Of a DNA stretch of 45,614 nucleotides, positions 1 to 45,614 are shown in pieces. The DNA comes from a virus. Its lineage: Duplodnaviria; Heunggongvirae; Uroviricota; Caudoviricetes. The notes beneath the pieces were generated by a model. The model was not told the origin of the DNA. It did no database searches and saw only the letters and a program-made list of their open reading frames with translations. The translations under genes were made by a program, and so were the position numbers. The DNA lies in the IMG/VR virus record IMGVR_UViG_3300028833_000099, one strand, 5' to 3'. The first letter of the stretch is position 1. Each line of letters opens with the position of its first letter.

Positions 1-208
1 AAGCCTCAACGATGTCAAAACTATATACCCTTGTATATGTAATCTTATCCTCGTCCTTATGGTATTCGACTTCAAGATGATAGGTGAGACCATCAGCGTC
101 TTTCATATCATTAAAAACTACAACATAAGTGTCATTATCAAGCCATTTTTCGTCTACAACTTCATAGACTACCTCTGGTGCTTTTTTACTTGTAAACTTC
201 TTACCCAT
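1..208 (-). CDS. Hypothetical protein, runs off window edge (MGKKFTSKK...)
   Basis: Manually translated open frame; AGGAGATAAAGAT leader and promoter upstream. Confidence 0.75.
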   Translation of the reverse strand, partial: MGKKFTSKKAPEVVYEVVDEKWLDNDTYVVVFNDMKDADGLTYHLEVEYHKDEDKITYTRVYSFDIVEA

Positions 209-289
209 ATCTTTATCTCCTTTTTATTTGTTGTTTGATGGTGCAAAGATACGAAATTATCTCCACACCACCAAATATTTTAAGGGTTT

Positions 290-565
290 TTAACACTCAA
301 AAAGAGTTATTACCTCAACACCAAAATCATATTGGTCAAGAACAGCGTATTCACAATAGGCAATCTGCTCTGCAATTTCTTTTGCGTGTTCACACATAAA
401 CACATTGCCTTGAAACACTTCTTTTAATTTCTCTGCAATGGTGCTGACACAATCCTTATGACGCATATCAATGTGCTCCTCAAAAGCACAAATTGTGCCT
501 TTTGTGTTGTCACCGCCATCTACAAAATAAATGTGATTTATCTTTTTTTCAGTCATAGTCGCCAC
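290..565 (-). CDS. Hypothetical protein
   Basis: ORF track; overlaps stop of upstream gene. Confidence 0.7.
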   Translation of the reverse strand: MATMTEKKINHIYFVDGGDNTKGTICAFEEHIDMRHKDCVSTIAEKLKEVFQGNVFMCEHAKEIAEQIAYCEYAVLDQYDFGVEVITLFEC

Positions 566-923
566 TAATTAAATCTGTTTCAAAAACACACTCTGCAATC
601 AGTTGGTTGCGCTCTGCCCCCTCTGAATCACCTAAGAACTCGTCACCTCCATAAGGGGAAAGATACTCGCCCAATTCGTCAGCGTCATAATCGTTAACGT
701 CAATCTCGTCTTGATACCAATCCTTGATTGTGGTCTTGTCATTCAGACTATCAAGCAACTTCTTTGAGTGTTCCTTACCCTCCATATCCTTAATTTGGAT
801 ATACTCAAAGGTATGGGTATCAATTACACGACAAAACTGACCTTCATCTGGGTCGGTACACGTCCACTCATTCACATCAAAGTGAATAGTTCCGTCTGAA
901 TTGAATTTGTTGTTGAACATCAT
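549..923 (-). CDS. Acidic hypothetical protein (TDPD..Q.CR motif)
   Basis: ORF, AGGAG leader, own promoter. Confidence 0.8.
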   Translation of the reverse strand: MMFNNKFNSDGTIHFDVNEWTCTDPDEGQFCRVIDTHTFEYIQIKDMEGKEHSKKLLDSLNDKTTIKDWYQDEIDVNDYDADELGEYLSPYGGDEFLGDSEGAERNQLIAECVFETDLISGDYD

Positions 924-965
924 AATCTTATCTCCTATTCTTATTATGGTGCAAAGGTACGAAAA

Positions 966-997
966 AATCTCGAAACCACCAAACGATTTCGAGATTT
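966..997 (-). terminator. Hairpin overlapping promoter, likely terminator
   Basis: AATCTCGAAA...TTTCGAGATT inverted repeat. Confidence 0.55.
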
Positions 998-1006
998 TAA
1001 CATATT

Positions 1007-1477
1007 TTAATTATTCATACAAGGTATTTTAATATCAAAATCACTTCTACCAAATCTTGGGGCAATAATTCTCACATACCCTTTTTCTTTTTCAATATAT
1101 TTTTTAAAGAAAGTTCCTCGTTCTTTCAATGCTGCTGACAAAAAACATGAACCTTTATCTTTTGATGAAACATAGAAAGCAGATTGTTCTTTTTTTATAA
1201 GTTTATTGTTTATATCATAAAACCCAATAGTAACTATTACATCGTCATCCCCTAATACTCCATAATCAAAAATGCCACTTTGTGTTACAAGTTTGTAACA
1301 TGGCTCGTTAGAGAAAAAAACGACCATCCCATTCGCATCCTCATAATAATATGATGTGTAACTTTCAGTTCCTTTTAATTCATCGGCATCAAATACCGCT
1401 TTGTTCCAACCATTTTGTGCATTAACACTCAGTACCATTGTCATAAGGCAGACAATAAGCCATAATACTTTCTTCAT
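1007..1477 (-). CDS. Exported hypothetical protein (signal peptide)
   Basis: Start reassigned to MKKVLWLIVCLMTMVLSVNA-Q. Confidence 0.75.
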   Translation of the reverse strand: MKKVLWLIVCLMTMVLSVNAQNGWNKAVFDADELKGTESYTSYYYEDANGMVVFFSNEPCYKLVTQSGIFDYGVLGDDDVIVTIGFYDINNKLIKKEQSAFYVSSKDKGSCFLSAALKERGTFFKKYIEKEKGYVRIIAPRFGRSDFDIKIPCMNN

Positions 1478-1484
1478 AATTCTA

Positions 1485-1736
1485 TTAATATTTAAGTTTA
1501 CTTGCTTTTTCAAACACGTTAATTAACTCTTCTTTGGTGATTGCTTCAAGTGGCTTGTCACTTTTCTCAATATACTTCAAAACCGCTTTCTTACCACGTT
1601 TGTAGCCATTGATAACGTCTCTCGTATATTTCGTGCAAGCACTTGTGTAAAGCCTTTCCTCGTGATGCCTAACATCATTTGTCTCATAGAAATGATTGAA
1701 AATAGGCGCAACTTTCAATTTAACTTCGTAATCCAT
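1485..1736 (-). CDS. Hypothetical protein
   Basis: Start reassigned to MDYEVK, downstream of promoter at 1767. Confidence 0.75.
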   Translation of the reverse strand: MDYEVKLKVAPIFNHFYETNDVRHHEERLYTSACTKYTRDVINGYKRGKKAVLKYIEKSDKPLEAITKEELINVFEKASKLKY

Positions 1737-1798
1737 AATCTTTCTGTTTTTAATTCTTTCGTAATGCAAAGGTACGAAATTATTTTGAACTGGCAAAA

Positions 1799-1825
1799 TA
1801 AAAAGGGGTATATTTCAACCCCTTT
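1799..1825 (-). terminator. Intrinsic terminator
   Basis: AAGGGGT...ACCCCTT with U-tract on minus strand. Confidence 0.65.
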
Positions 1826-1874
1826 AACAAACTTTCACAAATTCAACTCTTTTGGCTACACATCTTCACAGACT

Positions 1875-2534
1875 TTACCAATCTTCTATAAACCTTACAT
1901 TTACAGATGTATCTTTTACCCCTTGGCTTGCAAGGTAATCGTTAATCACTTTTGCCAAACCCTCTTCAAACTGCTTTGGGTCTTTGATGCGCTTGCACTC
2001 CGTAGCGGTGTAAACCTCAAACTTCTCATGGAACTTGTAGGTCTTTCTTACCAACTCAATGAACTCGTCATATTTGCCCTCGGAAAGCAAACCTGCTTCT
2101 GAATGGAAATTAGCGTCAACCAATCTATCTTCAAGCAAGATTTTAATGCGCTTGTCAGCCTTTTGGTGCTCTTTAAGCAACTTCATAAGACTATCATAGC
2201 CATAGGCATAATCGCACTTTTCGTTGGGTTTCTTGACATATTTTTGACGTTCCTCGGCAGTGAAATAGATGGAATCGTCTTTGATGAAATTATCAATACA
2301 CTCCTTGCAGTCTTTGATGTTGCTTGCCCATGCCCCATAGTGCTGCGATGGCTTTTTCTCGCTGCCCTCTTTGCAGAAATCGAAATGAACCTCTTTACTC
2401 TTAGGCCAACTTGAATAACGTGATGGGTCGAACCAACTGCGCTCATACTCAATCTCCGTTACCTTAATAATGCGATAACCATTATAAATCTCTAACGGCT
2501 CTCTGCTTGTCTTGTGTCCACTTCTTACGCTCAT
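1875..2534 (-). CDS. Hypothetical protein
   Basis: 219-aa ORF, ATGA overlap with upstream gene. Confidence 0.8.
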   Translation of the reverse strand: MSVRSGHKTSREPLEIYNGYRIIKVTEIEYERSWFDPSRYSSWPKSKEVHFDFCKEGSEKKPSQHYGAWASNIKDCKECIDNFIKDDSIYFTAEERQKYVKKPNEKCDYAYGYDSLMKLLKEHQKADKRIKILLEDRLVDANFHSEAGLLSEGKYDEFIELVRKTYKFHEKFEVYTATECKRIKDPKQFEEGLAKVINDYLASQGVKDTSVNVRFIEDW

Positions 2535-2770
2535 TTCGCACTCTCCTCTTTCAATGTTTCTAAGTTTCTGTCAATATAGTCCTTAACGGCTTCGAGAGAA
2601 CGGCACACACTATCTTTAACTTTCATGTCACGCTTTGTTGCTCCCCTTGGAATAGTAACATAGAAATCACCATACCAATTATTTCCAATCATGCAGCCAT
2701 ACTGCCAAACATCAATACCCTTGTATCTTCCGCAGTAGTGCTTTTTGTTGTTGTTGAAAAATATTCCCAT
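2531..2770 (-). CDS. Hypothetical protein
   Basis: ORF with leader and promoter. Confidence 0.8.
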   Translation of the reverse strand: MGIFFNNNKKHYCGRYKGIDVWQYGCMIGNNWYGDFYVTIPRGATKRDMKVKDSVCRSLEAVKDYIDRNLETLKEESAK

Positions 2771-2836
2771 ATCTTTATCTCTTTTTGTTTATTGTAATGC
2801 AAAGGTACGAAAAAAAATTGGATTGACCAAATAAAA

Positions 2837-2881
2837 AACCCCAAAATGTCAGGCTTTTAACTTTCCTTAACATTTGGGGTT
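2837..2881 (-). terminator. Intrinsic terminator with TTAA-N6-TTAA in its loop
   Basis: ACCCCAAAATGT...ACATTTGGGGT; homologous to 7396-7439. Confidence 0.7.
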
Positions 2882-2899
2882 CAAAAGGAGAAAAGAATG

Positions 2900-3150
2900 A
2901 GAAAAAACTTAACAAGGTTATGAGGGGTTTGATTTCTTGTGTGGGCAATCCTTATCCTCTCTTTGCGATGGCTACCCAATCCCATCTTTCAACCCAACCT
3001 TGCTATAAGCAAAAGGAGAAACTAATTAGTGGTGGAGTTGCACTTTCCTTACTTGACTTACTGCCAACCTCTTACACAAATGCGCATTGTGCGTAAAACG
3101 ACCTACTCTTACCCTTATACGAGGTTATTTCTCCTTATATTTTTATGCTT
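2900..3150 (-). ncRNA. Candidate structured non-coding RNA or long 3' UTR
   Basis: ORF-free on the coding strand; hairpin GATGGGA/GCCATC; AAGGAGAAA (3127-3135) complementary to TTTCTCCTT (3012-3020). Confidence 0.3.
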
Positions 3151-3546
3151 TTACTTCAACAATCTTTCGATTACTTTTTCGCAGTCCTCAAAATAGCAAT
3201 GATTATTGTAACCACCACGATAATCTTTTTCATTCTTTGCAGTTCTGCAATACATTGGTGCAAGCCAATCTCCATTATTTTTCAAAACAACATGATTTCT
3301 TCCACCACGTCCACAACCATTGCTATAATTGAAATATATATACTTGTCGCTACACTTGATGAAGCCACTCATATCATAGTGACCATACAATGGATTAACA
3401 ACCTCACCATCAAGTGATTTAGCAATTTTCCTCATTGCATTAAAGAAAGCCACTTGAAATGAATGAAATTCCTTTGATACATAACTACCATCGTCCTCTA
3501 AGGTACGACCATTCCACTTTCTGATAAATGCCTTAACGTCTGCCAT
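3151..3546 (-). CDS. Hypothetical protein (GHY..SGF motif)
   Basis: ORF with promoter. Confidence 0.8.
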   Translation of the reverse strand: MADVKAFIRKWNGRTLEDDGSYVSKEFHSFQVAFFNAMRKIAKSLDGEVVNPLYGHYDMSGFIKCSDKYIYFNYSNGCGRGGRNHVVLKNNGDWLAPMYCRTAKNEKDYRGGYNNHCYFEDCEKVIERLLK

Positions 3547-3647
3547 AATTCTAATCTTTAATTGTTTCGTGATGCAAAGGTACGAAAAAAATCTGAATTA
3601 GCCAAGCCTTTTCACACTTTTAACAATTCCTAATTGGCTTTTAATGC

Positions 3648-3887
3648 TTAACGAATACGAATTACCAAAATACCATCATAGACAGAGCAAGAATCCCTTG
3701 TCTCTCCCACCTTCATATCCTTGTAGTTCTCATAGTCGAAGCCATTTGCGTCAAAGTCATCCTCTGTATCAATGGCAATAACGAAAGGCTCACCATCAGT
3801 CCAATTCTCAATTTCCTTTGTGCCAATTGCCACATACTTTGCGTTGATTGTGTTCAACTCTCCGTTCTTCAAAATGTTTTTTTCCAT
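3648..3887 (-). CDS. Hypothetical protein
   Basis: ORF, AGGAG leader, promoter. Confidence 0.8.
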   Translation of the reverse strand: MEKNILKNGELNTINAKYVAIGTKEIENWTDGEPFVIAIDTEDDFDANGFDYENYKDMKVGETRDSCSVYDGILVIRIR

Positions 3888-3949
3888 ATTCTTTATCTCC
3901 TTTTGTTTTACAATGCAAAGGTACGAAAAAAAACTGATATAACCAAATG

Positions 3950-3973
3950 AAAAGGGAGAAAAAATCTCCCTTT
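3950..3973 (-). terminator. Intrinsic terminator
   Basis: AAAGGGAGA-AAAAA-TCTCCCTTT. Confidence 0.7.
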
Positions 3974-3981
3974 AACATTCT

Positions 3982-4701
3982 TTAATCGTCCTCATAGAAA
4001 ATAGCATGGGTTGCATCGAACATAAGATAGTAGTGCCCATTTCCACAATTTCTGTATTCCTCACTATACCAAGCAAGTTTTTCTCCGTCACGATTTGCAA
4101 TCTCAACAGAATTGTCGTAGCCATTCTCCCAACGTCTGTGAAAATTTGTGCCGTTCTTGATACACTCAGCAACTTCTGCGCTCATGCGCTCACGTTCCCA
4201 CTTGCTCCATGCGATAGACTTCCAACATCTTTTTCTCACAAAGGCTTCAAACACTTGATAGCCCCTCACCCAAGAATACTTGCCGTTTTCCTTGTAAACT
4301 TCGTGATAGAACAACTCATACGAATCTGTCATAATGGAGTTCACAAGTTCTCTCTGCTCCGCTTCTGATAGATTAAAGAAATGCTCAATAGACTCTTTGA
4401 TGTCTTTCCAAAGACCACTCTCGTTAAGCATTTTTAAGGCATCTGTGGCACGTTTAACGAAACGCTTGTAGTAATCAATCTCTTCATGCTCGACAAGTTT
4501 CAGTGTCGCCCAATCCTCGTAGTGGTCGCTCCAACTGCTCAGTTCATGACCCCACTTCTTTCTGCCTTTGCTCATGATGGCAATGCGTCCGTCTTCATGT
4601 AGCCACAAGCGAACAATTTTTGAACCGCCAGTGATAAGGTTTACACGATACTGCTTTGCGTGTTTGTTCTTTACGATTTCTCTGATTTCTTGTAATGTCA
4701 T
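3982..4701 (-). CDS. Hypothetical protein (C-terminal WYSEEY..CGNGHYY...DATHA.F.EDD)
   Basis: Start reassigned to MTLQEI after AGGAG leader and promoter. Confidence 0.85.
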   Translation of the reverse strand: MTLQEIREIVKNKHAKQYRVNLITGGSKIVRLWLHEDGRIAIMSKGRKKWGHELSSWSDHYEDWATLKLVEHEEIDYYKRFVKRATDALKMLNESGLWKDIKESIEHFFNLSEAEQRELVNSIMTDSYELFYHEVYKENGKYSWVRGYQVFEAFVRKRCWKSIAWSKWERERMSAEVAECIKNGTNFHRRWENGYDNSVEIANRDGEKLAWYSEEYRNCGNGHYYLMFDATHAIFYEDD

Positions 4702-4786
4702 AATTCTTATCTCCTTTTGTTTTACAATGCAAAGGTACGAAAAAAACCTGATATAGCCAAATTTGTTAACACATTTTAATAAAAAA

Positions 4787-4816
4787 GTGGATGCAATTCG
4801 AAAAAATCGCACCCAC
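4787..4816 (-). terminator. Intrinsic terminator
   Basis: Minus-strand GTGGGTGC...GCATCCAC with G-U pair, then U-tract. Confidence 0.7.
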
Positions 4817-4835
4817 GCAAAACAAAAAGAATAGA

Positions 4836-5252
4836 TTATGTATGTTTCTCAATCAAATCCCTAAACATAAAGGGATATGCGCTATTCTTCTTCTGGTCAG
4901 CAATCATTTTCTCAAAGTTTTTCTTCACATACTTTGAAAGAATGTCGTTTACACGCTCATCATACTTGAACTGGGGAATGACAATCTGTGCGTTGGTTTT
5001 GCCCCTTGCGCCTTGTGTTGCCCTACGTATAAACTTCAACTGCCAAGGAAGATTATATTTCTCTTTGAGAATGCTCTCCACGATGCCAATGATGCTTGCA
5101 CCGCTATCCTTGAAATATGCCTTGCACATCTGATAGTTGGTGAGCAGACTCTCATTCTTCTGATACATTGAATATACCTTATTTGCCTTGTCTTTGGCAT
5201 AATTGGAAATGGCTTGCGCTTCCAATGCTTTACGTACCTTACTATTACTCAT
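4836..5252 (-). CDS. Hypothetical protein
   Basis: ORF with promoter. Confidence 0.8.
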   Translation of the reverse strand: MSNSKVRKALEAQAISNYAKDKANKVYSMYQKNESLLTNYQMCKAYFKDSGASIIGIVESILKEKYNLPWQLKFIRRATQGARGKTNAQIVIPQFKYDERVNDILSKYVKKNFEKMIADQKKNSAYPFMFRDLIEKHT

Positions 5253-5347
5253 ATTCTAATCTTTTATTTGTTTCGTGATGCAAAGGTACGAAAAAAAATT
5301 GGAATAGCCAAATAAAATACAGATTTTTTTTTTTCAAAAAAAATAAA

Positions 5348-5377
5348 TGGGAACAAACCTCCCCAAGTTCGTTCCCA
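5348..5377 (-). terminator. Intrinsic terminator
   Basis: TGGGAAC...GTTCCCA with long U-tract on minus strand. Confidence 0.6.
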
Positions 5378-5493
5378 ATCAATTTGAAAAGGTTTTTCTT
5401 CCTTATTATCAAAAGCGTTCCTCATTCACTTTTGATGGTCTTCCACTTCTTTGCAAAGATATAAAAAATCAATTTGAAAACCAAATATAAATA

Positions 5494-5958
5494 TTATTGG
5501 TTTGTGATTTTCTCCAACTCTTCGTCTGAAATTTTTATCTTATCAAACATTGGCTTATATTTCAAGCACTCTTCGTATGCCTTTTTCAACTTTGGGAGAT
5601 TTACATTAGTTTCCCACCAAAGATAGAAAACAATATCATCATAGAGTTTCTGCAAGTCTTTCGTGAACATATCTTCAAGTTCAACTTTATGGATAATCTG
5701 CCCACTTCCAACTCTATAGCAGATTGGATAGCGCATAAAATACCAACCTCCCTCGCTTTTCTCTACTGAATAATCATAACGACCCCAGCAATCAATGAAG
5801 AGATACTTTTTAGTTATTGCATGGTAGTTACGTCCATCATCACCTATTGTAGGTGTGCTTCCACGCTGCTTGATGTAGGCTTCAGAAAAGGTAAATTTCT
5901 TGTTGCCTATAATTCTGCGAATATTGTCTAAAAGTTCTTGTTTTTTTACTATATTCAT
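5494..5958 (-). CDS. Hypothetical protein
   Basis: ORF, AGGAG leader, promoter. Confidence 0.8.
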   Translation of the reverse strand: MNIVKKQELLDNIRRIIGNKKFTFSEAYIKQRGSTPTIGDDGRNYHAITKKYLFIDCWGRYDYSVEKSEGGWYFMRYPICYRVGSGQIIHKVELEDMFTKDLQKLYDDIVFYLWWETNVNLPKLKKAYEECLKYKPMFDKIKISDEELEKITNQ

Positions 5959-6001
5959 ATCTCAATCTCCTTTTTATTTCGTGTTGCAAAGGTACGAAAA
6001 A

Positions 6002-6029
6002 AACGTGAACTGACCAAACAATTCACGTT
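6002..6029 (-). terminator. Terminator overlapping the -33 element
   Basis: AACGTGAA...TTCACGTT then U-tract. Confidence 0.6.
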
Positions 6030-6037
6030 AATTTTTG

Positions 6038-6451
6038 TTAATCCCATTCAGCAATATACTTATCTGTCTCGTTGTCGTAGATGTTCACTTGAGGACACTT
6101 TGCACTTCTATAGAACTCTGCTGCCTTTTTAAGAGCAATGACTTCATTGTCTGTATCAATATGCTTGGCGGTTTCTTCAATCACATCACCATTCTCATTC
6201 AACTCATAGCAATGCACAGAATAACGTGCTTCAAGTGATTTGATATACTTCGTTACGTTTCTGTTAACGTCATGGATAACACCATCGCCCATTGTGGCAC
6301 AATAACGCTCTATATGGTTGTTTACTTCGTCCTCATGAACACCAGCATCAATGTCCATTGACTCCCATACAAGGGCATGAATGAAATTCTTGAAAGCCTT
6401 TTTAACTTTTTCGTAGTCTTCGTAATTCTCTTTAATTCTAATCTTATCCAT
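6038..6451 (-). CDS. Hypothetical protein
   Basis: ORF, AGGAG leader. Confidence 0.8.
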   Translation of the reverse strand: MDKIRIKENYEDYEKVKKAFKNFIHALVWESMDIDAGVHEDEVNNHIERYCATMGDGVIHDVNRNVTKYIKSLEARYSVHCYELNENGDVIEETAKHIDTDNEVIALKKAAEFYRSAKCPQVNIYDNETDKYIAEWD

Positions 6452-6466
6452 ATCTTAATCTCCTTT

Positions 6467-6715
6467 TTAGTTATACCCCAATTCATCACAAGCGGCTTTA
6501 ACTGCATTGATACGTGCGTTTGTGCAAGCGTTGTTATAACCGCAGTTATCGTATGTTGCAGTCTTTGTGGTGTGGTTTACAACGGCAATCTTATTGCCAT
6601 AGAAATAGACCTTTGTGATGTTGTCCTCTGTGCGAACAACCACGTTACTGCCACCCCAATTCTTTTTGCTAATGACTGCATAGTAAATGCTTTCTTGATA
6701 ACCTCTAAATGCCAT
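6467..6715 (-). CDS. Conserved phage hypothetical protein (YGN.IA...T.ARINA type)
   Basis: ORF, AGGAG leader. Confidence 0.75.
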   Translation of the reverse strand: MAFRGYQESIYYAVISKKNWGGSNVVVRTEDNITKVYFYGNKIAVVNHTTKTATYDNCGYNNACTNARINAVKAACDELGYN

Positions 6716-6764
6716 AATCTAATCTCCTATACTTTTTTGATTTATTACTAATTTAACAATGGGG

Positions 6765-7028
6765 TTATGCCACTCTCACTATCAGTCCGTAGTTGTCGCA
6801 CCACCATTCTTCTTTGTAGTCCAACATCTGAATACACTCAATGTCCGCATCCGTAAAGTTGCCATATCGTTTCAGCCACTTTGGTATCTCCTTTTCAGTA
6901 CCTCGCACCAATGTCACCACCGAATCGTTCTCTTTCGTTGAGAAACCAATCAGCGCATAAGCACGTTTCTCCATGTTATCACCACCATAAATGTGAATGC
7001 GTGTGCAATGCCGTAAATATTTCGCCAT
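6765..7028 (-). CDS. Hypothetical protein
   Basis: ORF, AGGAG leader. Confidence 0.75.
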   Translation of the reverse strand: MAKYLRHCTRIHIYGGDNMEKRAYALIGFSTKENDSVVTLVRGTEKEIPKWLKRYGNFTDADIECIQMLDYKEEWWCDNYGLIVRVA

Positions 7029-7050
7029 AATCTAATCTCCTATATTTGTC

Positions 7051-7326
7051 TTAATTTTCACAAAGTTCTGCGGTATATGGGGAATATATTGTACCACTTT
7101 CAACTGCTTCGCTTTCTACTGCGAAAAGACCAGTTCCCTTTTCGTAATATATTTCCAACTCAAACTCCATATCACGGACAACTGCTTCTGCTTCTTCTTG
7201 CGTAGAGCAAACCTTTTCTTCAAGCAGTTCTTTCACTTTTGCAGCAAATGCTTTTGGGAATTTCTCTTTGGTGAGTTTAATCGCACCTATACTTTCGTAT
7301 TCATCTGAATTGTTTAATTTAACCAT
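7051..7326 (-). CDS. Hypothetical protein (GLFAVESEAVE..IYSPYT motif)
   Basis: ORF, AGGAG leader, promoter. Confidence 0.8.
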   Translation of the reverse strand: MVKLNNSDEYESIGAIKLTKEKFPKAFAAKVKELLEEKVCSTQEEAEAVVRDMEFELEIYYEKGTGLFAVESEAVESGTIYSPYTAELCEN

Positions 7327-7395
7327 AATTTTTATCTCCTTTTATTTTTTCTTGATGCAAAGGTACGAAATTTTTTTGAATTGACAAAATAAAAA

Positions 7396-7439
7396 GACCA
7401 CAAATGCTGGGATTTTAACTTTCCTTAACATTTGCGGTC
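7396..7439 (-). terminator. Intrinsic terminator with TTAA-N6-TTAA in its loop
   Basis: Minus-strand GACCGCAAATG...CATTTGTGGTC (G-U pair), U-tract. Confidence 0.7.
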
Positions 7440-7462
7440 AACAAAAGGAGATTAAAGAATGA

Positions 7463-7732
7463 TTATTCAATATTTAACAAGGCATAACTTTTTCCATCTA
7501 CTGACTTTTTCCATGTCCAGACAGATGTTACTTCCTCATCATCAAACGATAATATAACTTTATCGCTCATGTCGTTTATTGGCTCTACCTTTATGGTATT
7601 TGGCTTTTTAGGGAACAATGCCACTTTTGGGTCATTAATAACCCTCATAACAATCCCCTCAATTGTTTTTGGTGCTTTATTGACAAACACACAATGGGCA
7701 AAGCCAGACCTAAGTAATGCTTTTGTATTCAT
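7463..7732 (-). CDS. Hypothetical protein
   Basis: ORF track. Confidence 0.75.
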   Translation of the reverse strand: MNTKALLRSGFAHCVFVNKAPKTIEGIVMRVINDPKVALFPKKPNTIKVEPINDMSDKVILSFDDEEVTSVWTWKKSVDGKSYALLNIE

Positions 7733-7734
7733 GC

Positions 7735-7875
7735 TTATTTACGTTTCTTTTTCTGCCAATATTTCAGTTTTTTTCTTTTTGGGTGAAATTCAGCACTATA
7801 ATACCCCATACTCAATTCTTTAAGCATTGGAATATAAATGCTTGGGTCATACCCATGTAATATGTAGTAATACAT
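7735..7875 (-). CDS. Small basic protein, 46 aa (MYYYILHG...HPKRKKLKYWQKKKRK)
   Basis: Manual translation; TAATG coupling. Confidence 0.6.
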   Translation of the reverse strand: MYYYILHGYDPSIYIPMLKELSMGYYSAEFHPKRKKLKYWQKKKRK

Positions 7876-7985
7876 TATTCTTCTAAATTATTGATTATCT
7901 TTTCAAGTCTTTTTCTCGTTTTGGGGTCAGAGAGAGTGTCGGCAATCATTATGCCGACACAGAATAATATGAATAAACCAAACAT
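7875..7985 (-). CDS. Small membrane peptide, 36 aa (MFGLFILFCVG...)
   Basis: Manual translation; TGATG/TAATG coupling on both sides; contains internal hairpin at 7934-7962. Confidence 0.45.
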   Translation of the reverse strand: MFGLFILFCVGIMIADTLSDPKTRKRLEKIINNLEE

Positions 7986-8803
7986 CACTTCTCAATTTTT
8001 TTGATAGTTCCTTTGTCACCATCAATAGCGTAGCCTATTTCCTTGGCAATCACTGGGAAAAACACATCATCGAAATATGTGCTTGCATCGCCATTGCAAA
8101 ATACTTCCACACCAAAATTGTAGGCAGACGGATAAAGCATAATGCGTTCAAAAATCTCGCTCCAATATGCAGTAATGGTGTGTTTGATGTCAGACTTCTC
8201 ACAGATAGAGCCATCATTGAGGTTAAGCCACTGAATGAAACGAGTACCATTTTTCATCATTTCGCTAACCCTATGCATTTGCTCATATTCCATGCGTCCA
8301 GCGAGAAAAGCCAATTCTTTGTGTGATGTGATGTCATAGATGTAACTATCTTCGCCATAGTGTGCGCTTTCCTCAATAAAAGCGTTCCATAACTTGACAA
8401 GTTTCTCTTCTGATAACTTCTCAATGGTTTTGAGATAGGTCTTGCGCTCAATAGGGCTCATTTCCTTGATTGTGCGCTGCTCACAGAACAATGCTACGTT
8501 ATCGCCATGGGTGTTGAAGAAAGTCACAATTTCCTCGTCAGTCGGCTTGGTGCTGAATGTAATTTCAGAAACCATTTTCTTGAACTTCTCCAGCGGAGAC
8601 TGCAAGCAACGGAACATTCCCTCATGCTCGGTGTAGTCAGCCATAAAATCCTTAAAGTGCAAACCATACTCGTTGATATATTCACTTATCTGCTTGTCAC
8701 TTGGAACGTCAATGTTAAGTTCCTTACAAGCCTTAATGACGTTCATACGAAAGCCAATCACCCTATGGGCAAAGCCAATCAAATCATTTTCTTTTTCTGC
8801 CAT
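7985..8803 (-). CDS. Hypothetical protein
   Basis: Start reassigned to MAEKEN after AGGAG leader and promoter. Confidence 0.85.
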   Translation of the reverse strand: MAEKENDLIGFAHRVIGFRMNVIKACKELNIDVPSDKQISEYINEYGLHFKDFMADYTEHEGMFRCLQSPLEKFKKMVSEITFSTKPTDEEIVTFFNTHGDNVALFCEQRTIKEMSPIERKTYLKTIEKLSEEKLVKLWNAFIEESAHYGEDSYIYDITSHKELAFLAGRMEYEQMHRVSEMMKNGTRFIQWLNLNDGSICEKSDIKHTITAYWSEIFERIMLYPSAYNFGVEVFCNGDASTYFDDVFFPVIAKEIGYAIDGDKGTIKKIEK

Positions 8804-8872
8804 ATCTTTATTCTCCTTATTTGTTGTTTGATGTTGCAAAGGTACGAAATTATTTTGAAATAACCAAATATT

Positions 8873-9013
8873 TTAGGAATTATTTTCCAATTTTTTTGAT
8901 AGTTCCCTTGTCTCCATCTTCTTTATTTTTCTTCTTAATTTGTTATTGTCGTGTATAAGCATGAAAACAATACACATCTGGACAACAGATAAAAATGCTA
9001 TTAACTCTTCCAT
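8873..9013 (-). CDS. Small membrane-anchored protein, 46 aa (MEELIAFLSVV...)
   Basis: Manual translation. Confidence 0.55.
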   Translation of the reverse strand: MEELIAFLSVVQMCIVFMLIHDNNKLRRKIKKMETRELSKKLENNS

Positions 9014-9025
9014 AACTCTAATATT

Positions 9026-9337
9026 TTAATTATAGAATACTGCTACCTCACCAATAGGCTGCTCGAAATCGCCTAAGTAGTCTGTGAGAGTGTAGAGGTC
9101 AGCGTTTTCTGCGAGAGCCTTACGAAGAAACTCTGCATATTCCTCATTGCCCTCTGAATGAGCGTCAGCAATCCAAATGTTTGCCATTTCGCCATCTACA
9201 TCTTCAAGGCTATAATTACCATTCCAATCTTCATCGTTCTTGACCATTTCCACAGCTATGTTGTGCTGCTCTTCTGAAAGGTCAAAGGTTTCAATCTTAT
9301 AAAAATCAAAACCACTCAACAATGTAATTCTTTTCAT
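9026..9337 (-). CDS. Acidic hypothetical protein
   Basis: ORF with promoter. Confidence 0.8.
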   Translation of the reverse strand: MKRITLLSGFDFYKIETFDLSEEQHNIAVEMVKNDEDWNGNYSLEDVDGEMANIWIADAHSEGNEEYAEFLRKALAENADLYTLTDYLGDFEQPIGEVAVFYN

Positions 9338-9447
9338 TTTTACTTACTTTTAATTGTTAATACTGCTTTGTTTTATTATGATGCAAAGATACGAAATTAT
9401 TTTGAAATAACCAAATTATTTCGGATAAAATTTTGTTAAAAAACAAC

Positions 9448-9475
9448 GATGGGCTTACCTCACGGCAAACCCATC
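9448..9475 (-). terminator. Probable terminator after tRNA-like element
   Basis: GATGGG...CCCATC. Confidence 0.5.
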
Positions 9476-9540
9476 ATCCAACTAAAAACCTAACAATTCA
9501 AATTATGGAAAACAAAGAGCGTTTCACAACGCAACGAGCA

Positions 9541-9617
9541 TAGCACCCCTCGTAGGACTCGAACCTACGACCCTCGGTTGTTGGCAACCGATGCTCTACC
9601 AACTGAGCTATCAGGGT
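9541..9617 (-). tRNA. Atypical or degenerate tRNA; anticodon unassignable
   Basis: D arm GCTC-AGTTGGTA-GAGC and T arm GTAGG-TTCGAGT-CCTAC are canonical. Anticodon arm TCGGT-TGCCAACA-ACCGA has an 8-nt loop, or a 7-bp stem with CCAA loop. Acceptor ACCCTGA/GAGGGGT has 2 mismatches; ends GCTA rather than NCCA. Confidence 0.75.
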
Positions 9618-9619
9618 AA

Positions 9620-10168
9620 AATGGGGATTGCCAACGGCAAGTCAAAATCAACATCAACTTGTCACTGCCCATGAATCCCCTTAAAAAACCTCACCTCTAA
9701 ACCATCCTCTCTACTTTGCTGATAGAAATGTGCGCACGTTATCACATTTGGAGGGGGTGGATAAACTTGGCAAGGTAATGACCGAAGATGCCCCAAAATG
9801 AACGCCCAAAATAGCGGCTCTAAATAGCGGCTTGGGGGCGAATAATGTGCCTATCGGAAGTGGCGATTATATGCAATACAGCAAACGCTCACTTGGCACT
9901 TAACGGCAGGGCTGATAGATAGTGGTCTGTCTAAGTTTTTTTTATTAGTCTTAATTAAATCAATGTTATAATATATTCCCTTAATAGGGTCGGTCTCTGC
10001 TACGCATATCTCACGTATTTATGTGGGTATCGAACCCCACGTTACCTTAAATTAAACTCGATTATATAACATAAAAAATAATTTAAGTGTGCAAGCCTTT
10101 TAAGGCGGAGGTCTTTCCATTATTCTCTCTCTTTTTAGTTGAGGGTATTGCAACCCTCGTTATTAATT
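9620..10168 (-). ncRNA. Candidate long structured ncRNA or tRNA-like precursor leader
   Basis: Own promoter at 10175, no ORF over 60 aa, multiple GC-rich helices. Confidence 0.35.
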
Positions 10169-10253
10169 CTGTTGCAAAGGTACGAAATCTTTTTGAATTG
10201 ACCAAATCTTTCGGCAAATTTTAACTTCGTTTAACCTTTGGAAAGTGCGCAAA

Positions 10254-10427
10254 TTAGCGCATCTTATAGACATTGTAGAGTTGCGTGTTCTCCACTACCA
10301 CCTCTCCATTCTTGTCCTTCAGTGGCTGACCATTCTCGTCAGTCTTTACGACTTCTTTCTTGCGACTTGGGATTGCCACCACTCGGTTGTTTCGGATTGC
10401 TTTTTCAAGCCGTTTCTGTCCACTCAT
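10254..10427 (-). CDS. Small hypothetical protein, 57 aa (MSGQKRLEK...)
   Basis: Manual translation; own promoter at 10480. Confidence 0.75.
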   Translation of the reverse strand: MSGQKRLEKAIRNNRVVAIPSRKKEVVKTDENGQPLKDKNGEVVVENTQLYNVYKMR

Positions 10428-10546
10428 AATTCTTTGTCTTTTTACTTAATTACCAATTGTTTATTTATCTTTCGTGATGCAAAGGTACGAAAAAAAATTG
10501 GATTGACCAAATTATTCCGTGATTTTTTTCAGATTTTAACGTTTAT

Positions 10547-10780
10547 TTACCAATTACCTTGCTGGTTTTCAATAAATTCAACCGTTTCAATCGTTTCCTT
10601 GATGTCCGCTTCCAACTTATCATCGTCAATGTCAGAGAAATCATCGTCTCTGTCAGAACGATAGTCATTAAGCGTTTTGCCATAGAGTTCGCATACAAAC
10701 TCTCCGTTCTCTGTAACGTCAAGTCCGCTTGTTGTCTCTCTGACTTGATAGCCTAACTCTGTCTCGTATGTACTACCCAT
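10547..10780 (-). CDS. Acidic hypothetical protein
   Basis: ORF track. Confidence 0.75.
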   Translation of the reverse strand: MGSTYETELGYQVRETTSGLDVTENGEFVCELYGKTLNDYRSDRDDDFSDIDDDKLEADIKETIETVEFIENQQGNW

Positions 10781-10792
10781 AATTACTTTTTT

Positions 10793-10912
10793 TTACTCTG
10801 CGGTCTCTTCCTTGTCGTTGTTCTTCTGTCCGAAGTAAGTAATCACCTTGGGAAGTGCAACAAGTGCTCCAACACAAATGACAAGGGCGATAATTTGTCC
10901 AACTGAAATCAT
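10793..10912 (-). CDS. Small single-pass membrane protein, 39 aa (MISVGQIIALV...)
   Basis: Manual translation. Confidence 0.65.
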   Translation of the reverse strand: MISVGQIIALVICVGALVALPKVITYFGQKNNDKEETAE

Positions 10913-10940
10913 AGTCTTAATTTTTTGAAGTTTCTTTTTT

Positions 10941-10974
10941 TAAGGTGGTGGGTTTTAGTTTCCCACACACCTTA
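10941..10974 (-). terminator. Intrinsic terminator or attenuator
   Basis: TAAGGTG.TGGG...CCCA.CACCTTA. Confidence 0.55.
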
Positions 10975-11001
10975 TTATATTATAGATACGTACAGCCTTA
11001 T

Positions 11002-11571
11002 TTATGCGTTAGCAACTGCTGGCTCTATAGCCATTTCTGCTGCTTCCAACTCTGCATCCTTGGACTGCTTGCCGATACCCATGCCCTCAACGAGAGCCTT
11101 TGCGTTCTTCAAGTCAATCTTGGGGTTGCTCTCCATGCGCTCCAATGCAGCCTTGAAATCCTTGGTCTTGGTGCTGAACTTGTCATAGAAACGGCAAAGT
11201 GCGTGTGCAGCATTGGGGTTGCGGAACAACTTGTCGTTCTTGTGATACTTGGCAGCAATCTTCAACCATGAGAAAATCTTCTCGGCTTTCTTCTCGTCAA
11301 TCTTGGTGTAGCCATCCTCAAACACCTCCTTGCGGTGTGCGTTCTTTCCTACTGCGAAGTAAACGAGATAGGTAATAGGGTAGTTTCCGTTAGCCACCGA
11401 CAACTCAACGAGTTTCTTGCAGATGTCAATGTGCTGCTGACGAAGTGCTTTGTGCTGCGGTAGGTTGAACCATACTGGCATTTTCACACCCTTACCACCA
11501 TTATTCTCTGCCACAAGGCGAACACGTGTGTCAAGTGAAAACTTTTCTTTCTTTGTCTCTGTTTTTGCCAT
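11002..11571 (-). CDS. Hypothetical protein, probably highly expressed
   Basis: 189-aa ORF with C/G-ending codon bias; own promoter. Confidence 0.85.
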   Translation of the reverse strand: MAKTETKKEKFSLDTRVRLVAENNGGKGVKMPVWFNLPQHKALRQQHIDICKKLVELSVANGNYPITYLVYFAVGKNAHRKEVFEDGYTKIDEKKAEKIFSWLKIAAKYHKNDKLFRNPNAAHALCRFYDKFSTKTKDFKAALERMESNPKIDLKNAKALVEGMGIGKQSKDAELEAAEMAIEPAVANA

Positions 11572-11692
11572 AGTTTTAATATCCTATTTTTTAATGTTAA
11601 ACTTATTGTTATTTCTTTTGTGATGCAAAGGTACGAAAAAATTTTGAATCTACCAAATAATTTCTTATAAAAATCAGGCTCTTTAACCCTTT

Positions 11693-12148
11693 TTAACAAA
11701 TGAGTTCTGATATTGTTGTGAAATCACGCATATAATAAATGTTATCTGCATTGTCTCCATCTTCAAAATATGAACTTTGCAGCCATTCTGAAAGGGTTAT
11801 TCCAATAAGGTGCTTGTTCTCAAAACGCACCCATACTTCATAGGTTTTTTCCTCAATGGTGAAATATGCAACGTAGCAGCCATTACCCTCTCTATCGAAA
11901 TAACGACTATTGATTTTGATGTCAAACACCCTCAGTGTTTCTAAAGGTGTGTCACCCTCTCCCAATGTTATTTTGTTTTTTATACCAATGGTGGCATAAA
12001 CCCCACAAGGAGCAATATCTTCTCTCTTATCGGTATCATGGTAGAGAATGTCCTCAACCACTTTTTTTACCATAGTATTACCATAGAAAGGGTTTTTGCT
12101 CCCATTTCTTGCTTCGGTCATTTCAACTCTTAACTTTGCTTCTACCAT
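11693..12148 (-). CDS. Hypothetical protein
   Basis: Start reassigned to MVEAKL after AGGAG leader. Confidence 0.8.
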   Translation of the reverse strand: MVEAKLRVEMTEARNGSKNPFYGNTMVKKVVEDILYHDTDKREDIAPCGVYATIGIKNKITLGEGDTPLETLRVFDIKINSRYFDREGNGCYVAYFTIEEKTYEVWVRFENKHLIGITLSEWLQSSYFEDGDNADNIYYMRDFTTISELIC

Positions 12149-12246
12149 ATCTTTATCTCCTATTGTTTTATTGTGGTGCAAATGTACGAAATTATTTTGA
12201 ATTAACCAAATATTTTTTGGAAAATCTCTGGGGCTTTAACCTTTTT

Positions 12247-12729
12247 TTAGAATTCGTGGAAATTTTCTTTCGTTTTGCTCATTTTCCACACACCATCTTC
12301 AAAAAGGTAATTATATTGCCCATATATAGTTTCATATACCTTATTAAATGAGCCTTGAATTGGTTTGATGTTGCGCCATTTGTCTGTGTTTCTGTTAGCA
12401 TAATGAGCAACATGACCGCTTGCAATTCCGCTACAGAAGCCGCCAACTAACAAGTTAAGGGCAGTCTCATAGTCGTTAAAATGCTCTTTAAGGGTCTCTC
12501 CTACACTATCAGGATAACCATCCCAATGGCAATAAATACCAATGTACTCACCTTTGAGCGTTACCATCCTACAAAGGTCTTTACCTCGTTTGTCGAACCA
12601 TACTTTCCCATTTTCATCTGTCTCTATCCACTCTTTAAGCGGAATTGGCAGTTTGGTAGGGTCGAATTTTATTTTGCGTCCTACGTCCTCTTTGCGGACT
12701 TTAAGGATAATTCTTGATGGTGTACTCAT
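12247..12729 (-). CDS. Conserved phage protein, MST.S...YCHWDGYP family
   Basis: Motif IYCHWDGYP; own promoter. Confidence 0.8.
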   Translation of the reverse strand: MSTPSRIILKVRKEDVGRKIKFDPTKLPIPLKEWIETDENGKVWFDKRGKDLCRMVTLKGEYIGIYCHWDGYPDSVGETLKEHFNDYETALNLLVGGFCSGIASGHVAHYANRNTDKWRNIKPIQGSFNKVYETIYGQYNYLFEDGVWKMSKTKENFHEF

Positions 12730-12837
12730 AATTTACTATTTTATTTGTTGTTTGTTGATGCAAAGGTACGAAATTATTTTGAATTGACAAAATATTACTT
12801 GAAAAAAATCTGGTTTGTTAACAATTATTAACAAAAA

Positions 12838-12864
12838 ATGGACTGGGATTGTTTCCCAGTCCAT
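12838..12864 (-). terminator. Intrinsic terminator
   Basis: Perfect 11-bp stem ATGGACTGGGA/TCCCAGTCCAT with U-tract. Confidence 0.8.
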
Positions 12865-12905
12865 CAGAACAACTAACATAAAACAATAAAAAACTATGAA
12901 AAAAC

Positions 12906-13076
12906 TTAGTCTCTCCTAAGTATCTTTGATTCGTTTTCTTTTCCGAGAGTAAACTGACGAATATCAGCGTCCTCTGCTTGGTCTCTCGCCTTATCAAGTG
13001 CTTCTCCCTCGTCGTTTGCTTCAACTTCAATAACAATTGAAGCATTATAGTTTAGTTCTATTACGTATTTCTGCAT
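12906..13076 (-). CDS. Small acidic protein, 56 aa, possibly DpnD/PcfM-like
   Basis: Manual translation MQKYVIEL...IEVEANDEGEALDKA; family call weak. Confidence 0.6.
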   Translation of the reverse strand: MQKYVIELNYNASIVIEVEANDEGEALDKARDQAEDADIRQFTLGKENESKILRRD

Positions 13077-13093
13077 ATTCTTTTTAATTTATA

Positions 13094-13414
13094 TTATTCT
13101 TTAGGTTTAACTTCCACACCATCTTTATATAGTGTGTTAAATGCCATAAGCACATGAATCACTGTGATTTCCTCTTTGTCACTAATCTCACCAACATACT
13201 CTATTACTGCATCAGATAACTCTTTGCTATCCTTAACCGCTTTTAACTGCGGATAAATCATATCAAAGCGGTGTCCTCTGTAACTCTCGCAAACCGCATG
13301 ACCATCGTAGATGTCAAAAGGAATGGCTTTCTTAAAACCCTCTATATTAAGATTTTCAGAGCAGACCTTTTTCCCATAGAATTTTTCCCAAATTTTACTT
13401 TCGTTGTTATTCAT
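13094..13414 (-). CDS. Hypothetical protein
   Basis: ORF with promoter. Confidence 0.75.
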   Translation of the reverse strand: MNNNESKIWEKFYGKKVCSENLNIEGFKKAIPFDIYDGHAVCESYRGHRFDMIYPQLKAVKDSKELSDAVIEYVGEISDKEEITVIHVLMAFNTLYKDGVEVKPKE

Positions 13415-13462
13415 TTTTCTAATTATTTATTGTTTAACTTTAGCAAAGATATAAAAAAAAAG

Positions 13463-13489
13463 TGAGACTGACAAATTATGTCAGCCTCA
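13463..13489 (-). terminator. Intrinsic terminator overlapping the -33 element
   Basis: Minus-strand TGAGGCTGACA...TGTCAGTCTCA with U-tract. Confidence 0.7.
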
Positions 13490-13531
13490 ACTTCTGTTAA
13501 AAAAGATTAAAAAAGGAAGGATTTCGGACTT

Positions 13532-13924
13532 TCATTTTATTTTTCTAATAGGTATTATTCCCTCATTATCAAACTTGATTATATAATCCCAATGAGCACC
13601 AATAGGGTCTTTGGAAAGCCTAATATAATGTATCTCTTGCCTATCCGTTCCGTCATTATCCAAAACAAATTCATAAGCCTTATATATGGTCTCAGAACTT
13701 GTTTCAAATTCCATTTCTAACCTATATTGCTCCATACCGCAGCCACTTTCGTAAGTGTCCACATACAGACTATCTTTTACAAAGGTGAAAAGCAATGTGG
13801 AATCATTTGTTATAAACTTCGTTGGTGTGAGTGTCTGCCCATCAGTGCAAGCAGACAACCCCACTGCTATTAGCATAAAAGAAAGAATTAGTAATTTCTT
13901 CATTTTGCGTTTAATTCTACCCAT
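13532..13924 (-). CDS. Lipoprotein
   Basis: MKKLLILSFMLIAVGLSA-C lipobox; start at 13924 or 13903. Confidence 0.75.
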   Translation of the reverse strand: MGRIKRKMKKLLILSFMLIAVGLSACTDGQTLTPTKFITNDSTLLFTFVKDSLYVDTYESGCGMEQYRLEMEFETSSETIYKAYEFVLDNDGTDRQEIHYIRLSKDPIGAHWDYIIKFDNEGIIPIRKIK

Positions 13925-13997
13925 CTTCTTAATCTCTTTTTGTTTTACAATGCAAAGGTACGAAATTATTTTGAATTAACCAAATTAATTTGGGGAA

Positions 13998-14037
13998 AAA
14001 TGTGGTGGGGAAATGTTAAAATCCCCAATCCACATTT
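13998..14037 (-). terminator. Intrinsic terminator
   Basis: AAATGTGG.TGGGG...CCCCA.CCACATTT. Confidence 0.65.
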
Positions 14038-14837
14038 GTTTCGCTATCAAGGTCAATCACAAAGGGAGTATTAGGTTTGACAAAATGACCGCTTTTGTAG
14101 TCGTTTGCAGTCTTATGATAGTGCAACCCCATAATTGACTTCTTAGGGTCAAGGTAACGCATATCGTAAGAATTAGCGTCAACCACATTCCAACCCCTAA
14201 ACTGCTTTGGCAGCGTTTCATTCTCGCTATAGAACACAACGGCAACCTTGCCACCATGGCGCAAAAACTTCTCGCACTCTTCCCAGTTATATCCGTCATA
14301 ACTGAAAGTGAGGTCATAGTTAGGGTATTGTTCCAACAACTTCACTCTGTTATAAACCTTTGTGTAGTCATAGAATTGAACATCTGGGAACATTTCCAAT
14401 ATGTTCTTACCACTTTTAAGGTCTCTGAAAGCGAGAGGGGAGAGGTCGCTTGTACCATTAAGGCGAACACTAAACCCATATCCAAGACGCTTTGCCCTTG
14501 CTCGTTTGCTCTCAATCTCATGCACAAGTATCTCCATGAAACGCTCTCTGTCCTCATAGAACAACTTAGTTTTCTTGATACGTGAACGATTTATCTTAGA
14601 GCCTTCAACACCTCTTGCAAGTTCATCACACTTGTTCTGTCCGCTTCCGTTCAAACAGAACTCATGGCAGTGCTGACCTTTGGGACAAGTGTTGTGTCCG
14701 CTCATATTCCAAGGAGCAAGGTACAAGCAATATGTCATTGTTCCATTCTCATAAGAGAGACGCATTTTCATGCTTTGTGCCACATTACCAAGATATGTAA
14801 CACCGATTTCTTGTAAGGCTTTTCCATAACCAATCAT
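14016..14837 (-). CDS. GP88-like protein (radical-SAM-like phage family)
   Basis: CPKGQHCHEFC, RLNGTSD, QFYDYTK, Y.LTFS motifs. Confidence 0.75.
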   Translation of the reverse strand: MIGYGKALQEIGVTYLGNVAQSMKMRLSYENGTMTYCLYLAPWNMSGHNTCPKGQHCHEFCLNGSGQNKCDELARGVEGSKINRSRIKKTKLFYEDRERFMEILVHEIESKRARAKRLGYGFSVRLNGTSDLSPLAFRDLKSGKNILEMFPDVQFYDYTKVYNRVKLLEQYPNYDLTFSYDGYNWEECEKFLRHGGKVAVVFYSENETLPKQFRGWNVVDANSYDMRYLDPKKSIMGLHYHKTANDYKSGHFVKPNTPFVIDLDSETNVDWGF

Positions 14838-14977
14838 TTCTTTATTCTCCTTTTTTATTGTTAGACAATTTGTTTATCTCTTTCGTGATGCAAAGGTACG
14901 AAATTATTTTGAATTAGCCAAACAAAAATCAAATTATTTTCAATTTATAATAATTTTTTTCTGAATTATTTACAAAA

Positions 14978-15058
14978 AAAAGAGGTGTGCCTATGGAAAG
15001 ACAACACCAGTTCAACGAAGGGAATCGAACCCTTACATACACTTTTGTACCTCTTTTT
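14978..15058 (-). ncRNA. Terminator-like structure enclosing a perfect tRNA T-arm
   Basis: AGAGGT/ACCTCT closing stem with U-tract; internal AAGGG-TTCGATT-CCCTT. Confidence 0.35.
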
Positions 15059-15081
15059 ATATATGCACAACTTCTTGATGG

Positions 15082-15306
15082 CTATTTTAGGCGTTTCACC
15101 ATCTTATGGTACTTTGAACAGCCATCACCCATTAAAGTGCCATTAAAAAATGCAATTAGTTTCTTTCTATTTGCTTTCTTTCTGCCAAGATTTCTTAACT
15201 TTGCGTTGTACTCGCTTCTTTCCTCATCAGTCGCATATTTACTTAACGGCTGAACCTTAATACCCTTTCTTACTTGATTTTTCATATTCTTGTCTGTATT
15301 ATTCAT
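15082..15306 (-). CDS. Small basic hypothetical protein
   Basis: ORF track. Confidence 0.65.
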   Translation of the reverse strand: MNNTDKNMKNQVRKGIKVQPLSKYATDEERSEYNAKLRNLGRKKANRKKLIAFFNGTLMGDGCSKYHKMVKRLK

Positions 15307-15309
15307 AAC

Positions 15310-15678
15310 TTATTCTCCGATATATTTTACGCTTGCAGTCTGACACCCACAATCTTTTCTGCTGCACAGAATGTTATATCCACTAAGCAACGTTTCGTCA
15401 TAGGTATTAAGTATCATATCATCGTCAATTCTCTCACCACAATTAGGACAAGTTATAACAAAGTCCTCATAATTGTTTAATGGAAGATAGGCGATACCAA
15501 GTCCAATAAGGCATTTTAAGCCATTTTGAGACACTTTCCCATCATAGATAGCCAAACACCCCTCTACCCCATCAAAACTCTGTGTAAGGGTTAATAAATC
15601 AACATCTATTGCGTCATTGATAATAATGCCCATTTCCTCAGAGAAAACGTATATTCTAATCAGATATTCTTTATTCAT
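15310..15678 (-). CDS. Hypothetical protein with C-terminal zinc ribbon
   Basis: CPNC...CSRKDC; own promoter. Confidence 0.7.
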   Translation of the reverse strand: MNKEYLIRIYVFSEEMGIIINDAIDVDLLTLTQSFDGVEGCLAIYDGKVSQNGLKCLIGLGIAYLPLNNYEDFVITCPNCGERIDDDMILNTYDETLLSGYNILCSRKDCGCQTASVKYIGE

Positions 15679-15732
15679 AATTTTTTTCTTTGATGCAAAT
15701 ATACGAAATTATTTTGAGATAACAAAATAAAA

Positions 15733-15755
15733 CCCCAACTTTTTTTGAGTTGGGG
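15733..15755 (-). terminator. Intrinsic terminator
   Basis: CCCCAACT-N7-AGTTGGGG. Confidence 0.75.
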
Positions 15756-15770
15756 CCTATTTTTTAACAT

Positions 15771-16871
15771 TTAGACCGCAATTTTCATGCAAAGGTCATA
15801 CGCACCTTGTATCTTGTTGTAGATATTTCCGTCAAGGATAGAGTCAAACTTGATTTCTGTGCTGCGCTCTGTCGCTTCATTCTGAAAGTAACTTGTCAGT
15901 CCATTCATCAGCCACATGGCAGTACCCTTTTCTTGACCCTCTTGACCAATGCCACTTTCAAGGCACTCACGCACACCAAGGAACAAATTGCGTCCTCGTG
16001 TCTTGATGTCCTCATGGTTGATGTTTCTTGTCTCCATGAAAACCTTTGCAGCGTCCTTTGAGAGAACCGTCTGTGCGATAATGTTCTCCAAGTCTCTCTC
16101 TGCTAACTTGATGTTGCGAAGATGGTCGAAGCACTCTTTCATTCCATCAGTGTATACCTTTGCCACGTTGAGAGCCTTATAAGCGAACTCTGCATTCTCT
16201 TGATTAAGCAAATCAAGTCTATCCATGACCTTAGAAGAATGACGGAAAGCAATGCGTCCGATGTTGTCTTTCATCGCCCAATTAAGGGTATTGTTGCAAA
16301 CTACACGCACTGGAGTAACCATACAACGAACTGAACCAGTGCCGTCATGTGATGTAGTGAAAACCACATACATATCCACCAAATCGTCACGCTGCGCATC
16401 AAGAACAATCTGCTGTGGGAACTTTGCAGTAACAAATACTCGCTCTCCACGTCCTAACACTCCGCAAGTCTCAATTACTGGAGTGTTGTCTCTGTCGGCA
16501 AACTTGCCACTACAGAACATATCCACGAACTTGAAAGCGTCCTCGTTCTGAACAATACCATACTTGTCGGACACAATGCCAAGTGACTTGTTGGTATCTG
16601 TGCGCACGGTTGCCCTTGTGTTGTCGATGATAAGGGAGAGCAACTTGTCTGCTTCAATGCTCTCACCATTCTCCATTGCATGAACAATCTCGTCAGACAA
16701 AGCAACCACTGGCTGCAACTTCACATTATAGTCAGCATGACACAACTTCAAAGCGTCTGCCACAAACATAGGCTCGTCAACCACTTGTCCAAGTCCATGC
16801 CAAGCACGCTCACGCTTCCCATTCTCAGCGAAACTTGCAACTCCGTTTACCATTTCAATCTTTGCACTCAT
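15771..16871 (-). CDS. DUF932 / TIGR03299 phage-plasmid protein
   Basis: AWHGLG N-terminus; Y.IVQN..AF.F, ETCG.L..G.RVF, TSHDG, TPVRVVCNNTL motifs. Confidence 0.88.
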   Translation of the reverse strand: MSAKIEMVNGVASFAENGKRERAWHGLGQVVDEPMFVADALKLCHADYNVKLQPVVALSDEIVHAMENGESIEADKLLSLIIDNTRATVRTDTNKSLGIVSDKYGIVQNEDAFKFVDMFCSGKFADRDNTPVIETCGVLGRGERVFVTAKFPQQIVLDAQRDDLVDMYVVFTTSHDGTGSVRCMVTPVRVVCNNTLNWAMKDNIGRIAFRHSSKVMDRLDLLNQENAEFAYKALNVAKVYTDGMKECFDHLRNIKLAERDLENIIAQTVLSKDAAKVFMETRNINHEDIKTRGRNLFLGVRECLESGIGQEGQEKGTAMWLMNGLTSYFQNEATERSTEIKFDSILDGNIYNKIQGAYDLCMKIAV

Positions 16872-17008
16872 AGTCTAAATCTCCTTTTAAATTAATAATG
16901 TTGTTTATCTCTTTCGTGTTGCAAAGGTACGAAATTATTTTCAATCTACCAAACAAAAAATAAATTATTTTCAATTTATAATAGTTTTTTTCTCATTTCT
17001 TGACAAAA

Positions 17009-17407
17009 TTACCTTTTTTTCTTTGGCTTTTTAATGACTTCTACCCTAATTTTCTCTTTCTTGAAATTCTTTTGAGACTTATGCTGCAATATATCTATGT
17101 AATGATTAAACCTCTTATTCATGGTGTCTCGCACTTCATAATACCCATGTCCTTCTATATGAATCACACTACCCAAAGGGATGTACCGAAGCAAATCTCT
17201 GCTCACGGCACAATATTTAATCTTTCCCCTTTTGAGTTTATTTATGTCAATCTTTGTACCATCAGCAGTAATCAATGGACTATCGTCACATTGACTTGCA
17301 ACTGCATTGTAAGTGGTTAATGTTACGTGAGTGATAAATGGTTTATCTTTGGCAAAGGTGACAGATGCCACCAATGCCATTATAAAGATGATAAATAACT
17401 TTCTCAT
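17009..17407 (-). CDS. Exported 3D-domain (RlpA/MltA-like barrel) protein, possible cell-wall enzyme
   Basis: Signal peptide; TYNAV..QCD...TADG, AVSRDL, P.GS.I.I.G.G.Y.V.DT, IDI. Confidence 0.8.
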   Translation of the reverse strand: MRKLFIIFIMALVASVTFAKDKPFITHVTLTTYNAVASQCDDSPLITADGTKIDINKLKRGKIKYCAVSRDLLRYIPLGSVIHIEGHGYYEVRDTMNKRFNHYIDILQHKSQKNFKKEKIRVEVIKKPKKKR

Positions 17408-17408
17408 A

Positions 17409-17840
17409 TTAATATGGATAATCAATTTCTTTAAAATAATCTATAATCTTTTTAGAGGTCTGCGCTGCATATTGATTGCGAGGGTCAAAACGTCCACTTT
17501 CACAGCATTTAGCCAATTCCTCGATATATGCCAAACATACCTTAAACATTTCATTCTGTAGGTATCTGTGCTCACGGCACATCATTTCTGCTACGTGCTT
17601 CGTGCTATGCAACTTGCCATTAACAAAATTGCCAAAGAAACGTGCAAACACATCGTCACTATTCTCGCCACATTTTGGGCAAAGGTCATACTCAAAACGT
17701 TCCAATACCTTTTCCATGAGAAAATCTCTATCCTCAGAACAAGCCTTGGTATCATCTTTAATGAGACGAAGAATCTGCTCGTTACTCAACTGATAACTCT
17801 CATACTCACGTCCGTCAATTGTAAATTTCTTACTTGCCAT
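17409..17840 (-). CDS. Hypothetical protein
   Basis: ORF with promoter. Confidence 0.8.
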   Translation of the reverse strand: MASKKFTIDGREYESYQLSNEQILRLIKDDTKACSEDRDFLMEKVLERFEYDLCPKCGENSDDVFARFFGNFVNGKLHSTKHVAEMMCREHRYLQNEMFKVCLAYIEELAKCCESGRFDPRNQYAAQTSKKIIDYFKEIDYPY

Positions 17841-17991
17841 AATCACTTCATTCTTTAATTCCGCTGCAAAGGTACGAAAAAAAATTCATTCCACCAAATA
17901 AAAACAGAATTATTTTCAATTTATAATAATTTTTTCTTTTTATATATTATAATAAGGTGAAAATAATTTTTTGAAAATAATTCCTTCAAAA

Positions 17992-18023
17992 TTTGGTTAT
18001 TTCAAAATAAATTCGTACCTTTG
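17992..18023 (+). promoter_or_regulatory. Bacteroidota promoter, divergent from the left-arm array
   Basis: TTTG-N20-TACCTTTG. Confidence 0.85.
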
Positions 18024-18051
18024 CACCACAAAAGCAATAAAACAAAAAGAA

Positions 18052-18282
18052 ATGGATAAAAACATTAACGTAAGAGTTATGGGTTTCCCAAAGGAAAACT
18101 ATGACAAGGAGACGCTTGACAAACTTAGTGACAGAGAACTGAGTGATTGGGCATTGGCTGACGGAGATACTGCAATCTTTGAGGATTTGAAAGAATTTCA
18201 AGAAATCCTTAATGATAAAACAAGTTTCTCTAAAGAGCAAGTGAAAAATAACTGGTGGTATTTCTTAACTGACTTGGCATGA
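18052..18282 (+). CDS. Hypothetical protein
   Basis: Start reassigned to MDKNIN after promoter. Confidence 0.75.
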   Translation: MDKNINVRVMGFPKENYDKETLDKLSDRELSDWALADGDTAIFEDLKEFQEILNDKTSFSKEQVKNNWWYFLTDLA

Positions 18283-18623
18283 GGAAAGAACACTTGGAAA
18301 TTGCAAGGGCTTTATATAAACCTACACCAAAGGTTGAAGCCCTTGTTCTCAAATTATATGACTTGCTTGATAAACCACTACTAAATGGGGCGACTATAAC
18401 ATCCCTAAGTTTTAAAAAAGGTGCTCTGACACTTGGTGGCTTGTCTGTCAAGGAACTCGTCAAAAGTGGACAGCATTGCGGTGTAGAGGTGCATTGGTAT
18501 CCAGATTTCACATTGTCCACAAAAACTGACCCATTCTGTAGTGCTTTCATATTGCGCTACAACTCTCTTGAAAAACTCTGCCGTGAGGTGGAAAAGGTAC
18601 TCTCATCAATGAGAGTTGCGTAA
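18279..18623 (+). CDS. Hypothetical protein
   Basis: ATGA overlap. Confidence 0.75.
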   Translation: MRKEHLEIARALYKPTPKVEALVLKLYDLLDKPLLNGATITSLSFKKGALTLGGLSVKELVKSGQHCGVEVHWYPDFTLSTKTDPFCSAFILRYNSLEKLCREVEKVLSSMRVA

Positions 18624-18658
18624 ACAACATTTAAATTAGTATTAATATTAACAGTACT

Positions 18659-18686
18659 GACCCCATTGTTGTTGAAACAGTGGGGT
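18659..18686 (+). terminator. Hairpin directly before repeat R1
   Basis: ACCCCATTGTT...AACAGTGGGGT. Confidence 0.6.
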
Positions 18687-18715
18687 TGTACTTTTTTAAG
18701 TCTATATTATACATA

Positions 18716-18856
18716 ATGGCAATAAACATACATTGTAAAACAATCAATGAGGTTGCTATACTAGCGTTATATTCCAATTATAAGGGAGGAATCATCACAT
18801 TTGATGAACTCAAGGAACAAGGTAAGAAGTTTGGGGCTGTAATTACAGCATCATGA
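18716..18856 (+). CDS. Small hypothetical protein, 46 aa (MAINIHCKT...)
   Basis: Manual translation; fills R1-R2 exactly. Confidence 0.65.
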   Translation: MAINIHCKTINEVAILALYSNYKGGIITFDELKEQGKKFGAVITAS

Positions 18857-18892
18857 ATAGTAACCCATTTTGTACTTATTTAAGTCTTTAAT

Positions 18893-19078
18893 ATGGCAAA
18901 TAGAGTTAATTATCGCATCGGATTTTATACGAGAGACGGAATCTTTAAGATATTGAATAATAAGAAACGCTTTCGTAACTTCTTTCCCACAAGGGAAATG
19001 GCTGAAGAAAAACGCAAAGAACTTCAAGGAAACTACAAACATAGGCTAGAAATACAATCATTCAATTATAGCATATAA
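18893..19078 (+). CDS. Small basic hypothetical protein, 61 aa
   Basis: Fills R2-R3. Confidence 0.75.
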   Translation: MANRVNYRIGFYTRDGIFKILNNKKRFRNFFPTREMAEEKRKELQGNYKHRLEIQSFNYSI

Positions 19079-19132
19079 ATAGACCTATATTGTACTTATT
19101 TAAGTCTATTTATATATTATTGAGCGTAATAA

Positions 19133-19164
19133 TTTGCTTTTCTCGATTATTTTTCATATCTTTG
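19133..19164 (+). promoter_or_regulatory. Bacteroidota promoter inside repeat unit 3
   Basis: TTTG-N20-TATCTTTG. Confidence 0.75.
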
Positions 19165-19217
19165 CACTGTATATATTGTATCCAATTGGATACTGACAGT
19201 AAATTATTAAATAAGAC

Positions 19218-19436
19218 ATGGCAAAATATTACATTAATCAAAAAAACGGAAAACGTAAGTATATTAAAGACATCGACTTTGCTCAAGAAAAACTTACATT
19301 CACTGAGGATGAAGACGATGCATACAGAGGAAGGGATGGATACTATGCAATTCCAACTAGAGACTTAATTCGAAGGAATTTCGTTGATGAGTATCCAGAA
19401 GTTGCAGAACTAGAATGCACAGCAGCATACTATTAA
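19218..19436 (+). CDS. Small hypothetical protein, paralog of 19495..19728
   Basis: Shared Y[IL]K..D...K..FT....A..Y.GR.G pattern. Confidence 0.8.
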   Translation: MAKYYINQKNGKRKYIKDIDFAQEKLTFTEDEDDAYRGRDGYYAIPTRDLIRRNFVDEYPEVAELECTAAYY

Positions 19437-19494
19437 TGGCAACACCCATATTGTACTTATTTAAGTCTAATAACACACTAAAAGGATAAAAATT

Positions 19495-19728
19495 ATGTAC
19501 GGATATTTACTACAAAACTCAAACGATGAATACCTAAAAACGCTAGATACAGCGGAAGGTAAAATAGAATTCACTAAAGAACCTAGTGAAGCAAGAAACT
19601 ATGCTGGTCGTCCAGGTGGAGGACAATGGGATGCTGAAAATGAAAAACAATACCTAGACTTCCATTTTGGAGAAGAATATGGAGAAAGGGTAACATCACT
19701 CAGATGCGTGCTTAGAGAATGGGAATAA
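19495..19728 (+). CDS. Small hypothetical protein, paralog of 19218..19436
   Basis: Fills R4-R5. Confidence 0.8.
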   Translation: MYGYLLQNSNDEYLKTLDTAEGKIEFTKEPSEARNYAGRPGGGQWDAENEKQYLDFHFGEEYGERVTSLRCVLREWE

Positions 19729-19770
19729 ACCCCTATGCTGTACTTAATTAAGTCCAAATAATATATTATT

Positions 19771-19845
19771 ATGGATAAAACTATATTAGAGTTTACCCCA
19801 AACGGAAAAAATAATATTAAACGAATAAAGGATGAGACCAATTGA
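19771..19845 (+). CDS. Micro-ORF, 24 aa (MDKTILEFTPNG...)
   Basis: Follows R5 as in the other units; may be a remnant. Confidence 0.4.
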   Translation: MDKTILEFTPNGKNNIKRIKDETN

Positions 19846-19860
19846 GCCTCATCCTTTTTT
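19828..19860 (+). terminator. Intrinsic terminator
   Basis: AAGGATGAG...CTCATCCTT plus T-tract. Confidence 0.7.
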
Positions 19861-19900
19861 TATTTCTACCCCTAACTTGTACTTATTTAAGTCCAATTCC

Positions 19901-20410
19901 TTAACCAAAGAACGTTCCGTCATTCTGAGGCCATCTTCCATCTGGCTCGTATGCCGCACATTGAAGAACCTTTGAAGTATTATTGGTCATATTCGACAGC
20001 AACTTGGATGCATCATGCTTCTTCATACTCTCCGATAAGTTCTTATATGAGGCACGAAAATTTAGATTTTTTGTTCCAGTATAACATGCGACATATACTG
20101 TTCCAAGATTCTGAATAATCTCTCGCTGATATAATTGCATGTAAATACCACTAGACTTCAAGAAATTCTCAAACGCCTCAAGTTGATAAAAACAACGTGG
20201 CTGCTTGCTAATATCAGACCATTCGTAAAAGTATATACGTATCTCTTTGCTAAACTGAATTTCGCCCTCACTATACTGACCAGGTATCCTATGTACACTA
20301 TTAGGGTAACTGCCACCATAATAAGGAGAACGATATGTAGTAGTCGATTGTTTCCTTTTGCTAATTAACGACCTTCTAAATAAATCTCTTAATTCTTTAC
20401 TTCTATTCAT
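19901..20410 (-). CDS. Hypothetical protein
   Basis: ORF; shares KEI..FY domain with neighbour. Confidence 0.8.
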   Translation of the reverse strand: MNRSKELRDLFRRSLISKRKQSTTTYRSPYYGGSYPNSVHRIPGQYSEGEIQFSKEIRIYFYEWSDISKQPRCFYQLEAFENFLKSSGIYMQLYQREIIQNLGTVYVACYTGTKNLNFRASYKNLSESMKKHDASKLLSNMTNNTSKVLQCAAYEPDGRWPQNDGTFFG

Positions 20411-20415
20411 AATGT

Positions 20416-21153
20416 TTACATGTCACCTAATTCTTGTTCATCACAAGCCTCAAAAAACATTTCGCCATAACTATGTTCAGCCATTATTTCCAATAAACCA
20501 ATCTTCTCGGATTCTGGACACAAACAACAATGGCTCTCATATCTCCATGCTAAGTCATTGGCAACTTCCCTAGATACAAAATATCCTTGACTTTCACAGT
20601 AATCATTGAACTCTTTGATAGAGTTGAATTCTAATTTATCGTCCTTGCAATGATAATCTGGATAAAACCATATCTCCTTGTATTCTGTATCATCTTCATT
20701 CGATGAACACGCCAATCCAATATCATCTAAATTATATTCATCTTCATAGCCACTATAAGGAGCATTTATGTCTATCATTTTAGCCTTTTTGCCCTTCTTA
20801 TGCTTCATCTTACCCTTACCACCCTTGTAAAAAGATTCTTCACGCTCTTCTTGAGACCAGAAATCTTGAAATGGGTCTTTCTTCTTCCCCTTTCCCTTTC
20901 CTTTGCCTTTGGGATTCAAAATTAAGACATCATTGTTCTTGAGAGGGAAAACAACATCACCCTCATCGTCAATGTCATCATCCCAACCAGGAAATACCCT
21001 ATCCCAATAAGCAGCCATATCGTCATAGTCATCCCAATCTTCATAACTACTGTGAATAGGCTCTTTAGCCTTGCGTGATAAGTATTCATGAAATAAACTA
21101 ATAAGATTAGGCTTAACCTTATTAGGAATATCTATTTTAATTTTCTTTGACAT
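20416..21153 (-). CDS. Hypothetical protein with acidic and Lys/Gly low-complexity tracts
   Basis: ORF with promoter. Confidence 0.8.
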   Translation of the reverse strand: MSKKIKIDIPNKVKPNLISLFHEYLSRKAKEPIHSSYEDWDDYDDMAAYWDRVFPGWDDDIDDEGDVVFPLKNNDVLILNPKGKGKGKGKKKDPFQDFWSQEEREESFYKGGKGKMKHKKGKKAKMIDINAPYSGYEDEYNLDDIGLACSSNEDDTEYKEIWFYPDYHCKDDKLEFNSIKEFNDYCESQGYFVSREVANDLAWRYESHCCLCPESEKIGLLEIMAEHSYGEMFFEACDEQELGDM

Positions 21154-21234
21154 ATATACTATATATTATAATGCAAATATATGAAAAATTTTTCAATTAG
21201 CAAAATATATTAATCTTTTTTAATGATATTTACT

Positions 21235-21747
21235 TTATGTACAAGTAGATTTTTCGAAAAGACGGTATTTGCCGTTTATCATACCAATTACATTGCCGTT
21301 TTTATCCAATAAATGAATCCTATCCTTATACACTATAATCATCTGATTATTCTCTTCACCATTCTTGCTAATTTCATATATGATGTTACTGTATTCGCCA
21401 ACTACTTTATGAGACCAAGTTTTACAGCTAATCGTACATACATAATCATCTAAAGCAATACGTAGCAGCCTTTCAGCATCAAATAATTTCTCTCGTAATG
21501 CAGTATAAAAAACAGACACGAAAATCTCACTAGAAATAATAGCAATATATACGTGAGGATATTTTTCATGCTTTTCATCTGACAAACTTTCTTCATATGC
21601 GCACACTTTATTCCTTAAAGAATTTATGTCTAGAGCTGGATTCGTCAACCCCACATGTTCGCATAAACTATCTAAGTTTTGGTATGATGTAGAGCTAACA
21701 TCGTTACCAATAAATTTCATTATGTTATAATACCTGAATCTTTTCAT
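21235..21747 (-). CDS. Hypothetical protein
   Basis: ORF track. Confidence 0.75.
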   Translation of the reverse strand: MKRFRYYNIMKFIGNDVSSTSYQNLDSLCEHVGLTNPALDINSLRNKVCAYEESLSDEKHEKYPHVYIAIISSEIFVSVFYTALREKLFDAERLLRIALDDYVCTISCKTWSHKVVGEYSNIIYEISKNGEENNQMIIVYKDRIHLLDKNGNVIGMINGKYRLFEKSTCT

Positions 21748-22040
21748 TTTATTTTTTAATTTTTTTTTTTCTAGAATATAAAAGCAACAGTTTTTTCTCT
21801 ATGTTTCTTCTATATTTCCCCTATATTATTTCTTATATATGATAGTTTTCTAATTTATTTCACCCCATCTGTCTCATCAATTTCTCACGGAAATATTTTT
21901 CGCCATAAACGCTTTATAAATACGCCTATTCATTGTATTTCCAATATATCATTTTTTTCTCTCTTATGCTCCTAATTATCAATGACTTACACGTTTGTAA
22001 AGTATATATTTTTGTATGGTTTATATAAATTCTCTACGTG

Positions 22041-22442
22041 TCATTCGCTATTTTTGATTACAGTGATTATGTATTTATATGTCGATAGTGAAAGTTTATA
22101 TTTTTTGAAGAGCATTTTAACAGTGTTGACTAGTCCTTGTTTAGTTTGTGTGATGTACCAGTCTTCAAGTTTTCTGTTTTTATTAAATTTGATATGGTCA
22201 TGTTTATACTCCACGATTTCTTGTTCTTCATATACCACGTTCTCAATAGTTCTTCCAAATAGCCGTGTTGTTTGTCCTATTAGCGAGAAGACGTTTACTT
22301 CTCCAGATAATAGTGGTACTTTTGTTTTTTTTGTATTGGTTGTTTTTGTTATGTGCAGCGTAGGAAAGGTCAGTGTTCTATTTAGGTATATGAAGTATGT
22401 TATTTTGTTATGCAGTTGTGGTAATAGTTCTTCAAGTTTCAT
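22041..22442 (-). CDS. Hypothetical protein
   Basis: ORF in coupled operon. Confidence 0.7.
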   Translation of the reverse strand: MKLEELLPQLHNKITYFIYLNRTLTFPTLHITKTTNTKKTKVPLLSGEVNVFSLIGQTTRLFGRTIENVVYEEQEIVEYKHDHIKFNKNRKLEDWYITQTKQGLVNTVKMLFKKYKLSLSTYKYIITVIKNSE

Positions 22443-22677
22443 TATTAGAGTTTTTAAGTATGTTTTCTATTTTAGCGAGTGTCGCTTTTATTGTGAATGT
22501 TCCGTATTTTTGTAGGTAGTCGAATTGTGCGTCTTTTGCAGTGATTGCTTCATCGACAGTATATTTTTTTTCTTGTCTAAACTCTTCGAAGGGTTTGAAG
22601 AACAAATCCATTATTGTTGCCACGTTCATGATGTGTTTCATTTCTGTGAGTATGAGTTTTGCGTCTGAATTTTCCAT
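22432..22677 (-). CDS. Hypothetical protein
   Basis: ORF in coupled operon. Confidence 0.7.
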   Translation of the reverse strand: MENSDAKLILTEMKHIMNVATIMDLFFKPFEEFRQEKKYTVDEAITAKDAQFDYLQKYGTFTIKATLAKIENILKNSNNET

Positions 22678-22678
22678 A

Positions 22679-23182
22679 TCACAAAGATTTTATTTTTTCG
22701 TTTAGTGTATTATAGATTTGATATAGTTTTTCAACTGTATTATCATAGAGGACTGTATATGTATGTGTAAGTGTAGAGTTTTGTCTTATTATGGTTCTTC
22801 TCAGTTCTTCTATTCTTATTATTTTTTTCTTAATAACTCTTTTAATGATTCTCATCATTAGTTGTTTATCGTTAGTGATGAGTTTCATTTTGTTTACATA
22901 CATTGTGGTTTTTGATATGAATGCGAATTGTTTTGTTGTTTCGTTTGCATATAGTACATCTATATTGGGAAGATAGATTATTCCTTGTGGTGTATTTGTT
23001 GTGATTGTTGCGATTGACATTGACTCTATTGTGTCTACTGACACGGTTGTTGCTTTATTGGTTTTATTGACTACTAAGTCCATGCCTTGGTATTTATCCA
23101 CAAAGAATGTATCTAGATGTCCTAACATTCCTAGGTTGAACATATAGATGAATTTATCGTTATCCTTATTAGTCCACGTCAT
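22679..23182 (-). CDS. Tandem paralog family member 5
   Basis: ~160 aa; LITNDKQL motif. Confidence 0.75.
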   Translation of the reverse strand: MTWTNKDNDKFIYMFNLGMLGHLDTFFVDKYQGMDLVVNKTNKATTVSVDTIESMSIATITTNTPQGIIYLPNIDVLYANETTKQFAFISKTTMYVNKMKLITNDKQLMMRIIKRVIKKKIIRIEELRRTIIRQNSTLTHTYTVLYDNTVEKLYQIYNTLNEKIKSL

Positions 23183-23673
23183 AGTTTTTTAATGGTTTCT
23201 ATTGTTTGTCTATATGCGTTCATAGCATTTACTTTCAGTTCTCTATATTTTTGTATAGAATTCAGTATGTATTGTACATCCATTATTGTTCTTGTTACAG
23301 CATTTAATCTAGCTTTATTTGCTTTTTGCCCTAGTGTATCGATTCTTGATTCTAGATGTTCTATGCCTTTATGAAATTGTTTTTTATAGTAGTCGAAGAG
23401 TATTTTTTTATCGGTTGTATATATTTGGAATGGTGATTCTATTGTGATATGTTTAGAGTTTTTATGGTACTTTGCTGTTGACAGTTCTTTCACGTTCATA
23501 TCTTTTCCTTGTATGAAGTAGAGTCTTGACGAATCTGTTGTTCCGCAAGCTAGCCCTACCACGTCTGTTAGTGGTGGTAGAATTGGAGTCATAGGAACTA
23601 GGTAAGTGAATATTTCTGGCTTAATTACCTGTCCTACGTATATTGTCAATTTATCCTCATTAGTCCAAATCAT
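23179..23673 (-). CDS. Tandem paralog family member 4
   Basis: IYTTDKKIL motif; ATGA overlap. Confidence 0.75.
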   Translation of the reverse strand: MIWTNEDKLTIYVGQVIKPEIFTYLVPMTPILPPLTDVVGLACGTTDSSRLYFIQGKDMNVKELSTAKYHKNSKHITIESPFQIYTTDKKILFDYYKKQFHKGIEHLESRIDTLGQKANKARLNAVTRTIMDVQYILNSIQKYRELKVNAMNAYRQTIETIKKL

Positions 23674-24158
23674 GCTTTCTTAAGGTTTGTTATTAGTTCT
23701 TTTGAGTTTGCTTTAATTGTTTTTATTTGTTTATAGCTTTGGTTAATGAATTCATCATATAGTGTGGTTCTTCTTTCCACGCTGAAGGGTGTGGCAGATA
23801 GATTTCTCTTCATGTCTTGTGCTCTTACTATGTCATTTTCTAATTTTTGTAACATTGTTGTTACTTCTCGTTTGATATAGTAAAAGAGTTCTTTTTGTGA
23901 GTTGGAATAGATTTTTTGTCCTAGATAGATTATGTTTTTGTTTTTTGTTTCTATTTTCACTACCATTCCCATTGATATAATATTAGGTCTATCTCCGACA
24001 ATGGCATAATGGTTAGAATTTTCTTTAAATCCTAAAATCGTGAGACCTTTTGAGACGGTTCTAACGTCAGCTATTTTTCCAGCAGACGCTTGGAAGCTAT
24101 TGGTTTTGATGTATTTAAGGCTATTTATATAATACAATGTAAATGGTTTATCGTTCAT
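23670..24158 (-). CDS. Tandem paralog family member 3
   Basis: IYSNSQKEL motif; ATGA overlap. Confidence 0.75.
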   Translation of the reverse strand: MNDKPFTLYYINSLKYIKTNSFQASAGKIADVRTVSKGLTILGFKENSNHYAIVGDRPNIISMGMVVKIETKNKNIIYLGQKIYSNSQKELFYYIKREVTTMLQKLENDIVRAQDMKRNLSATPFSVERRTTLYDEFINQSYKQIKTIKANSKELITNLKKA

Positions 24159-24661
24159 AGTTCTTTCAGTTCTTGTAGGAATAATTTATATGAATCGCCT
24201 ATACGTTTTGGTTGTTCATTGACCTTAGAGAATGCATAATCTAGTGCATAATAATCGTATTCTTGTTTTATCCCATGTGCTACGTCAACAGCCTCTTGTT
24301 GTGCTGCTATTAGTCTTTTCTTATATATTGGCGAGATAAATTCTAGTATGGTTTTTTTGTCGTTGGTGATGAGCACATTTCTTCCTTTCATTACAATGAT
24401 GCCATTATTTTCCTCAATGGTTTCAACTTTCTTGACTTTAAATACTCTATATTCCTTATCGTCCTTTTTTTTGGCTGTAATGAATAATGAGTTATTTGTT
24501 CGTCCGTTTGTAATGATTAGCACGTCTTTATACATTTCCATAATCGGTACGACAGTTGATGATGTACAGAGGTAATTTTGTCGTATATACCAATTGAAAA
24601 CATCACCTAGTTCTACCACGTATAGTTTTTTTCCTACGCCTTTTTTTGGTCTCCAATTCAT
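24155..24661 (-). CDS. Tandem paralog family member 2
   Basis: KKLY, LITNDKKTI motifs; ATGA overlap. Confidence 0.75.
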   Translation of the reverse strand: MNWRPKKGVGKKLYVVELGDVFNWYIRQNYLCTSSTVVPIMEMYKDVLIITNGRTNNSLFITAKKKDDKEYRVFKVKKVETIEENNGIIVMKGRNVLITNDKKTILEFISPIYKKRLIAAQQEAVDVAHGIKQEYDYYALDYAFSKVNEQPKRIGDSYKLFLQELKEL

Positions 24662-25131
24662 AATTCTTTAATTTGTTTTAGAAAGTCACGATATGTTTCA
24701 TCAATTATCCCCAGAATCCCAAGATAGTAATTGGTGCTAGTAATGTATCGGATTTTTTTAATCTCATCTTCTACTAGTTTCTTTGCCTCTCTACAATGTT
24801 TCTTATATAGTTCGATAAGTTCTAGTTTTGATGTTGAGACATAGAAATCTTTAAATTTTGCTATGAAGGTATTTGGGTTAGTTTTTGGTTCTACTTTCTC
24901 TCCTGGTATTAGACTTCCTAACTCAAATACTTGCATCTGGTCATTCAGTGAATATATGAGATATTGTTTCTTATACAGTCCAGTAATAGCGATGGGGTTA
25001 GCGAACATTTTCAAGTCAAACTTTTTGAATTTATGGCTTCCGAATCCCGCATAATAGATTGTATTATTAAAAGGATATATTGTTCTTATATCAAGCAGAT
25101 ATAGTTTTTTCCCATTAAATGTTTTATTCAT
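24658..25131 (-). CDS. Tandem paralog family member 1
   Basis: KKLY, VSTSKLEL motifs. Confidence 0.75.
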   Translation of the reverse strand: MNKTFNGKKLYLLDIRTIYPFNNTIYYAGFGSHKFKKFDLKMFANPIAITGLYKKQYLIYSLNDQMQVFELGSLIPGEKVEPKTNPNTFIAKFKDFYVSTSKLELIELYKKHCREAKKLVEDEIKKIRYITSTNYYLGILGIIDETYRDFLKQIKEL

Positions 25132-25143
25132 TTCTTATATATT

Positions 25144-25470
25144 TTACAGTTTTGAATAGATAAATTCAAGCATATCTTTTGTTGCCTCATTGGTAAAGAT
25201 GTTGCACCACATGCCACGAGAGTTTTTTGCGTTAATTCTCGTCATGTTTTCGTTAGTGGGGTCATCAAATGAAGGTGTGTCGCTTGTAATGCTCACGCAT
25301 ACTATTTCCGTGTCTTTGTAACGTGCGTTGATATTGATTCTTCTTGTATATACCTTATCTTCCATTGGGTTATCATCGTTACCAATGTCTTTAGAAGAAT
25401 CCACACCGTTTTTAACAATTGTTGTAAAAATTGCTTTTTCAAGTTCGTTTTTATTCATAATGTATGTCAT
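25144..25470 (-). CDS. Hypothetical protein
   Basis: ORF track. Confidence 0.7.
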   Translation of the reverse strand: MTYIMNKNELEKAIFTTIVKNGVDSSKDIGNDDNPMEDKVYTRRININARYKDTEIVCVSITSDTPSFDDPTNENMTRINAKNSRGMWCNIFTNEATKDMLEFIYSKL

Positions 25471-25492
25471 TTAAATGATTATTTGTTTCATT

Positions 25493-25575
25493 AAAGCAGT
25501 TCTTTGCTTTTGTTTAACAATCTCTGTTCTATTTGTCCAGCAGTTCTTTGCTTTTGTTTAATAATTGCTGTTCTA
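25493..25575. repeat. Imperfect 44-bp tandem duplication of a gene 3' end
   Basis: GCAGTTCTTTGCTTTTGTTTAA.AAT..CTGTTCTATTTG twice, period 44. Confidence 0.8.
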
Positions 25576-25894
25576 TTTGCCCATATGTGCCATTCACTAT
25601 TATGTCTACGTCTATACCGAATAATGTTCTACCGTATGGTTGTTCTAGCATAGCTCCCAAGTTCATAAAATTATATATACCATCATCTTTTTTATCTAAC
25701 CAAACTAGAGCCCTCTTTAAGAAAGTATCGTAGTCAATATAGGTTATTTTTCTACCCATTCTATATGCAACATAAACGAGTCTTTTCATTATCTCATATG
25801 CTTCAAGTCCTTTTTCTGTTCTTGTTCTATATAAGATTGCTTTTGTTTTATATAGAGTGTATGAATCGGTTATTTCTTTCCTTATGTCAATCAT
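25529..25894 (-). CDS. Hypothetical protein
   Basis: ORF; TAG stop. Confidence 0.75.
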   Translation of the reverse strand: MIDIRKEITDSYTLYKTKAILYRTRTEKGLEAYEIMKRLVYVAYRMGRKITYIDYDTFLKRALVWLDKKDDGIYNFMNLGAMLEQPYGRTLFGIDVDIIVNGTYGQIEQQLLNKSKELLDK

Positions 25895-26448
25895 AGAGCC
25901 ATATCTGCGAATTCCTCATCACTTATTGTCGGTTGTTTTTCTTTATTCTCAGCCCCATTGAGTTTTCCCCAATTAGTGAAACTTGATTTAAAGACTGTGC
26001 AGAATTTTCTTTTTGCAATTGTTTCTTTTGCGGCAGTTCTTTTTACGTCATATATGATAGTCTCATCATGTAATGAATAGTTATCTGTTTCGTTTTTGAG
26101 TCTGAAATTCAGTTCTGCGATAACAAACCCTTTCAATGTGAAGAAATAGTTTCTTAGTTCATTGAATGCTTCTCTTACCGTTTGTGGTGATAGGAGTTCC
26201 ACGTCTATCCACATTTCCGCTTCTGGTGTGTCTTTCAGAGGCATTTCCATTGTATAGTCATCTGTCTTGATAAGGAGTGGCTTAATATGTTTCACATGTG
26301 CTTCGAACTGCGTTAAATCGAGTTTTCTGAATCCAGTGATATACATATCTTTTTTTATCCTTATCGGTTTAACCTCAATACCAGTCACGAATTTGTCCAA
26401 TAATTCATTAAGGTATCTGAAGAATTCATTTATTTCTGTTGCTATCAT
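25891..26448 (-). CDS. Hypothetical protein
   Basis: ORF, ATGA overlap. Confidence 0.75.
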   Translation of the reverse strand: MIATEINEFFRYLNELLDKFVTGIEVKPIRIKKDMYITGFRKLDLTQFEAHVKHIKPLLIKTDDYTMEMPLKDTPEAEMWIDVELLSPQTVREAFNELRNYFFTLKGFVIAELNFRLKNETDNYSLHDETIIYDVKRTAAKETIAKRKFCTVFKSSFTNWGKLNGAENKEKQPTISDEEFADMAL

Positions 26449-26761
26449 ATATTATTTTTTTTAGATTAAATATAAGACCCAATTCTTTCAATCTGTATGA
26501 TATTTTGAAATAGTCTTCCAAAGACGGTTTTTTAATAGTGTCACCATAGCACCATTTATCTTTATCAGTTACCCCATATTTTGATAAAAAACAATAGTAT
26601 GAATCATGATATTCAATGTGGTTGTATTTTTCTATCAAACAAAGGGCATAAGTATCGTCATATGTTACTATTCGTGGAACTAAATTTTTGACACGTTTTA
26701 ATGACGGGTTTTTTTCTCCATCATAAAAACCTCTGATGTTATATATTCCAGTCATAATCAA
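26426..26761 (-). CDS. Hypothetical protein, KP...DY.....LK..G.IFN.K family
   Basis: C-terminal motif shared with 37719..38102. Confidence 0.75.
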   Translation of the reverse strand: MIMTGIYNIRGFYDGEKNPSLKRVKNLVPRIVTYDDTYALCLIEKYNHIEYHDSYYCFLSKYGVTDKDKWCYGDTIKKPSLEDYFKISYRLKELGLIFNLKKIIYDSNRNK

Positions 26762-26969
26762 GTAATAGTATTTCTTTCAATGCTTTTTTAATCTTATTCT
26801 TTGTGACTCCTTGTGGGAAATTATGATATAGGTATTTGATAACAATGAATTTATCTTTATCAAAATCATAATATCCTTTCAACAAATTATGTTTATCTAG
26901 AGTGAGTTTACAGAATATTTTATTTCCGTTTTCATTTGCTCCGATTGTGCTGAATTTATATTTTGGCAT
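26739..26969 (-). CDS. Hypothetical protein
   Basis: ORF track. Confidence 0.7.
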   Translation of the reverse strand: MPKYKFSTIGANENGNKIFCKLTLDKHNLLKGYYDFDKDKFIVIKYLYHNFPQGVTKNKIKKALKEILLLDYDWNI

Positions 26970-27309
26970 ATTTCTTGATATATGGTATTAGGGCATCTGA
27001 GTAGAATTTAAGCCAATCATGGAGTTGTTTGTTCCCACCCTCGCTAACGTTGGTTGGGTTCAGCATTTCTAATGTATTGTTAATGGCAAATAGATTCCTA
27101 CGAGTCTTCTCCAACAGATTCTTAAGGTCTATATCATCAATCTTATCCAAGTTAGGGCTAATATATGCATCAGTTAGGTTTAGCACGACTGAGCGTATGT
27201 TAGCCACTTCATGTGATACGTTGCCACTTGTGATTTTCGTTATGTTCTCAGCACTGTCATCTATGGCAGATTTGAGATTCTTCAATACTTCCGATATATT
27301 TCTATCCAT
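26956..27309 (-). CDS. Hypothetical helical protein
   Basis: ORF; promoter abuts start codon. Confidence 0.75.
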   Translation of the reverse strand: MDRNISEVLKNLKSAIDDSAENITKITSGNVSHEVANIRSVVLNLTDAYISPNLDKIDDIDLKNLLEKTRRNLFAINNTLEMLNPTNVSEGGNKQLHDWLKFYSDALIPYIKKYAKI

Positions 27310-27382
27310 AATGCAAATGTATAAAAAAAAATACCCAAAAGCAAAAACTCTTAGGTATTTTATAGTTATTTAACTTTTTTCT

Positions 27383-27835
27383 TCATTCCACTTTTGATTT
27401 TGCCGCTTCTAATAGTTCAGCAGAATGTTCTTTAGCCCACTGTGCGACATTTACTTCTTCTCCTCTTAAATATTGTTGCCAAGCGTCACTAAATGCGGTG
27501 AATAATGCAGATTCAAAATCTGTAAGTTCTATATATCCATTTTGTTTAATTTCATCCTCTTTTTCTTTGAGTTCTGGAAATATAAGTTCTATTAATTCAG
27601 CATCGGCAACTGAGTCAGTAATGCTTAAATATGTTTTTGCAAGTTCAATAGCCTTGTCATAGGCTTTTGCTTTTTTCTCAAGCGATGATTCTTTCACTTC
27701 AAGGGTGTCGATGAAAGATAAAAGGGTCTCATAATCTTGATGGAAGCGTTTTCCCATATAAGACCAATTATCATGTGATTTTTTTAATCTCTCTATCTCC
27801 GCTACTACAGCGTCTTTGTCTATGTATTGTGCCAT
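27383..27835 (-). CDS. Modular hypothetical protein (YIDKDAVVAEIERL / KAYDKAIE.AK / FPELKE.EDE)
   Basis: Modules shared with 32518..34473. Confidence 0.75.
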   Translation of the reverse strand: MAQYIDKDAVVAEIERLKKSHDNWSYMGKRFHQDYETLLSFIDTLEVKESSLEKKAKAYDKAIELAKTYLSITDSVADAELIELIFPELKEKEDEIKQNGYIELTDFESALFTAFSDAWQQYLRGEEVNVAQWAKEHSAELLEAAKSKVE

Positions 27836-27851
27836 AACTATTTTTTTTTAA

Positions 27852-28121
27852 CTATTGTTTAAATTCGTTTAATATGTCGCATGCTTCTTCTATTGCTTTT
27901 ACAGCCTCTCTGTTGTGGCAATATTTAAGTTTTAACATTTTTACTTTTGGCACAAGCCATCCGTATTCATATAACATATCTTTCTCCGCTTGGTGGTAGC
28001 CTTTAGTATAAGCTACTCTTTGGATTCTAGCCTCTGAATTTTCCAAACCATCAACAGTAGGAACACCAGTTGCCTTCCAATCTGGATATAACATTTTTGC
28101 TAAATCTTCTGCTTTACTCAT
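27852..28121 (-). CDS. Hypothetical protein (Y.KGYHQAEKD motif)
   Basis: ORF, AGGAG leader. Confidence 0.75.
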   Translation of the reverse strand: MSKAEDLAKMLYPDWKATGVPTVDGLENSEARIQRVAYTKGYHQAEKDMLYEYGWLVPKVKMLKLKYCHNREAVKAIEEACDILNEFKQ

Positions 28122-28141
28122 ATTATTCTCCTTTCTGCACT

Positions 28142-28336
28142 TTAATCATAAGATTCTGCTGTGTAAAACGCTTGTCCACATTCGGGGCAGCGTACATAAT
28201 ATTCCCTATCTCCATTATCCATTGTCTGATAAAAATCATTCTTTAAATCTACATAGACACTCTCACCACAAGCAGGACACCAACATTGCCATTCATCGTC
28301 CATAGCTCCTTTAAATAATCTTGCTACCATACTCAT
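28142..28336 (-). CDS. Zinc-ribbon protein
   Basis: CPAC...CPEC. Confidence 0.75.
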   Translation of the reverse strand: MSMVARLFKGAMDDEWQCWCPACGESVYVDLKNDFYQTMDNGDREYYVRCPECGQAFYTAESYD

Positions 28337-28408
28337 ATATTCTATCCTTTCTGTGCTTTATATTGAAAATAATATAGAAGATGGCACAAATTTATTATCA
28401 TACCCATT

Positions 28409-28579
28409 TTAATCATATTCATCACCTAGTCCCCAATCTGCATCTAATATACATCCTAGCCCGTAGTTATCCATCCATTTTTGGTTATGCCATCCTCCAC
28501 TATAGAACCATTCCTTTTCACCTGTTTCTGGGTTTGTTCTTTCCGAGCATAGTCCAAGTGTATCATATATTCCTGACAT
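28409..28579 (-). CDS. Small hypothetical protein, 56 aa (MSGIYDTLG...)
   Basis: Manual translation. Confidence 0.65.
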   Translation of the reverse strand: MSGIYDTLGLCSERTNPETGEKEWFYSGGWHNQKWMDNYGLGCILDADWGLGDEYD

Positions 28580-28584
28580 ATTAT

Positions 28585-28926
28585 TTAAAATATTTTTAAG
28601 TTATACATTTTATTTAATTTATCGGCCATTTGTTTAAATTGCGTGCCGTGTTGGGCATCATCTTTAATATGGTTATATTTCAAATATAAATGAATCATTT
28701 CGTGAATCATACAGGTTTTGAATAGTTCCTCATCCAATTCACAGTCTTTTAAATTCGCCTCAGAGAAATCTATTGCATATATTCCTGCTGATGGATAATG
28801 ACAAAATCTTGCATAGCAATTCTTCTCATTAGTGAATCCGAACATTGGTCTTGGAAGTGAATTACCAAAATACCTTATGTTGCATTCATCGAACATCAAT
28901 GACATTGTATACGGTATGATTTTCAT
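28585..28926 (-). CDS. SprT-like zinc metalloprotease domain protein
   Basis: HEMIH followed by HG..FK..A..LN. Confidence 0.8.
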   Translation of the reverse strand: MKIIPYTMSLMFDECNIRYFGNSLPRPMFGFTNEKNCYARFCHYPSAGIYAIDFSEANLKDCELDEELFKTCMIHEMIHLYLKYNHIKDDAQHGTQFKQMADKLNKMYNLKIF

Positions 28927-28970
28927 TTATCGCCTTTTATTAAGTTTTTTAAATTCAGTCAACTGATACA

Positions 28971-29234
28971 TTATTCTCCTTTCACATACTTTTTGAAATC
29001 CTCAATAAATCTTTTGTTATCAACATTCATAAATGTATCAACATTAGCGTGTTCCAAATCTATATAATCAGGAATGCATCCATCAAGAAATTCACAAGCC
29101 CTCTTAATAAAGACATCGGTGCGTACATACTCAACACTCTCATTGCTTGCTGGTCTATGTAACCAAGGACGCAAAAACTCTCTACCACCTATATCAGGGT
29201 GGATATAAATCTTCTCTGGTGCTTCCATAATCAA
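28971..29234 (-). CDS. Hypothetical protein (APEKIYI...EYVRTD family)
   Basis: ORF track. Confidence 0.75.
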   Translation of the reverse strand: MIMEAPEKIYIHPDIGGREFLRPWLHRPASNESVEYVRTDVFIKRACEFLDGCIPDYIDLEHANVDTFMNVDNKRFIEDFKKYVKGE

Positions 29235-29241
29235 ATCAATT

Positions 29242-29589
29242 TTATTTTTGTCGGTAAATTCTTCTGCATTTGCTACAGTATTTTACTCCTTTCTTAACTA
29301 ATACTTTATTGCAACCCTCACACAATACCAACCCATTGTCATAGACATGACCTTTTTTTGAACTAAGGATTACATAATACAAGATTCCATTGCGCCAGAA
29401 AGTATTTATCACTCTTGTGTGATGCCGCCTTATTATTGGACGAACTTTCTGTGGTTGTACATTTCTTGTATGAGTTCTCACATGATTATGGTAATGTTGT
29501 GGATGGTAATAATGATGAAAATGGTGGACATGAATAGCCATTCCATCAATACTGAAAAGTAAAAATAATCCTAAAATAAAATTTTTCAT
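29242..29589 (-). CDS. His-rich protein with signal-like N-terminus and C-terminal zinc ribbon
   Basis: HVHHFHHYYHPQHYHNH; CEGC...CSKC. Confidence 0.7.
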   Translation of the reverse strand: MKNFILGLFLLFSIDGMAIHVHHFHHYYHPQHYHNHVRTHTRNVQPQKVRPIIRRHHTRVINTFWRNGILYYVILSSKKGHVYDNGLVLCEGCNKVLVKKGVKYCSKCRRIYRQK

Positions 29590-29635
29590 ATTAAATTAAG
29601 TTTTTAAGTGAATATTCTAATGATGCTTCAACTTT

Positions 29636-29836
29636 CTAATCGTGAATTTTACAAGTAAGTACACATATTTTATTATCTTCAATAAAATCTATTCTAATTC
29701 TTTTATTACATATAAGACAGTTATAGCTCCTTAAATCTGGATGCCACTTGCTAAATGGACATTTTTCGAAAATATTCAAATCATTTTTTGAGTAAATTTT
29801 TCTAATGTTTTTATCTTTATATTCTTTAACTATCAT
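29636..29836 (-). CDS. Small Cys-containing hypothetical protein
   Basis: ORF track. Confidence 0.55.
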   Translation of the reverse strand: MIVKEYKDKNIRKIYSKNDLNIFEKCPFSKWHPDLRSYNCLICNKRIRIDFIEDNKICVLTCKIHD

Positions 29837-29839
29837 ATA

Positions 29840-29893
29840 TTAAATTTTCAACAGTTTTGCGGTTTCAAAACTAACGTATGTTTCTTCTATCAT
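29840..29893 (-). pseudogene. Truncated remnant MIEETYVSFETAKLLKI*
   Basis: Resembles the N-terminus of the common E.YVSFETAKLLKEKGF phage family. Confidence 0.5.
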
Positions 29894-29913
29894 AATCAAT
29901 CGATTTTATACAT

Positions 29914-29997
29914 TCATCTAAGCTGATACCACTTTATTAAGAAAATCACGAAAGTAACAAGTTCTAGTATTGTTGCTGTGAACCACATGTATGTCAT
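29914..29997 (-). CDS. Membrane micro-protein, 27 aa (MTYMWFTATIL...)
   Basis: Manual translation; ATGA overlap. Confidence 0.45.
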   Translation of the reverse strand: MTYMWFTATILELVTFVIFLIKWYQLR

Positions 29998-31064
29998 TTT
30001 GCGTAAGCGTTATCGGGTATATAGTCACTATCCCATTTAACATCTTTTTCGTTTCTGTATAGGCAGACGCATCTTAACCAATTCTCATTGATATTATATT
30101 TCTTTGAGAGTTTTTGTTTTACGCTATTTACTTCCTTCAAGAGTTCTTTATTTGCCTCAACGTATAGTTCGCACCATTTATTAAGACTATCGTCAATAAG
30201 GTGTTTTTCTTTAAAGTGGTTAATGACGTAGTTAAAGCCTTGCATTACCTCATCGTCAGTTGTATTATATCCTAATATTTTATCGAATGCTTCTTGTATC
30301 TTTTCAGCATCAGGCATTTTATTTTTCCCAAGTTTATCTGAGTACGATAAGAGCATTACAAAGTCTTTGAGGTTTGGTGTTGCTCCAGCTTTTACTGCTC
30401 TATAGTAGGCATACATTACTGGAGGGAAGTACATTGCATGGAATGTTTCGTGCCCTCTTTCCCATTTATCGTGTGGCTTGAGTTCATTCCATGTTCTTTC
30501 GAATTCTCCGTTTTCAGCGGCTGTAACGAACATGTCTATTAGTGATTTAACCTCTTCTGCGTGTTTGCACAGTGCTTGGTAGTAATCCCAAGGGGTTAAT
30601 CCTTTTTTAAGGCAATAGTATTTCTTGTTATCATCCCACTCATCTTTTTTTTCATCGAAGATTTCTGGAAGGTTTTGTTTCCAAAGTCTGAATTCGATAT
30701 TATTATATTCTATTCTATTGTCAAAGATTGTTGAAACCTTTTCAAATAGTTCAATATGGTTTTCTAATCCCAATGAGATTGAGCATCCTCCTTTTGCGGA
30801 TGTAACATAATATTCCACCTTGAAATACATTGGGTGTTTTTCATCAAGTGGATTTGGTAGATTAAAGTACATATAGACTTCTGCTGTGCTATGTCTTTTA
30901 ATTGTATAGCAGTTGTCACAGAATTTATCATTTTCAAGTCTAAAAGTTTTGCATAGTTCCTTAATATTTTCTGGAAAGTCATAATACTTATCAAGATTAA
31001 TTTCCTTGAATTTATTTTTGATTTCTTTTGTCGTTTGTTTTAAGAAAAAATCTGTAATTGTCAT
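29994..31064 (-). CDS. Hypothetical protein, 356 aa
   Basis: Long ORF. Confidence 0.85.
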   Translation of the reverse strand: MTITDFFLKQTTKEIKNKFKEINLDKYYDFPENIKELCKTFRLENDKFCDNCYTIKRHSTAEVYMYFNLPNPLDEKHPMYFKVEYYVTSAKGGCSISLGLENHIELFEKVSTIFDNRIEYNNIEFRLWKQNLPEIFDEKKDEWDDNKKYYCLKKGLTPWDYYQALCKHAEEVKSLIDMFVTAAENGEFERTWNELKPHDKWERGHETFHAMYFPPVMYAYYRAVKAGATPNLKDFVMLLSYSDKLGKNKMPDAEKIQEAFDKILGYNTTDDEVMQGFNYVINHFKEKHLIDDSLNKWCELYVEANKELLKEVNSVKQKLSKKYNINENWLRCVCLYRNEKDVKWDSDYIPDNAYAK

Positions 31065-31200
31065 AATGTTTTATTTAATATTATTGTTCAACCTCATTTT
31101 TTAAAACATAATTCCAATCTACGCAAAGTCAGCCATGATATTTTTTATATTTTATTCATGCTACTTTTGGTATTTAATATAATCTGAATCCTTACGGTAT

Positions 31201-31617
31201 TTAATGGTTATCATACATTCCTTCTGGTGCTTCAAGTGCAAGACCCAATTCTATCAGATATTCTCCTTCCATATTTGTTCTATGGTCAAAATGGTTTTCG
31301 TCAAGCCAATTGACAATAGTAAAAGGAGCGGCATGTGCTCTTAGCGAAGTGTATGTACGTTTCTCTTCCTCAGTCATACTTGACATTGGACGAAGGTATG
31401 GTTTACAGTGTTCTAAATCAACCCATTCATCATAGTAATCAGCTTGAATCTCTTTGGTATGAATGTTAATACATTTTATGTTATCATCATCTTTATCAGT
31501 TACAACTTCTTCATCCGTAGTTTCATTACTATAAGACCAAATGAATTGGCATATTACTCCATAAGGCAATCTTGCACAAAGCTCTTTAAGTAATAGTTCT
31601 TTCTCTTCTTGTGTCAT
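31201..31617 (-). CDS. Hypothetical protein, LCARLPYGV...PYLRPMSSMTEEE...ALEAPEGMY family
   Basis: Paralog of next gene. Confidence 0.85.
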   Translation of the reverse strand: MTQEEKELLLKELCARLPYGVICQFIWSYSNETTDEEVVTDKDDDNIKCINIHTKEIQADYYDEWVDLEHCKPYLRPMSSMTEEEKRTYTSLRAHAAPFTIVNWLDENHFDHRTNMEGEYLIELGLALEAPEGMYDNH

Positions 31618-31625
31618 AGTTTTAC

Positions 31626-32021
31626 TTATTTTATATTATACATTCCTTCAGGTGCTTCAAGTGCAAGACCCTTCTCAATTAGACCACGGTAATCAAAATG
31701 ATGAGCATTGAAAAAATCTACTAATAAAAATTCTGTATTCGGGTCACCTTTTCCTGTAAGAACACAGCCATTGCATTCTCCTTGTTTAATATTAATATAT
31801 TCTTCTTTTTCTTCCTCAGTCATACTTGACATTGGACGGAGGTATGGGAACATCCACCTTGAATGACATTTTAAATCTTCATTTTCCCAAGATTCGCAAA
31901 AACATTTATAATCTATTTGCTTAAGCGTCATAGCTAAATCTTCTCCAGCACACACTTTAACGCCATAAGGTAACCTTGCACAAAGGTCTCGGAGTAATAA
32001 TGATTTTTCTTCTTGCGTCAT
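31626..32021 (-). CDS. Hypothetical protein, same family
   Basis: Paralog of previous gene. Confidence 0.85.
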   Translation of the reverse strand: MTQEEKSLLLRDLCARLPYGVKVCAGEDLAMTLKQIDYKCFCESWENEDLKCHSRWMFPYLRPMSSMTEEEKEEYINIKQGECNGCVLTGKGDPNTEFLLVDFFNAHHFDYRGLIEKGLALEAPEGMYNIK

Positions 32022-32025
32022 AATT

Positions 32026-32514
32026 TTACTTGTTTACTTTAATATATCCTTGTTCTATTAGCCAGCAAACCATTTCAAAGGCTGCGTCAATAGGTGTGTC
32101 TGATTCTCCCTTTGGTCCAACTGCCCAATGTACTATGCGTGTATGTACCTTCCCTCTTTCAGTTTTTAGACCATGATAGGAAGCCAGCCATTTACTACGA
32201 AAGACTGAACCCTCTCTTTTTAATTGAAAATGATAATACTCATCTGGTTCACCTTCTTCTTTTATAGTGATGAAGAAGGGCATCAACTCCAAAATGGCTG
32301 CGAGAGACCAACAGGGGGTTATTGAAGTACTGAATGGAGCATTATGATATTTTTTAGCATCCTCTTTTCTCCACGCAAGTATTTTATTGTAAGACTCAGC
32401 ATGAAGAATATGCTCTTTTTCTGCTCCAACATAGCACATATCAGCCGTGCTTGGGTCAAGTCCAAGACTAAGCAGTTTCTTTGACTGTTCTATTGATGTA
32501 CATATCTTAATCAT
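32026..32514 (-). CDS. Hypothetical protein, T.IEQS.KL...ADM...PCWSL family
   Basis: Paralog of 35301..35690. Confidence 0.85.
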   Translation of the reverse strand: MIKICTSIEQSKKLLSLGLDPSTADMCYVGAEKEHILHAESYNKILAWRKEDAKKYHNAPFSTSITPCWSLAAILELMPFFITIKEEGEPDEYYHFQLKREGSVFRSKWLASYHGLKTERGKVHTRIVHWAVGPKGESDTPIDAAFEMVCWLIEQGYIKVNK

Positions 32515-32517
32515 AAT

Positions 32518-34473
32518 TCAAAGTTGTTTAAGTTGTTCATAGAGTTCTCTAAGTACATCATTATTAAAATATCCAGCTCTACCTTTTGAAACTGCTGCCC
32601 CAAGTTGTGTGAGTTGCGCTTCAGTTGGCTTCCAAGTGGTATGAGGTATGATGGAATTCTTTAGAATACAATCAATTGCAGCATGCCAGCCATCATCAAA
32701 TGTAGGCTCACCACTATGATATTCAATTTTATCAAGGGCATCATTATAAGCATCTTTCTTTGCTTGAGCAAGCTCTTCATCAGTAATATTGTTCTGAGGT
32801 CGGAGTGATTTAATAAATTGTACTTCTTTTTGTGCTTCATTGAATGATTCATCATCAAATGGAGATTTAATACGAGGATAATCATATAAATTCTGGCAAA
32901 TTTTATTTATCATTTTCTCATCCTCTTCACTCCACTCTTGCTTTGGTTGTGGTTGTACTCTGTCTTTTATGGATTTGAGCCAATCTTGTACTTTCTCACG
33001 AAACTCTTTTGATAATACATCTTTACCGCCAATATTTATTTTGGAGAAAAGGGTGTCCAAGTTTTTGACGTAATCATTAAGGGCTCTTGCAATTTCTTCA
33101 TCCTCTTCACCCCAAACAGACTTCTGTTCAACTTTAGTTTGTAAAGCTTTATTTAATTCCTCTTCAACAACATCTTCTATCGACTTTGGTCTTTCCACTA
33201 ATTCGTAATCTTGCTTTAGAGCAAATAAAGTAATTTCTCCACCACTGATACCTACTTCACGATTTTCTACAAAACTGAAAATAATACTATCCTCTTGTTT
33301 TTCGCACAAATGATATGTAGGAGAGGTGGTTCCCTTCTTTCTGAAAGTATCCCCTGTTTGTGGCTCCCATTCAACAGACTTCTGTGTATCTGCTCCAACA
33401 TCGTAAACTTGTTCTATTTTTTTCAACTCTTTCTTCTCGAAATCAAAGGTATATCCTGCTTCAGCCATTGCTTTCATTAGAGCATCACGCTGTTCTTTGG
33501 TGGCTGGATAAACTTTTGCTTCTTTACCAAAATACCAACCGCCATCCCTATTAAAATCAAATTGTGGTGTTGAACTACCAAAATCATAATGGCAATAGCT
33601 TACTCCTCCATCTTTAGGAAGAATCTTTTCAAAAATAAGGATGTGATTTAATGTAGCAAGCACATCCCCAGCCTTTGCATCTTTGATGCTCCAAAGTCTT
33701 GCATCATTTTCCAACGAATAATGTGTACAAGAATACTCTTTACCTTCATTTGTCTTATAGGTATAAGTATTATCTAATACTTTCACTATTTGAAATATAG
33801 TGCCATCTTCATTATCTATGCACCAATCGCCAACCTTAAATTTTGGCTCAACCTTCTTCAATTCTACTTCTTTGAAGAAATTATTATGTTCTTCTTTACT
33901 ATATTTAGGACAATAACATGTACATCCTTTATATATTAAAGAATAATCTTCAGGAGAATAGTATTTTACACCTTCTATCCATTCTAAGCCAGCATACTTG
34001 TGTGTTTTTGTACACAAATAATTTTTGCCTTTTTTAATCTTTATAGGCTCACCTTGCTTTTCAAGCCAAGCAATACATTCTTCTATTTCAAATGTTGCAG
34101 CGTGATGCTGTTTTTGAAGTTCAAGAAAATGAATACAATTTTTCCTTATCCTCTCATCCTCATCTTTTCTTGCACCTATCAGAATTTTTTCTTCATCAAT
34201 AGGAACTCGCTTTTCAAGCCAAGCAAGAGCTTTATCTGCCATCACATCATTAACAATATTATCAACAACATGTTTAGATACCAACTCTTTCTTTATCCAT
34301 TCCCTTATCTCCTCATCCTCGTCCTCTTCAAGAGCTGGGAACATATTTTTAAACTCATTTTTCAAAACAAGATTGCCAAGTGTTGCATTGCCAATAGTTT
34401 TTAATAAATTTTTTGCATGTGCAATAGCCTCGTCATATCTCTTGGCTTTTTGCTCTATTGATAATTCTTTCAT
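32518..34473 (-). CDS. Large mosaic repeat-module protein, 651 aa
   Basis: Repeated EDE..R/AWLEKQ, W.EEDE..WLKS, PKFKVGDW, LW.I.DAK.GDVL modules. Confidence 0.85.
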   Translation of the reverse strand: MKELSIEQKAKRYDEAIAHAKNLLKTIGNATLGNLVLKNEFKNMFPALEEDEDEEIREWIKKELVSKHVVDNIVNDVMADKALAWLEKRVPIDEEKILIGARKDEDERIRKNCIHFLELQKQHHAATFEIEECIAWLEKQGEPIKIKKGKNYLCTKTHKYAGLEWIEGVKYYSPEDYSLIYKGCTCYCPKYSKEEHNNFFKEVELKKVEPKFKVGDWCIDNEDGTIFQIVKVLDNTYTYKTNEGKEYSCTHYSLENDARLWSIKDAKAGDVLATLNHILIFEKILPKDGGVSYCHYDFGSSTPQFDFNRDGGWYFGKEAKVYPATKEQRDALMKAMAEAGYTFDFEKKELKKIEQVYDVGADTQKSVEWEPQTGDTFRKKGTTSPTYHLCEKQEDSIIFSFVENREVGISGGEITLFALKQDYELVERPKSIEDVVEEELNKALQTKVEQKSVWGEEDEEIARALNDYVKNLDTLFSKINIGGKDVLSKEFREKVQDWLKSIKDRVQPQPKQEWSEEDEKMINKICQNLYDYPRIKSPFDDESFNEAQKEVQFIKSLRPQNNITDEELAQAKKDAYNDALDKIEYHSGEPTFDDGWHAAIDCILKNSIIPHTTWKPTEAQLTQLGAAVSKGRAGYFNNDVLRELYEQLKQL

Positions 34474-34475
34474 AG

Positions 34476-34616
34476 TTATTTATTATTATTGTATTCACGA
34501 AGTAAATGACAAACTTCCCCACAAAATTCAGTAGCATCAAGTTCGTGGTCATCTATCATTTTTTGTATTTTTGTTAATACATTATTTGCCTTTTCATATT
34601 TCTTTTTATAGTCCAT
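34476..34616 (-). CDS. Small hypothetical protein, 46 aa (MDYKKKYEKA...)
   Basis: Manual translation. Confidence 0.6.
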   Translation of the reverse strand: MDYKKKYEKANNVLTKIQKMIDDHELDATEFCGEVCHLLREYNNNK

Positions 34617-34618
34617 AA

Positions 34619-35026
34619 TCACAACCGTGTAAGTTCTTTTATTTCTTTTTCAGCATCAGAAACTTTCTGTTTGTAATATGCAAGTTCCTTTTCTTTGTTC
34701 ATTATCTGCAATTCTTTAATTTTACCATTCCACTCCATCCAACTTGCTTTAACGGAATCTCTAAATGTATAAAGAACAGCATATCTCTGAATACTTTCAA
34801 TATCATTAGGGTGTTCATCGAATTTTATTATAAAAGAAGGTGAAGAACTAATATTTCTGACTTGTAGATGAACTCTATCTTCATAATCTTCTGGATATTC
34901 TTTAATGAAATCTTGTACTTCTTTGTTTGGAATCCAATAGAATAGCCAATGTTCTGTATTTACAACGTAATTGTAAATTTCTTTTTCTATTGAGGATATT
35001 TTATTAATTATTTCTTTTACTTCCAT
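34619..35026 (-). CDS. Hypothetical protein with coiled-coil C-terminus
   Basis: Start reassigned to MEVKEI. Confidence 0.75.
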   Translation of the reverse strand: MEVKEIINKISSIEKEIYNYVVNTEHWLFYWIPNKEVQDFIKEYPEDYEDRVHLQVRNISSSPSFIIKFDEHPNDIESIQRYAVLYTFRDSVKASWMEWNGKIKELQIMNKEKELAYYKQKVSDAEKEIKELTRL

Positions 35027-35154
35027 AGTATTAATGATTAAAACAACCACATTCTTTCATGTGCCAAAGTGTATCATTCTCTCATCGTCATGACCATCAA
35101 CACATACCCAAGATTCTTCTTTCATGATTTCTTATTTATTAGTTCTTTTAAATA

Positions 35155-35298
35155 TTACATTGTGTTCCAATCAGCCGCATCTGTAATTATAATAATCTTT
35201 TTAATTTTTCCGTTTTCTTTACTATAAGCATAAGGAAATTCTATTTCTGTATCATCATCCAAACTATTCCATAGTTCTACAAGTTGTTTCTTTGTCAT
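35155..35298 (-). CDS. Small hypothetical protein, 47 aa (MTKKQLVELW...)
   Basis: Manual translation. Confidence 0.6.
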   Translation of the reverse strand: MTKKQLVELWNSLDDDTEIEFPYAYSKENGKIKKIIIITDAADWNTM

Positions 35299-35300
35299 AT

Positions 35301-35690
35301 TTACAACATTTTAAGTTCGTGTAATTTCTCAATCATAGCTACACAAGCATCAATAGGATTATCATATGCATCTGAAATCATAGGTTTCTTGCTATCGCAA
35401 ACCACAAACACAGTTCCATCTGTGTTAGTTTGCAGAGTGTAATAATGTAATACACCAAGCAAACTTGCAAGCGACCAACAAGGGATATCTTTTTTTGATG
35501 CTGAAAATCTACAGCATGACTCAAAACCTTTTATTACAAGCCAGTAAATTGGTTTCTCTATTAATTTTGACGTTTCTAATTTTGCTCCACAATATTCATA
35601 TATTGCATCAGCACTCTCAAGTGGCAGTATCTCTGCCAACTTACGACTTTGCTCTATATCAGTATATGATTTAATTGTTGCCATAGTCAT
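35301..35690 (-). CDS. Hypothetical protein, T.IEQS.KL...PCWSL family
   Basis: Start reassigned; paralog of 32026..32514. Confidence 0.8.
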   Translation of the reverse strand: MTMATIKSYTDIEQSRKLAEILPLESADAIYEYCGAKLETSKLIEKPIYWLVIKGFESCCRFSASKKDIPCWSLASLLGVLHYYTLQTNTDGTVFVVCDSKKPMISDAYDNPIDACVAMIEKLHELKML

Positions 35691-35830
35691 TTTTTGTTTT
35701 GAATGAAAACATAAACTCCAGTACAAACTCCACCTATTAAGTAATATATTGCTTCTGTATTATGTATTCCATAAGATATTAGTACAATAGCTATGGGAAG
35801 CAAAACTCCTTCAATATATACCTTTTTCAT
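35687..35830 (-). CDS. Small two-TM membrane protein, 47 aa
   Basis: Manual translation MKKVYIEGVLLPIAIV...; ATGA overlap. Confidence 0.6.
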   Translation of the reverse strand: MKKVYIEGVLLPIAIVLISYGIHNTEAIYYLIGGVCTGVYVFIQNKK

Positions 35831-35848
35831 ATTTATTATAAGTTCTAA

Positions 35849-36214
35849 TTACTTGTTTTTTACGAATTTTCCAGTTTTATCTTTAGTATACCAATCGCTA
35901 ATTTCTTTCCAACAATTTTTCGAGAAATTTGGAGTTACATCATTCCAATATGTATCTTTGATTTTTGCGTAGCAGATTTCAAAAATCACATTTTTCTTAC
36001 CAAACAAAGGATAATCATACCCTACTCTGACAGCCACTTTTGTTTGTGGGTGTTTATAGAACAGATAATTAGAGTATTCGAAAGGCTCATCTTCTGGACG
36101 AAACCCCCCGTCACGAATAAATTCATACCCTTGTTTCGTTAAAGATTCTTTTATTTTTTCAAGGTTTAACGAAGCAAATTTTCTACGAATTTTTTTTGGA
36201 TAAATTGTTGGCAT
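35849..36214 (-). CDS. Hypothetical protein
   Basis: ORF track. Confidence 0.75.
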   Translation of the reverse strand: MPTIYPKKIRRKFASLNLEKIKESLTKQGYEFIRDGGFRPEDEPFEYSNYLFYKHPQTKVAVRVGYDYPLFGKKNVIFEICYAKIKDTYWNDVTPNFSKNCWKEISDWYTKDKTGKFVKNK

Positions 36215-36231
36215 AATTATTTTTCTTTAAT

Positions 36232-36510
36232 TTAGAATTTTCCATTCTGGGCTTCTTTTGCAAAATTTTCTATGACATTCCACAAAAAATCATGTATGTT
36301 AGTTTCTTTTCCGTATGCCATCATTTTGATATTATATGGTATATACGAGAATTGCGATAGTTTCTTTCTATTCAATTCTTTGTATGTGTCATTTTTATTC
36401 CATATAATTGTATCTTTATCAAAGCCAAAGAACACATAATAATCTTGAGTTAATGCTCTATAAGCCATTCGTAATCTTTCCCAAATTGATGTTTTCTGTC
36501 CCATAATCAC
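36232..36510 (-). CDS. Hypothetical protein
   Basis: ORF with promoter. Confidence 0.75.
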   Translation of the reverse strand: MIMGQKTSIWERLRMAYRALTQDYYVFFGFDKDTIIWNKNDTYKELNRKKLSQFSYIPYNIKMMAYGKETNIHDFLWNVIENFAKEAQNGKF

Positions 36511-36605
36511 AACATTTATAAAATCAATTCTATTATTATTTTTTGCAAATATACGAAAAATAATTTAAATAACCAAAATATTTATAGAAAATTAACATAT
36601 AGCCA

Positions 36606-37727
36606 ATGAAAAAAATACATATATTAGAATCTCAAATGTTAAATGAGGATAATTGGAGTTTTGAAGCGGGTACTGACCACCCATATTTTGAGGATGAACG
36701 AACTGGACAATCATATGCGGCTGATTGGAACACAGAATATGGTTTTCCGTTTGGGTATTGGCAAGAGGAATATAATGGAAATGACATATTTTCAATCGGT
36801 GACGCTTATACAACCCATGTAAATGCTTGCGGTAAAATGGCAAAAAGGTATTTCTATAACGCTAAAAAAGAAAATATGGAAGAAGAGATTTCATATTTCA
36901 CTGATGCTTTAGAAGATTTGGTTAATGATTTTAAACAATACGGATATACATATAACGAAGACATTGATATGTATGTTTCTAGCGATGGCTCTGATGAAAT
37001 TGACCTTGACGAATGGTTAGATGAAAATTGTTATTCATTGGATAGGGATAAAGCAAAGGAAATTACAGAGAATGCGATTAATGGCGGTTCAATACCTAAT
37101 GCAGATGAGTTGGCTGAAGAAATAGCAAGCAATGAGGCTGAGTATTATGACTTTACCGATAAAGATGGTATAGACCAAGCATTAGAAGAGATTGGTAGCA
37201 GTTTTGAAGGGTATTTTGAAAGTGGTAGAAATGAAGGTAGGATATGGCCTCAACTAGGTATGATAGGCTTTTATACGACTGAGCAACCAGACCCACAAAC
37301 TCTTACCGTCATAATGAGAGATTTAGCTAACACTGGAATTGTTACATATGAAGATTTATTACAATATGACATGGTATTTGAAGATTGGAGAAATGACGGA
37401 GAAATAACTGCTTGTACGCTAAGTGATTATATTGATGGAAACTATGGCCCAGATTCTTATGAGGATGAAGAGGAAAATGAGATACAATATGCTAGGGATG
37501 GTAAGACACAGTTTATCCCTCACCTAGCCAATCAAGCGCAGAAAAGAGAGTTCTTTAGGGATTTTAGGAATACTAGAGACCAAGCGGTATATGCACCTCG
37601 TGAACGTGCTGCTGGTAATTTGGCTCGTTATCACGCAATGCGTTATCCGTATGGTGAAAACAAACAAATGATTAATAACGTGATAAAAGAAGAATTGAAT
37701 AAATTAATAAAAGGAGAGTTAAGATAA
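36606..37727 (+). CDS. Acidic 373-aa protein, candidate head-packaged protein
   Basis: Only plus-strand gene in this arm; N-terminal ILE/LNE motifs; GRIW motif. Confidence 0.8.
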   Translation: MKKIHILESQMLNEDNWSFEAGTDHPYFEDERTGQSYAADWNTEYGFPFGYWQEEYNGNDIFSIGDAYTTHVNACGKMAKRYFYNAKKENMEEEISYFTDALEDLVNDFKQYGYTYNEDIDMYVSSDGSDEIDLDEWLDENCYSLDRDKAKEITENAINGGSIPNADELAEEIASNEAEYYDFTDKDGIDQALEEIGSSFEGYFESGRNEGRIWPQLGMIGFYTTEQPDPQTLTVIMRDLANTGIVTYEDLLQYDMVFEDWRNDGEITACTLSDYIDGNYGPDSYEDEEENEIQYARDGKTQFIPHLANQAQKREFFRDFRNTRDQAVYAPRERAAGNLARYHAMRYPYGENKQMINNVIKEELNKLIKGELR

Positions 37728-38102
37728 AAAACTCTCCTTTTTATCTTTAGCGCATTTAAATTTCCCTAATTTCTTGTTGAAAATAATTCCTTCCTCTTTT
37801 AATCTTTGCCCTAGAATGATATACATTGTGATGTCTGGTTTTTCAAACACATCACAAGGCATTTTTGGGAAATCTCTATCTAGACTTTTCCTCATAGTCA
37901 TAATCATAGACCCTCTTAAAAGTGCATCTACGCTTTGTTCTTTAGTAAGTATGATTTTCTCATTACTGTCATCGTCACCATATATCCTAGTTCCGAGTAA
38001 ATAGTGTTCTTTTCCTTTTATTGTATCGAAATCATCTATTCCAATCCATTGCGCAACGGGCTCACCGTATGTATCTCTTATTGCTTTTATTGTCAACGCC
38101 AT
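37719..38102 (-). CDS. Hypothetical protein, KP.I..Y...LK..G.IFNKK family
   Basis: Start reassigned to MALTIK. Confidence 0.75.
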   Translation of the reverse strand: MALTIKAIRDTYGEPVAQWIGIDDFDTIKGKEHYLLGTRIYGDDDSNEKIILTKEQSVDALLRGSMIMTMRKSLDRDFPKMPCDVFEKPDITMYIILGQRLKEEGIIFNKKLGKFKCAKDKKESFLS

Positions 38103-38430
38103 TTTCTCTTTTATATCTTGTATATTTATCCCATAATTCAAGGTAGTCTTGTACAGTTGGCTTAACTATATAAGAATCTTCAGAAAACCCTATAAAAGTT
38201 GATGAATCCCCAATCAAGTTAACAGCAAATTCTAGACCCAAACCAGTATAGCCAAACAGTCTGCTTTTATCGTTCAGTAGAGCTATCATATAGTCCCTTG
38301 GTGTGACTGTGGTATTTGGGTAAATTATTTTCACGACAACACCTTTTCTACGTACCTTTAATGATGGGCTTTGTAAAATTTTCCGTATTGTTTCTCTTGC
38401 CAACTCCATTTTTCTCGCATTTTTCGCCAT
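38062..38430 (-). CDS. Triplicated gene, copy C
   Basis: ARETI.KILQ.PS...KPT.QDYLELWD. Confidence 0.75.
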   Translation of the reverse strand: MAKNARKMELARETIRKILQSPSLKVRRKGVVVKIIYPNTTVTPRDYMIALLNDKSRLFGYTGLGLEFAVNLIGDSSTFIGFSEDSYIVKPTVQDYLELWDKYTRYKRENGVDNKSNKRYIR

Positions 38431-39097
38431 TTTTTCCTTGTATACATATCCCATAATTCAAGGTAGTCTTGTATAGTTGGCTTAACTATATAAGATTCTT
38501 TAGAAACCCCTATACAAGTTGATGATTCCCCAGCCAAGTTAACAGCAAGTTCTGTAGACAAATCGTTAGTGGTATACAGTTCGCTTTTATCGTTCAGTAG
38601 AACTATCATATAGTTCCTTGGTGTGACTGTGGCATCTGGGTAAATTATTTTCACGACAACACCTTTTCTACGTACCTTTAATGATGGGTCTTGTAATATT
38701 TTCCGTATTGTTTCTCTTGCCAACGCCATATTTCTTGCCATTTTTTCTTATATGTTGTATACATATCCCATAATTCAAGGTAATCTTGTATAGTTGGCTT
38801 AACTATATAAGATTCTTTAGAAACCCCTATACAAGTTGATGAATTCCCAGCTAAGTTAACAGCAAATTCTGGAAACAAATCGTTAGTGTCAAACTTGTTA
38901 GTGTCATACGAAAACTTGTATTTGCTATAATTGTTCGTTTTAGTGCCACACAGTTTGCTTTTATCGTTCAGTAGAAGTATCATATAGTTCCTTGGTGTCC
39001 TTGTGGCATGTGGGCATATCATTTTTACAACAATTCCTCTTTTACGCACCTTTAATGATGGGTCTTGTAATATTTTTAGAATTGTTTCTCTTGCCAT
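38131..39097. repeat. Tandem triplication of a ~320-bp gene unit
   Basis: CCCATAATTCAAGGTA at 38131, 38450, 38767; third copy has an internal insertion. Confidence 0.9.
38358..38741 (-). CDS. Triplicated gene, copy B
   Basis: Near-identical to copies A and C. Confidence 0.75.
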   Translation of the reverse strand: MARNMALARETIRKILQDPSLKVRRKGVVVKIIYPDATVTPRNYMIVLLNDKSELYTTNDLSTELAVNLAGESSTCIGVSKESYIVKPTIQDYLELWDMYTRKKWRKMREKWSWQEKQYGKFYKAHH

Positions 39098-39109
39098 GTT
39101 TTTTTTCAT
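38678..39109 (-). CDS. Triplicated gene, copy A (with insertion)
   Basis: Near-identical to copy B. Confidence 0.75.
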   Translation of the reverse strand: MKKNMARETILKILQDPSLKVRKRGIVVKMICPHATRTPRNYMILLLNDKSKLCGTKTNNYSKYKFSYDTNKFDTNDLFPEFAVNLAGNSSTCIGVSKESYIVKPTIQDYLELWDMYTTYKKKWQEIWRWQEKQYGKYYKTHH

Positions 39110-39177
39110 ACCATTTGAATGTTTTCTCCATTAGCTGATATGCTGATACTACTACACCAACGACTGTTATAATGGTA

Positions 39178-39486
39178 TCAATTTTTTTTTGTATTCCCAT
39201 AATTTTTCTTATTAAATTTGTAAATTTCTTTTAACCCTTTAATAAACTCTTTCCATCCGTTTATTTCAATATCATTAAATTTAATTCCCAACACTATTTT
39301 TTTAGACAGAACTTTATTTGGTTCTATCTTCAATGTCTTGACGCTAATAAGAACGTTTGGGTAACGTATGCTCTTAAAAGTATACGTCACCCTATTGTTC
39401 TCTCGTTTTCCAGTGAAACCGTAAAACCAATTCTTTTCTAATATCTTAACGACTTCGTTATAGTCTATGAAATTACTATTTTCCAT
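39178..39486 (-). CDS. Hypothetical protein
   Basis: ORF; promoter abuts start codon. Confidence 0.75.
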   Translation of the reverse strand: MENSNFIDYNEVVKILEKNWFYGFTGKRENNRVTYTFKSIRYPNVLISVKTLKIEPNKVLSKKIVLGIKFNDIEINGWKEFIKGLKEIYKFNKKNYGNTKKN

Positions 39487-39526
39487 ATTGCAAATATACG
39501 AAAAATAAATGTAATATCCAAATTAT

Positions 39527-39922
39527 TTAAGATTTTTTTTCGATTAATAGTGTCATGGTATATTCTCCAGTTTTCTCAGTATCTGTATAGCCATTTTTAT
39601 TTTTCACTATTAACGATTTAAGAATTCCATCAACGGTAGCACCTAAAAGATTTGGAGAGCCACTCAAAAGGAGTTTGCATATAACGTTTTCTTCCTTTAT
39701 TGGTGTTTCCTCTACATTTTCCCTAGGAATAAGGTCAGTGGCTAGTACAAAGTATTTCGTGAGGTTTTCTCTTTGTTCGTCATTTAAAGGGATACCATTC
39801 AACGCTTTTTTATAGTCTTCATACAAGCGATTAATGGCGTTTTGAATCTCTGTGGGTTTTGCCTTGGTTGCTACCACTGATTTAACTGCCATACCATTAT
39901 TTTCCATTAACATATTATCCAA
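39527..39922 (-). CDS. Hypothetical protein
   Basis: ORF track. Confidence 0.75.
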   Translation of the reverse strand: MDNMLMENNGMAVKSVVATKAKPTEIQNAINRLYEDYKKALNGIPLNDEQRENLTKYFVLATDLIPRENVEETPIKEENVICKLLLSGSPNLLGATVDGILKSLIVKNKNGYTDTEKTGEYTMTLLIEKKS

Positions 39923-40469
39923 GAAGAGTTTTTCTGATTATGTTACCGTCAACGTTAGGATACTTTGCCTTAACCTTCGGAACAATCTGACCCATATCTC
40001 TCATAGATGGGACATAACCCTCTTCCTTGGTGGCGATATATGCAGCAATCACCTCTTTGGTAAAGTTAACGATGTCTTCCTCAGTAGGCTGTGCTGGAGT
40101 GAATTCCTCAATCACCTTGAGTTCCGCTGACTCACTATCATAGAGTTTGGTATTACCGCTTTTGAGGTATCCCTCCATTGTTTCCTTATGGTTGTTAGCG
40201 AGTTTAATGAGAACTTTAACTTCCTCATTCTCAAGCATTTTATACTCAAGATTCGTATGATTTTTCTCATTCTCCCTAATGAGTTCTGACTTAATGAGTT
40301 TAAGCGCACCATTTCTACTCTTAAGGTTCATTTCCTCAAACAGTTCCTCTGGTGTCTTATCCTCGTTCTTAATTGTTGCTATGGGAGCAAGTTTCTCTGT
40401 AGTCTTTGCTATAGACTCGTCAATCTTTTTAAGGATTGATATTTCATATTCTTTAGTATTTGTATTCAT
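39915..40469 (-). CDS. yqeY: GatB/YqeY domain protein
   Basis: E..VL.K...HKETMEGY..SG......E.AEL.VIEEF.P.Q.TEE.I, MRDMGQI...VK...DG; start reassigned to MNTNTK. Confidence 0.75.
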   Translation of the reverse strand: MNTNTKEYEISILKKIDESIAKTTEKLAPIATIKNEDKTPEELFEEMNLKSRNGALKLIKSELIRENEKNHTNLEYKMLENEEVKVLIKLANNHKETMEGYLKSGNTKLYDSESAELKVIEEFTPAQPTEEDIVNFTKEVIAAYIATKEEGYVPSMRDMGQIVPKVKAKYPNVDGNIIRKTLLG

Positions 40470-40512
40470 ATTTATGTTTTTTTTAAGTAGCAATATAAAA
40501 GTTAATACCATT

Positions 40513-40722
40513 TTATTTGGACTGTTTTGCACCAAGCGCAAAACCTCCAATTATGCCCCAACTATACACCATAGATAATGCAATAGTCATTCTAGTGTTA
40601 TCTTCAAGTTTATCCATAAAAGATGGGTCAAAACAATACCAGATTACTATTGCAAAATTTGCAATTAAAAGTATTTTAATTATTATGTCTGCTATTTTTT
40701 GGTGTATATTTTTTTTGCCCAT
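40513..40722 (-). CDS. Small two-TM membrane protein
   Basis: Two hydrophobic segments. Confidence 0.7.
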   Translation of the reverse strand: MGKKNIHQKIADIIIKILLIANFAIVIWYCFDPSFMDKLEDNTRMTIALSMVYSWGIIGGFALGAKQSK

Positions 40723-40724
40723 AA

Positions 40725-41765
40725 TTAAATTCCGTTATTGATTCTAATTATTGCAGAAACGGTCATTCTAATCAATGACTCCAAATCCCTATAGTCGCAT
40801 ACTTCCACTTGTGTGTGCATGTTTCTGTTAGGGATTGAAAGCAAGAGTGTATCACAGTCCTCAGAAGATTGTTTAATGTGGACTGTATCTGTTCCACCGC
40901 TTCCAACTGAAAACTCTTGGTAAGGGATTTTATTTGTTTCGCACACTTCTTTCAACAGTCGTGTAAGTTTTCTATTGCTATCCACACCGTGAGAAATTGC
41001 GCCACCCTTTCCAAGTTTGATGTCACCCCATTCATTAGGGCTTACATAATCATCGTCGGTTGCGAATGTTACGTCATAATCAATAGAATACTGTGGGTTG
41101 ATTTTAGTTGCAGCACCGACAGCCCCACTTGCTGACGTTTCTTCTTGTGTGCAAGCCACTCCATACACTTTGACATTCTGGAGATTGAGATTCTTCAGTT
41201 GCTTCATCACCTCTGCCATAACATAGACACCGACCTTATCGTCAAGTCCACGTCCAGCGAAACGATTAGCACCTAACTCAAGAGGGATGTCACAAATTGT
41301 GATGGGGTCTCCAATTGAGATAAGTTTATTTGCTTCTTCTTTGGTCTCAGCACCAATGTCAATTTTCATATCCTTGACCTTGATAGCCTTATCCTTATCG
41401 TCTGTATAATATTCGATATGAATTGGTGTCTTACCAATTACTCCATTCACAATACCTTTGGCAGTGTGTATGGCTACGGTTGAGCCAGGTAATACCTTTG
41501 CGTCTGTTCCTCCATCTTTGATGAAATGTACAAATCCTTTATCATCAATATGTTGAACTTGAAGACCTATTTCGTCAATATGCGCTGAAAGCATAATGAC
41601 AATATTACCATTGCCAACTGAGAAAGCAGCGTTACCAACTTTGTCGGTGAATTCATACTTTACGCCACATTCCTCTAAATAGTCTTTTACGATTTTTGTC
41701 GCATGTTCCTCATAGCCACTAGGACTAGGTGCTTGAAGCAGATTTTTCAAAAAGGTTTTATTCAT
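40725..41765 (-). CDS. M42 family metallo-aminopeptidase (TET/FrvX-like)
   Basis: PSPSGYE, AHIDEIG, GRGLDDKVG, QEE, GGTD, RNMHT. Confidence 0.92.
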   Translation of the reverse strand: MNKTFLKNLLQAPSPSGYEEHATKIVKDYLEECGVKYEFTDKVGNAAFSVGNGNIVIMLSAHIDEIGLQVQHIDDKGFVHFIKDGGTDAKVLPGSTVAIHTAKGIVNGVIGKTPIHIEYYTDDKDKAIKVKDMKIDIGAETKEEANKLISIGDPITICDIPLELGANRFAGRGLDDKVGVYVMAEVMKQLKNLNLQNVKVYGVACTQEETSASGAVGAATKINPQYSIDYDVTFATDDDYVSPNEWGDIKLGKGGAISHGVDSNRKLTRLLKEVCETNKIPYQEFSVGSGGTDTVHIKQSSEDCDTLLLSIPNRNMHTQVEVCDYRDLESLIRMTVSAIIRINNGI

Positions 41766-42198
41766 TGATACAATACAAATTTAAATTTTCTAAAACATTT
41801 TTAACTTTCTTATTACCTCTATCACCAAATTCTCTCATCATTTTCATAGTTCTTAACCACATATCTGGACCTAAATACATTCTCACTTGTCCTGGAATTT
41901 TAGTATAGTTTTTAAGGAGAAAATATCTCCACAACTGTATTCTTTCAAAAGCAATATTACATTCTCCATCTAAACATTTGTGAATATTTTCTCTTTTCTC
42001 AAAGAAAGCAGTTAATCCAGTTAGCATAAAGAAATTTTCAATTGCGTCATCGAATATGCCTTCTTTAATAAAGCCATCATTATACAGAATGTGCATACAT
42101 TTATTTTCTTTGCAGAATTCTATAAAAAGTTTATATAACCAATATGACTTTTGAGAAAAAATTGGCTTTTTGGCAAATTTAGTATTATCCAAAAACAT
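41758..42198 (-). CDS. Hypothetical protein
   Basis: ORF track. Confidence 0.7.
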   Translation of the reverse strand: MFLDNTKFAKKPIFSQKSYWLYKLFIEFCKENKCMHILYNDGFIKEGIFDDAIENFFMLTGLTAFFEKRENIHKCLDGECNIAFERIQLWRYFLLKNYTKIPGQVRMYLGPDMWLRTMKMMREFGDRGNKKVKNVLENLNLYCINE

Positions 42199-43045
42199 CT
42201 TTAAATGGTTTTATGTTTCCATTTGGATTATGTTCACCGTTTGTAGATGACAAATCAATTATGGCAAAATGTATTACCTTAAACAACCCTTGATATTTTT
42301 CAGATGCAAGAACATCAGCAAAGAATTTAGCCATTTCCTCTGGAGGTGTTCCATATGCACCGCATCCGAAAGCACTAAGAACCAATGAATCATTGCCGTT
42401 TGAGAGGGCAATATCCAATATCTGTCTTATTTTATTTTTTATGACGGTTTCAACCCAAGGAACTATTTTGCCGTTTTCAGTCTTAGGATTCTTTACCGCT
42501 GGAAGAGTAATAATGTCCACATAGAACGGCTCTTCCATTAGTTTATAATCGGCATCGTCACTTTCCTTAAAGACAATGACACGAGGACTATAGATTCCCC
42601 CATAGTTATAGTCAAGTGGGTATCTTTCTTCTTTCTGTTCTACTCCAAAATCTTTTCCAATGTCGTGGAATTGATATAATGACTTAAAGAGATTTGTCCG
42701 TCTAAATAGGTTTTCCTCTTGCGCTGACGAACCTCTTGTAACACCACCTCCAGGAGTATGGAATGATGCCATATTGAGAACCGCTGGTCTCAAGTCATTG
42801 TCAATCATTTTTTTAGCCTCATAGAGGCAGTCATTGTTGACTACTTTAATTTCGGTTTCGTATCTAGGACGCTCCGTATAGTCAGCCCTAATCTTTTTAT
42901 TGTAGAACCTAGTACCATGTACCATGTAGTCATCTAATCCATCAATATGAATTTCGTTGCCATTTATTGTGTAAAAACCCTTATTACATAATGCAACTGT
43001 GTTTTCATATTCTTCTATTCTTTCTTGTTTATTCATCGTGTTCAA
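42185..43045 (-). CDS. TIGR02452 / DUF2263 family macrodomain, bacterial-type PARG-like ADP-ribose glycohydrolase
   Basis: LNMAS..PGGGV..GSSAQEE.LFRRT, IYSP.V, LSAFGCGAYG.PP. Confidence 0.88.
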   Translation of the reverse strand: MNTMNKQERIEEYENTVALCNKGFYTINGNEIHIDGLDDYMVHGTRFYNKKIRADYTERPRYETEIKVVNNDCLYEAKKMIDNDLRPAVLNMASFHTPGGGVTRGSSAQEENLFRRTNLFKSLYQFHDIGKDFGVEQKEERYPLDYNYGGIYSPRVIVFKESDDADYKLMEEPFYVDIITLPAVKNPKTENGKIVPWVETVIKNKIRQILDIALSNGNDSLVLSAFGCGAYGTPPEEMAKFFADVLASEKYQGLFKVIHFAIIDLSSTNGEHNPNGNIKPFKDVFG

Positions 43046-43202
43046 GACGGAATTTATAGTCTAAAATCATAGACTGATTTTTAGTTATTTCTTTACGATA
43101 GTTCTCAGCGTTTGCCTTGTCTTTTATAGCTTTTTCTAAAAGAATGGTATTTGCTGAGACCAATTTATTAATTGCTTCGCTTAAAACATTTTTTGATGCC
43201 AT
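43029..43202 (-). CDS. Small coiled-coil protein
   Basis: Start reassigned to MASKNV after promoter. Confidence 0.7.
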   Translation of the reverse strand: MASKNVLSEAINKLVSANTILLEKAIKDKANAENYRKEITKNQSMILDYKFRLEHDE

Positions 43203-43281
43203 GATATTATATTTTTTGTTTATTGCAAATATATGAAAAAAAATCTGTATTACCAAAATGATTGGCAAAAATACAGATTTT

Positions 43282-43647
43282 TTAACATAAATTATTTTCT
43301 ATATGATTATTCAAAACATTAAATTCGTTTTTTATTTCCGTCAAATCTGTTTGAATTAACGGTAATTTGGTTTCAATAATTGCTTTTAACTGGTCAAGAT
43401 TTTTCAAAAGGGTTTGGTTTTCCTTATATAATTGGGCATTATCTTCCAAGAGCTTATTAATGTCAATTCGCTCTCTGCCTTTTATTGCCTCATTATGGTT
43501 TTTTTCCCATAAGTTAACAAGGTCTAGTTCTTGTTTGATAATGTATCCAAGTTCTAGGATTAACTGTTTATCCTTTCTACTTGCAGCATTAGCGTTTAAT
43601 TCAGATAATATATCTATACACCTACTTAAATCTTTTCCGTTAATCAT
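43282..43647 (-). CDS. Coiled-coil hypothetical protein
   Basis: ORF track. Confidence 0.7.
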   Translation of the reverse strand: MINGKDLSRCIDILSELNANAASRKDKQLILELGYIIKQELDLVNLWEKNHNEAIKGRERIDINKLLEDNAQLYKENQTLLKNLDQLKAIIETKLPLIQTDLTEIKNEFNVLNNHIENNLC

Positions 43648-43648
43648 A

Positions 43649-43858
43649 TTACAAGCCTTTATAAATTCCTCTATTTAACAATCTTTCCATTTCTATTGAA
43701 AAATAGTTCAATTGGTTTTCTGTGAGGTTATATATCCAATCATTAGCATAGTGTTGATAATGATTGACGTTGTTCACTTTGAATCTCCATAAGAGATATG
43801 TTTCTAATGATTTATCCATACATTTAATCGTAATATTCGTCATATCCATTATATCCAT
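43649..43858 (-). CDS. Hypothetical protein
   Basis: ORF track. Confidence 0.7.
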   Translation of the reverse strand: MDIMDMTNITIKCMDKSLETYLLWRFKVNNVNHYQHYANDWIYNLTENQLNYFSIEMERLLNRGIYKGL

Positions 43859-44402
43859 ATGGATTATATTGACTTGGATAAGATGAACTACATGATGTTT
43901 TATTTTTACTTAAAACAGCTGTTTTAAGTTTAGTTTTAAGCTCATGACATATTGGTTTAATTACATCACCATTGTATTCTAGTTTAGGAATGATGATTCG
44001 ATGGAGTATTTCGCCAGTTTTGACATTTGTAAGAGTCATTTCTTCCTCATTCCAATCAACGTCATATTTAGCAAGAATTTCCAATGCACGTTTTTTCTCA
44101 AGAGGTGTGCATACTGTCCACCAGCTATCTTCACAAATAGTATCAATAGTTTTTTCGCACGGCTTATTTTGGCTAGCAATTTCAAGAACGGGTTGGTATC
44201 CCCATCCAACTCCATTGTCTAAGTTACTGCAATACTTCCAAGAATCATAGTATGCAGCCAATGAAAGTTTCTTTGTATATTGAAATTCTGGTGCTAAGTC
44301 AACACCCTCAAATATGCCAAATGCGAATCTAGTGTTGTCGTTTGTACTGCTATATGCGCTATATTTAATGAAATCGCCTTTGTTAAATGTTTTTTTCTCC
44401 AT
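43824..44402 (-). CDS. Hypothetical protein
   Basis: ORF track. Confidence 0.8.
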   Translation of the reverse strand: MEKKTFNKGDFIKYSAYSSTNDNTRFAFGIFEGVDLAPEFQYTKKLSLAAYYDSWKYCSNLDNGVGWGYQPVLEIASQNKPCEKTIDTICEDSWWTVCTPLEKKRALEILAKYDVDWNEEEMTLTNVKTGEILHRIIIPKLEYNGDVIKPICHELKTKLKTAVLSKNKTSCSSSYPSQYNPYGYNGYDEYYD

Positions 44403-45018
44403 CTGTATATAAATTGAATTTTTTTATTATTCCAAATACTTGTTCATTGACATAAGGAATTGGATTCATGCCTTTGCTTATCATGGCTCTGACTAGCGTT
44501 GATGATGCATCCATCCTCTGCGTTTTTATGTACCAAAAGCCGATATTTGTCAAATCATGTCTGTATCCTTCTTGTATTATGAATGGCACTTTATCATTAT
44601 CAATTTCCGTACCATCATTTCTTTTCGCCTCAATGAAACCTACTTTATTTTTAATGTCGGTTTCAAACTTTCTCCATTGAGTAACGGCATCAATTGTGTC
44701 ACTACCACAAATTATGAATAATTCATCATTTGGATAAGTTTCACGAATTTTCTCCAATACTTTATAAGAATATGTAGGAGGCTCGATGTCTTTCTCTAAT
44801 GTGCAGACTTTGCATTTATCACCAAATGCCCCTATTGATGCTGTTATCATTTCACAGCGTAATTCAAATGGTGCTGGTTCGTGTTTCTTCCAAGGATTAT
44901 GTTTTGCGACAACAAATAACACCTTATCACATAGTCCACCGTTAATTGCGCAAGAGGCAATATTAACATGTGCTATATGTATTGGGTCAAATGAGCCAAG
45001 TAGCAATCCTATTTTCAT
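44383..45018 (-). CDS. nadD: Nicotinate/nicotinamide-nucleotide adenylyltransferase
   Basis: GSFDPIH.AH, NPWK, SY..L..I...YP.DELFIICGSD, SST.VR. Confidence 0.88.
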   Translation of the reverse strand: MKIGLLLGSFDPIHIAHVNIASCAINGGLCDKVLFVVAKHNPWKKHEPAPFELRCEMITASIGAFGDKCKVCTLEKDIEPPTYSYKVLEKIRETYPNDELFIICGSDTIDAVTQWRKFETDIKNKVGFIEAKRNDGTEIDNDKVPFIIQEGYRHDLTNIGFWYIKTQRMDASSTLVRAMISKGMNPIPYVNEQVFGIIKKFNLYTDGEKNI

Positions 45019-45283
45019 AGTTATCACTTGTTAATGCGTCAAAAATGTCAGCACCGCAAGCAGCCCCAATGCTAAACAAATAGTAAATAGGCCACCCCAA
45101 AGCGCCATATATGGCTAATTTTTCTTTATTTTTGAGCAGATAGACGTATAGTTTTTCATCAACAATTCCATATTTGTATGTGGAATAATTTTTGTAATCA
45201 CTTATTTCGTCTTTAATGATGCTTTTTGTAACGGCATACATTATAGCGTATACTGTCAATATGATAGCGAAAATTAAAATCAT
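44987..45283 (-). CDS. Membrane hypothetical protein
   Basis: Two hydrophobic segments; promoter upstream. Confidence 0.7.
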   Translation of the reverse strand: MILIFAIILTVYAIMYAVTKSIIKDEISDYKNYSTYKYGIVDEKLYVYLLKNKEKLAIYGALGWPIYYLFSIGAACGADIFDALTSDNYENRIATWLI

Positions 45284-45349
45284 TATCTTTTTTTTGCAAA
45301 TATATGAAAAAAAAATTAATTAACCAAGATTTTTAAGGTTTTTTTATCT

Positions 45350-45614
45350 TTAAAAAAACTTGTTAATATCTTCTATGTAAACTGAATGAATTTCTCTATC
45401 ACTAGTAATCCTATTAAGTGGGGCAACTGCTGACATTTTAACGTATGAATCAATGATTTCATCCACATCTTTTAGCGTATTGTATGGACCAATCCAGATT
45501 TCTTCAGCCCATTCCTTATGCCTCACATAGTGTTTGCCATCTTTTGCTTTTCTAGACGTAAATGCACTGCGTTCAATGGGTCTTTGATACCAAGGAAGCT
45601 TGTTAACTTTTTCT
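45350..45614 (-). CDS. Hypothetical protein, 3' part only
   Basis: Open frame from window edge (EKVNKLPWYQRP...) to TAA. Confidence 0.7.
   Translation of the reverse strand, partial: EKVNKLPWYQRPIERSAFTSRKAKDGKHYVRHKEWAEEIWIGPYNTLKDVDEIIDSYVKMSAVAPLNRITSDREIHSVYIEDINKFF

Follow-up and report, generated by a model that had tools for sequence, protein, structure and literature searches.

Results

The window analysed here is a 45,614-nt stretch of IMG/VR record IMGVR_UViG_3300028833_000099, a giant Caudoviricetes phage; a near-identical record, G001, spans 295 kb. The window contains 15 perfect copies of TTAA-N6-TTAA, compared with 5.62 ± 2.37 expected from dinucleotide shuffles, and this number was reached by none of 100 such shuffles. 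Twelve of the 15 lie directly upstream of Bacteroidota-type promoters (-33 TTTG / -7 TAnnTTTG). Within 70 nt upstream of the 32 promoters in the window, 12 motif copies were found, versus 0.7 ± 0.8 in shuffled AT-matched controls. A preliminary description of this DNA had listed 12 perfect copies, all of which were recovered among the 15, and its one-mismatch and weak copies were likewise correct. The perfect copies at 4424..4437, 13233-13246 and 27859-27872 (no strand assigned) are located within coding regions, away from any promoter, and match the chance expectation, consistent with chance occurrences that lie outside the element.

The promoter-associated sites are all on the minus strand, and were classified by how far the C of the -7 box (plus strand) lies from the first T of the motif. 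Recomputation returned the distances first reported: 36 (five sites), 45-46 (four) and 56-57 (nine), with exceptions at 41 and 53. The closest class, at distance 36, comprises box pairs at 280..293 (boxes at about -54..-51 and -44..-41; -33 275..272; -7 251..244), 4766..4779 (-33 4761..4758; -7 4737..4730; terminator upstream of the boxes) and 21210..21223 (ATTAA / ATTAA; -33 21205..21202; -7 21181..21174), together with one-mismatch pairs at 36582..36595 (-7 36553..36546) and 45333..45346 (-7 45304..45297; -33 TTGG). One turn further up are the pairs at 997..1010 (distance 45; -33 983..980, enclosed by the hairpin CTCGAAA/TTTCGAG; -7 959..952; stop codon in the distal box) and 10221..10234 (distance 46; -33 10206..10203; -7 10182..10175), and one-mismatch pairs at 3620..3633 (distance 45; -7 3582..3575; -33 TTGG) and 27360..27373 (distance 46; -7 27321..27314).

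Two turns further up, the boxes are situated within the loop of a terminator-like hairpin at 2857..2870 (distance 57; -33 2831..2828; -7 2807..2800) and also lie in a hairpin loop at 7415..7428 (distance 57; -33 7389..7386; -7 7365..7358). A hairpin separates the boxes from the -33 element at 3972..3985 (distance 56; -33 3947..3944; -7 3923..3916; stop codon in the distal box), and a small hairpin occupies the same interval at the weak copy 1824..1837 (distance 57; -7 1774..1767), where the proximal GTTAA is intact and the distal box degenerate. The remaining sites of this class are the pairs at 11683..11696 (distance 57; -33 11657..11654; -7 11633..11626; stop codon in the distal box) and 12818..12831 (distance 57; -33 12792..12789; -7 12768..12761; terminator upstream of the boxes), and one-mismatch pairs at 10536..10549 (distance 56; proximal GTTAA intact; -7 10487..10480), 12236..12249 (distance 57; -7 12186..12179) and 43282..43295 (distance 56; -7 43233..43226; stop codon of the upstream gene in the proximal box). 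The ORF ends confirmed the stop codons first noted within half-sites at 290, 1007, 3982, 11693 and 43282; at site 280, the TAA stop of the upstream gene (292..290) falls in the distal box. The two exceptions are an inverted pair, TTAAC-N5-TTAAC on the gene strand, at 6028..6041 (distance 41, half a turn off; -33 6018..6015; -7 5994..5987), and a perfect TTAA-N6-TTAA at 13497..13510 (distance 53, out of phase; -7 13451..13444), whose flanks misfit the GTTAA consensus. A single GTTAA box at 15764..15768, absent from the preliminary description, lies two to three turns upstream of its promoter and is followed by a terminator hairpin (-7 15703..15696).

The motif scan and phasing test proposed in that description were carried out against shuffled AT-matched controls, and enrichment and phasing both held in the window and in the 295-kb record. 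In the latter, 39 motif copies lie upstream of promoters (3.0 ± 1.7 in controls), and 61 GTTAA boxes were counted where 20.0 ± 4.5 were expected, with a vector strength of 0.84 at period 10. With one box taken per promoter, 45 of 48 proximal GTTAA boxes were at -9, -19 or -29/-30 relative to the -33 T (±1; expected 8.7; Rayleigh p ~ 1e-16), and the result was the same when each of 47 sequence clusters contributed a single promoter. The phasing is not absolute, since 9 of the 39 copies make up a class that is inverted and shifted by 5 bp; in other phages, an inverted box TTAAC occurs at -13. Boxes are present upstream of about 40% of phage promoters as defined by regular expression, and occur in the TACCTTTGCA-type class of promoters as well as in the TATATTTGC-type class.

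The motif had been described as a dyad. Its flanks revealed instead a head-to-tail repeat, rTTAAA-N4-GTTAAA, without true symmetry; GTTAAAA occurs 30 times and its complement 8 times, an asymmetry on the gene strand that gives the oriented consensus rTTAAA-N4-GTTAAA(A). Adjacent boxes are 10 bp apart in 39 cases and 11 bp apart in 4.

To examine how widely the arrangement occurs, IMG/VR was scanned with the pattern, and the gap was 4, 13-15 or 24-25 in 132 of 135 matches. The quantised GTTAA arrangement recurs in 98 viral loci without nucleotide similarity to this phage; among the 127 non-seed promoters of these loci (promoters serving as scan seeds were left out of the count), 53 of 63 GTTAA boxes were at -40, -29/-30, -19/-18 or -9/-8. 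One promoter of Bacteroides phage B124-14 carries a set of three boxes (-9, -19 and -28). The suggested search of host promoters likewise uncovered boxes, with the same gaps as in phages, in Bacteroidales, Flavobacteriales, Sphingobacteriales and Chitinophagales. Box-bearing host promoters drive tRNA, tmRNA and FopS sRNA genes. When orthologous promoters of the tRNA operon and of FopS are compared, no upstream columns are invariant except those of the two GTTAA boxes; FopS copies are distinguished by an 11-nt indel placed between the boxes and the -33 element. In two host genomes, 1 of 21 tRNA promoters carries boxes, and among strict host promoters only about 3-15% do.

Box frequency is about 3-10 times higher at phage than at host promoters, as might be expected if a phage-encoded activator or repressor used them in timing phage genes. 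We regard this as very improbable, given that phased boxes also occur in unrelated phages of widely differing size and in conserved host RNA-gene promoters, and within the phage in promoters of both classes. Comparably poor prospects, and if anything poorer, attach to sites for a PhoB/OmpR-type response regulator or a dif-like tyrosine-recombinase core. For response-regulator sites, the spacing is 10 bp rather than 11, an intact -33 element is retained and not replaced, and boxes are found at tRNA, tmRNA and dozens of phage promoters. The recombinase core had been raised because TAA-N6-TTA is the centre of dif-type sites; we reject it, as there are about 40 copies per genome, in every case promoter-oriented, conserved flanking arms are absent, and copies also lie at host RNA-gene promoters.

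Host tRNA promoters that lack boxes have A-tracts at the box coordinates (A fraction reaching 0.95 at relative position -15 and 0.86 at -5). Such phased A-tracts at ordinary host promoters, the A-rich 3' flank of each TTAA and the strict 10-bp repeat would fit a DNA-shape effect, in which T2A3-5 tracts every 10 bp bend the DNA intrinsically, so that its upstream part wraps round the polymerase with no base-specific recognition. Rotation-dependent promoter activation by upstream curved DNA has precedents in Alu156 of B. subtilis phage SP82 and plc of C. perfringens. Shape by itself nevertheless seems improbable: it has no need for an invariant TTAA, a preferred G, or the conservation of exact bases while neighbouring A/T positions drift in orthologous host promoters, and its known cases overlap with an alpha-domain mechanism.

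Discussion

The occurrence of boxes in many unrelated Bacteroidota phages and at host RNA-gene promoters suggests that they are most likely a phylum-wide UP-type element to which the C-terminal domains of the RNA polymerase alpha subunit bind, a reading that we favour by a little over even chances on the basis of sequence comparison. Both the identity of the binding protein and activation by its binding are what we infer. The paired (G/A)TTAAA boxes, separated by a single helical turn, would constitute an upstream module that works together with the sigma-A core promoter of Bacteroidota (-33 TTTG, -7 TAnnTTTG). The host holoenzyme would first recognise the -33/-7 core; two flexibly tethered alpha C-terminal domains would next dock on the box pair along the same face of the helix, and docking may raise polymerase recruitment, as at E. 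coli rrn and phage early promoters. Where the space between boxes and -33 element, or the surroundings of the latter, hold a terminator hairpin, the boxes would be displaced exactly one turn or two turns further upstream, giving pair positions of about -54/-44, -64/-54 and -75/-65. We propose that the distances are quantised because the boxes only work on one helix face. The element would then belong to the host transcription system rather than being phage-specific, with the phage employing it heavily for many small genes, each with its own promoter.

At E. coli rrnB P1 and other strong promoters, the UP element is reportedly a site for the alpha C-terminal domain, as attributed to Ross (1993) and Estrem (1998/1999), and Estrem et al. 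are said to have placed its proximal subsite at -46..-38 and its distal subsite at -57..-47. Since the Bacteroidota -7 box occupies -12..-5 (PMC9723704), the TTAA cores of the closest class are at -44..-41 and -54..-51. These fall within the proximal and distal subsite ranges of E. coli, and the A-tracts of box-less host tRNA promoters share this register, which also favours the UP-type reading. UP elements have been described in general terms elsewhere (PMC12641261). Like the phage boxes, that of E. coli adjoins the -35 equivalent with two subsites one turn apart, is A/T-rich, and is found at stable-RNA and phage promoters; its dependence on helix face is predicted to hold for the boxes too. 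The DNA-binding residues of alpha are also kept in Bacteroidota: Prevotellaceae RpoA retains R265, N268, C269, N294, G296, K298 and S299 (E. coli numbering), with an interdomain linker that exceeds the E. coli one by 7 residues. The phage boxes differ in being crisp, oriented (G/A)TTAAA motifs rather than degenerate A- and T-tracts, in lying mostly one or two turns higher, up to about -75, in having an inverted half-turn class, and in the -33/-7 core.

Several of these features were counted against the UP-type reading. The consensus, with its invariant TTAA and preferred 5' G, is sharper than in known UP elements, whose A/T tracts are degenerate, and reading of a G is not known for the alpha C-terminal domain. 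Most phage pairs (-64/-54, -75/-65) are one or two turns beyond classical UP elements, and the inverted half-turn class (9/39 in the 295-kb record; TTAAC at -13 elsewhere) is left unexplained by it. The small share of host promoters with boxes (1/21 for tRNA, 3-15% for strict promoters) looks more like a regulon than like something general to the polymerase.

A possibility to which we assign appreciably less than even chances is that the boxes bind a dedicated activator conserved throughout Bacteroidota, which would touch RNA polymerase from the same face and whose site phages would copy so as to capture it; candidates within that reading would be Fis-like and class-I-type factors, and also two-HTH or tandem-binding proteins. 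Such a protein would account for a high-information, oriented consensus with a preferred G, for boxes at a minority of host promoters that is consistent across genera (one tRNA operon, tmRNA, FopS sRNAs), for placement up to about -75 as with class I activators, and for a phase that depends on orientation, reminiscent of asymmetric activators such as MarA. However, no candidate protein has been identified, boxes in all sampled orders and at about 40% of phage promoters require the factor to be universal and abundant, and the box register coincides with both the A-tract pattern of box-less tRNA promoters and the UP subsites.

The preliminary description had favoured a CRP-type activator, and part of that proposal stands: the boxes are tied to promoters and oriented with them, a whole number of helical turns away from the -33/-7 core, as expected from a factor that needs the same helix face as RNA polymerase. 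The symmetric dimer site, the special regulon and the CRP positions do not. Class I CRP-dependent promoters share the expectation of activity only at integral turns from the core, but the boxes have no symmetric 22-bp site, the midpoints of their pairs are near -47.5, -57.5 and -68 (-61.5, -71.5 and -82.5 for class I CRP), and they are found at constitutive RNA-gene promoters; their presence at so large a share of phage promoters also speaks against regulon specificity.

The layout of the phage resembles the promoter-early stem-loop (PeSL) cassettes of T4-type phages, reportedly described by Arbiol et al. in 2010. In both, many small early-type genes each have a strong host-type promoter, nearly identical from gene to gene, with A-rich elements upstream of it and a stem-loop beside it, and the arrangement is repeated through a hyperplastic region. 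Phylum and promoter type differ, the hairpin of the present phage often encloses the -33 element, and its upstream element is a GTTAA pair. A further comparison is P_BfP1E6, a strong B. fragilis phage promoter said to come from Whitaker et al. (Cell, 2017). According to a 2025 preprint it contains 'UP elements' (10.1101/2025.03.18.644028), a statement in line with the UP-type reading. It may be compared with the three-box promoter of the B. fragilis phage B124-14.

Phased boxes upstream of the phage promoters

The window is AT-rich (GC about 0.31–0.39) and carries nearly all of its genes on the minus strand. A megablast search of the INPHARED phage collection with the window returned no match, and a PHROG scan of ten larger window proteins gave no informative names. 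Alignment placed the window, at ~99% identity, on positions 140,531–187,708 of G001, an IMG/VR phage genome of 295,155 bp that carries direct terminal repeats and was scanned whole for the motif and provided the genome-wide scan proposed in the preliminary description. In Bacteroidota, both the primary sigma factor and the core promoter are unusual; on the minus strand of the window, ~30 closely alike sigma-A-type promoters were found, composed of TTTG(G), a 20-nt spacer with a terminal T-run, and TAnnTTTG, often as TTTCGTACCTTTGCA. The pattern TT[TG][GT]-N20-TAnnTTTG gave 116 matches in G001, a count from a strict regular expression that includes some chance matches within genes and misses weaker promoters. 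The -33/-7 spacing in G001 was sharp, with 20 nt in 82 cases compared with 19 nt in 26 and 21 nt in 6. Ten of the 28 promoter-proximal window genes have AGGAGA, a strong Shine-Dalgarno-like sequence, 7–9 nt before the ATG (minus-strand starts 208, 923, 3887, 4701, 5958, 7326, 8803, 12148, 14837, and 16871); a passage in PMC6847099 reports such sequences as absent from Bacteroidota mRNAs.

All 12 perfect copies of TTAA-N6-TTAA named in the preliminary description were recovered among the 15 present in the window, a number reached by none of 100 dinucleotide shuffles (5.62 ± 2.37); the remaining three (4424, 13233, and 27859) lie distant from promoters and are compatible with chance. When only upstream regions were compared with dinucleotide-shuffled controls, the window contained 12 copies compared with 0.7 ± 0.8, and G001 39 compared with 3.0 ± 1.7. 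The distances from the C of the -7 box to the first T, 36 (five sites), 45–46 (four), and 56–57 (nine), with exceptions of 41 (site 6028) and 53 (site 13497), were all reproduced, as were the stop codons embedded in half-sites (ORF ends 290, 1007, 3982, 11693, and 43282).

Read on the gene strand, the motif is asymmetric. The 7-mer most enriched upstream of G001 promoters was GTTAAAA (10.5-fold, 30 copies compared with 8 of its complement), and the in-phase pairs (n = 27) gave the consensus a-n-t-r-TTAAA-n-a-a-w-g-TTAA-a-a-w-a, in which (G/A)TTAAA recurs head to tail every 10 bp, the TTAA core is invariant, a 5' G is preferred, and the 3' side of each box is A-rich. The distance between adjacent TTAA cores was 10 bp in 39 cases and 11 bp in 4. 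The boxes stack in columns in aligned promoters: numbered from the T of the -33 TTTG, GTTAA in G001 starts at -9 (9 cases), -19 (18), -29/-30 (19), and -40 (4), and the gaps between are nearly empty. Boxes were carried by 45 of the 116 G001 promoters (39%). When each promoter was represented by its proximal box alone, 45 of 48 were in phase (±1) where 8.7 were expected, with a vector strength of 0.88–0.89 at 10–10.5 bp (0.84 when all occurrences were counted). Since the 48 box-bearing upstream regions formed 47 clusters at 60% identity, inheritance of the phasing through recent duplication was ruled out.

A further class, comprising 9 of the 39 pairs in G001, is half a turn out of phase, at -23/-24 (window 6028–6041; G001 146601, 200256, 204107, 230063, and others), and represents the same motif inverted, TTAAC-N5-TTAAC at -23/-13. 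Whichever the orientation, the G:C pair next to TTAA occupies positions -9 and -19, and TTAAC occurs at -13 in 14 cases in unrelated phages.

The motif had been proposed to bind a dimeric protein, as for CRP-type activators, on the same helix face as RNA polymerase. The whole-turn phasing held (45/48), but the two-fold symmetry did not, given the asymmetric flanks, the direct repeat, and the strand bias of GTTAAAA; class I CRP/FNR sites consist of inverted half-sites, whereas the inverted class here is the same motif flipped. Nor did the copies resemble a tyrosine-recombinase core, the second reading offered: dif/XerCD cores are found once or a few times per replicon and have conserved arms of 11 bp on either side of a 6–8 bp centre, whereas G001 contains 39 promoter-linked copies with no conservation outside the boxes. 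PhoB/OmpR box arrays replace the -35/-33 element, whereas the TTTG is intact here in all cases, at a fixed 20-nt spacing from -7; with a period of 10 bp and not 11, a Pho box was rejected.

Distance classes and terminator hairpins

In several promoters, the -33 TTTG(G) lies in the loop of a terminator-like hairpin whose 3' T-run is the -33/-7 spacer, such that the gene terminator and the next promoter overlap (window 952–1010 and the promoters with -7 boxes at 5994..5987 and 43233..43226; G001 132875, 237238, and 273048). In G001, the boxes of the -9 class abut the -33 element, and a hairpin was present there in 0 of 10 promoters. In the -19 class, a stem of at least 4 bp encloses the -33 in 16 of 19 promoters and, the 3' T-run of the stem being the promoter spacer, the 5' arm fills the extra turn. 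In the -29/-30 class, an enclosing stem was found in 8 of 15 promoters, and in 5 of 15 a complete hairpin separates the boxes from the -33. These counts suggest that the phage overlaps terminators with promoters and shifts the boxes upstream by whole turns. Since hairpin-free host promoters show the same gaps, the quantisation belongs to the element and not to the hairpins. A signal acting at the RNA level was rejected, as the boxes sit before, after, or within terminator hairpins. The ~30 near-identical window promoters, together with the -33 hairpins of the -19 class, match the PeSL-like cassette, in which a strong early-type promoter and a stem-loop lie between small genes.

Occurrence in other phages

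To search IMG/VR, we used the pattern GTTAA-N5-GTTAA-N{4,25}-TTTG-N20-TAnnTTTG, which matched at least 116 stretches on contigs of 4 to 412 kb. Among the matches listed, the gap was 4 (28 cases), 13–15 (36), or 24–25 (68) in 132 of 135, and at least 98 of the loci listed had no blastn similarity to G001. In the 127 non-seed promoters of those loci, GTTAA occurred at -40 (14), -29/-30 (22), -19/-18 (10), and -9/-8 (7), and elsewhere in 10 cases. Across all 193 non-seed viral promoters, ATTAA was not phased (vector strength 0.09), indicating that the G of GTTAA matters. An intergenic promoter of B124-14, an unrelated 47-kb phage of Bacteroides fragilis, carries three boxes at -9, -19, and -28. 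The first 50 kb of crAss001 contained few host-type promoters and no phased GTTAA boxes.

Occurrence in host chromosomes

The same pattern was applied to one genome per prokaryote species, and the phased motif, which the preliminary description had suggested seeking in host promoters, was found at the same gaps in Bacteroidota chromosomes. The matches listed were almost all from Bacteroidota, including Prevotellaceae, Muribaculaceae, Bacteroidaceae, Porphyromonadaceae, Flavobacteriaceae, Sphingobacteriaceae, Saprospiraceae, and Chitinophagales, with gaps of 4 (24), 13–15 (38), and 24–25 (34); other, scattered gaps among them often came from non-Bacteroidota records. When one GTTAA box was sought upstream of strict promoters in five host genomes, it peaked at the same gaps.

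Directly 3' of such host promoters lie genes for tRNAs, tmRNA, and FopS sRNAs (Rfam). Comparison of five orthologous tRNA-operon promoters, taken from different MAGs, left the two GTTAA boxes as the sole invariant columns upstream of the -33 region; the same holds for FopS promoters, among which an 11-nt indel alters the distance from the boxes to the -33. The conserved boxes form a host phylogenetic footprint. The presence of the same boxes in unrelated phages and host RNA genes led us to reject a phage-specific regulator. The motif in the window is thus part of ordinary promoter architecture, neither a switch peculiar to the phage nor a recombination site; a class I CRP/FNR site would be restricted to a regulon, whereas these boxes occur in over a third of the phage promoters as well as in unrelated phages and host RNA genes.

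Phased GTTAA was present in roughly 3–15% of strict host promoters, compared with 39% in the phage. Among tRNA promoters chosen from two host genomes regardless of the motif, only 1 of 21 carried boxes, although most had been expected to. In the box-less tRNA promoters, A-tracts in which the A fraction rises to 0.95 (within -19..-12 relative to the -33 T) and to 0.86 (within -6..-1) coincide in position with the A's of the boxes. The boxes therefore resemble a more stringent version of a phased A-tract pattern that is general, or else are a distinct site overlying it. Phased A-tracts might also point to DNA curvature alone, which would not call for an invariant TTAA or a preferred G; this reading is less likely, and so are readings of the boxes as a Pho-box-type response-regulator site, as a recombinase core, or as the target of a phage-encoded factor.

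In Alloprevotella MAGs, a multi-copy element of ~100 nt, present on many contigs of the same genomes, consists of GTTAAC-N4-GTTAAC directly next to a -33/-7 promoter and, after the promoter, a conserved leader that forms a hairpin (loci L170, L171, L181, L183, L189, L190, L197, L204, L207, L208, L234, and L235).

Relation to UP elements and activator sites

Transcription-start mapping in Flavobacterium psychrophilum places TAnnTTTG at -12 to -5 (PMC9723704), so the -33 TTTG spans -36..-33. In this register, the three classes have their TTAA cores at -44..-41 / -54..-51, at -54..-51 / -64..-61, and at about -65..-62 / -75..-72. The E. coli UP element has a proximal subsite at -46..-38 and a distal subsite at -57..-47, and the closest core pair falls within them. 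The usual UP position (~-40 to -60, just upstream of the -35 equivalent) is occupied by the distance-36 class only; in the other classes, the cores are displaced upstream by exactly one or two turns. As in UP elements, which have two subsites one turn apart on one face, the boxes are 10 bp apart (vector strength 0.84–0.89). UP tracts are A/T-rich and lack a strong base-specific consensus, whereas the boxes, though A-rich on their 3' side, have an invariant TTAA and a preferred G; plain A-tracts occupy this register in the box-less host tRNA promoters. UP elements are found at stable-RNA and strong phage promoters, which is matched here (tRNA, tmRNA, FopS, and many phages), although the unselected tRNA promoters, with one exception, lack boxes. 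A 2025 survey described UP regions with alternating A-/T-tracts of about 10 bp in most bacteria (PMC12641261).

UP recognition requires an alpha C-terminal domain with the '265 determinant'. Alignment of RpoA from Prevotellaceae (L283) and E. coli (L316) showed that R265, N268, C269, N294, G296, K298, and S299 are kept, suggesting that the polymerase is equipped for UP-type contacts. The Prevotellaceae interdomain linker is 7 residues longer, which would permit, perhaps, a longer reach of the polymerase. Structures of Bacteroidota-like RNA polymerases have been solved (9n9p and 8dkc).

On balance, the boxes probably form a UP-type module that belongs to the transcription machinery of the host and whose simplest occupants would be the two alpha C-terminal domains; the phage would use this module heavily for its many small, individually promoted genes. 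The scarcity of boxes at tRNA promoters weakens this alpha-domain reading and strengthens that of a dedicated factor. A conserved, abundant host activator is a possible though less probable occupant, favored by the crisp, oriented consensus, the restriction to a minority of host promoters, the far-upstream positions, and a published remark that an unknown regulator may boost FopS promoters (PMC11697453). More tentatively, the boxes could be docking sites of a putative phylum-wide Bacteroidota activator, or reflect a phylum-specific, sequence-reading mode of the longer-linker alpha C-terminal domain; such a factor would stimulate a particular group of stable-RNA and sRNA promoters, and the site would have been copied by most Bacteroidota phages for takeover of host transcription, with the inverted half-turn class as a second binding geometry.

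Elements of this general kind are known, namely UP elements, phased A-tracts upstream of promoters, and the early promoter cassettes of T4-type phages; to our knowledge, little has been written about the region upstream of the Bacteroidota -33. P_BfP1E6, a widely used B. fragilis phage promoter, is said in a passage of 10.1101/2025.03.18.644028 to have 'UP elements'. Its sequence was not found printed in the literature searched, which made only general statements on a Bacteroidota UP element or GTTAA motif. The source cited for these 'UP elements' is reportedly Whitaker et al. 2017. In the literature covered, to which that study does not belong, we found no description of the GTTAAA consensus, the strict quantisation at about -45 to -76, the inverted half-turn class, or phylum-wide boxes conserved at host tRNA, tmRNA, and FopS promoters. 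A short, position-quantised element common to hosts and phages would explain the strength of phage promoters in Bacteroides, would provide a simple guide for building expression constructs for gut commensals (a pair of GTTAAA boxes placed at -45/-55 or shifted upstream by one or two turns), and would sharpen promoter prediction in Bacteroidota phage and host genomes, making the boxes useful for both purposes. It would also serve as a clean system for the reach and face of polymerase alpha domains or for a new activator.

A second upstream motif

At several window promoters, a second upstream motif, ATTATAAATTGAAAATAATT, stands in for the GTTAA boxes, with its G at about -19 relative to the -33 T (14932–14943, 16963–16974, 17908–17919, and 8878–8890 on the minus strand; 17971–17982 on the plus strand). 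This motif could represent either a variant of the box or another kind of site; in other phages, GAAAA is enriched at -19 and -40.

Follow-up and report, generated by a model that had tools for sequence, protein, structure and literature searches.

The window analyzed here, the whole 45,614-nt stretch of DNA, represents the early arm of a Bacteroidia-type jumbo phage of ~295 kb. A cassette of terminator, promoter and leader occurs 23 times in it, flanking ORFan genes, and the ten flanking proteins examined matched no Pfam or PHROG family. The promoter consensus, TTTG-N19-21-TA(C/T)(C/A)TTTGCA, is found in 23 copies in 1–18 kb; it belongs to the Bacteroidia class (TTTG / TAnnTTTG) rather than to sigma-70, and the promoters point to a Bacteroidia host. 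A hairpin and U-run are present at ~10 early-arm cassettes, several cassettes have no hairpin, and about half of the early leaders are without GGAG. The complete genome G001 is 99% identical to the window. Differences between the window, G001 and a further genome, G003, include cassette-bounded indels, with G003 carrying one additional cassette plus an ORFan.

This layout resembles the promoter-early stem-loops (PeSLs), the regulatory cassettes of T4-type phages (PMC2839356, PMC4122927), in that a composite of a terminator stem-loop with an early promoter of the host's type recurs between ORFans in a hyperplastic arm, and cassette-bounded insertions, deletions and chimeras set close relatives apart. 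T4-type PeSLs, however, have a sigma-70 promoter and a GGGG...CCCC stem, and the window cassettes show no sequence homology to them. Given the different promoter class, we consider the cassettes to be analogues of PeSLs rather than homologues. In one sub-family in the window an inverted-leader tail is added, accompanied at site 1 by a structured RNA module; neither has been described for PeSLs.

A sequence-only reading of this DNA had listed five sites at which the minus-strand RNA carries an inverted leader with its ATG just before a terminator. The sequences are as quoted, and each lies 5′ of a hairpin followed by a U-run in the minus-strand RNA (Table 1). Two of them, at 2882-2899 (site 1) and 7441-7461 (site 3), are true inverted GGAG leaders; the other three lack GGAG and are weaker look-alikes. 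Nor are the five independent, since sites 1 and 3 are paralogous copies of one cassette family. The GGAG anti-leader is limited to this family, with two copies in 295 kb and none at other terminators, and the family occurs exactly twice in G001. CTCCTT or TCTCCT lies upstream of 1 of 220 other terminator-like sites genome-wide (2.4 expected). The motif AAAGGAGA is found more often than expected in the window (16 times, with 2.9 expected), and its plus-strand copies within the minus-strand early arm are only those at 2884, 3012 and 7444.

Leader likeness was scored with a weight matrix built from 34 real leaders, and P values were obtained from composition-preserving shuffles. By this matrix, the best three plus-strand ATGs resembling initiation regions in 1–18 kb (4838, 12896 and 7459) all fall at reported sites. 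Likeness was strongest at site 2 (4817-4840; p = 0.0015), followed by site 5 (12865-12905; p = 0.014), site 3 (p = 0.025), site 4 (9476-9514; p = 0.095) and site 1 (p = 0.13), where the spacer is 3 nt short, yet the full AAAAGGAGA is present. Sites 2 and 5 are GGAG-less, U-rich 3′ UTRs that are more leader-like than their composition explains, though of weaker significance; at site 2 the "ATG" overlaps a stop codon at 4836-4838. Site 4 was rejected as an anti-leader: neither leader-like nor related to the others, it is the conserved trailer that follows a tRNA-like gene.

Table 1. Coordinates of the features in and around the reported sites.
Position	Strand	Feature	Basis or remark
2771..2829	-	Promoter (-33 TTTGG, -7 TACCTTTGCA) and leader serving the downstream gene, 2531-2770; site-1 cassette	
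2830..2881	-	Intrinsic terminator, site-1 cassette: hairpin 2839-2879, U-run 2830-2838	Folds
2882..2899	-	Anti-leader 1: RNA CAUUCUUUUCUCCUUUUG, reverse complement of SD, spacer and AUG	Unpaired in consensus fold
2900..2912	-	Variable U-rich linker with 1-nt indels	Indels disrupt the reading frames of both strands
2913..3003	-	Structured RNA "X domain"	Covariation; covariance-model match, 130 bits
3010..3021	-	Second 12-mer copy (plus strand CAAAAGGAGAAA), a second anti-SD directly 5′ of the X domain	
3022..3150	-	Rest of the 380-nt 3′ UTR	
3151..3546	-	Upstream ORFan gene, 131 aa; its transcript carries site 1	
4787..4840	-	Site 2: terminator hairpin 4787-4816 and 19-nt U-rich 3′ UTR, no GGAG	
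7396..7439	-	Terminator hairpin, site-3 cassette, then U-run 7390-7395	Fold
7441..7461	-	Anti-leader 2: RNA CAUUCUUUAAUCUCCUUUUGU, begins 1 nt past the stop codon that ends the 89-aa gene	
7463..7732	-	ORFan gene for 89 aa; anti-leader 2 closes its mRNA	Relatives at 96% and 71% identity
9445..9542	-	Site 4: tRNA-like gene followed by this conserved trailer and terminator	
12837..12908	-	Site 5: U-rich 3′ UTR of 40 nt with terminator hairpin 12837-12865, no GGAG	

In both GGAG cassettes, the anti-leader is a tail of ~20 nt, UCAUUCUUU(AA)UCUCCUUUUG, which is unpaired in single-sequence cassette folds as well as in the consensus fold and stands directly before a strong intrinsic terminator of the minus-strand RNA. 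The loop of the site-1 hairpin holds two GTTAA boxes, and the U-run overlaps with the promoter that follows, in its -33 region. The stems tell the strands apart, as the wobble pairs of the family hairpins are possible only in minus-strand RNA: the site-1 hairpin has a U-G pair (columns 169/188) in 17 of 18 sequences that would become an A-C mismatch on the plus strand, and the site-3 hairpin has a G-U pair of this kind, to which relatives add a second. Its position after a stop codon places the site-3 anti-leader at the 3′ end of an mRNA. The site-1 RNA carries the 12-mer seed in duplicate; the second copy is kept in three relatives (L127, L155 and L159), and both copies occur in tandem in L133 and L156, which are without X. 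Farther upstream in the same 3′ UTR, a sense SD-like UAAGGAGAAAU at 3127-3137 is able to pair with either anti-SD.

The X domain is built of P1, P3 and a hairpin, P2, whose loop pairs with a downstream strand to form a pseudoknot. In its nested helices 95.6% of cells are paired, a value that falls to 54% or less on sliding the partners. Nine pairs of these helices are changed on both sides. Including the pseudoknot there are ten such pairs, a number matched by 0 of 500 shuffles. Covariation is seen in P2 (GAUGG/CCAUC, GGUAG/CUACC, AGUAG/CUACU) and in the pseudoknot (GGGUA/UGCCC, AGUCA/UGACU, GGGCA/UGCCU), and members diverge in this domain by about one-third, with compensatory changes. Neither the domain nor the cassette reached the gathering threshold of any family in Rfam 15; the best hit, cyanobacterial PsrR1 (RF02701), scored 27.4 bits against a gathering score of 42, and membership was rejected. 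We conclude that the X domain is a pseudoknotted RNA that matches no Rfam family and was previously uncatalogued.

The genes neighboring X domains are ORFans. Three relatives (L163, L129 and L138) have a canonical promoter 153–178 nt upstream of the anti-leader with no ORF between, seen after a terminator in L163 and L138, which suggests that the X unit of these relatives is transcribed as a dedicated RNA of ~200 nt. The window's copy has no promoter of its own and is borne on a 3′ UTR, so a small RNA would have to be released from it by processing. A riboswitch would be expected to join an aptamer-like fold to a constant expression platform and to a coherent class of genes. The fold here is conserved, but the modules downstream of it vary, being either a sense initiation region or an anti-SD followed by one or the other of two unrelated terminators. 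An independent lineage is represented by L188, a 412-kb phage recovered by its X core alone. In it, X is followed by AUCUCCUUU and next by an unrelated hairpin, and ten of the phage's leaders read AAGGAGAT...

The comparison set comprised ~40 related loci; the family is represented by 37 distinct members, which come from rumen viral and metagenome contigs. Every one of the 37 keeps the GGAGA(A/T) core with (A)AAGAA downstream, in a sample much of which was retrieved by a pattern requiring AAAAGGAGA; three of these were found by the left hairpin arm alone and keep the anti-leader too. Types A and A′ show no variation in anti-leader 1. As many of the family members are near-identical, this conservation is of limited weight. 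Small ORFs in the family vary from 4 to 33 codons and are broken by one-nucleotide indels, and the ATG is lost in L156, two L161 cassettes and L188; together these features exclude coding on both strands.

Complementarity to leaders was as the sequence-only reading had described, with site 3 pairing with the leaders at 3887, 4701 and 6451 at -23.9, -21.5 and -18.8 kcal/mol. Predicted duplexes of anti-leader 2 with eight early leaders ranged from -19 to -24 kcal/mol (background 1% quantile, -19.8). Part of the complementarity to A-rich leaders comes with any U-rich tract: when shuffled, the type-A linker paired with leaders at a mean of -11.1, against -12.2 observed.

From anatomy, conservation and complementarity, the best reading of the 20-base anti-leader before the terminator is a phage antisense regulator. 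We give a probability of roughly 45% to an antisense RNA that acts on the phage's own GGAG-type early leaders. The earlier proposal of 3′-UTR-derived RNAs that pair with initiation regions is thereby retained for the two GGAG sites, which are unpaired, followed by a terminator that works on the minus strand only, conserved and non-coding, and is dropped as a statement about five independent cases. We infer that these RNAs accumulate, pair in vivo and repress. Free substitution within the anti-leader core, UCUCCUUU, would weigh against a regulator.

Among the alternatives, the anti-leader may be a functionless relic, the leftover of, for example, an old back-to-back promoter–leader module or an inverted duplication, hitch-hiking in a recombining PeSL-like terminator–promoter cassette. 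Its spread could be explained without function by common descent and cassette shuffling. All GGAG anti-leaders and 36 of 38 AAGGAG-bearing flanks belong to one family, the likeness to leaders spans the spacer and ATG as descent predicts, and the flanking genes are ORFans. Recombination is evident in chimeric members such as L152 (type-A stem, type-B tail), in loop variants common to types A and A′, which indicate frequent shuffling, and in the cassette-bounded indels separating the window, G001 and G003. Against this stand the intact tail in 37 of 37 members while the adjacent linker gains indels and X diverges with compensation, the anti-SD kept beside a different hairpin in L188, the duplicated motif in the site-1 RNA, and the undecayed state of a supposed leader whose plus-strand promoter has been lost. 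On balance we consider a relic unlikely, if still the main rival.

Action in cis is more doubtful. The anti-leader would then pair with a leader on the same RNA, either insulating the downstream gene on read-through transcripts or closing the mRNA through its own unit's 5′ leader. The cassette is indeed bounded by an inverted repeat, with ~105–110 nt from anti-leader to leader. Ranked by pairing with the leader of its own unit, the site-3 3′ UTR comes 3rd of 34 and that of site 5 comes 4th, and own-leader ranks lean low over the eight terminator-bearing units (25, 11, 3, 4, 29, 2, 1, 7; rough one-sided post hoc p ~0.02). However, site 1 ranks only 25th of 34 with its own unit's leader. Over 38 cassettes, pairing with the own downstream leader (-13.4 kcal/mol) did not differ significantly from pairing with other leaders (-13.2 kcal/mol; permutation p = 0.33), and the downstream leader is without GGAG in 13 of the 38.

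We regard it as very improbable that the sites are initiation regions of antisense transcripts or mini-ORFs expressed from the plus strand. The SD–spacer–ATG is excellent on that strand, the ATG is kept in 34 of 37 members, and the right arm of the hairpin, AACATTTGC(A), is one mismatch from the window's TACATTTGCA -7 variant. However, the best scores that the phage's own promoter matrix gives near the sites are -7 to -24, whereas real promoters reach +25.8 or more, which bears out the earlier remark that no clear plus-strand promoter precedes them. The plus-strand peptides proved, as had been noted, unrelated, and they are not conserved in the related loci; a plus-strand small ORF or mini-gene with a conserved frame and a promoter was not found. 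The frameshifted ORFs, the lost ATGs and the minus-strand wobble pairs also speak against it. Equally improbable is a DNA-level element, with the leader box and its inverted copy serving as looping operators or as the arms of an invertible promoter: the boxes lie ~104–108 bp apart, about ten helical turns, on either side of a promoter, and invertible promoters between flanking inverted repeats are common in Bacteroidia, but the repeats are imperfect, 13 of 38 cassettes lack the left arm, the related loci revealed no flipped configuration, and neither a recombinase nor a repressor was identified nearby.

An antisense regulator of early leaders has parallels in known systems. The c4 antisense mechanism of phages P1 and P7 was reportedly described by Citron and Schuster in 1990; c4 (RF01695) is likewise a phage-encoded, protein-free RNA that pairs with the ribosome-binding region of a phage mRNA from the same region. 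Rfam scans revealed no match to it in sequence or structure, and c4 acts on one operon, whereas many early leaders with a shared consensus are predicted as targets here. Small RNAs derived from 3′ UTRs or with anti-SD seeds include the enterobacterial CpxQ and SroC and RsaE of S. aureus. With these and with PsrR1 the cassette RNA shares a 5′ structure, an unpaired pyrimidine-rich seed complementary to initiation regions, and a Rho-independent terminator. To our knowledge, Bacteroidia are without Hfq. Another phage system, the T4 endoribonuclease RegB, acts through the GGAG found in the initiation regions of early mRNAs and so shuts them off, although RegB is a protein nuclease and the effector proposed here is an RNA.

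The suggested role in host shut-off is not supported and appears unlikely, because the promoters point to a Bacteroidia host and Bacteroidia mRNAs are without SD sequences, which their ribosomes disregard (PMC7797042). If the anti-leader is instead a regulator of the phage's own early genes, the exposed tail would pair with the SD, spacer and AUG of 8–10 GGAG-type leaders in the same early arm, and pairing would lower the translation or stability of those mRNAs. Early leaders without GGAG would escape regulation by the antisense RNA. For the phage, the outcome would be feedback on early expression, or an early-to-middle timer. In a bolder version, which we think rather improbable, the GGAG box would, in a host with ribosomes indifferent to SD sequences, be chiefly a handle for the phage-made anti-leader RNA instead of a ribosome signal. 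The X domain would then be a new class of RNA that shields or tags a stable 3′ fragment, much like nuclease-resistant viral RNAs or a protein-binding scaffold, and the exposed UCUCCUUUU tail of this fragment would switch off the whole early ORFan arm as the fragment accumulates.

Small genes are densely arrayed on the minus strand over the window's first 18 kb, here called the early arm. Their promoter is nearly invariant (TTTGG, ~20 nt, TA(C/T)(C/A)TTTGCA; 23 copies on the minus strand), and we take its pattern to be the Bacteroidia -33/-7 consensus; these promoters indicate a Bacteroidia host that is blind to the Shine-Dalgarno (SD) sequence. A leader of type AACAAAAGGAGAUAAAGAAUAUG stands on about half of the early-arm genes. 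The complete phage genome G001 (295,155 bp, with terminal repeats) is 99% identical to the window over its 140.5-187.7 kb, and the related contigs all stem from a small number of metagenome projects. Blastn against a phage collection returned no matches, nor did Pfam or PHROG for ten proteins flanking the sites. Three short segments are found in one of the two genomes, window or G001, and not in the other, consistent with single cassette-bounded units being gained and lost. In most cassettes a (G/A)TTAA-N6-GTTAA direct repeat (11 bp apart, on the transcribed strand) lies just upstream of the -33 box and, at sites 1 and 3, forms the loop of the hairpin; its appearance suggests an element of the early promoters that binds a protein or resembles an UP element.

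Features of the early arm and of related contigs (window positions unless a contig is named)
Feature	Position	Strand	Remark
Site 1 anti-leader	2882-2899	-
Site 2, proposed anti-leader	4817-4840	-
Site 3 anti-leader	7441-7461	-
Site 4, proposed anti-leader	9476-9514	-
Site 5, proposed anti-leader	12865-12905	-
AAAGGAGA in the early arm	2884, 3012, 7444	+	only plus-strand occurrences
X domain	2913-3003	-	~90 nt
X domain, 5'-UTR copies	L164:1572-1681; L126:9243-9355	-
X domain in L188	9230-9330	+
GC-richer stretch upstream of X	L006:1660-1950		genome G002
GC-rich leader insert	L007 ~1600-1690	-	probably structured
Predicted partner leaders of the site-3 tail	14837, 3887, 8803, 12148, 5958, 4701, 7326, 7028
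(G/A)TTAA-N6-GTTAA examples	2854-2876, 3955-3985, 10215-10245, 11660-11700, 12800-12835		within window 1-18000
Window/G001 presence-absence segments	6564-6723, 14983-15299, 18895-19063
tRNA-like gene	9543-9617	-	Rfam tRNA, 43 bits; ARAGORN four-base anticodon 'ccaa'
Gene with pyrimidine tract	13532-13924		tract in 3' UTR, 13490-13536; terminator 13463-13489

The sequence-only reading had noticed five minus-strand 3' ends (sites 1-5) at which the RNA carries the reverse complement of a translation-initiation region (an anti-leader) just before the terminator. All five quoted sequences are present, each adjoining a minus-strand terminator. The motif AAAGGAGA occurs 16 times versus 2.9 expected. 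When plus-strand look-alikes over 1-18 kb were scored with a matrix derived from 34 real leaders, the top three were sites 2, 5 and 3. In composition-preserving shuffles, leader likeness reached p = 0.0015, 0.014 and 0.025 for these three sites, 0.095 for site 4 and 0.13 for site 1, whose spacer is short but whose SD box is complete. Inverted leaders before terminators are real, but they are heterogeneous and do not represent five independent cases: sites 2, 4 and 5 lack GGAG, and sites 1 and 3 are paralogous, with a common promoter, two-GTTAA-box hairpin loop and inverted leader, and also a few bases past it. The earlier observation is confirmed in part, and its interpretation is in part supported. 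Site 4 is a conserved trailer, common, together with its terminator, to different tRNA-like genes in relatives. Two drawings of the anticodon arm of the tRNA-like gene in the window are possible, one having a 5-bp stem and an 8-nt loop, the other a longer stem and a 6-nt loop. Elsewhere in the early arm, a 3' UTR upstream of its terminator holds the pyrimidine tract UCCUUCCUUUUUU and ranks 2 of 34 for pairing with the leader of its own unit.

Scans of viral and metagenome contigs retrieved ~40 loci related to sites 1 and 3, comprising 37 distinct family members, most of them close relatives retrieved by a pattern into which the SD box was built. The core of the anti-leader is UCUCCUUU, and GGAGAUUAA(A)GAA is also kept in three further members that were retrieved by the left hairpin arm alone. 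Of 272 distinct promoter flanks in related loci, 38 carry an anti-sense AAGGAG, 36 of these in the site-1/site-3 family, of which G001 has exactly two copies. At the other terminator-like sites of G001, an anti-SD lies upstream of 1 of the 220 (2.4 expected). We therefore rejected the anti-SD as a general terminator feature.

Upstream of the site-1 anti-leader lies a structured element, the X domain, whose conservation far exceeds that of the genes around it (98% identity with the related genome G002, versus 71% for a nearby protein). Comparison of cassette types A and A', variants L131, L142 and L161, and the two 5'-UTR copies yielded a four-helix fold: P1 on the outside, the hairpin P2, a pseudoknot between the P2 loop and a downstream strand, and P3. 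In the nested helices, 95.6% of cells were paired, versus at most 54% with partners slid, and nine pairs had changed on both sides; the pseudoknot raised this to ten, a value reached by 0 of 500 shuffles. P2 and the pseudoknot each exist in several compensating versions. Support for the fold, as judged from aligned sequences, is good, not overwhelming, with few independent lineages. A known RNA family was rejected, as Rfam gave no family match for the domain, and its core had no exact match among 185,579 prokaryote species genomes (one genome per species). By comparative criteria, the X domain is an uncatalogued RNA fold, and in the consensus fold the anti-leader lies unpaired between it and the terminator. 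A riboswitch expression platform found no support: inspection by eye showed no conserved anti-terminator pairing, and the terminator in L188 is different.

The X domain, present in one or two copies per genome, occurs within a 3' UTR in the window and most relatives. Contigs L163, L129 and L138 have a canonical promoter 153-178 nt upstream of the anti-leader; in the first and third it comes after the terminator of the previous gene. The order promoter, domain, anti-leader, terminator points to a stand-alone RNA gene of ~200 nt. L164 and L126 have the domain within the 5' UTR of an early gene, ahead of a sense initiation region and the gene; the window homologue of the gene behind the 5'-UTR copy (7985-8803) has no X domain. 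L133 and L156 lack the domain and carry the two anti-SD 12-mers in tandem. Two other features were seen in relatives: a GC-richer conserved stretch directly upstream of X in G002, with homologous stretches in L131, L145, L147 and L188, and a long leader in which a GC-rich insert (TGCAAUGUGAUAGGGAAAAAGCAUAUAAGCAGCCGAUUCACCCCCAC...) separates the promoter from the SD (L001, L007, L127, L128, L157, L159), which may be another RNA module. The tail itself may be a relic hitch-hiking in a recombining cassette. Chimeric members, loop variants in common and cassette-bounded indels demonstrate cassette shuffling; such shuffling has been described for PeSLs, the promoter-early stem-loop cassettes of T4-type phages (PMC2839356). 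The best argument that the anti-SD would be kept for a reason, and is not merely travelling with one hairpin, comes from the sequence of L188, a 412-kb phage retrieved by the X core only: its X domain is followed by AUCUCCUUU and then by an unrelated terminator hairpin, and ten of its leaders read AAGGAGAT...

We favour an antisense RNA that would act on the GGAG-type early leaders of the phage itself. Under a simple duplex model, the site-3 tail is predicted to pair with eight early leaders at -19 to -24 kcal/mol, and the site-1 tail pairs best with those at 3887, 4701 and 16871. The proposal that 3'-UTR-derived small RNAs pair with phage or host initiation regions can thus be kept in a narrower form, directed at phage leaders. 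Action on the host is unlikely, since mRNAs of Bacteroidia have no SD and the anti-SD is hidden in their ribosomes (PMC7797042, PMC9976891, PMC13000453). Strong GGAG leaders, whose spacer measures 8-9 nt, are concentrated in the early arm (window 1-18000; G001 140-160 kb), and no bS21 gene was found in the complete genome G001. Pairing in cis, with the downstream leader or with that of the anti-leader's own unit, fares less well: there was no preference for the downstream leader, and own-unit pairing amounted to a weak, post-hoc trend.

Expression from the plus strand has little support. The site-1/site-3 hairpin contains wobble pairs only in minus-strand RNA, the plus strand showing A-C mismatches, and relatives add more, which supports a minus-strand terminator. 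As the sequence-only reading had held, the sites have no plus-strand promoter detectable with the phage's own matrix. The plus-strand mini-ORFs (8, 8, 12, 7 and 33 codons) were rejected because they vary from 4 to 33 codons in relatives, with frameshifts from 1-nt indels and lost ATGs (L156, two L161 cassettes, L188). A minus-strand 33-codon ORF over site 1 was also rejected, as five type-A variants have a 1-nt deletion that prolongs the frame across the terminator, and type A' has no ATG. With ORFs broken on both strands and no plus-strand promoter, we conclude that the segment is a non-coding minus-strand RNA. A DNA-level element has similarly little support: an inverton was rejected as no flipped state was found in the related loci. 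The weak idea that the hairpin is a degenerate inverted promoter gets no backing from the promoter-matrix score.

The locus, read as a PeSL-like cassette together with a putative phage antisense RNA, joins two kinds of element that are already known. Even with the tail only a relic, it would remain a clear Bacteroidia-phage counterpart of PeSL-mediated gene shuffling. To our knowledge, small regulatory RNAs of Bacteroidia phages, and of jumbo phages generally, are almost unknown. If the antisense reading is true, a whole early-gene block would be timed or damped by RNA via its common leader, and the strong GGAG leaders of a phage with a host that does without SD pairing would have an explanation. 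The X domain would then be a new compact pseudoknotted fold, moved by phages as a module among 5' UTRs, 3' UTRs and stand-alone units.

Follow-up and report, generated by a model that had tools for sequence, protein, structure and literature searches.

A strand-specific 19-bp motif bounds the mini-genes of an array in a rumen jumbo phage and is a candidate promoter for a phage-encoded sigma factor

Five very small genes in the early arm of a rumen jumbo phage are separated and bounded by six same-strand copies of a motif whose conserved block spans about 19 bp. We put at roughly one half the probability that this motif is a promoter dependent on a phage sigma factor, which together with upstream terminators forms regulatory cassettes like those known as PeSL (promoter-early stem-loop) in T4-like phages (Arbiol et al., 2010, PMC2839356; Comeau et al., 2014, PMC4122927). 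On this reading the motif would be a compact, strand-specific promoter that lacks a -35 block; the part on its left, TACTTWTT, would be the counterpart of the Bacteroidota -7 box (TAnnTTTG), and transcription would start at a conserved Y-A (+16/+17) just past the 16-mer core, giving leaders of 0-35 nt. The host RNA polymerase would read the motif with the help of a phage-encoded factor of the sigma-70 family, whose own gene adjoins one of the motif clusters and would be driven by a host-type early promoter. A terminator hairpin and the motif would together make an insulated terminator-promoter joint, so that each mini-gene would be its own expression unit; homologous recombination between identical joints would delete, duplicate or insert single units, and wherever a copy points at a convergent gene, it would send antisense transcripts into an early operon.

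The window, by which we mean the whole stretch of 45,614 nucleotides that was analysed, is part of a rumen jumbo phage of ~300-410 kb. It is 99% identical to part of a 295-kb jumbo-phage record in IMG/VR (G001), apart from about nine indels, and is also related to rumen megaphages of 410 kb (412 kb); a blastn search against an annotated phage collection gave no match. The host of the phage probably belongs to the Bacteroidota, with which three observations are consistent: the main early genes use promoters with -33 TTTG and -7 TAnnTTTG elements, a fragment of the window's array has been binned into a Bacteroidetes MAG, and a relative carries a FopS-like Bacteroidetes sRNA. The host-type promoters of G001 are concentrated on the minus strand at 130-160 kb (33 in 30 kb), and all 16-mers of this genome lie in the same promoter-dense arm, on the strand opposite to those promoters. 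The rumen and gut megaphages are uncultured.

Organization of the mini-gene array

A search of the whole window with the pattern TGTACTTAWTTAAGTC, allowing up to two mismatches, returned six plus-strand copies of TGTACTT(A/T)(A/T)TTAAGTC (R1 to R6, Table 1), and the sole further match was the palindromic self-overlap of R5 on the minus strand. Shuffled sequences are expected to hold 0.15 copies, and none of 100 shuffles reached seven. The first-pass annotation of this DNA had described six repeats bounding five units with one ORF each (46, 61, 72, 77 and 24 aa), a motif confined to the array within the window, and a perfect palindrome in R5, which measures 12 bp; all of this was borne out by the pattern search and the ORFs. 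The distances it had given, with R2 to R5 lying 10-15 nt past a stop codon and R1, R2, R4 and R5 lying 6-27 nt ahead of an ATG, also agree with our measurements, in which the gaps from stop codon to next repeat are 14, 12, 15, 10 and 32 nt for units 1 to 5 and those from repeat to ATG are 13, 6, 111, 27 and 16 nt for R1 to R5. The gap of 111 nt is explained by a host-type promoter that unit 3 has of its own. The terminal copy, R6, stands as described past a terminator and before no plus-strand gene, and the stop codon of the convergent gene that it faces lies 8 nt further on. Judging from the T-rich stretch on each side of the hairpin before R6, this terminator is probably bidirectional.

Some details of the earlier description changed. 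The 16-bp core stood, and the conserved block is really about 19 bp long, with a T before the core and Y-A after it. The conserved ACC(C) 5' flank, on the other hand, dissolved into a weak enrichment of C at -8 to -5, most of which is the 3' arm of GGGG...CCCC hairpins or of their remnants.

The unit proteins are all ORFans, with no Pfam or PHROG assignment. The 77-aa protein of unit 4 is conserved in 22 metagenomic clusters and is predicted to fold into a small beta3-alpha-beta domain (pLDDT 92.7), and a structure search with it returned uncharacterised look-alikes only; its conservation and confident predicted fold argue that the mini-genes are real. Units 3 and 4 are paralogs with 33% identity, in keeping with the paralogous neighbours noted in the first pass.

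Table 1. Coordinates of the features of the array and its borders in the window.
Feature	Position	Strand	Basis
Host-type promoter heading the plus-strand island, Bacteroidota -33 TTTG / -7 TACCTTTG	17992-18024	+	read from sequence; RNA contig start at 18033
Two island head genes, both ORFans (76 aa, 18052-18282; 114 aa, 18279-18623)	18052-18623	+	gene calls in public assemblies
Intrinsic terminator hairpin, U-tract formed by the TTTTTT of R1	18658-18688	+	hairpin in sequence; RNA contig end at 18690
R1, TGTACTTTTTTAAGTC	18687-18702	+	pattern search; one mismatch, TTTTTT variant
Unit 1 gene, 46 aa	18716-18856	+	comparison: present or absent among relatives
R2, TGTACTTATTTAAGTC	18871-18886	+	pattern search
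Unit 2 gene, 61 aa	18893-19078	+	comparison: missing exactly repeat-to-repeat in G001 and near-identical strains
R3, TGTACTTATTTAAGTC	19091-19106	+	pattern search
Host-type promoter within unit 3, TTTG at 19133 and TATCTTTG at 19157-19164	19133-19164	+	sequence; RNA contig starts at 19194-19208, adapter junction at 19199
Unit 3 gene, 72 aa, paralog of unit 4	19218-19436	+	comparison
R4, TGTACTTATTTAAGTC	19452-19467	+	pattern search
Unit 4 gene, 77 aa, conserved, confident beta3-alpha-beta fold	19495-19728	+	comparison; predicted structure
R5, TGTACTTAATTAAGTC	19739-19754	+	pattern search; AATT variant, perfect 12-bp palindrome
Unit 5 gene, 24 aa, cut-down form of the relatives' 70-aa gene	19771-19845	+	comparison
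Terminator hairpin separating unit 5 from R6, with T-rich stretches on either side	19827-19857		hairpin in sequence
R6, terminal copy, facing the convergent gene	19878-19893	+	pattern search
Convergent 169-aa early-arm gene, 3' end abutting R6	19901-20410	-	gene call

Conservation, polarity and genomic contexts of the motif

Consensus and contexts were derived from 112 non-redundant sites, which share the block t-TGTACTTWTTTAAGTC-Y-A; the flanks of the 16-mer carry no information and hold neither a -35 nor a -33 block. Each genome (G001 to G010) has about 6-13 copies, always on one strand, and that strand is always opposite to the sigma gene. At each joint of the array, and across relatives generally, the 16-mers are near-identical although the unit and flanking proteins are just ~25-50% identical. 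Scanning IMG/VR for exact matches turned up clear arrays in related rumen phage contigs among many chance singletons, while cellular genomes held the 16-mer as chance singletons only, apart from one mis-binned phage fragment. Rfam had no match in the window from 17500 to 20500 at E values up to 1, a sigma-70 consensus scan found nothing at any 16-mer, and comparison with known promoter consensuses gave no match, which counts against a promoter. A full-text literature search did not find the 16-mer, and a paper on NAD jumbo phages makes no mention of sigma factors or promoters.

The motif contains a partial dyad, ACTT-N4-AAGT, in which the dyad-breaking variants TTTTTT, TTTCAG and TTCAAG are common and are never compensated, and selection therefore acts on the sequence and not on a hairpin. 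For the same reason an N4-type hairpin promoter, an attC-like folded site and an RNA hairpin were set aside. A CRISPR-repeat mimic was also discarded, the 16-mer being too short; its likeness to a Cas12a repeat is AT-rich similarity only. Nor do we favour a parS-like centromere or a Chi- or Ter-type polar signal, as the copies are restricted to the early arm and sit tightly at the borders of genes.

The positions of the copies relative to genes fall into distinct contexts. A same-direction ATG ORF (21-124 aa) begins 2-36 nt downstream of 47 of the 112 sites, which leaves too little room for any other promoter. The stop codon of a convergent gene is abutted by another 32 (~29%), at -11 to +17 nt and mostly at 0-9 nt, and the remaining class of 33 sites belongs to neither context and includes some that have a host-type promoter after them, as R3 does. 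Hairpins with a T-rich tail were found no more than 45 nt upstream of 32 of the 112 sites, as against 19 of 336 random positions, and several mini-genes sit behind a complete terminator with the 16-mer alone in front of them; genes placed in this way would depend on transcription starting anew. Directly after the 16-mer, the co-directional sites have Y in 46 and A in 29 of 47 cases, while Y-A at convergent sites is confounded by the adjoining reverse-complement stop codons. This Y-A fits a -1/+1 start 8 nt past TACTTWTT, and the geometry of the host-type promoter is alike, the RNA contig start at the head of the island lying 9 nt past its -7 box. What favours a compact sigma-dependent promoter is the combination of a single orientation, a location behind terminators and just ahead of genes, the Y-A, a left part that looks like the -7 box, and a link with a phage sigma factor. 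Of the explanations offered in the first-pass annotation, a phage-specific promoter or operator is thus the best supported, although the motif does not precede many late genes.

In G006 and G007 nearly all genes lie on the other strand and the 16-mers are found in their 3' UTRs or just past terminators, with G006 2155 and G007 3907 lying beyond a minus-strand terminator. R6 is therefore one example of a general class of copies, not a remnant. Convergent-facing copies are as conserved as the others and are hence functional. They make up ~29% of all copies and have no gene to drive, which counts against a promoter, and their antisense role is an assumption.

The main alternative, though an unlikely one, is a phage DNA-binding protein that uses the motif, with no promoter involved, as an operator, an insulator or a polar roadblock to transcription coming from one side, for instance where early operons end. 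The convergent-facing copies (32 of 112, at stop codons) would then be protein-bound roadblocks, and the partial dyad, the length of ~19 bp and the strict conservation would all suit a protein site. In the RNA data of three studies, contigs break off beside R6, at 19872-19880 (adapter junction at 19880), and one of them, covering 19873-21171, fits a minus-strand mRNA with its end at this point; these are weak hints of a block, and poor 3'-end coverage beside the hairpin can also explain such ends. A protein site leaves unexplained, however, why a copy lies 2-36 nt ahead of nearly every plus-strand mini-gene, also after terminators, and the asymmetric conserved ends (TGT... and ...C-Y-A) and the single orientation are odd for a dimer operator. 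At G006 2155 and G007 3907, past the minus-strand terminator, nothing would be left to block.

We give a low though not negligible probability to a further reading, in which the motif would be the promoter of a dedicated phage sigma but its main job would be, in place of expressing the mini-genes, the antisense shut-off, by convergent transcription from their 3' ends, of early operons that have host-type promoters, including in one relative the operon of the sigma factor itself, with the joints additionally docking ORFan mini-genes that move between megaphages.

Sigma factors, RNA contigs and turnover of the units

Each genome has 2-4 genes of the sigma-70 family. The candidate for reading the motif (129152-129862 in G001) has regions 2 and 4 and a host-type -7 box upstream of its gene. 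In G001 to G004 this gene is 1-2.5 kb away from a cluster of 16-mers, and in G009 it shares a 6.3-kb fragment with 3-4 copies of the motif. Its clade in a tree built from 61 phage sigmas has 17 members, all of them on motif-bearing contigs, while none of the 44 sigmas outside this clade has a motif within 10 kb; the motif in turn was seen only in phages with a sigma gene of this clade. This pairing points to a cognate factor, as a co-occurrence that is inseparable from shared phage ancestry. The first-pass annotation had pointed to a tyrosine recombinase or a phage sigma factor as possible partners encoded elsewhere in the genome; sigma genes were indeed found, the motif proved to be limited to the early arm, and no tyrosine recombinase came to light. 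No multisubunit RNA polymerase (PF00623) was detected, with valid controls, and none of the T7-like type (PF00940), a weak negative, as the control for it also gave nothing. Two properties of the system sit uneasily with a promoter read by this factor: the motif has no -35/-33 block although the candidate sigma has region 4, and ~6-13 copies per genome would be a small regulon for a dedicated sigma.

The metatranscriptome data consist of assembled contigs from three studies, in which strand and type of end are indistinct and carry-over of DNA is possible. Some contig boundaries lie close to promoters and a terminator of the island: one contig starts past the promoter at its head, another ends at the R1 terminator, and several begin past unit 3's own promoter (Table 1). 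Contigs span R2, R4 and R5, and read-through transcripts over these copies thus exist. One contig ends near R4, at 19463, and one begins 21 nt past R4. None of the assembled contigs begins at a start site predicted from the 16-mer (+17 A), which speaks against promoter activity without deciding the matter.

The same contigs bear on the proposal, made in the first pass, that the repeats are RNA-processing sites. Broadened to any function at the RNA level, such as a leader element for translation or stability, this reading can draw on the presence of the motif in every intercistronic gap, near the stop codon and the next ATG, on the read-through RNA over R2, R4 and R5, in which the motif is transcribed, and on one low-depth RNA run with contig ends in or near R1, R4 and R6. 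We nonetheless regard it as quite improbable. The convergent-facing copies (~29%) and those past terminators would be found in plus-strand RNA only if the motif were itself a promoter, the stem has only 4-5 AU-rich pairs with uncompensated variants, Rfam has no match, and the contig ends take no fixed position in the motif. Processing sites as first proposed are likewise disfavoured by contigs that run across R2, R4 and R5.

The presence of units 1 and 2 varies among relatives, with breakpoints exactly at the motif. Both are present in the window and four strains; unit 1 alone in G001 and 3-4 further near-identical strains, as well as in L076 and L047; unit 2 alone in L060, L071 and L212; and L031 has a different first unit. 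In G001, the junction that lacks unit 2 runs from the left flank of R2 through one repeat into the right flank of R3, so that the crossover falls within 19 bp of exact homology, and the near-identical strains without unit 2 show the same junction; microhomology is all that is seen at the other indels that set the window apart from G001. The strains without unit 2 have a common SNP in unit 1, so that one event is enough to account for them. The rest of the array is stable, and relatives as distant as the 412-kb phages keep the order of the 72-aa gene, the 77-aa gene, the 70-aa family and then a terminal copy.

An integron-like array, the first model of the first-pass annotation, or a homing-type array would make the motif a dedicated site of site-specific recombination and its lone copies empty docking sites. 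Such a system would account for N+1 repeats for N genes, for cassettes in one orientation, for the way in which close relatives gain or lose units 1 and 2 exactly from repeat to repeat, and for lone copies at many intergenic positions; beside some copies, moreover, TGTAC duplications flank a hairpin insert of ~40 nt. It is nevertheless highly improbable. A search for tyrosine recombinases (PF00589) that matched every control genome returned none from G001 or from the three complete relatives of 412 kb, and no serine recombinase was found in the four complete genomes. The site is 19 bp long, has no attC-like fold and shows no compensatory changes. Selfish spread would not hold the consensus at orthologous positions over such divergence. 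The loss of unit 2 needs a single event, and 19 bp of exact homology suffices for phage recombination systems (PMC2839356). The recombination half of the model does hold, as content varies at units 1 and 2, with exact gain and loss at the repeats, yet units 3 to 5 keep one order from the window to the 412-kb relatives, and an invariant unit order was what the annotation itself had named as speaking against an integron-like array; the model is weakened accordingly. Homologous recombination between identical terminator-promoter joints, as the promoter reading proposes, would by itself yield N+1 repeats and adjacent paralogs and would remove the 61-aa unit exactly, with no need of a dedicated recombinase.

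Comparison with known systems

The motif provides a concrete cis element, with a candidate cognate sigma factor, for one megaphage family, and the array would extend modular gene turnover of the PeSL type beyond the T4-like phages. Its small, well-folded proteins, exchanged as single units, are natural candidates for host takeover or anti-defence, and if the convergent copies are truly antisense promoters, they would amount to a repeated, sigma-dependent device for shutting off early genes.

The array resembles PeSL cassettes in several respects. Both have short composite joints in which a GGGG...CCCC terminator hairpin stands beside a conserved signal, in the array a putative expression signal; the array, with its tandem paralogs, would likewise form insulated single-gene modules; and in both the joints flank small ORFans in a hyperplastic early region and indels between near-identical phages cross over inside the joints, as we found for the array on both counts. 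Recombination between neighbouring PeSL elements yields mini-circles, and the assembled RNA contigs that cover the array showed no circle joints. The differences lie in the signal and its setting. The block of the array is a single 19-bp motif, a putative promoter without a sigma-70 -35/-10 pair or a Shine-Dalgarno sequence; only about half of the copies of the array motif have an adjoining hairpin, and ~29% of the copies face convergent genes. The array is moreover a second system on the minority strand, in a phage whose main early genes are already on host-type promoter cassettes, and it belongs to an unrelated lineage, a rumen megaphage of Bacteroidota type.

Phage sigma factors with a promoter class of their own are known from SPO1 (gp28) and from T4, where gp55 recognizes late promoters that consist of a single -10-type block, TATAAATA, and lack a -35 element. 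As in these systems, a sigma factor expressed from an early host-type promoter would here redirect the host polymerase to a short phage-specific consensus. The candidate sigma has regions 2 and 4, however, and is thus not gp55-like; the motif is longer and precedes a few early-arm mini-genes, not a large middle or late set, and its pairing with the sigma is one of co-occurrence only.

Phage early genes with an antisense promoter at their end are known from lambda (oop, PaQ) and P22 (sar). The convergent-facing copies would likewise be promoters at the 3' end of an early gene that fire into it; here they form a repeated, dedicated class at many operon ends, and the antisense RNA is putative.

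With integron attC and attI sites the array shares small cassettes in the same orientation, a repeated site, one site more than there are genes, and a content that differs between close relatives. Unlike an integron, it comes without IntI or any other tyrosine or serine recombinase, its site of 19 bp with arms of 4-5 bp has nothing of the folded attC of 57-141 bp with R'', L'', L' and R' boxes, most of its units are fixed in order over long distances, and at least one unit has its own promoter. Most likely, then, this array of an uncultured family of megaphages combines regulatory cassettes of the PeSL type with a class of promoters read by a phage sigma, and is unlike an integron.

Unit genes and putative RNA ends in the array

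The unit 3 and unit 4 genes of the window are tandem paralogs with 33% identity (Table). The predicted structure of the 77-aa unit 4 protein is beta3-alpha-beta, with a confident score (pLDDT 92.7), and structure comparison found no characterised structural relatives of this model. Of a 70-aa gene (MGKAILEFT.NGRK...) that is intact in related contigs such as L060, L076, L031, L045 and L212, the window keeps only an N-terminal remnant, the 24-aa ORF of unit 5.

In metatranscriptome contigs from one run, adapter junctions fall exactly at window positions 19199 and 19880, which suggests that these are preferred ends of RNA fragments. The first lies past a palindrome (19180-19193) and downstream of the unit 3 promoter; the second is base 3 of R6, the terminal copy of the 16-mer.

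Early arm, sigma gene and host

The 295-kb jumbo-phage record G001 carries a cluster of host-type -33/-7 promoters, 33 in 30 kb, while the rest of the record holds 0-6 per 10 kb; this concentration defines an early, ORFan-rich arm. Most of the indels that separate the window from G001 fall inside the early arm, with microhomology only.

In one distant relative, G007, a 16-mer sits just beyond the terminator of the sigma gene and is directed back into that gene. If the 16-mer is a promoter for this sigma factor, the arrangement in G007 would make a negative feedback loop.

In the window, ARAGORN also predicts a tRNA-like gene whose anticodon has four bases (ccaa). A 2.9-kb contig in a 'Bacteroidetes bacterium' MAG bin (L283) is a piece of this phage array, with 87-97% identity to L076, L047 and L045; its placement is a weak hint of the host, or else a binning artefact.

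RNA-like elements near the 16-mers

In L060, the interval from the 70-aa unit-5 gene to the terminal 16-mer holds a match to the Bacteroidetes FopS sRNA family (Rfam RF04319; E 9e-7), which at 55 bits falls just under the gathering cut-off of 56 bits. No such match was found in the window, whose unit 5 is the shortened form. Immediately 5' of some 16-mers is a two-hairpin element of ~40 nt, of the form TGTA(C/G)...stem with TTTCAC loop...TTCAATGGCAACAACGTTGCCGT. With its covarying stems and a flanking TGTAC...TGTAC direct repeat, this element resembles a small insertion or a structured RNA.

Table. Locations of features in the window and its relatives
Feature	Location	Strand	Method
tRNA-like gene	window 9543-9617	-	ARAGORN
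Unit 3 (72 aa)	window 19218-19436
Unit 4 (77 aa)	window 19495-19728
Unit 5 remnant (24 aa)	window 19771-19845
Host-type promoter cluster	G001 130000-160000 (L019-L020)	-
16-mer beyond sigma gene	L114 (G007 38001-52000, flipped) 3907-3922
FopS-like match	L060:9227-9311	-	Rfam
Two-hairpin element	L060:7988-8027, 8596-8635, 8928-8967
Two-hairpin element	L076:7520-7559
Two-hairpin element	L099-L103
Two-hairpin element, vestige	window 19438-19447
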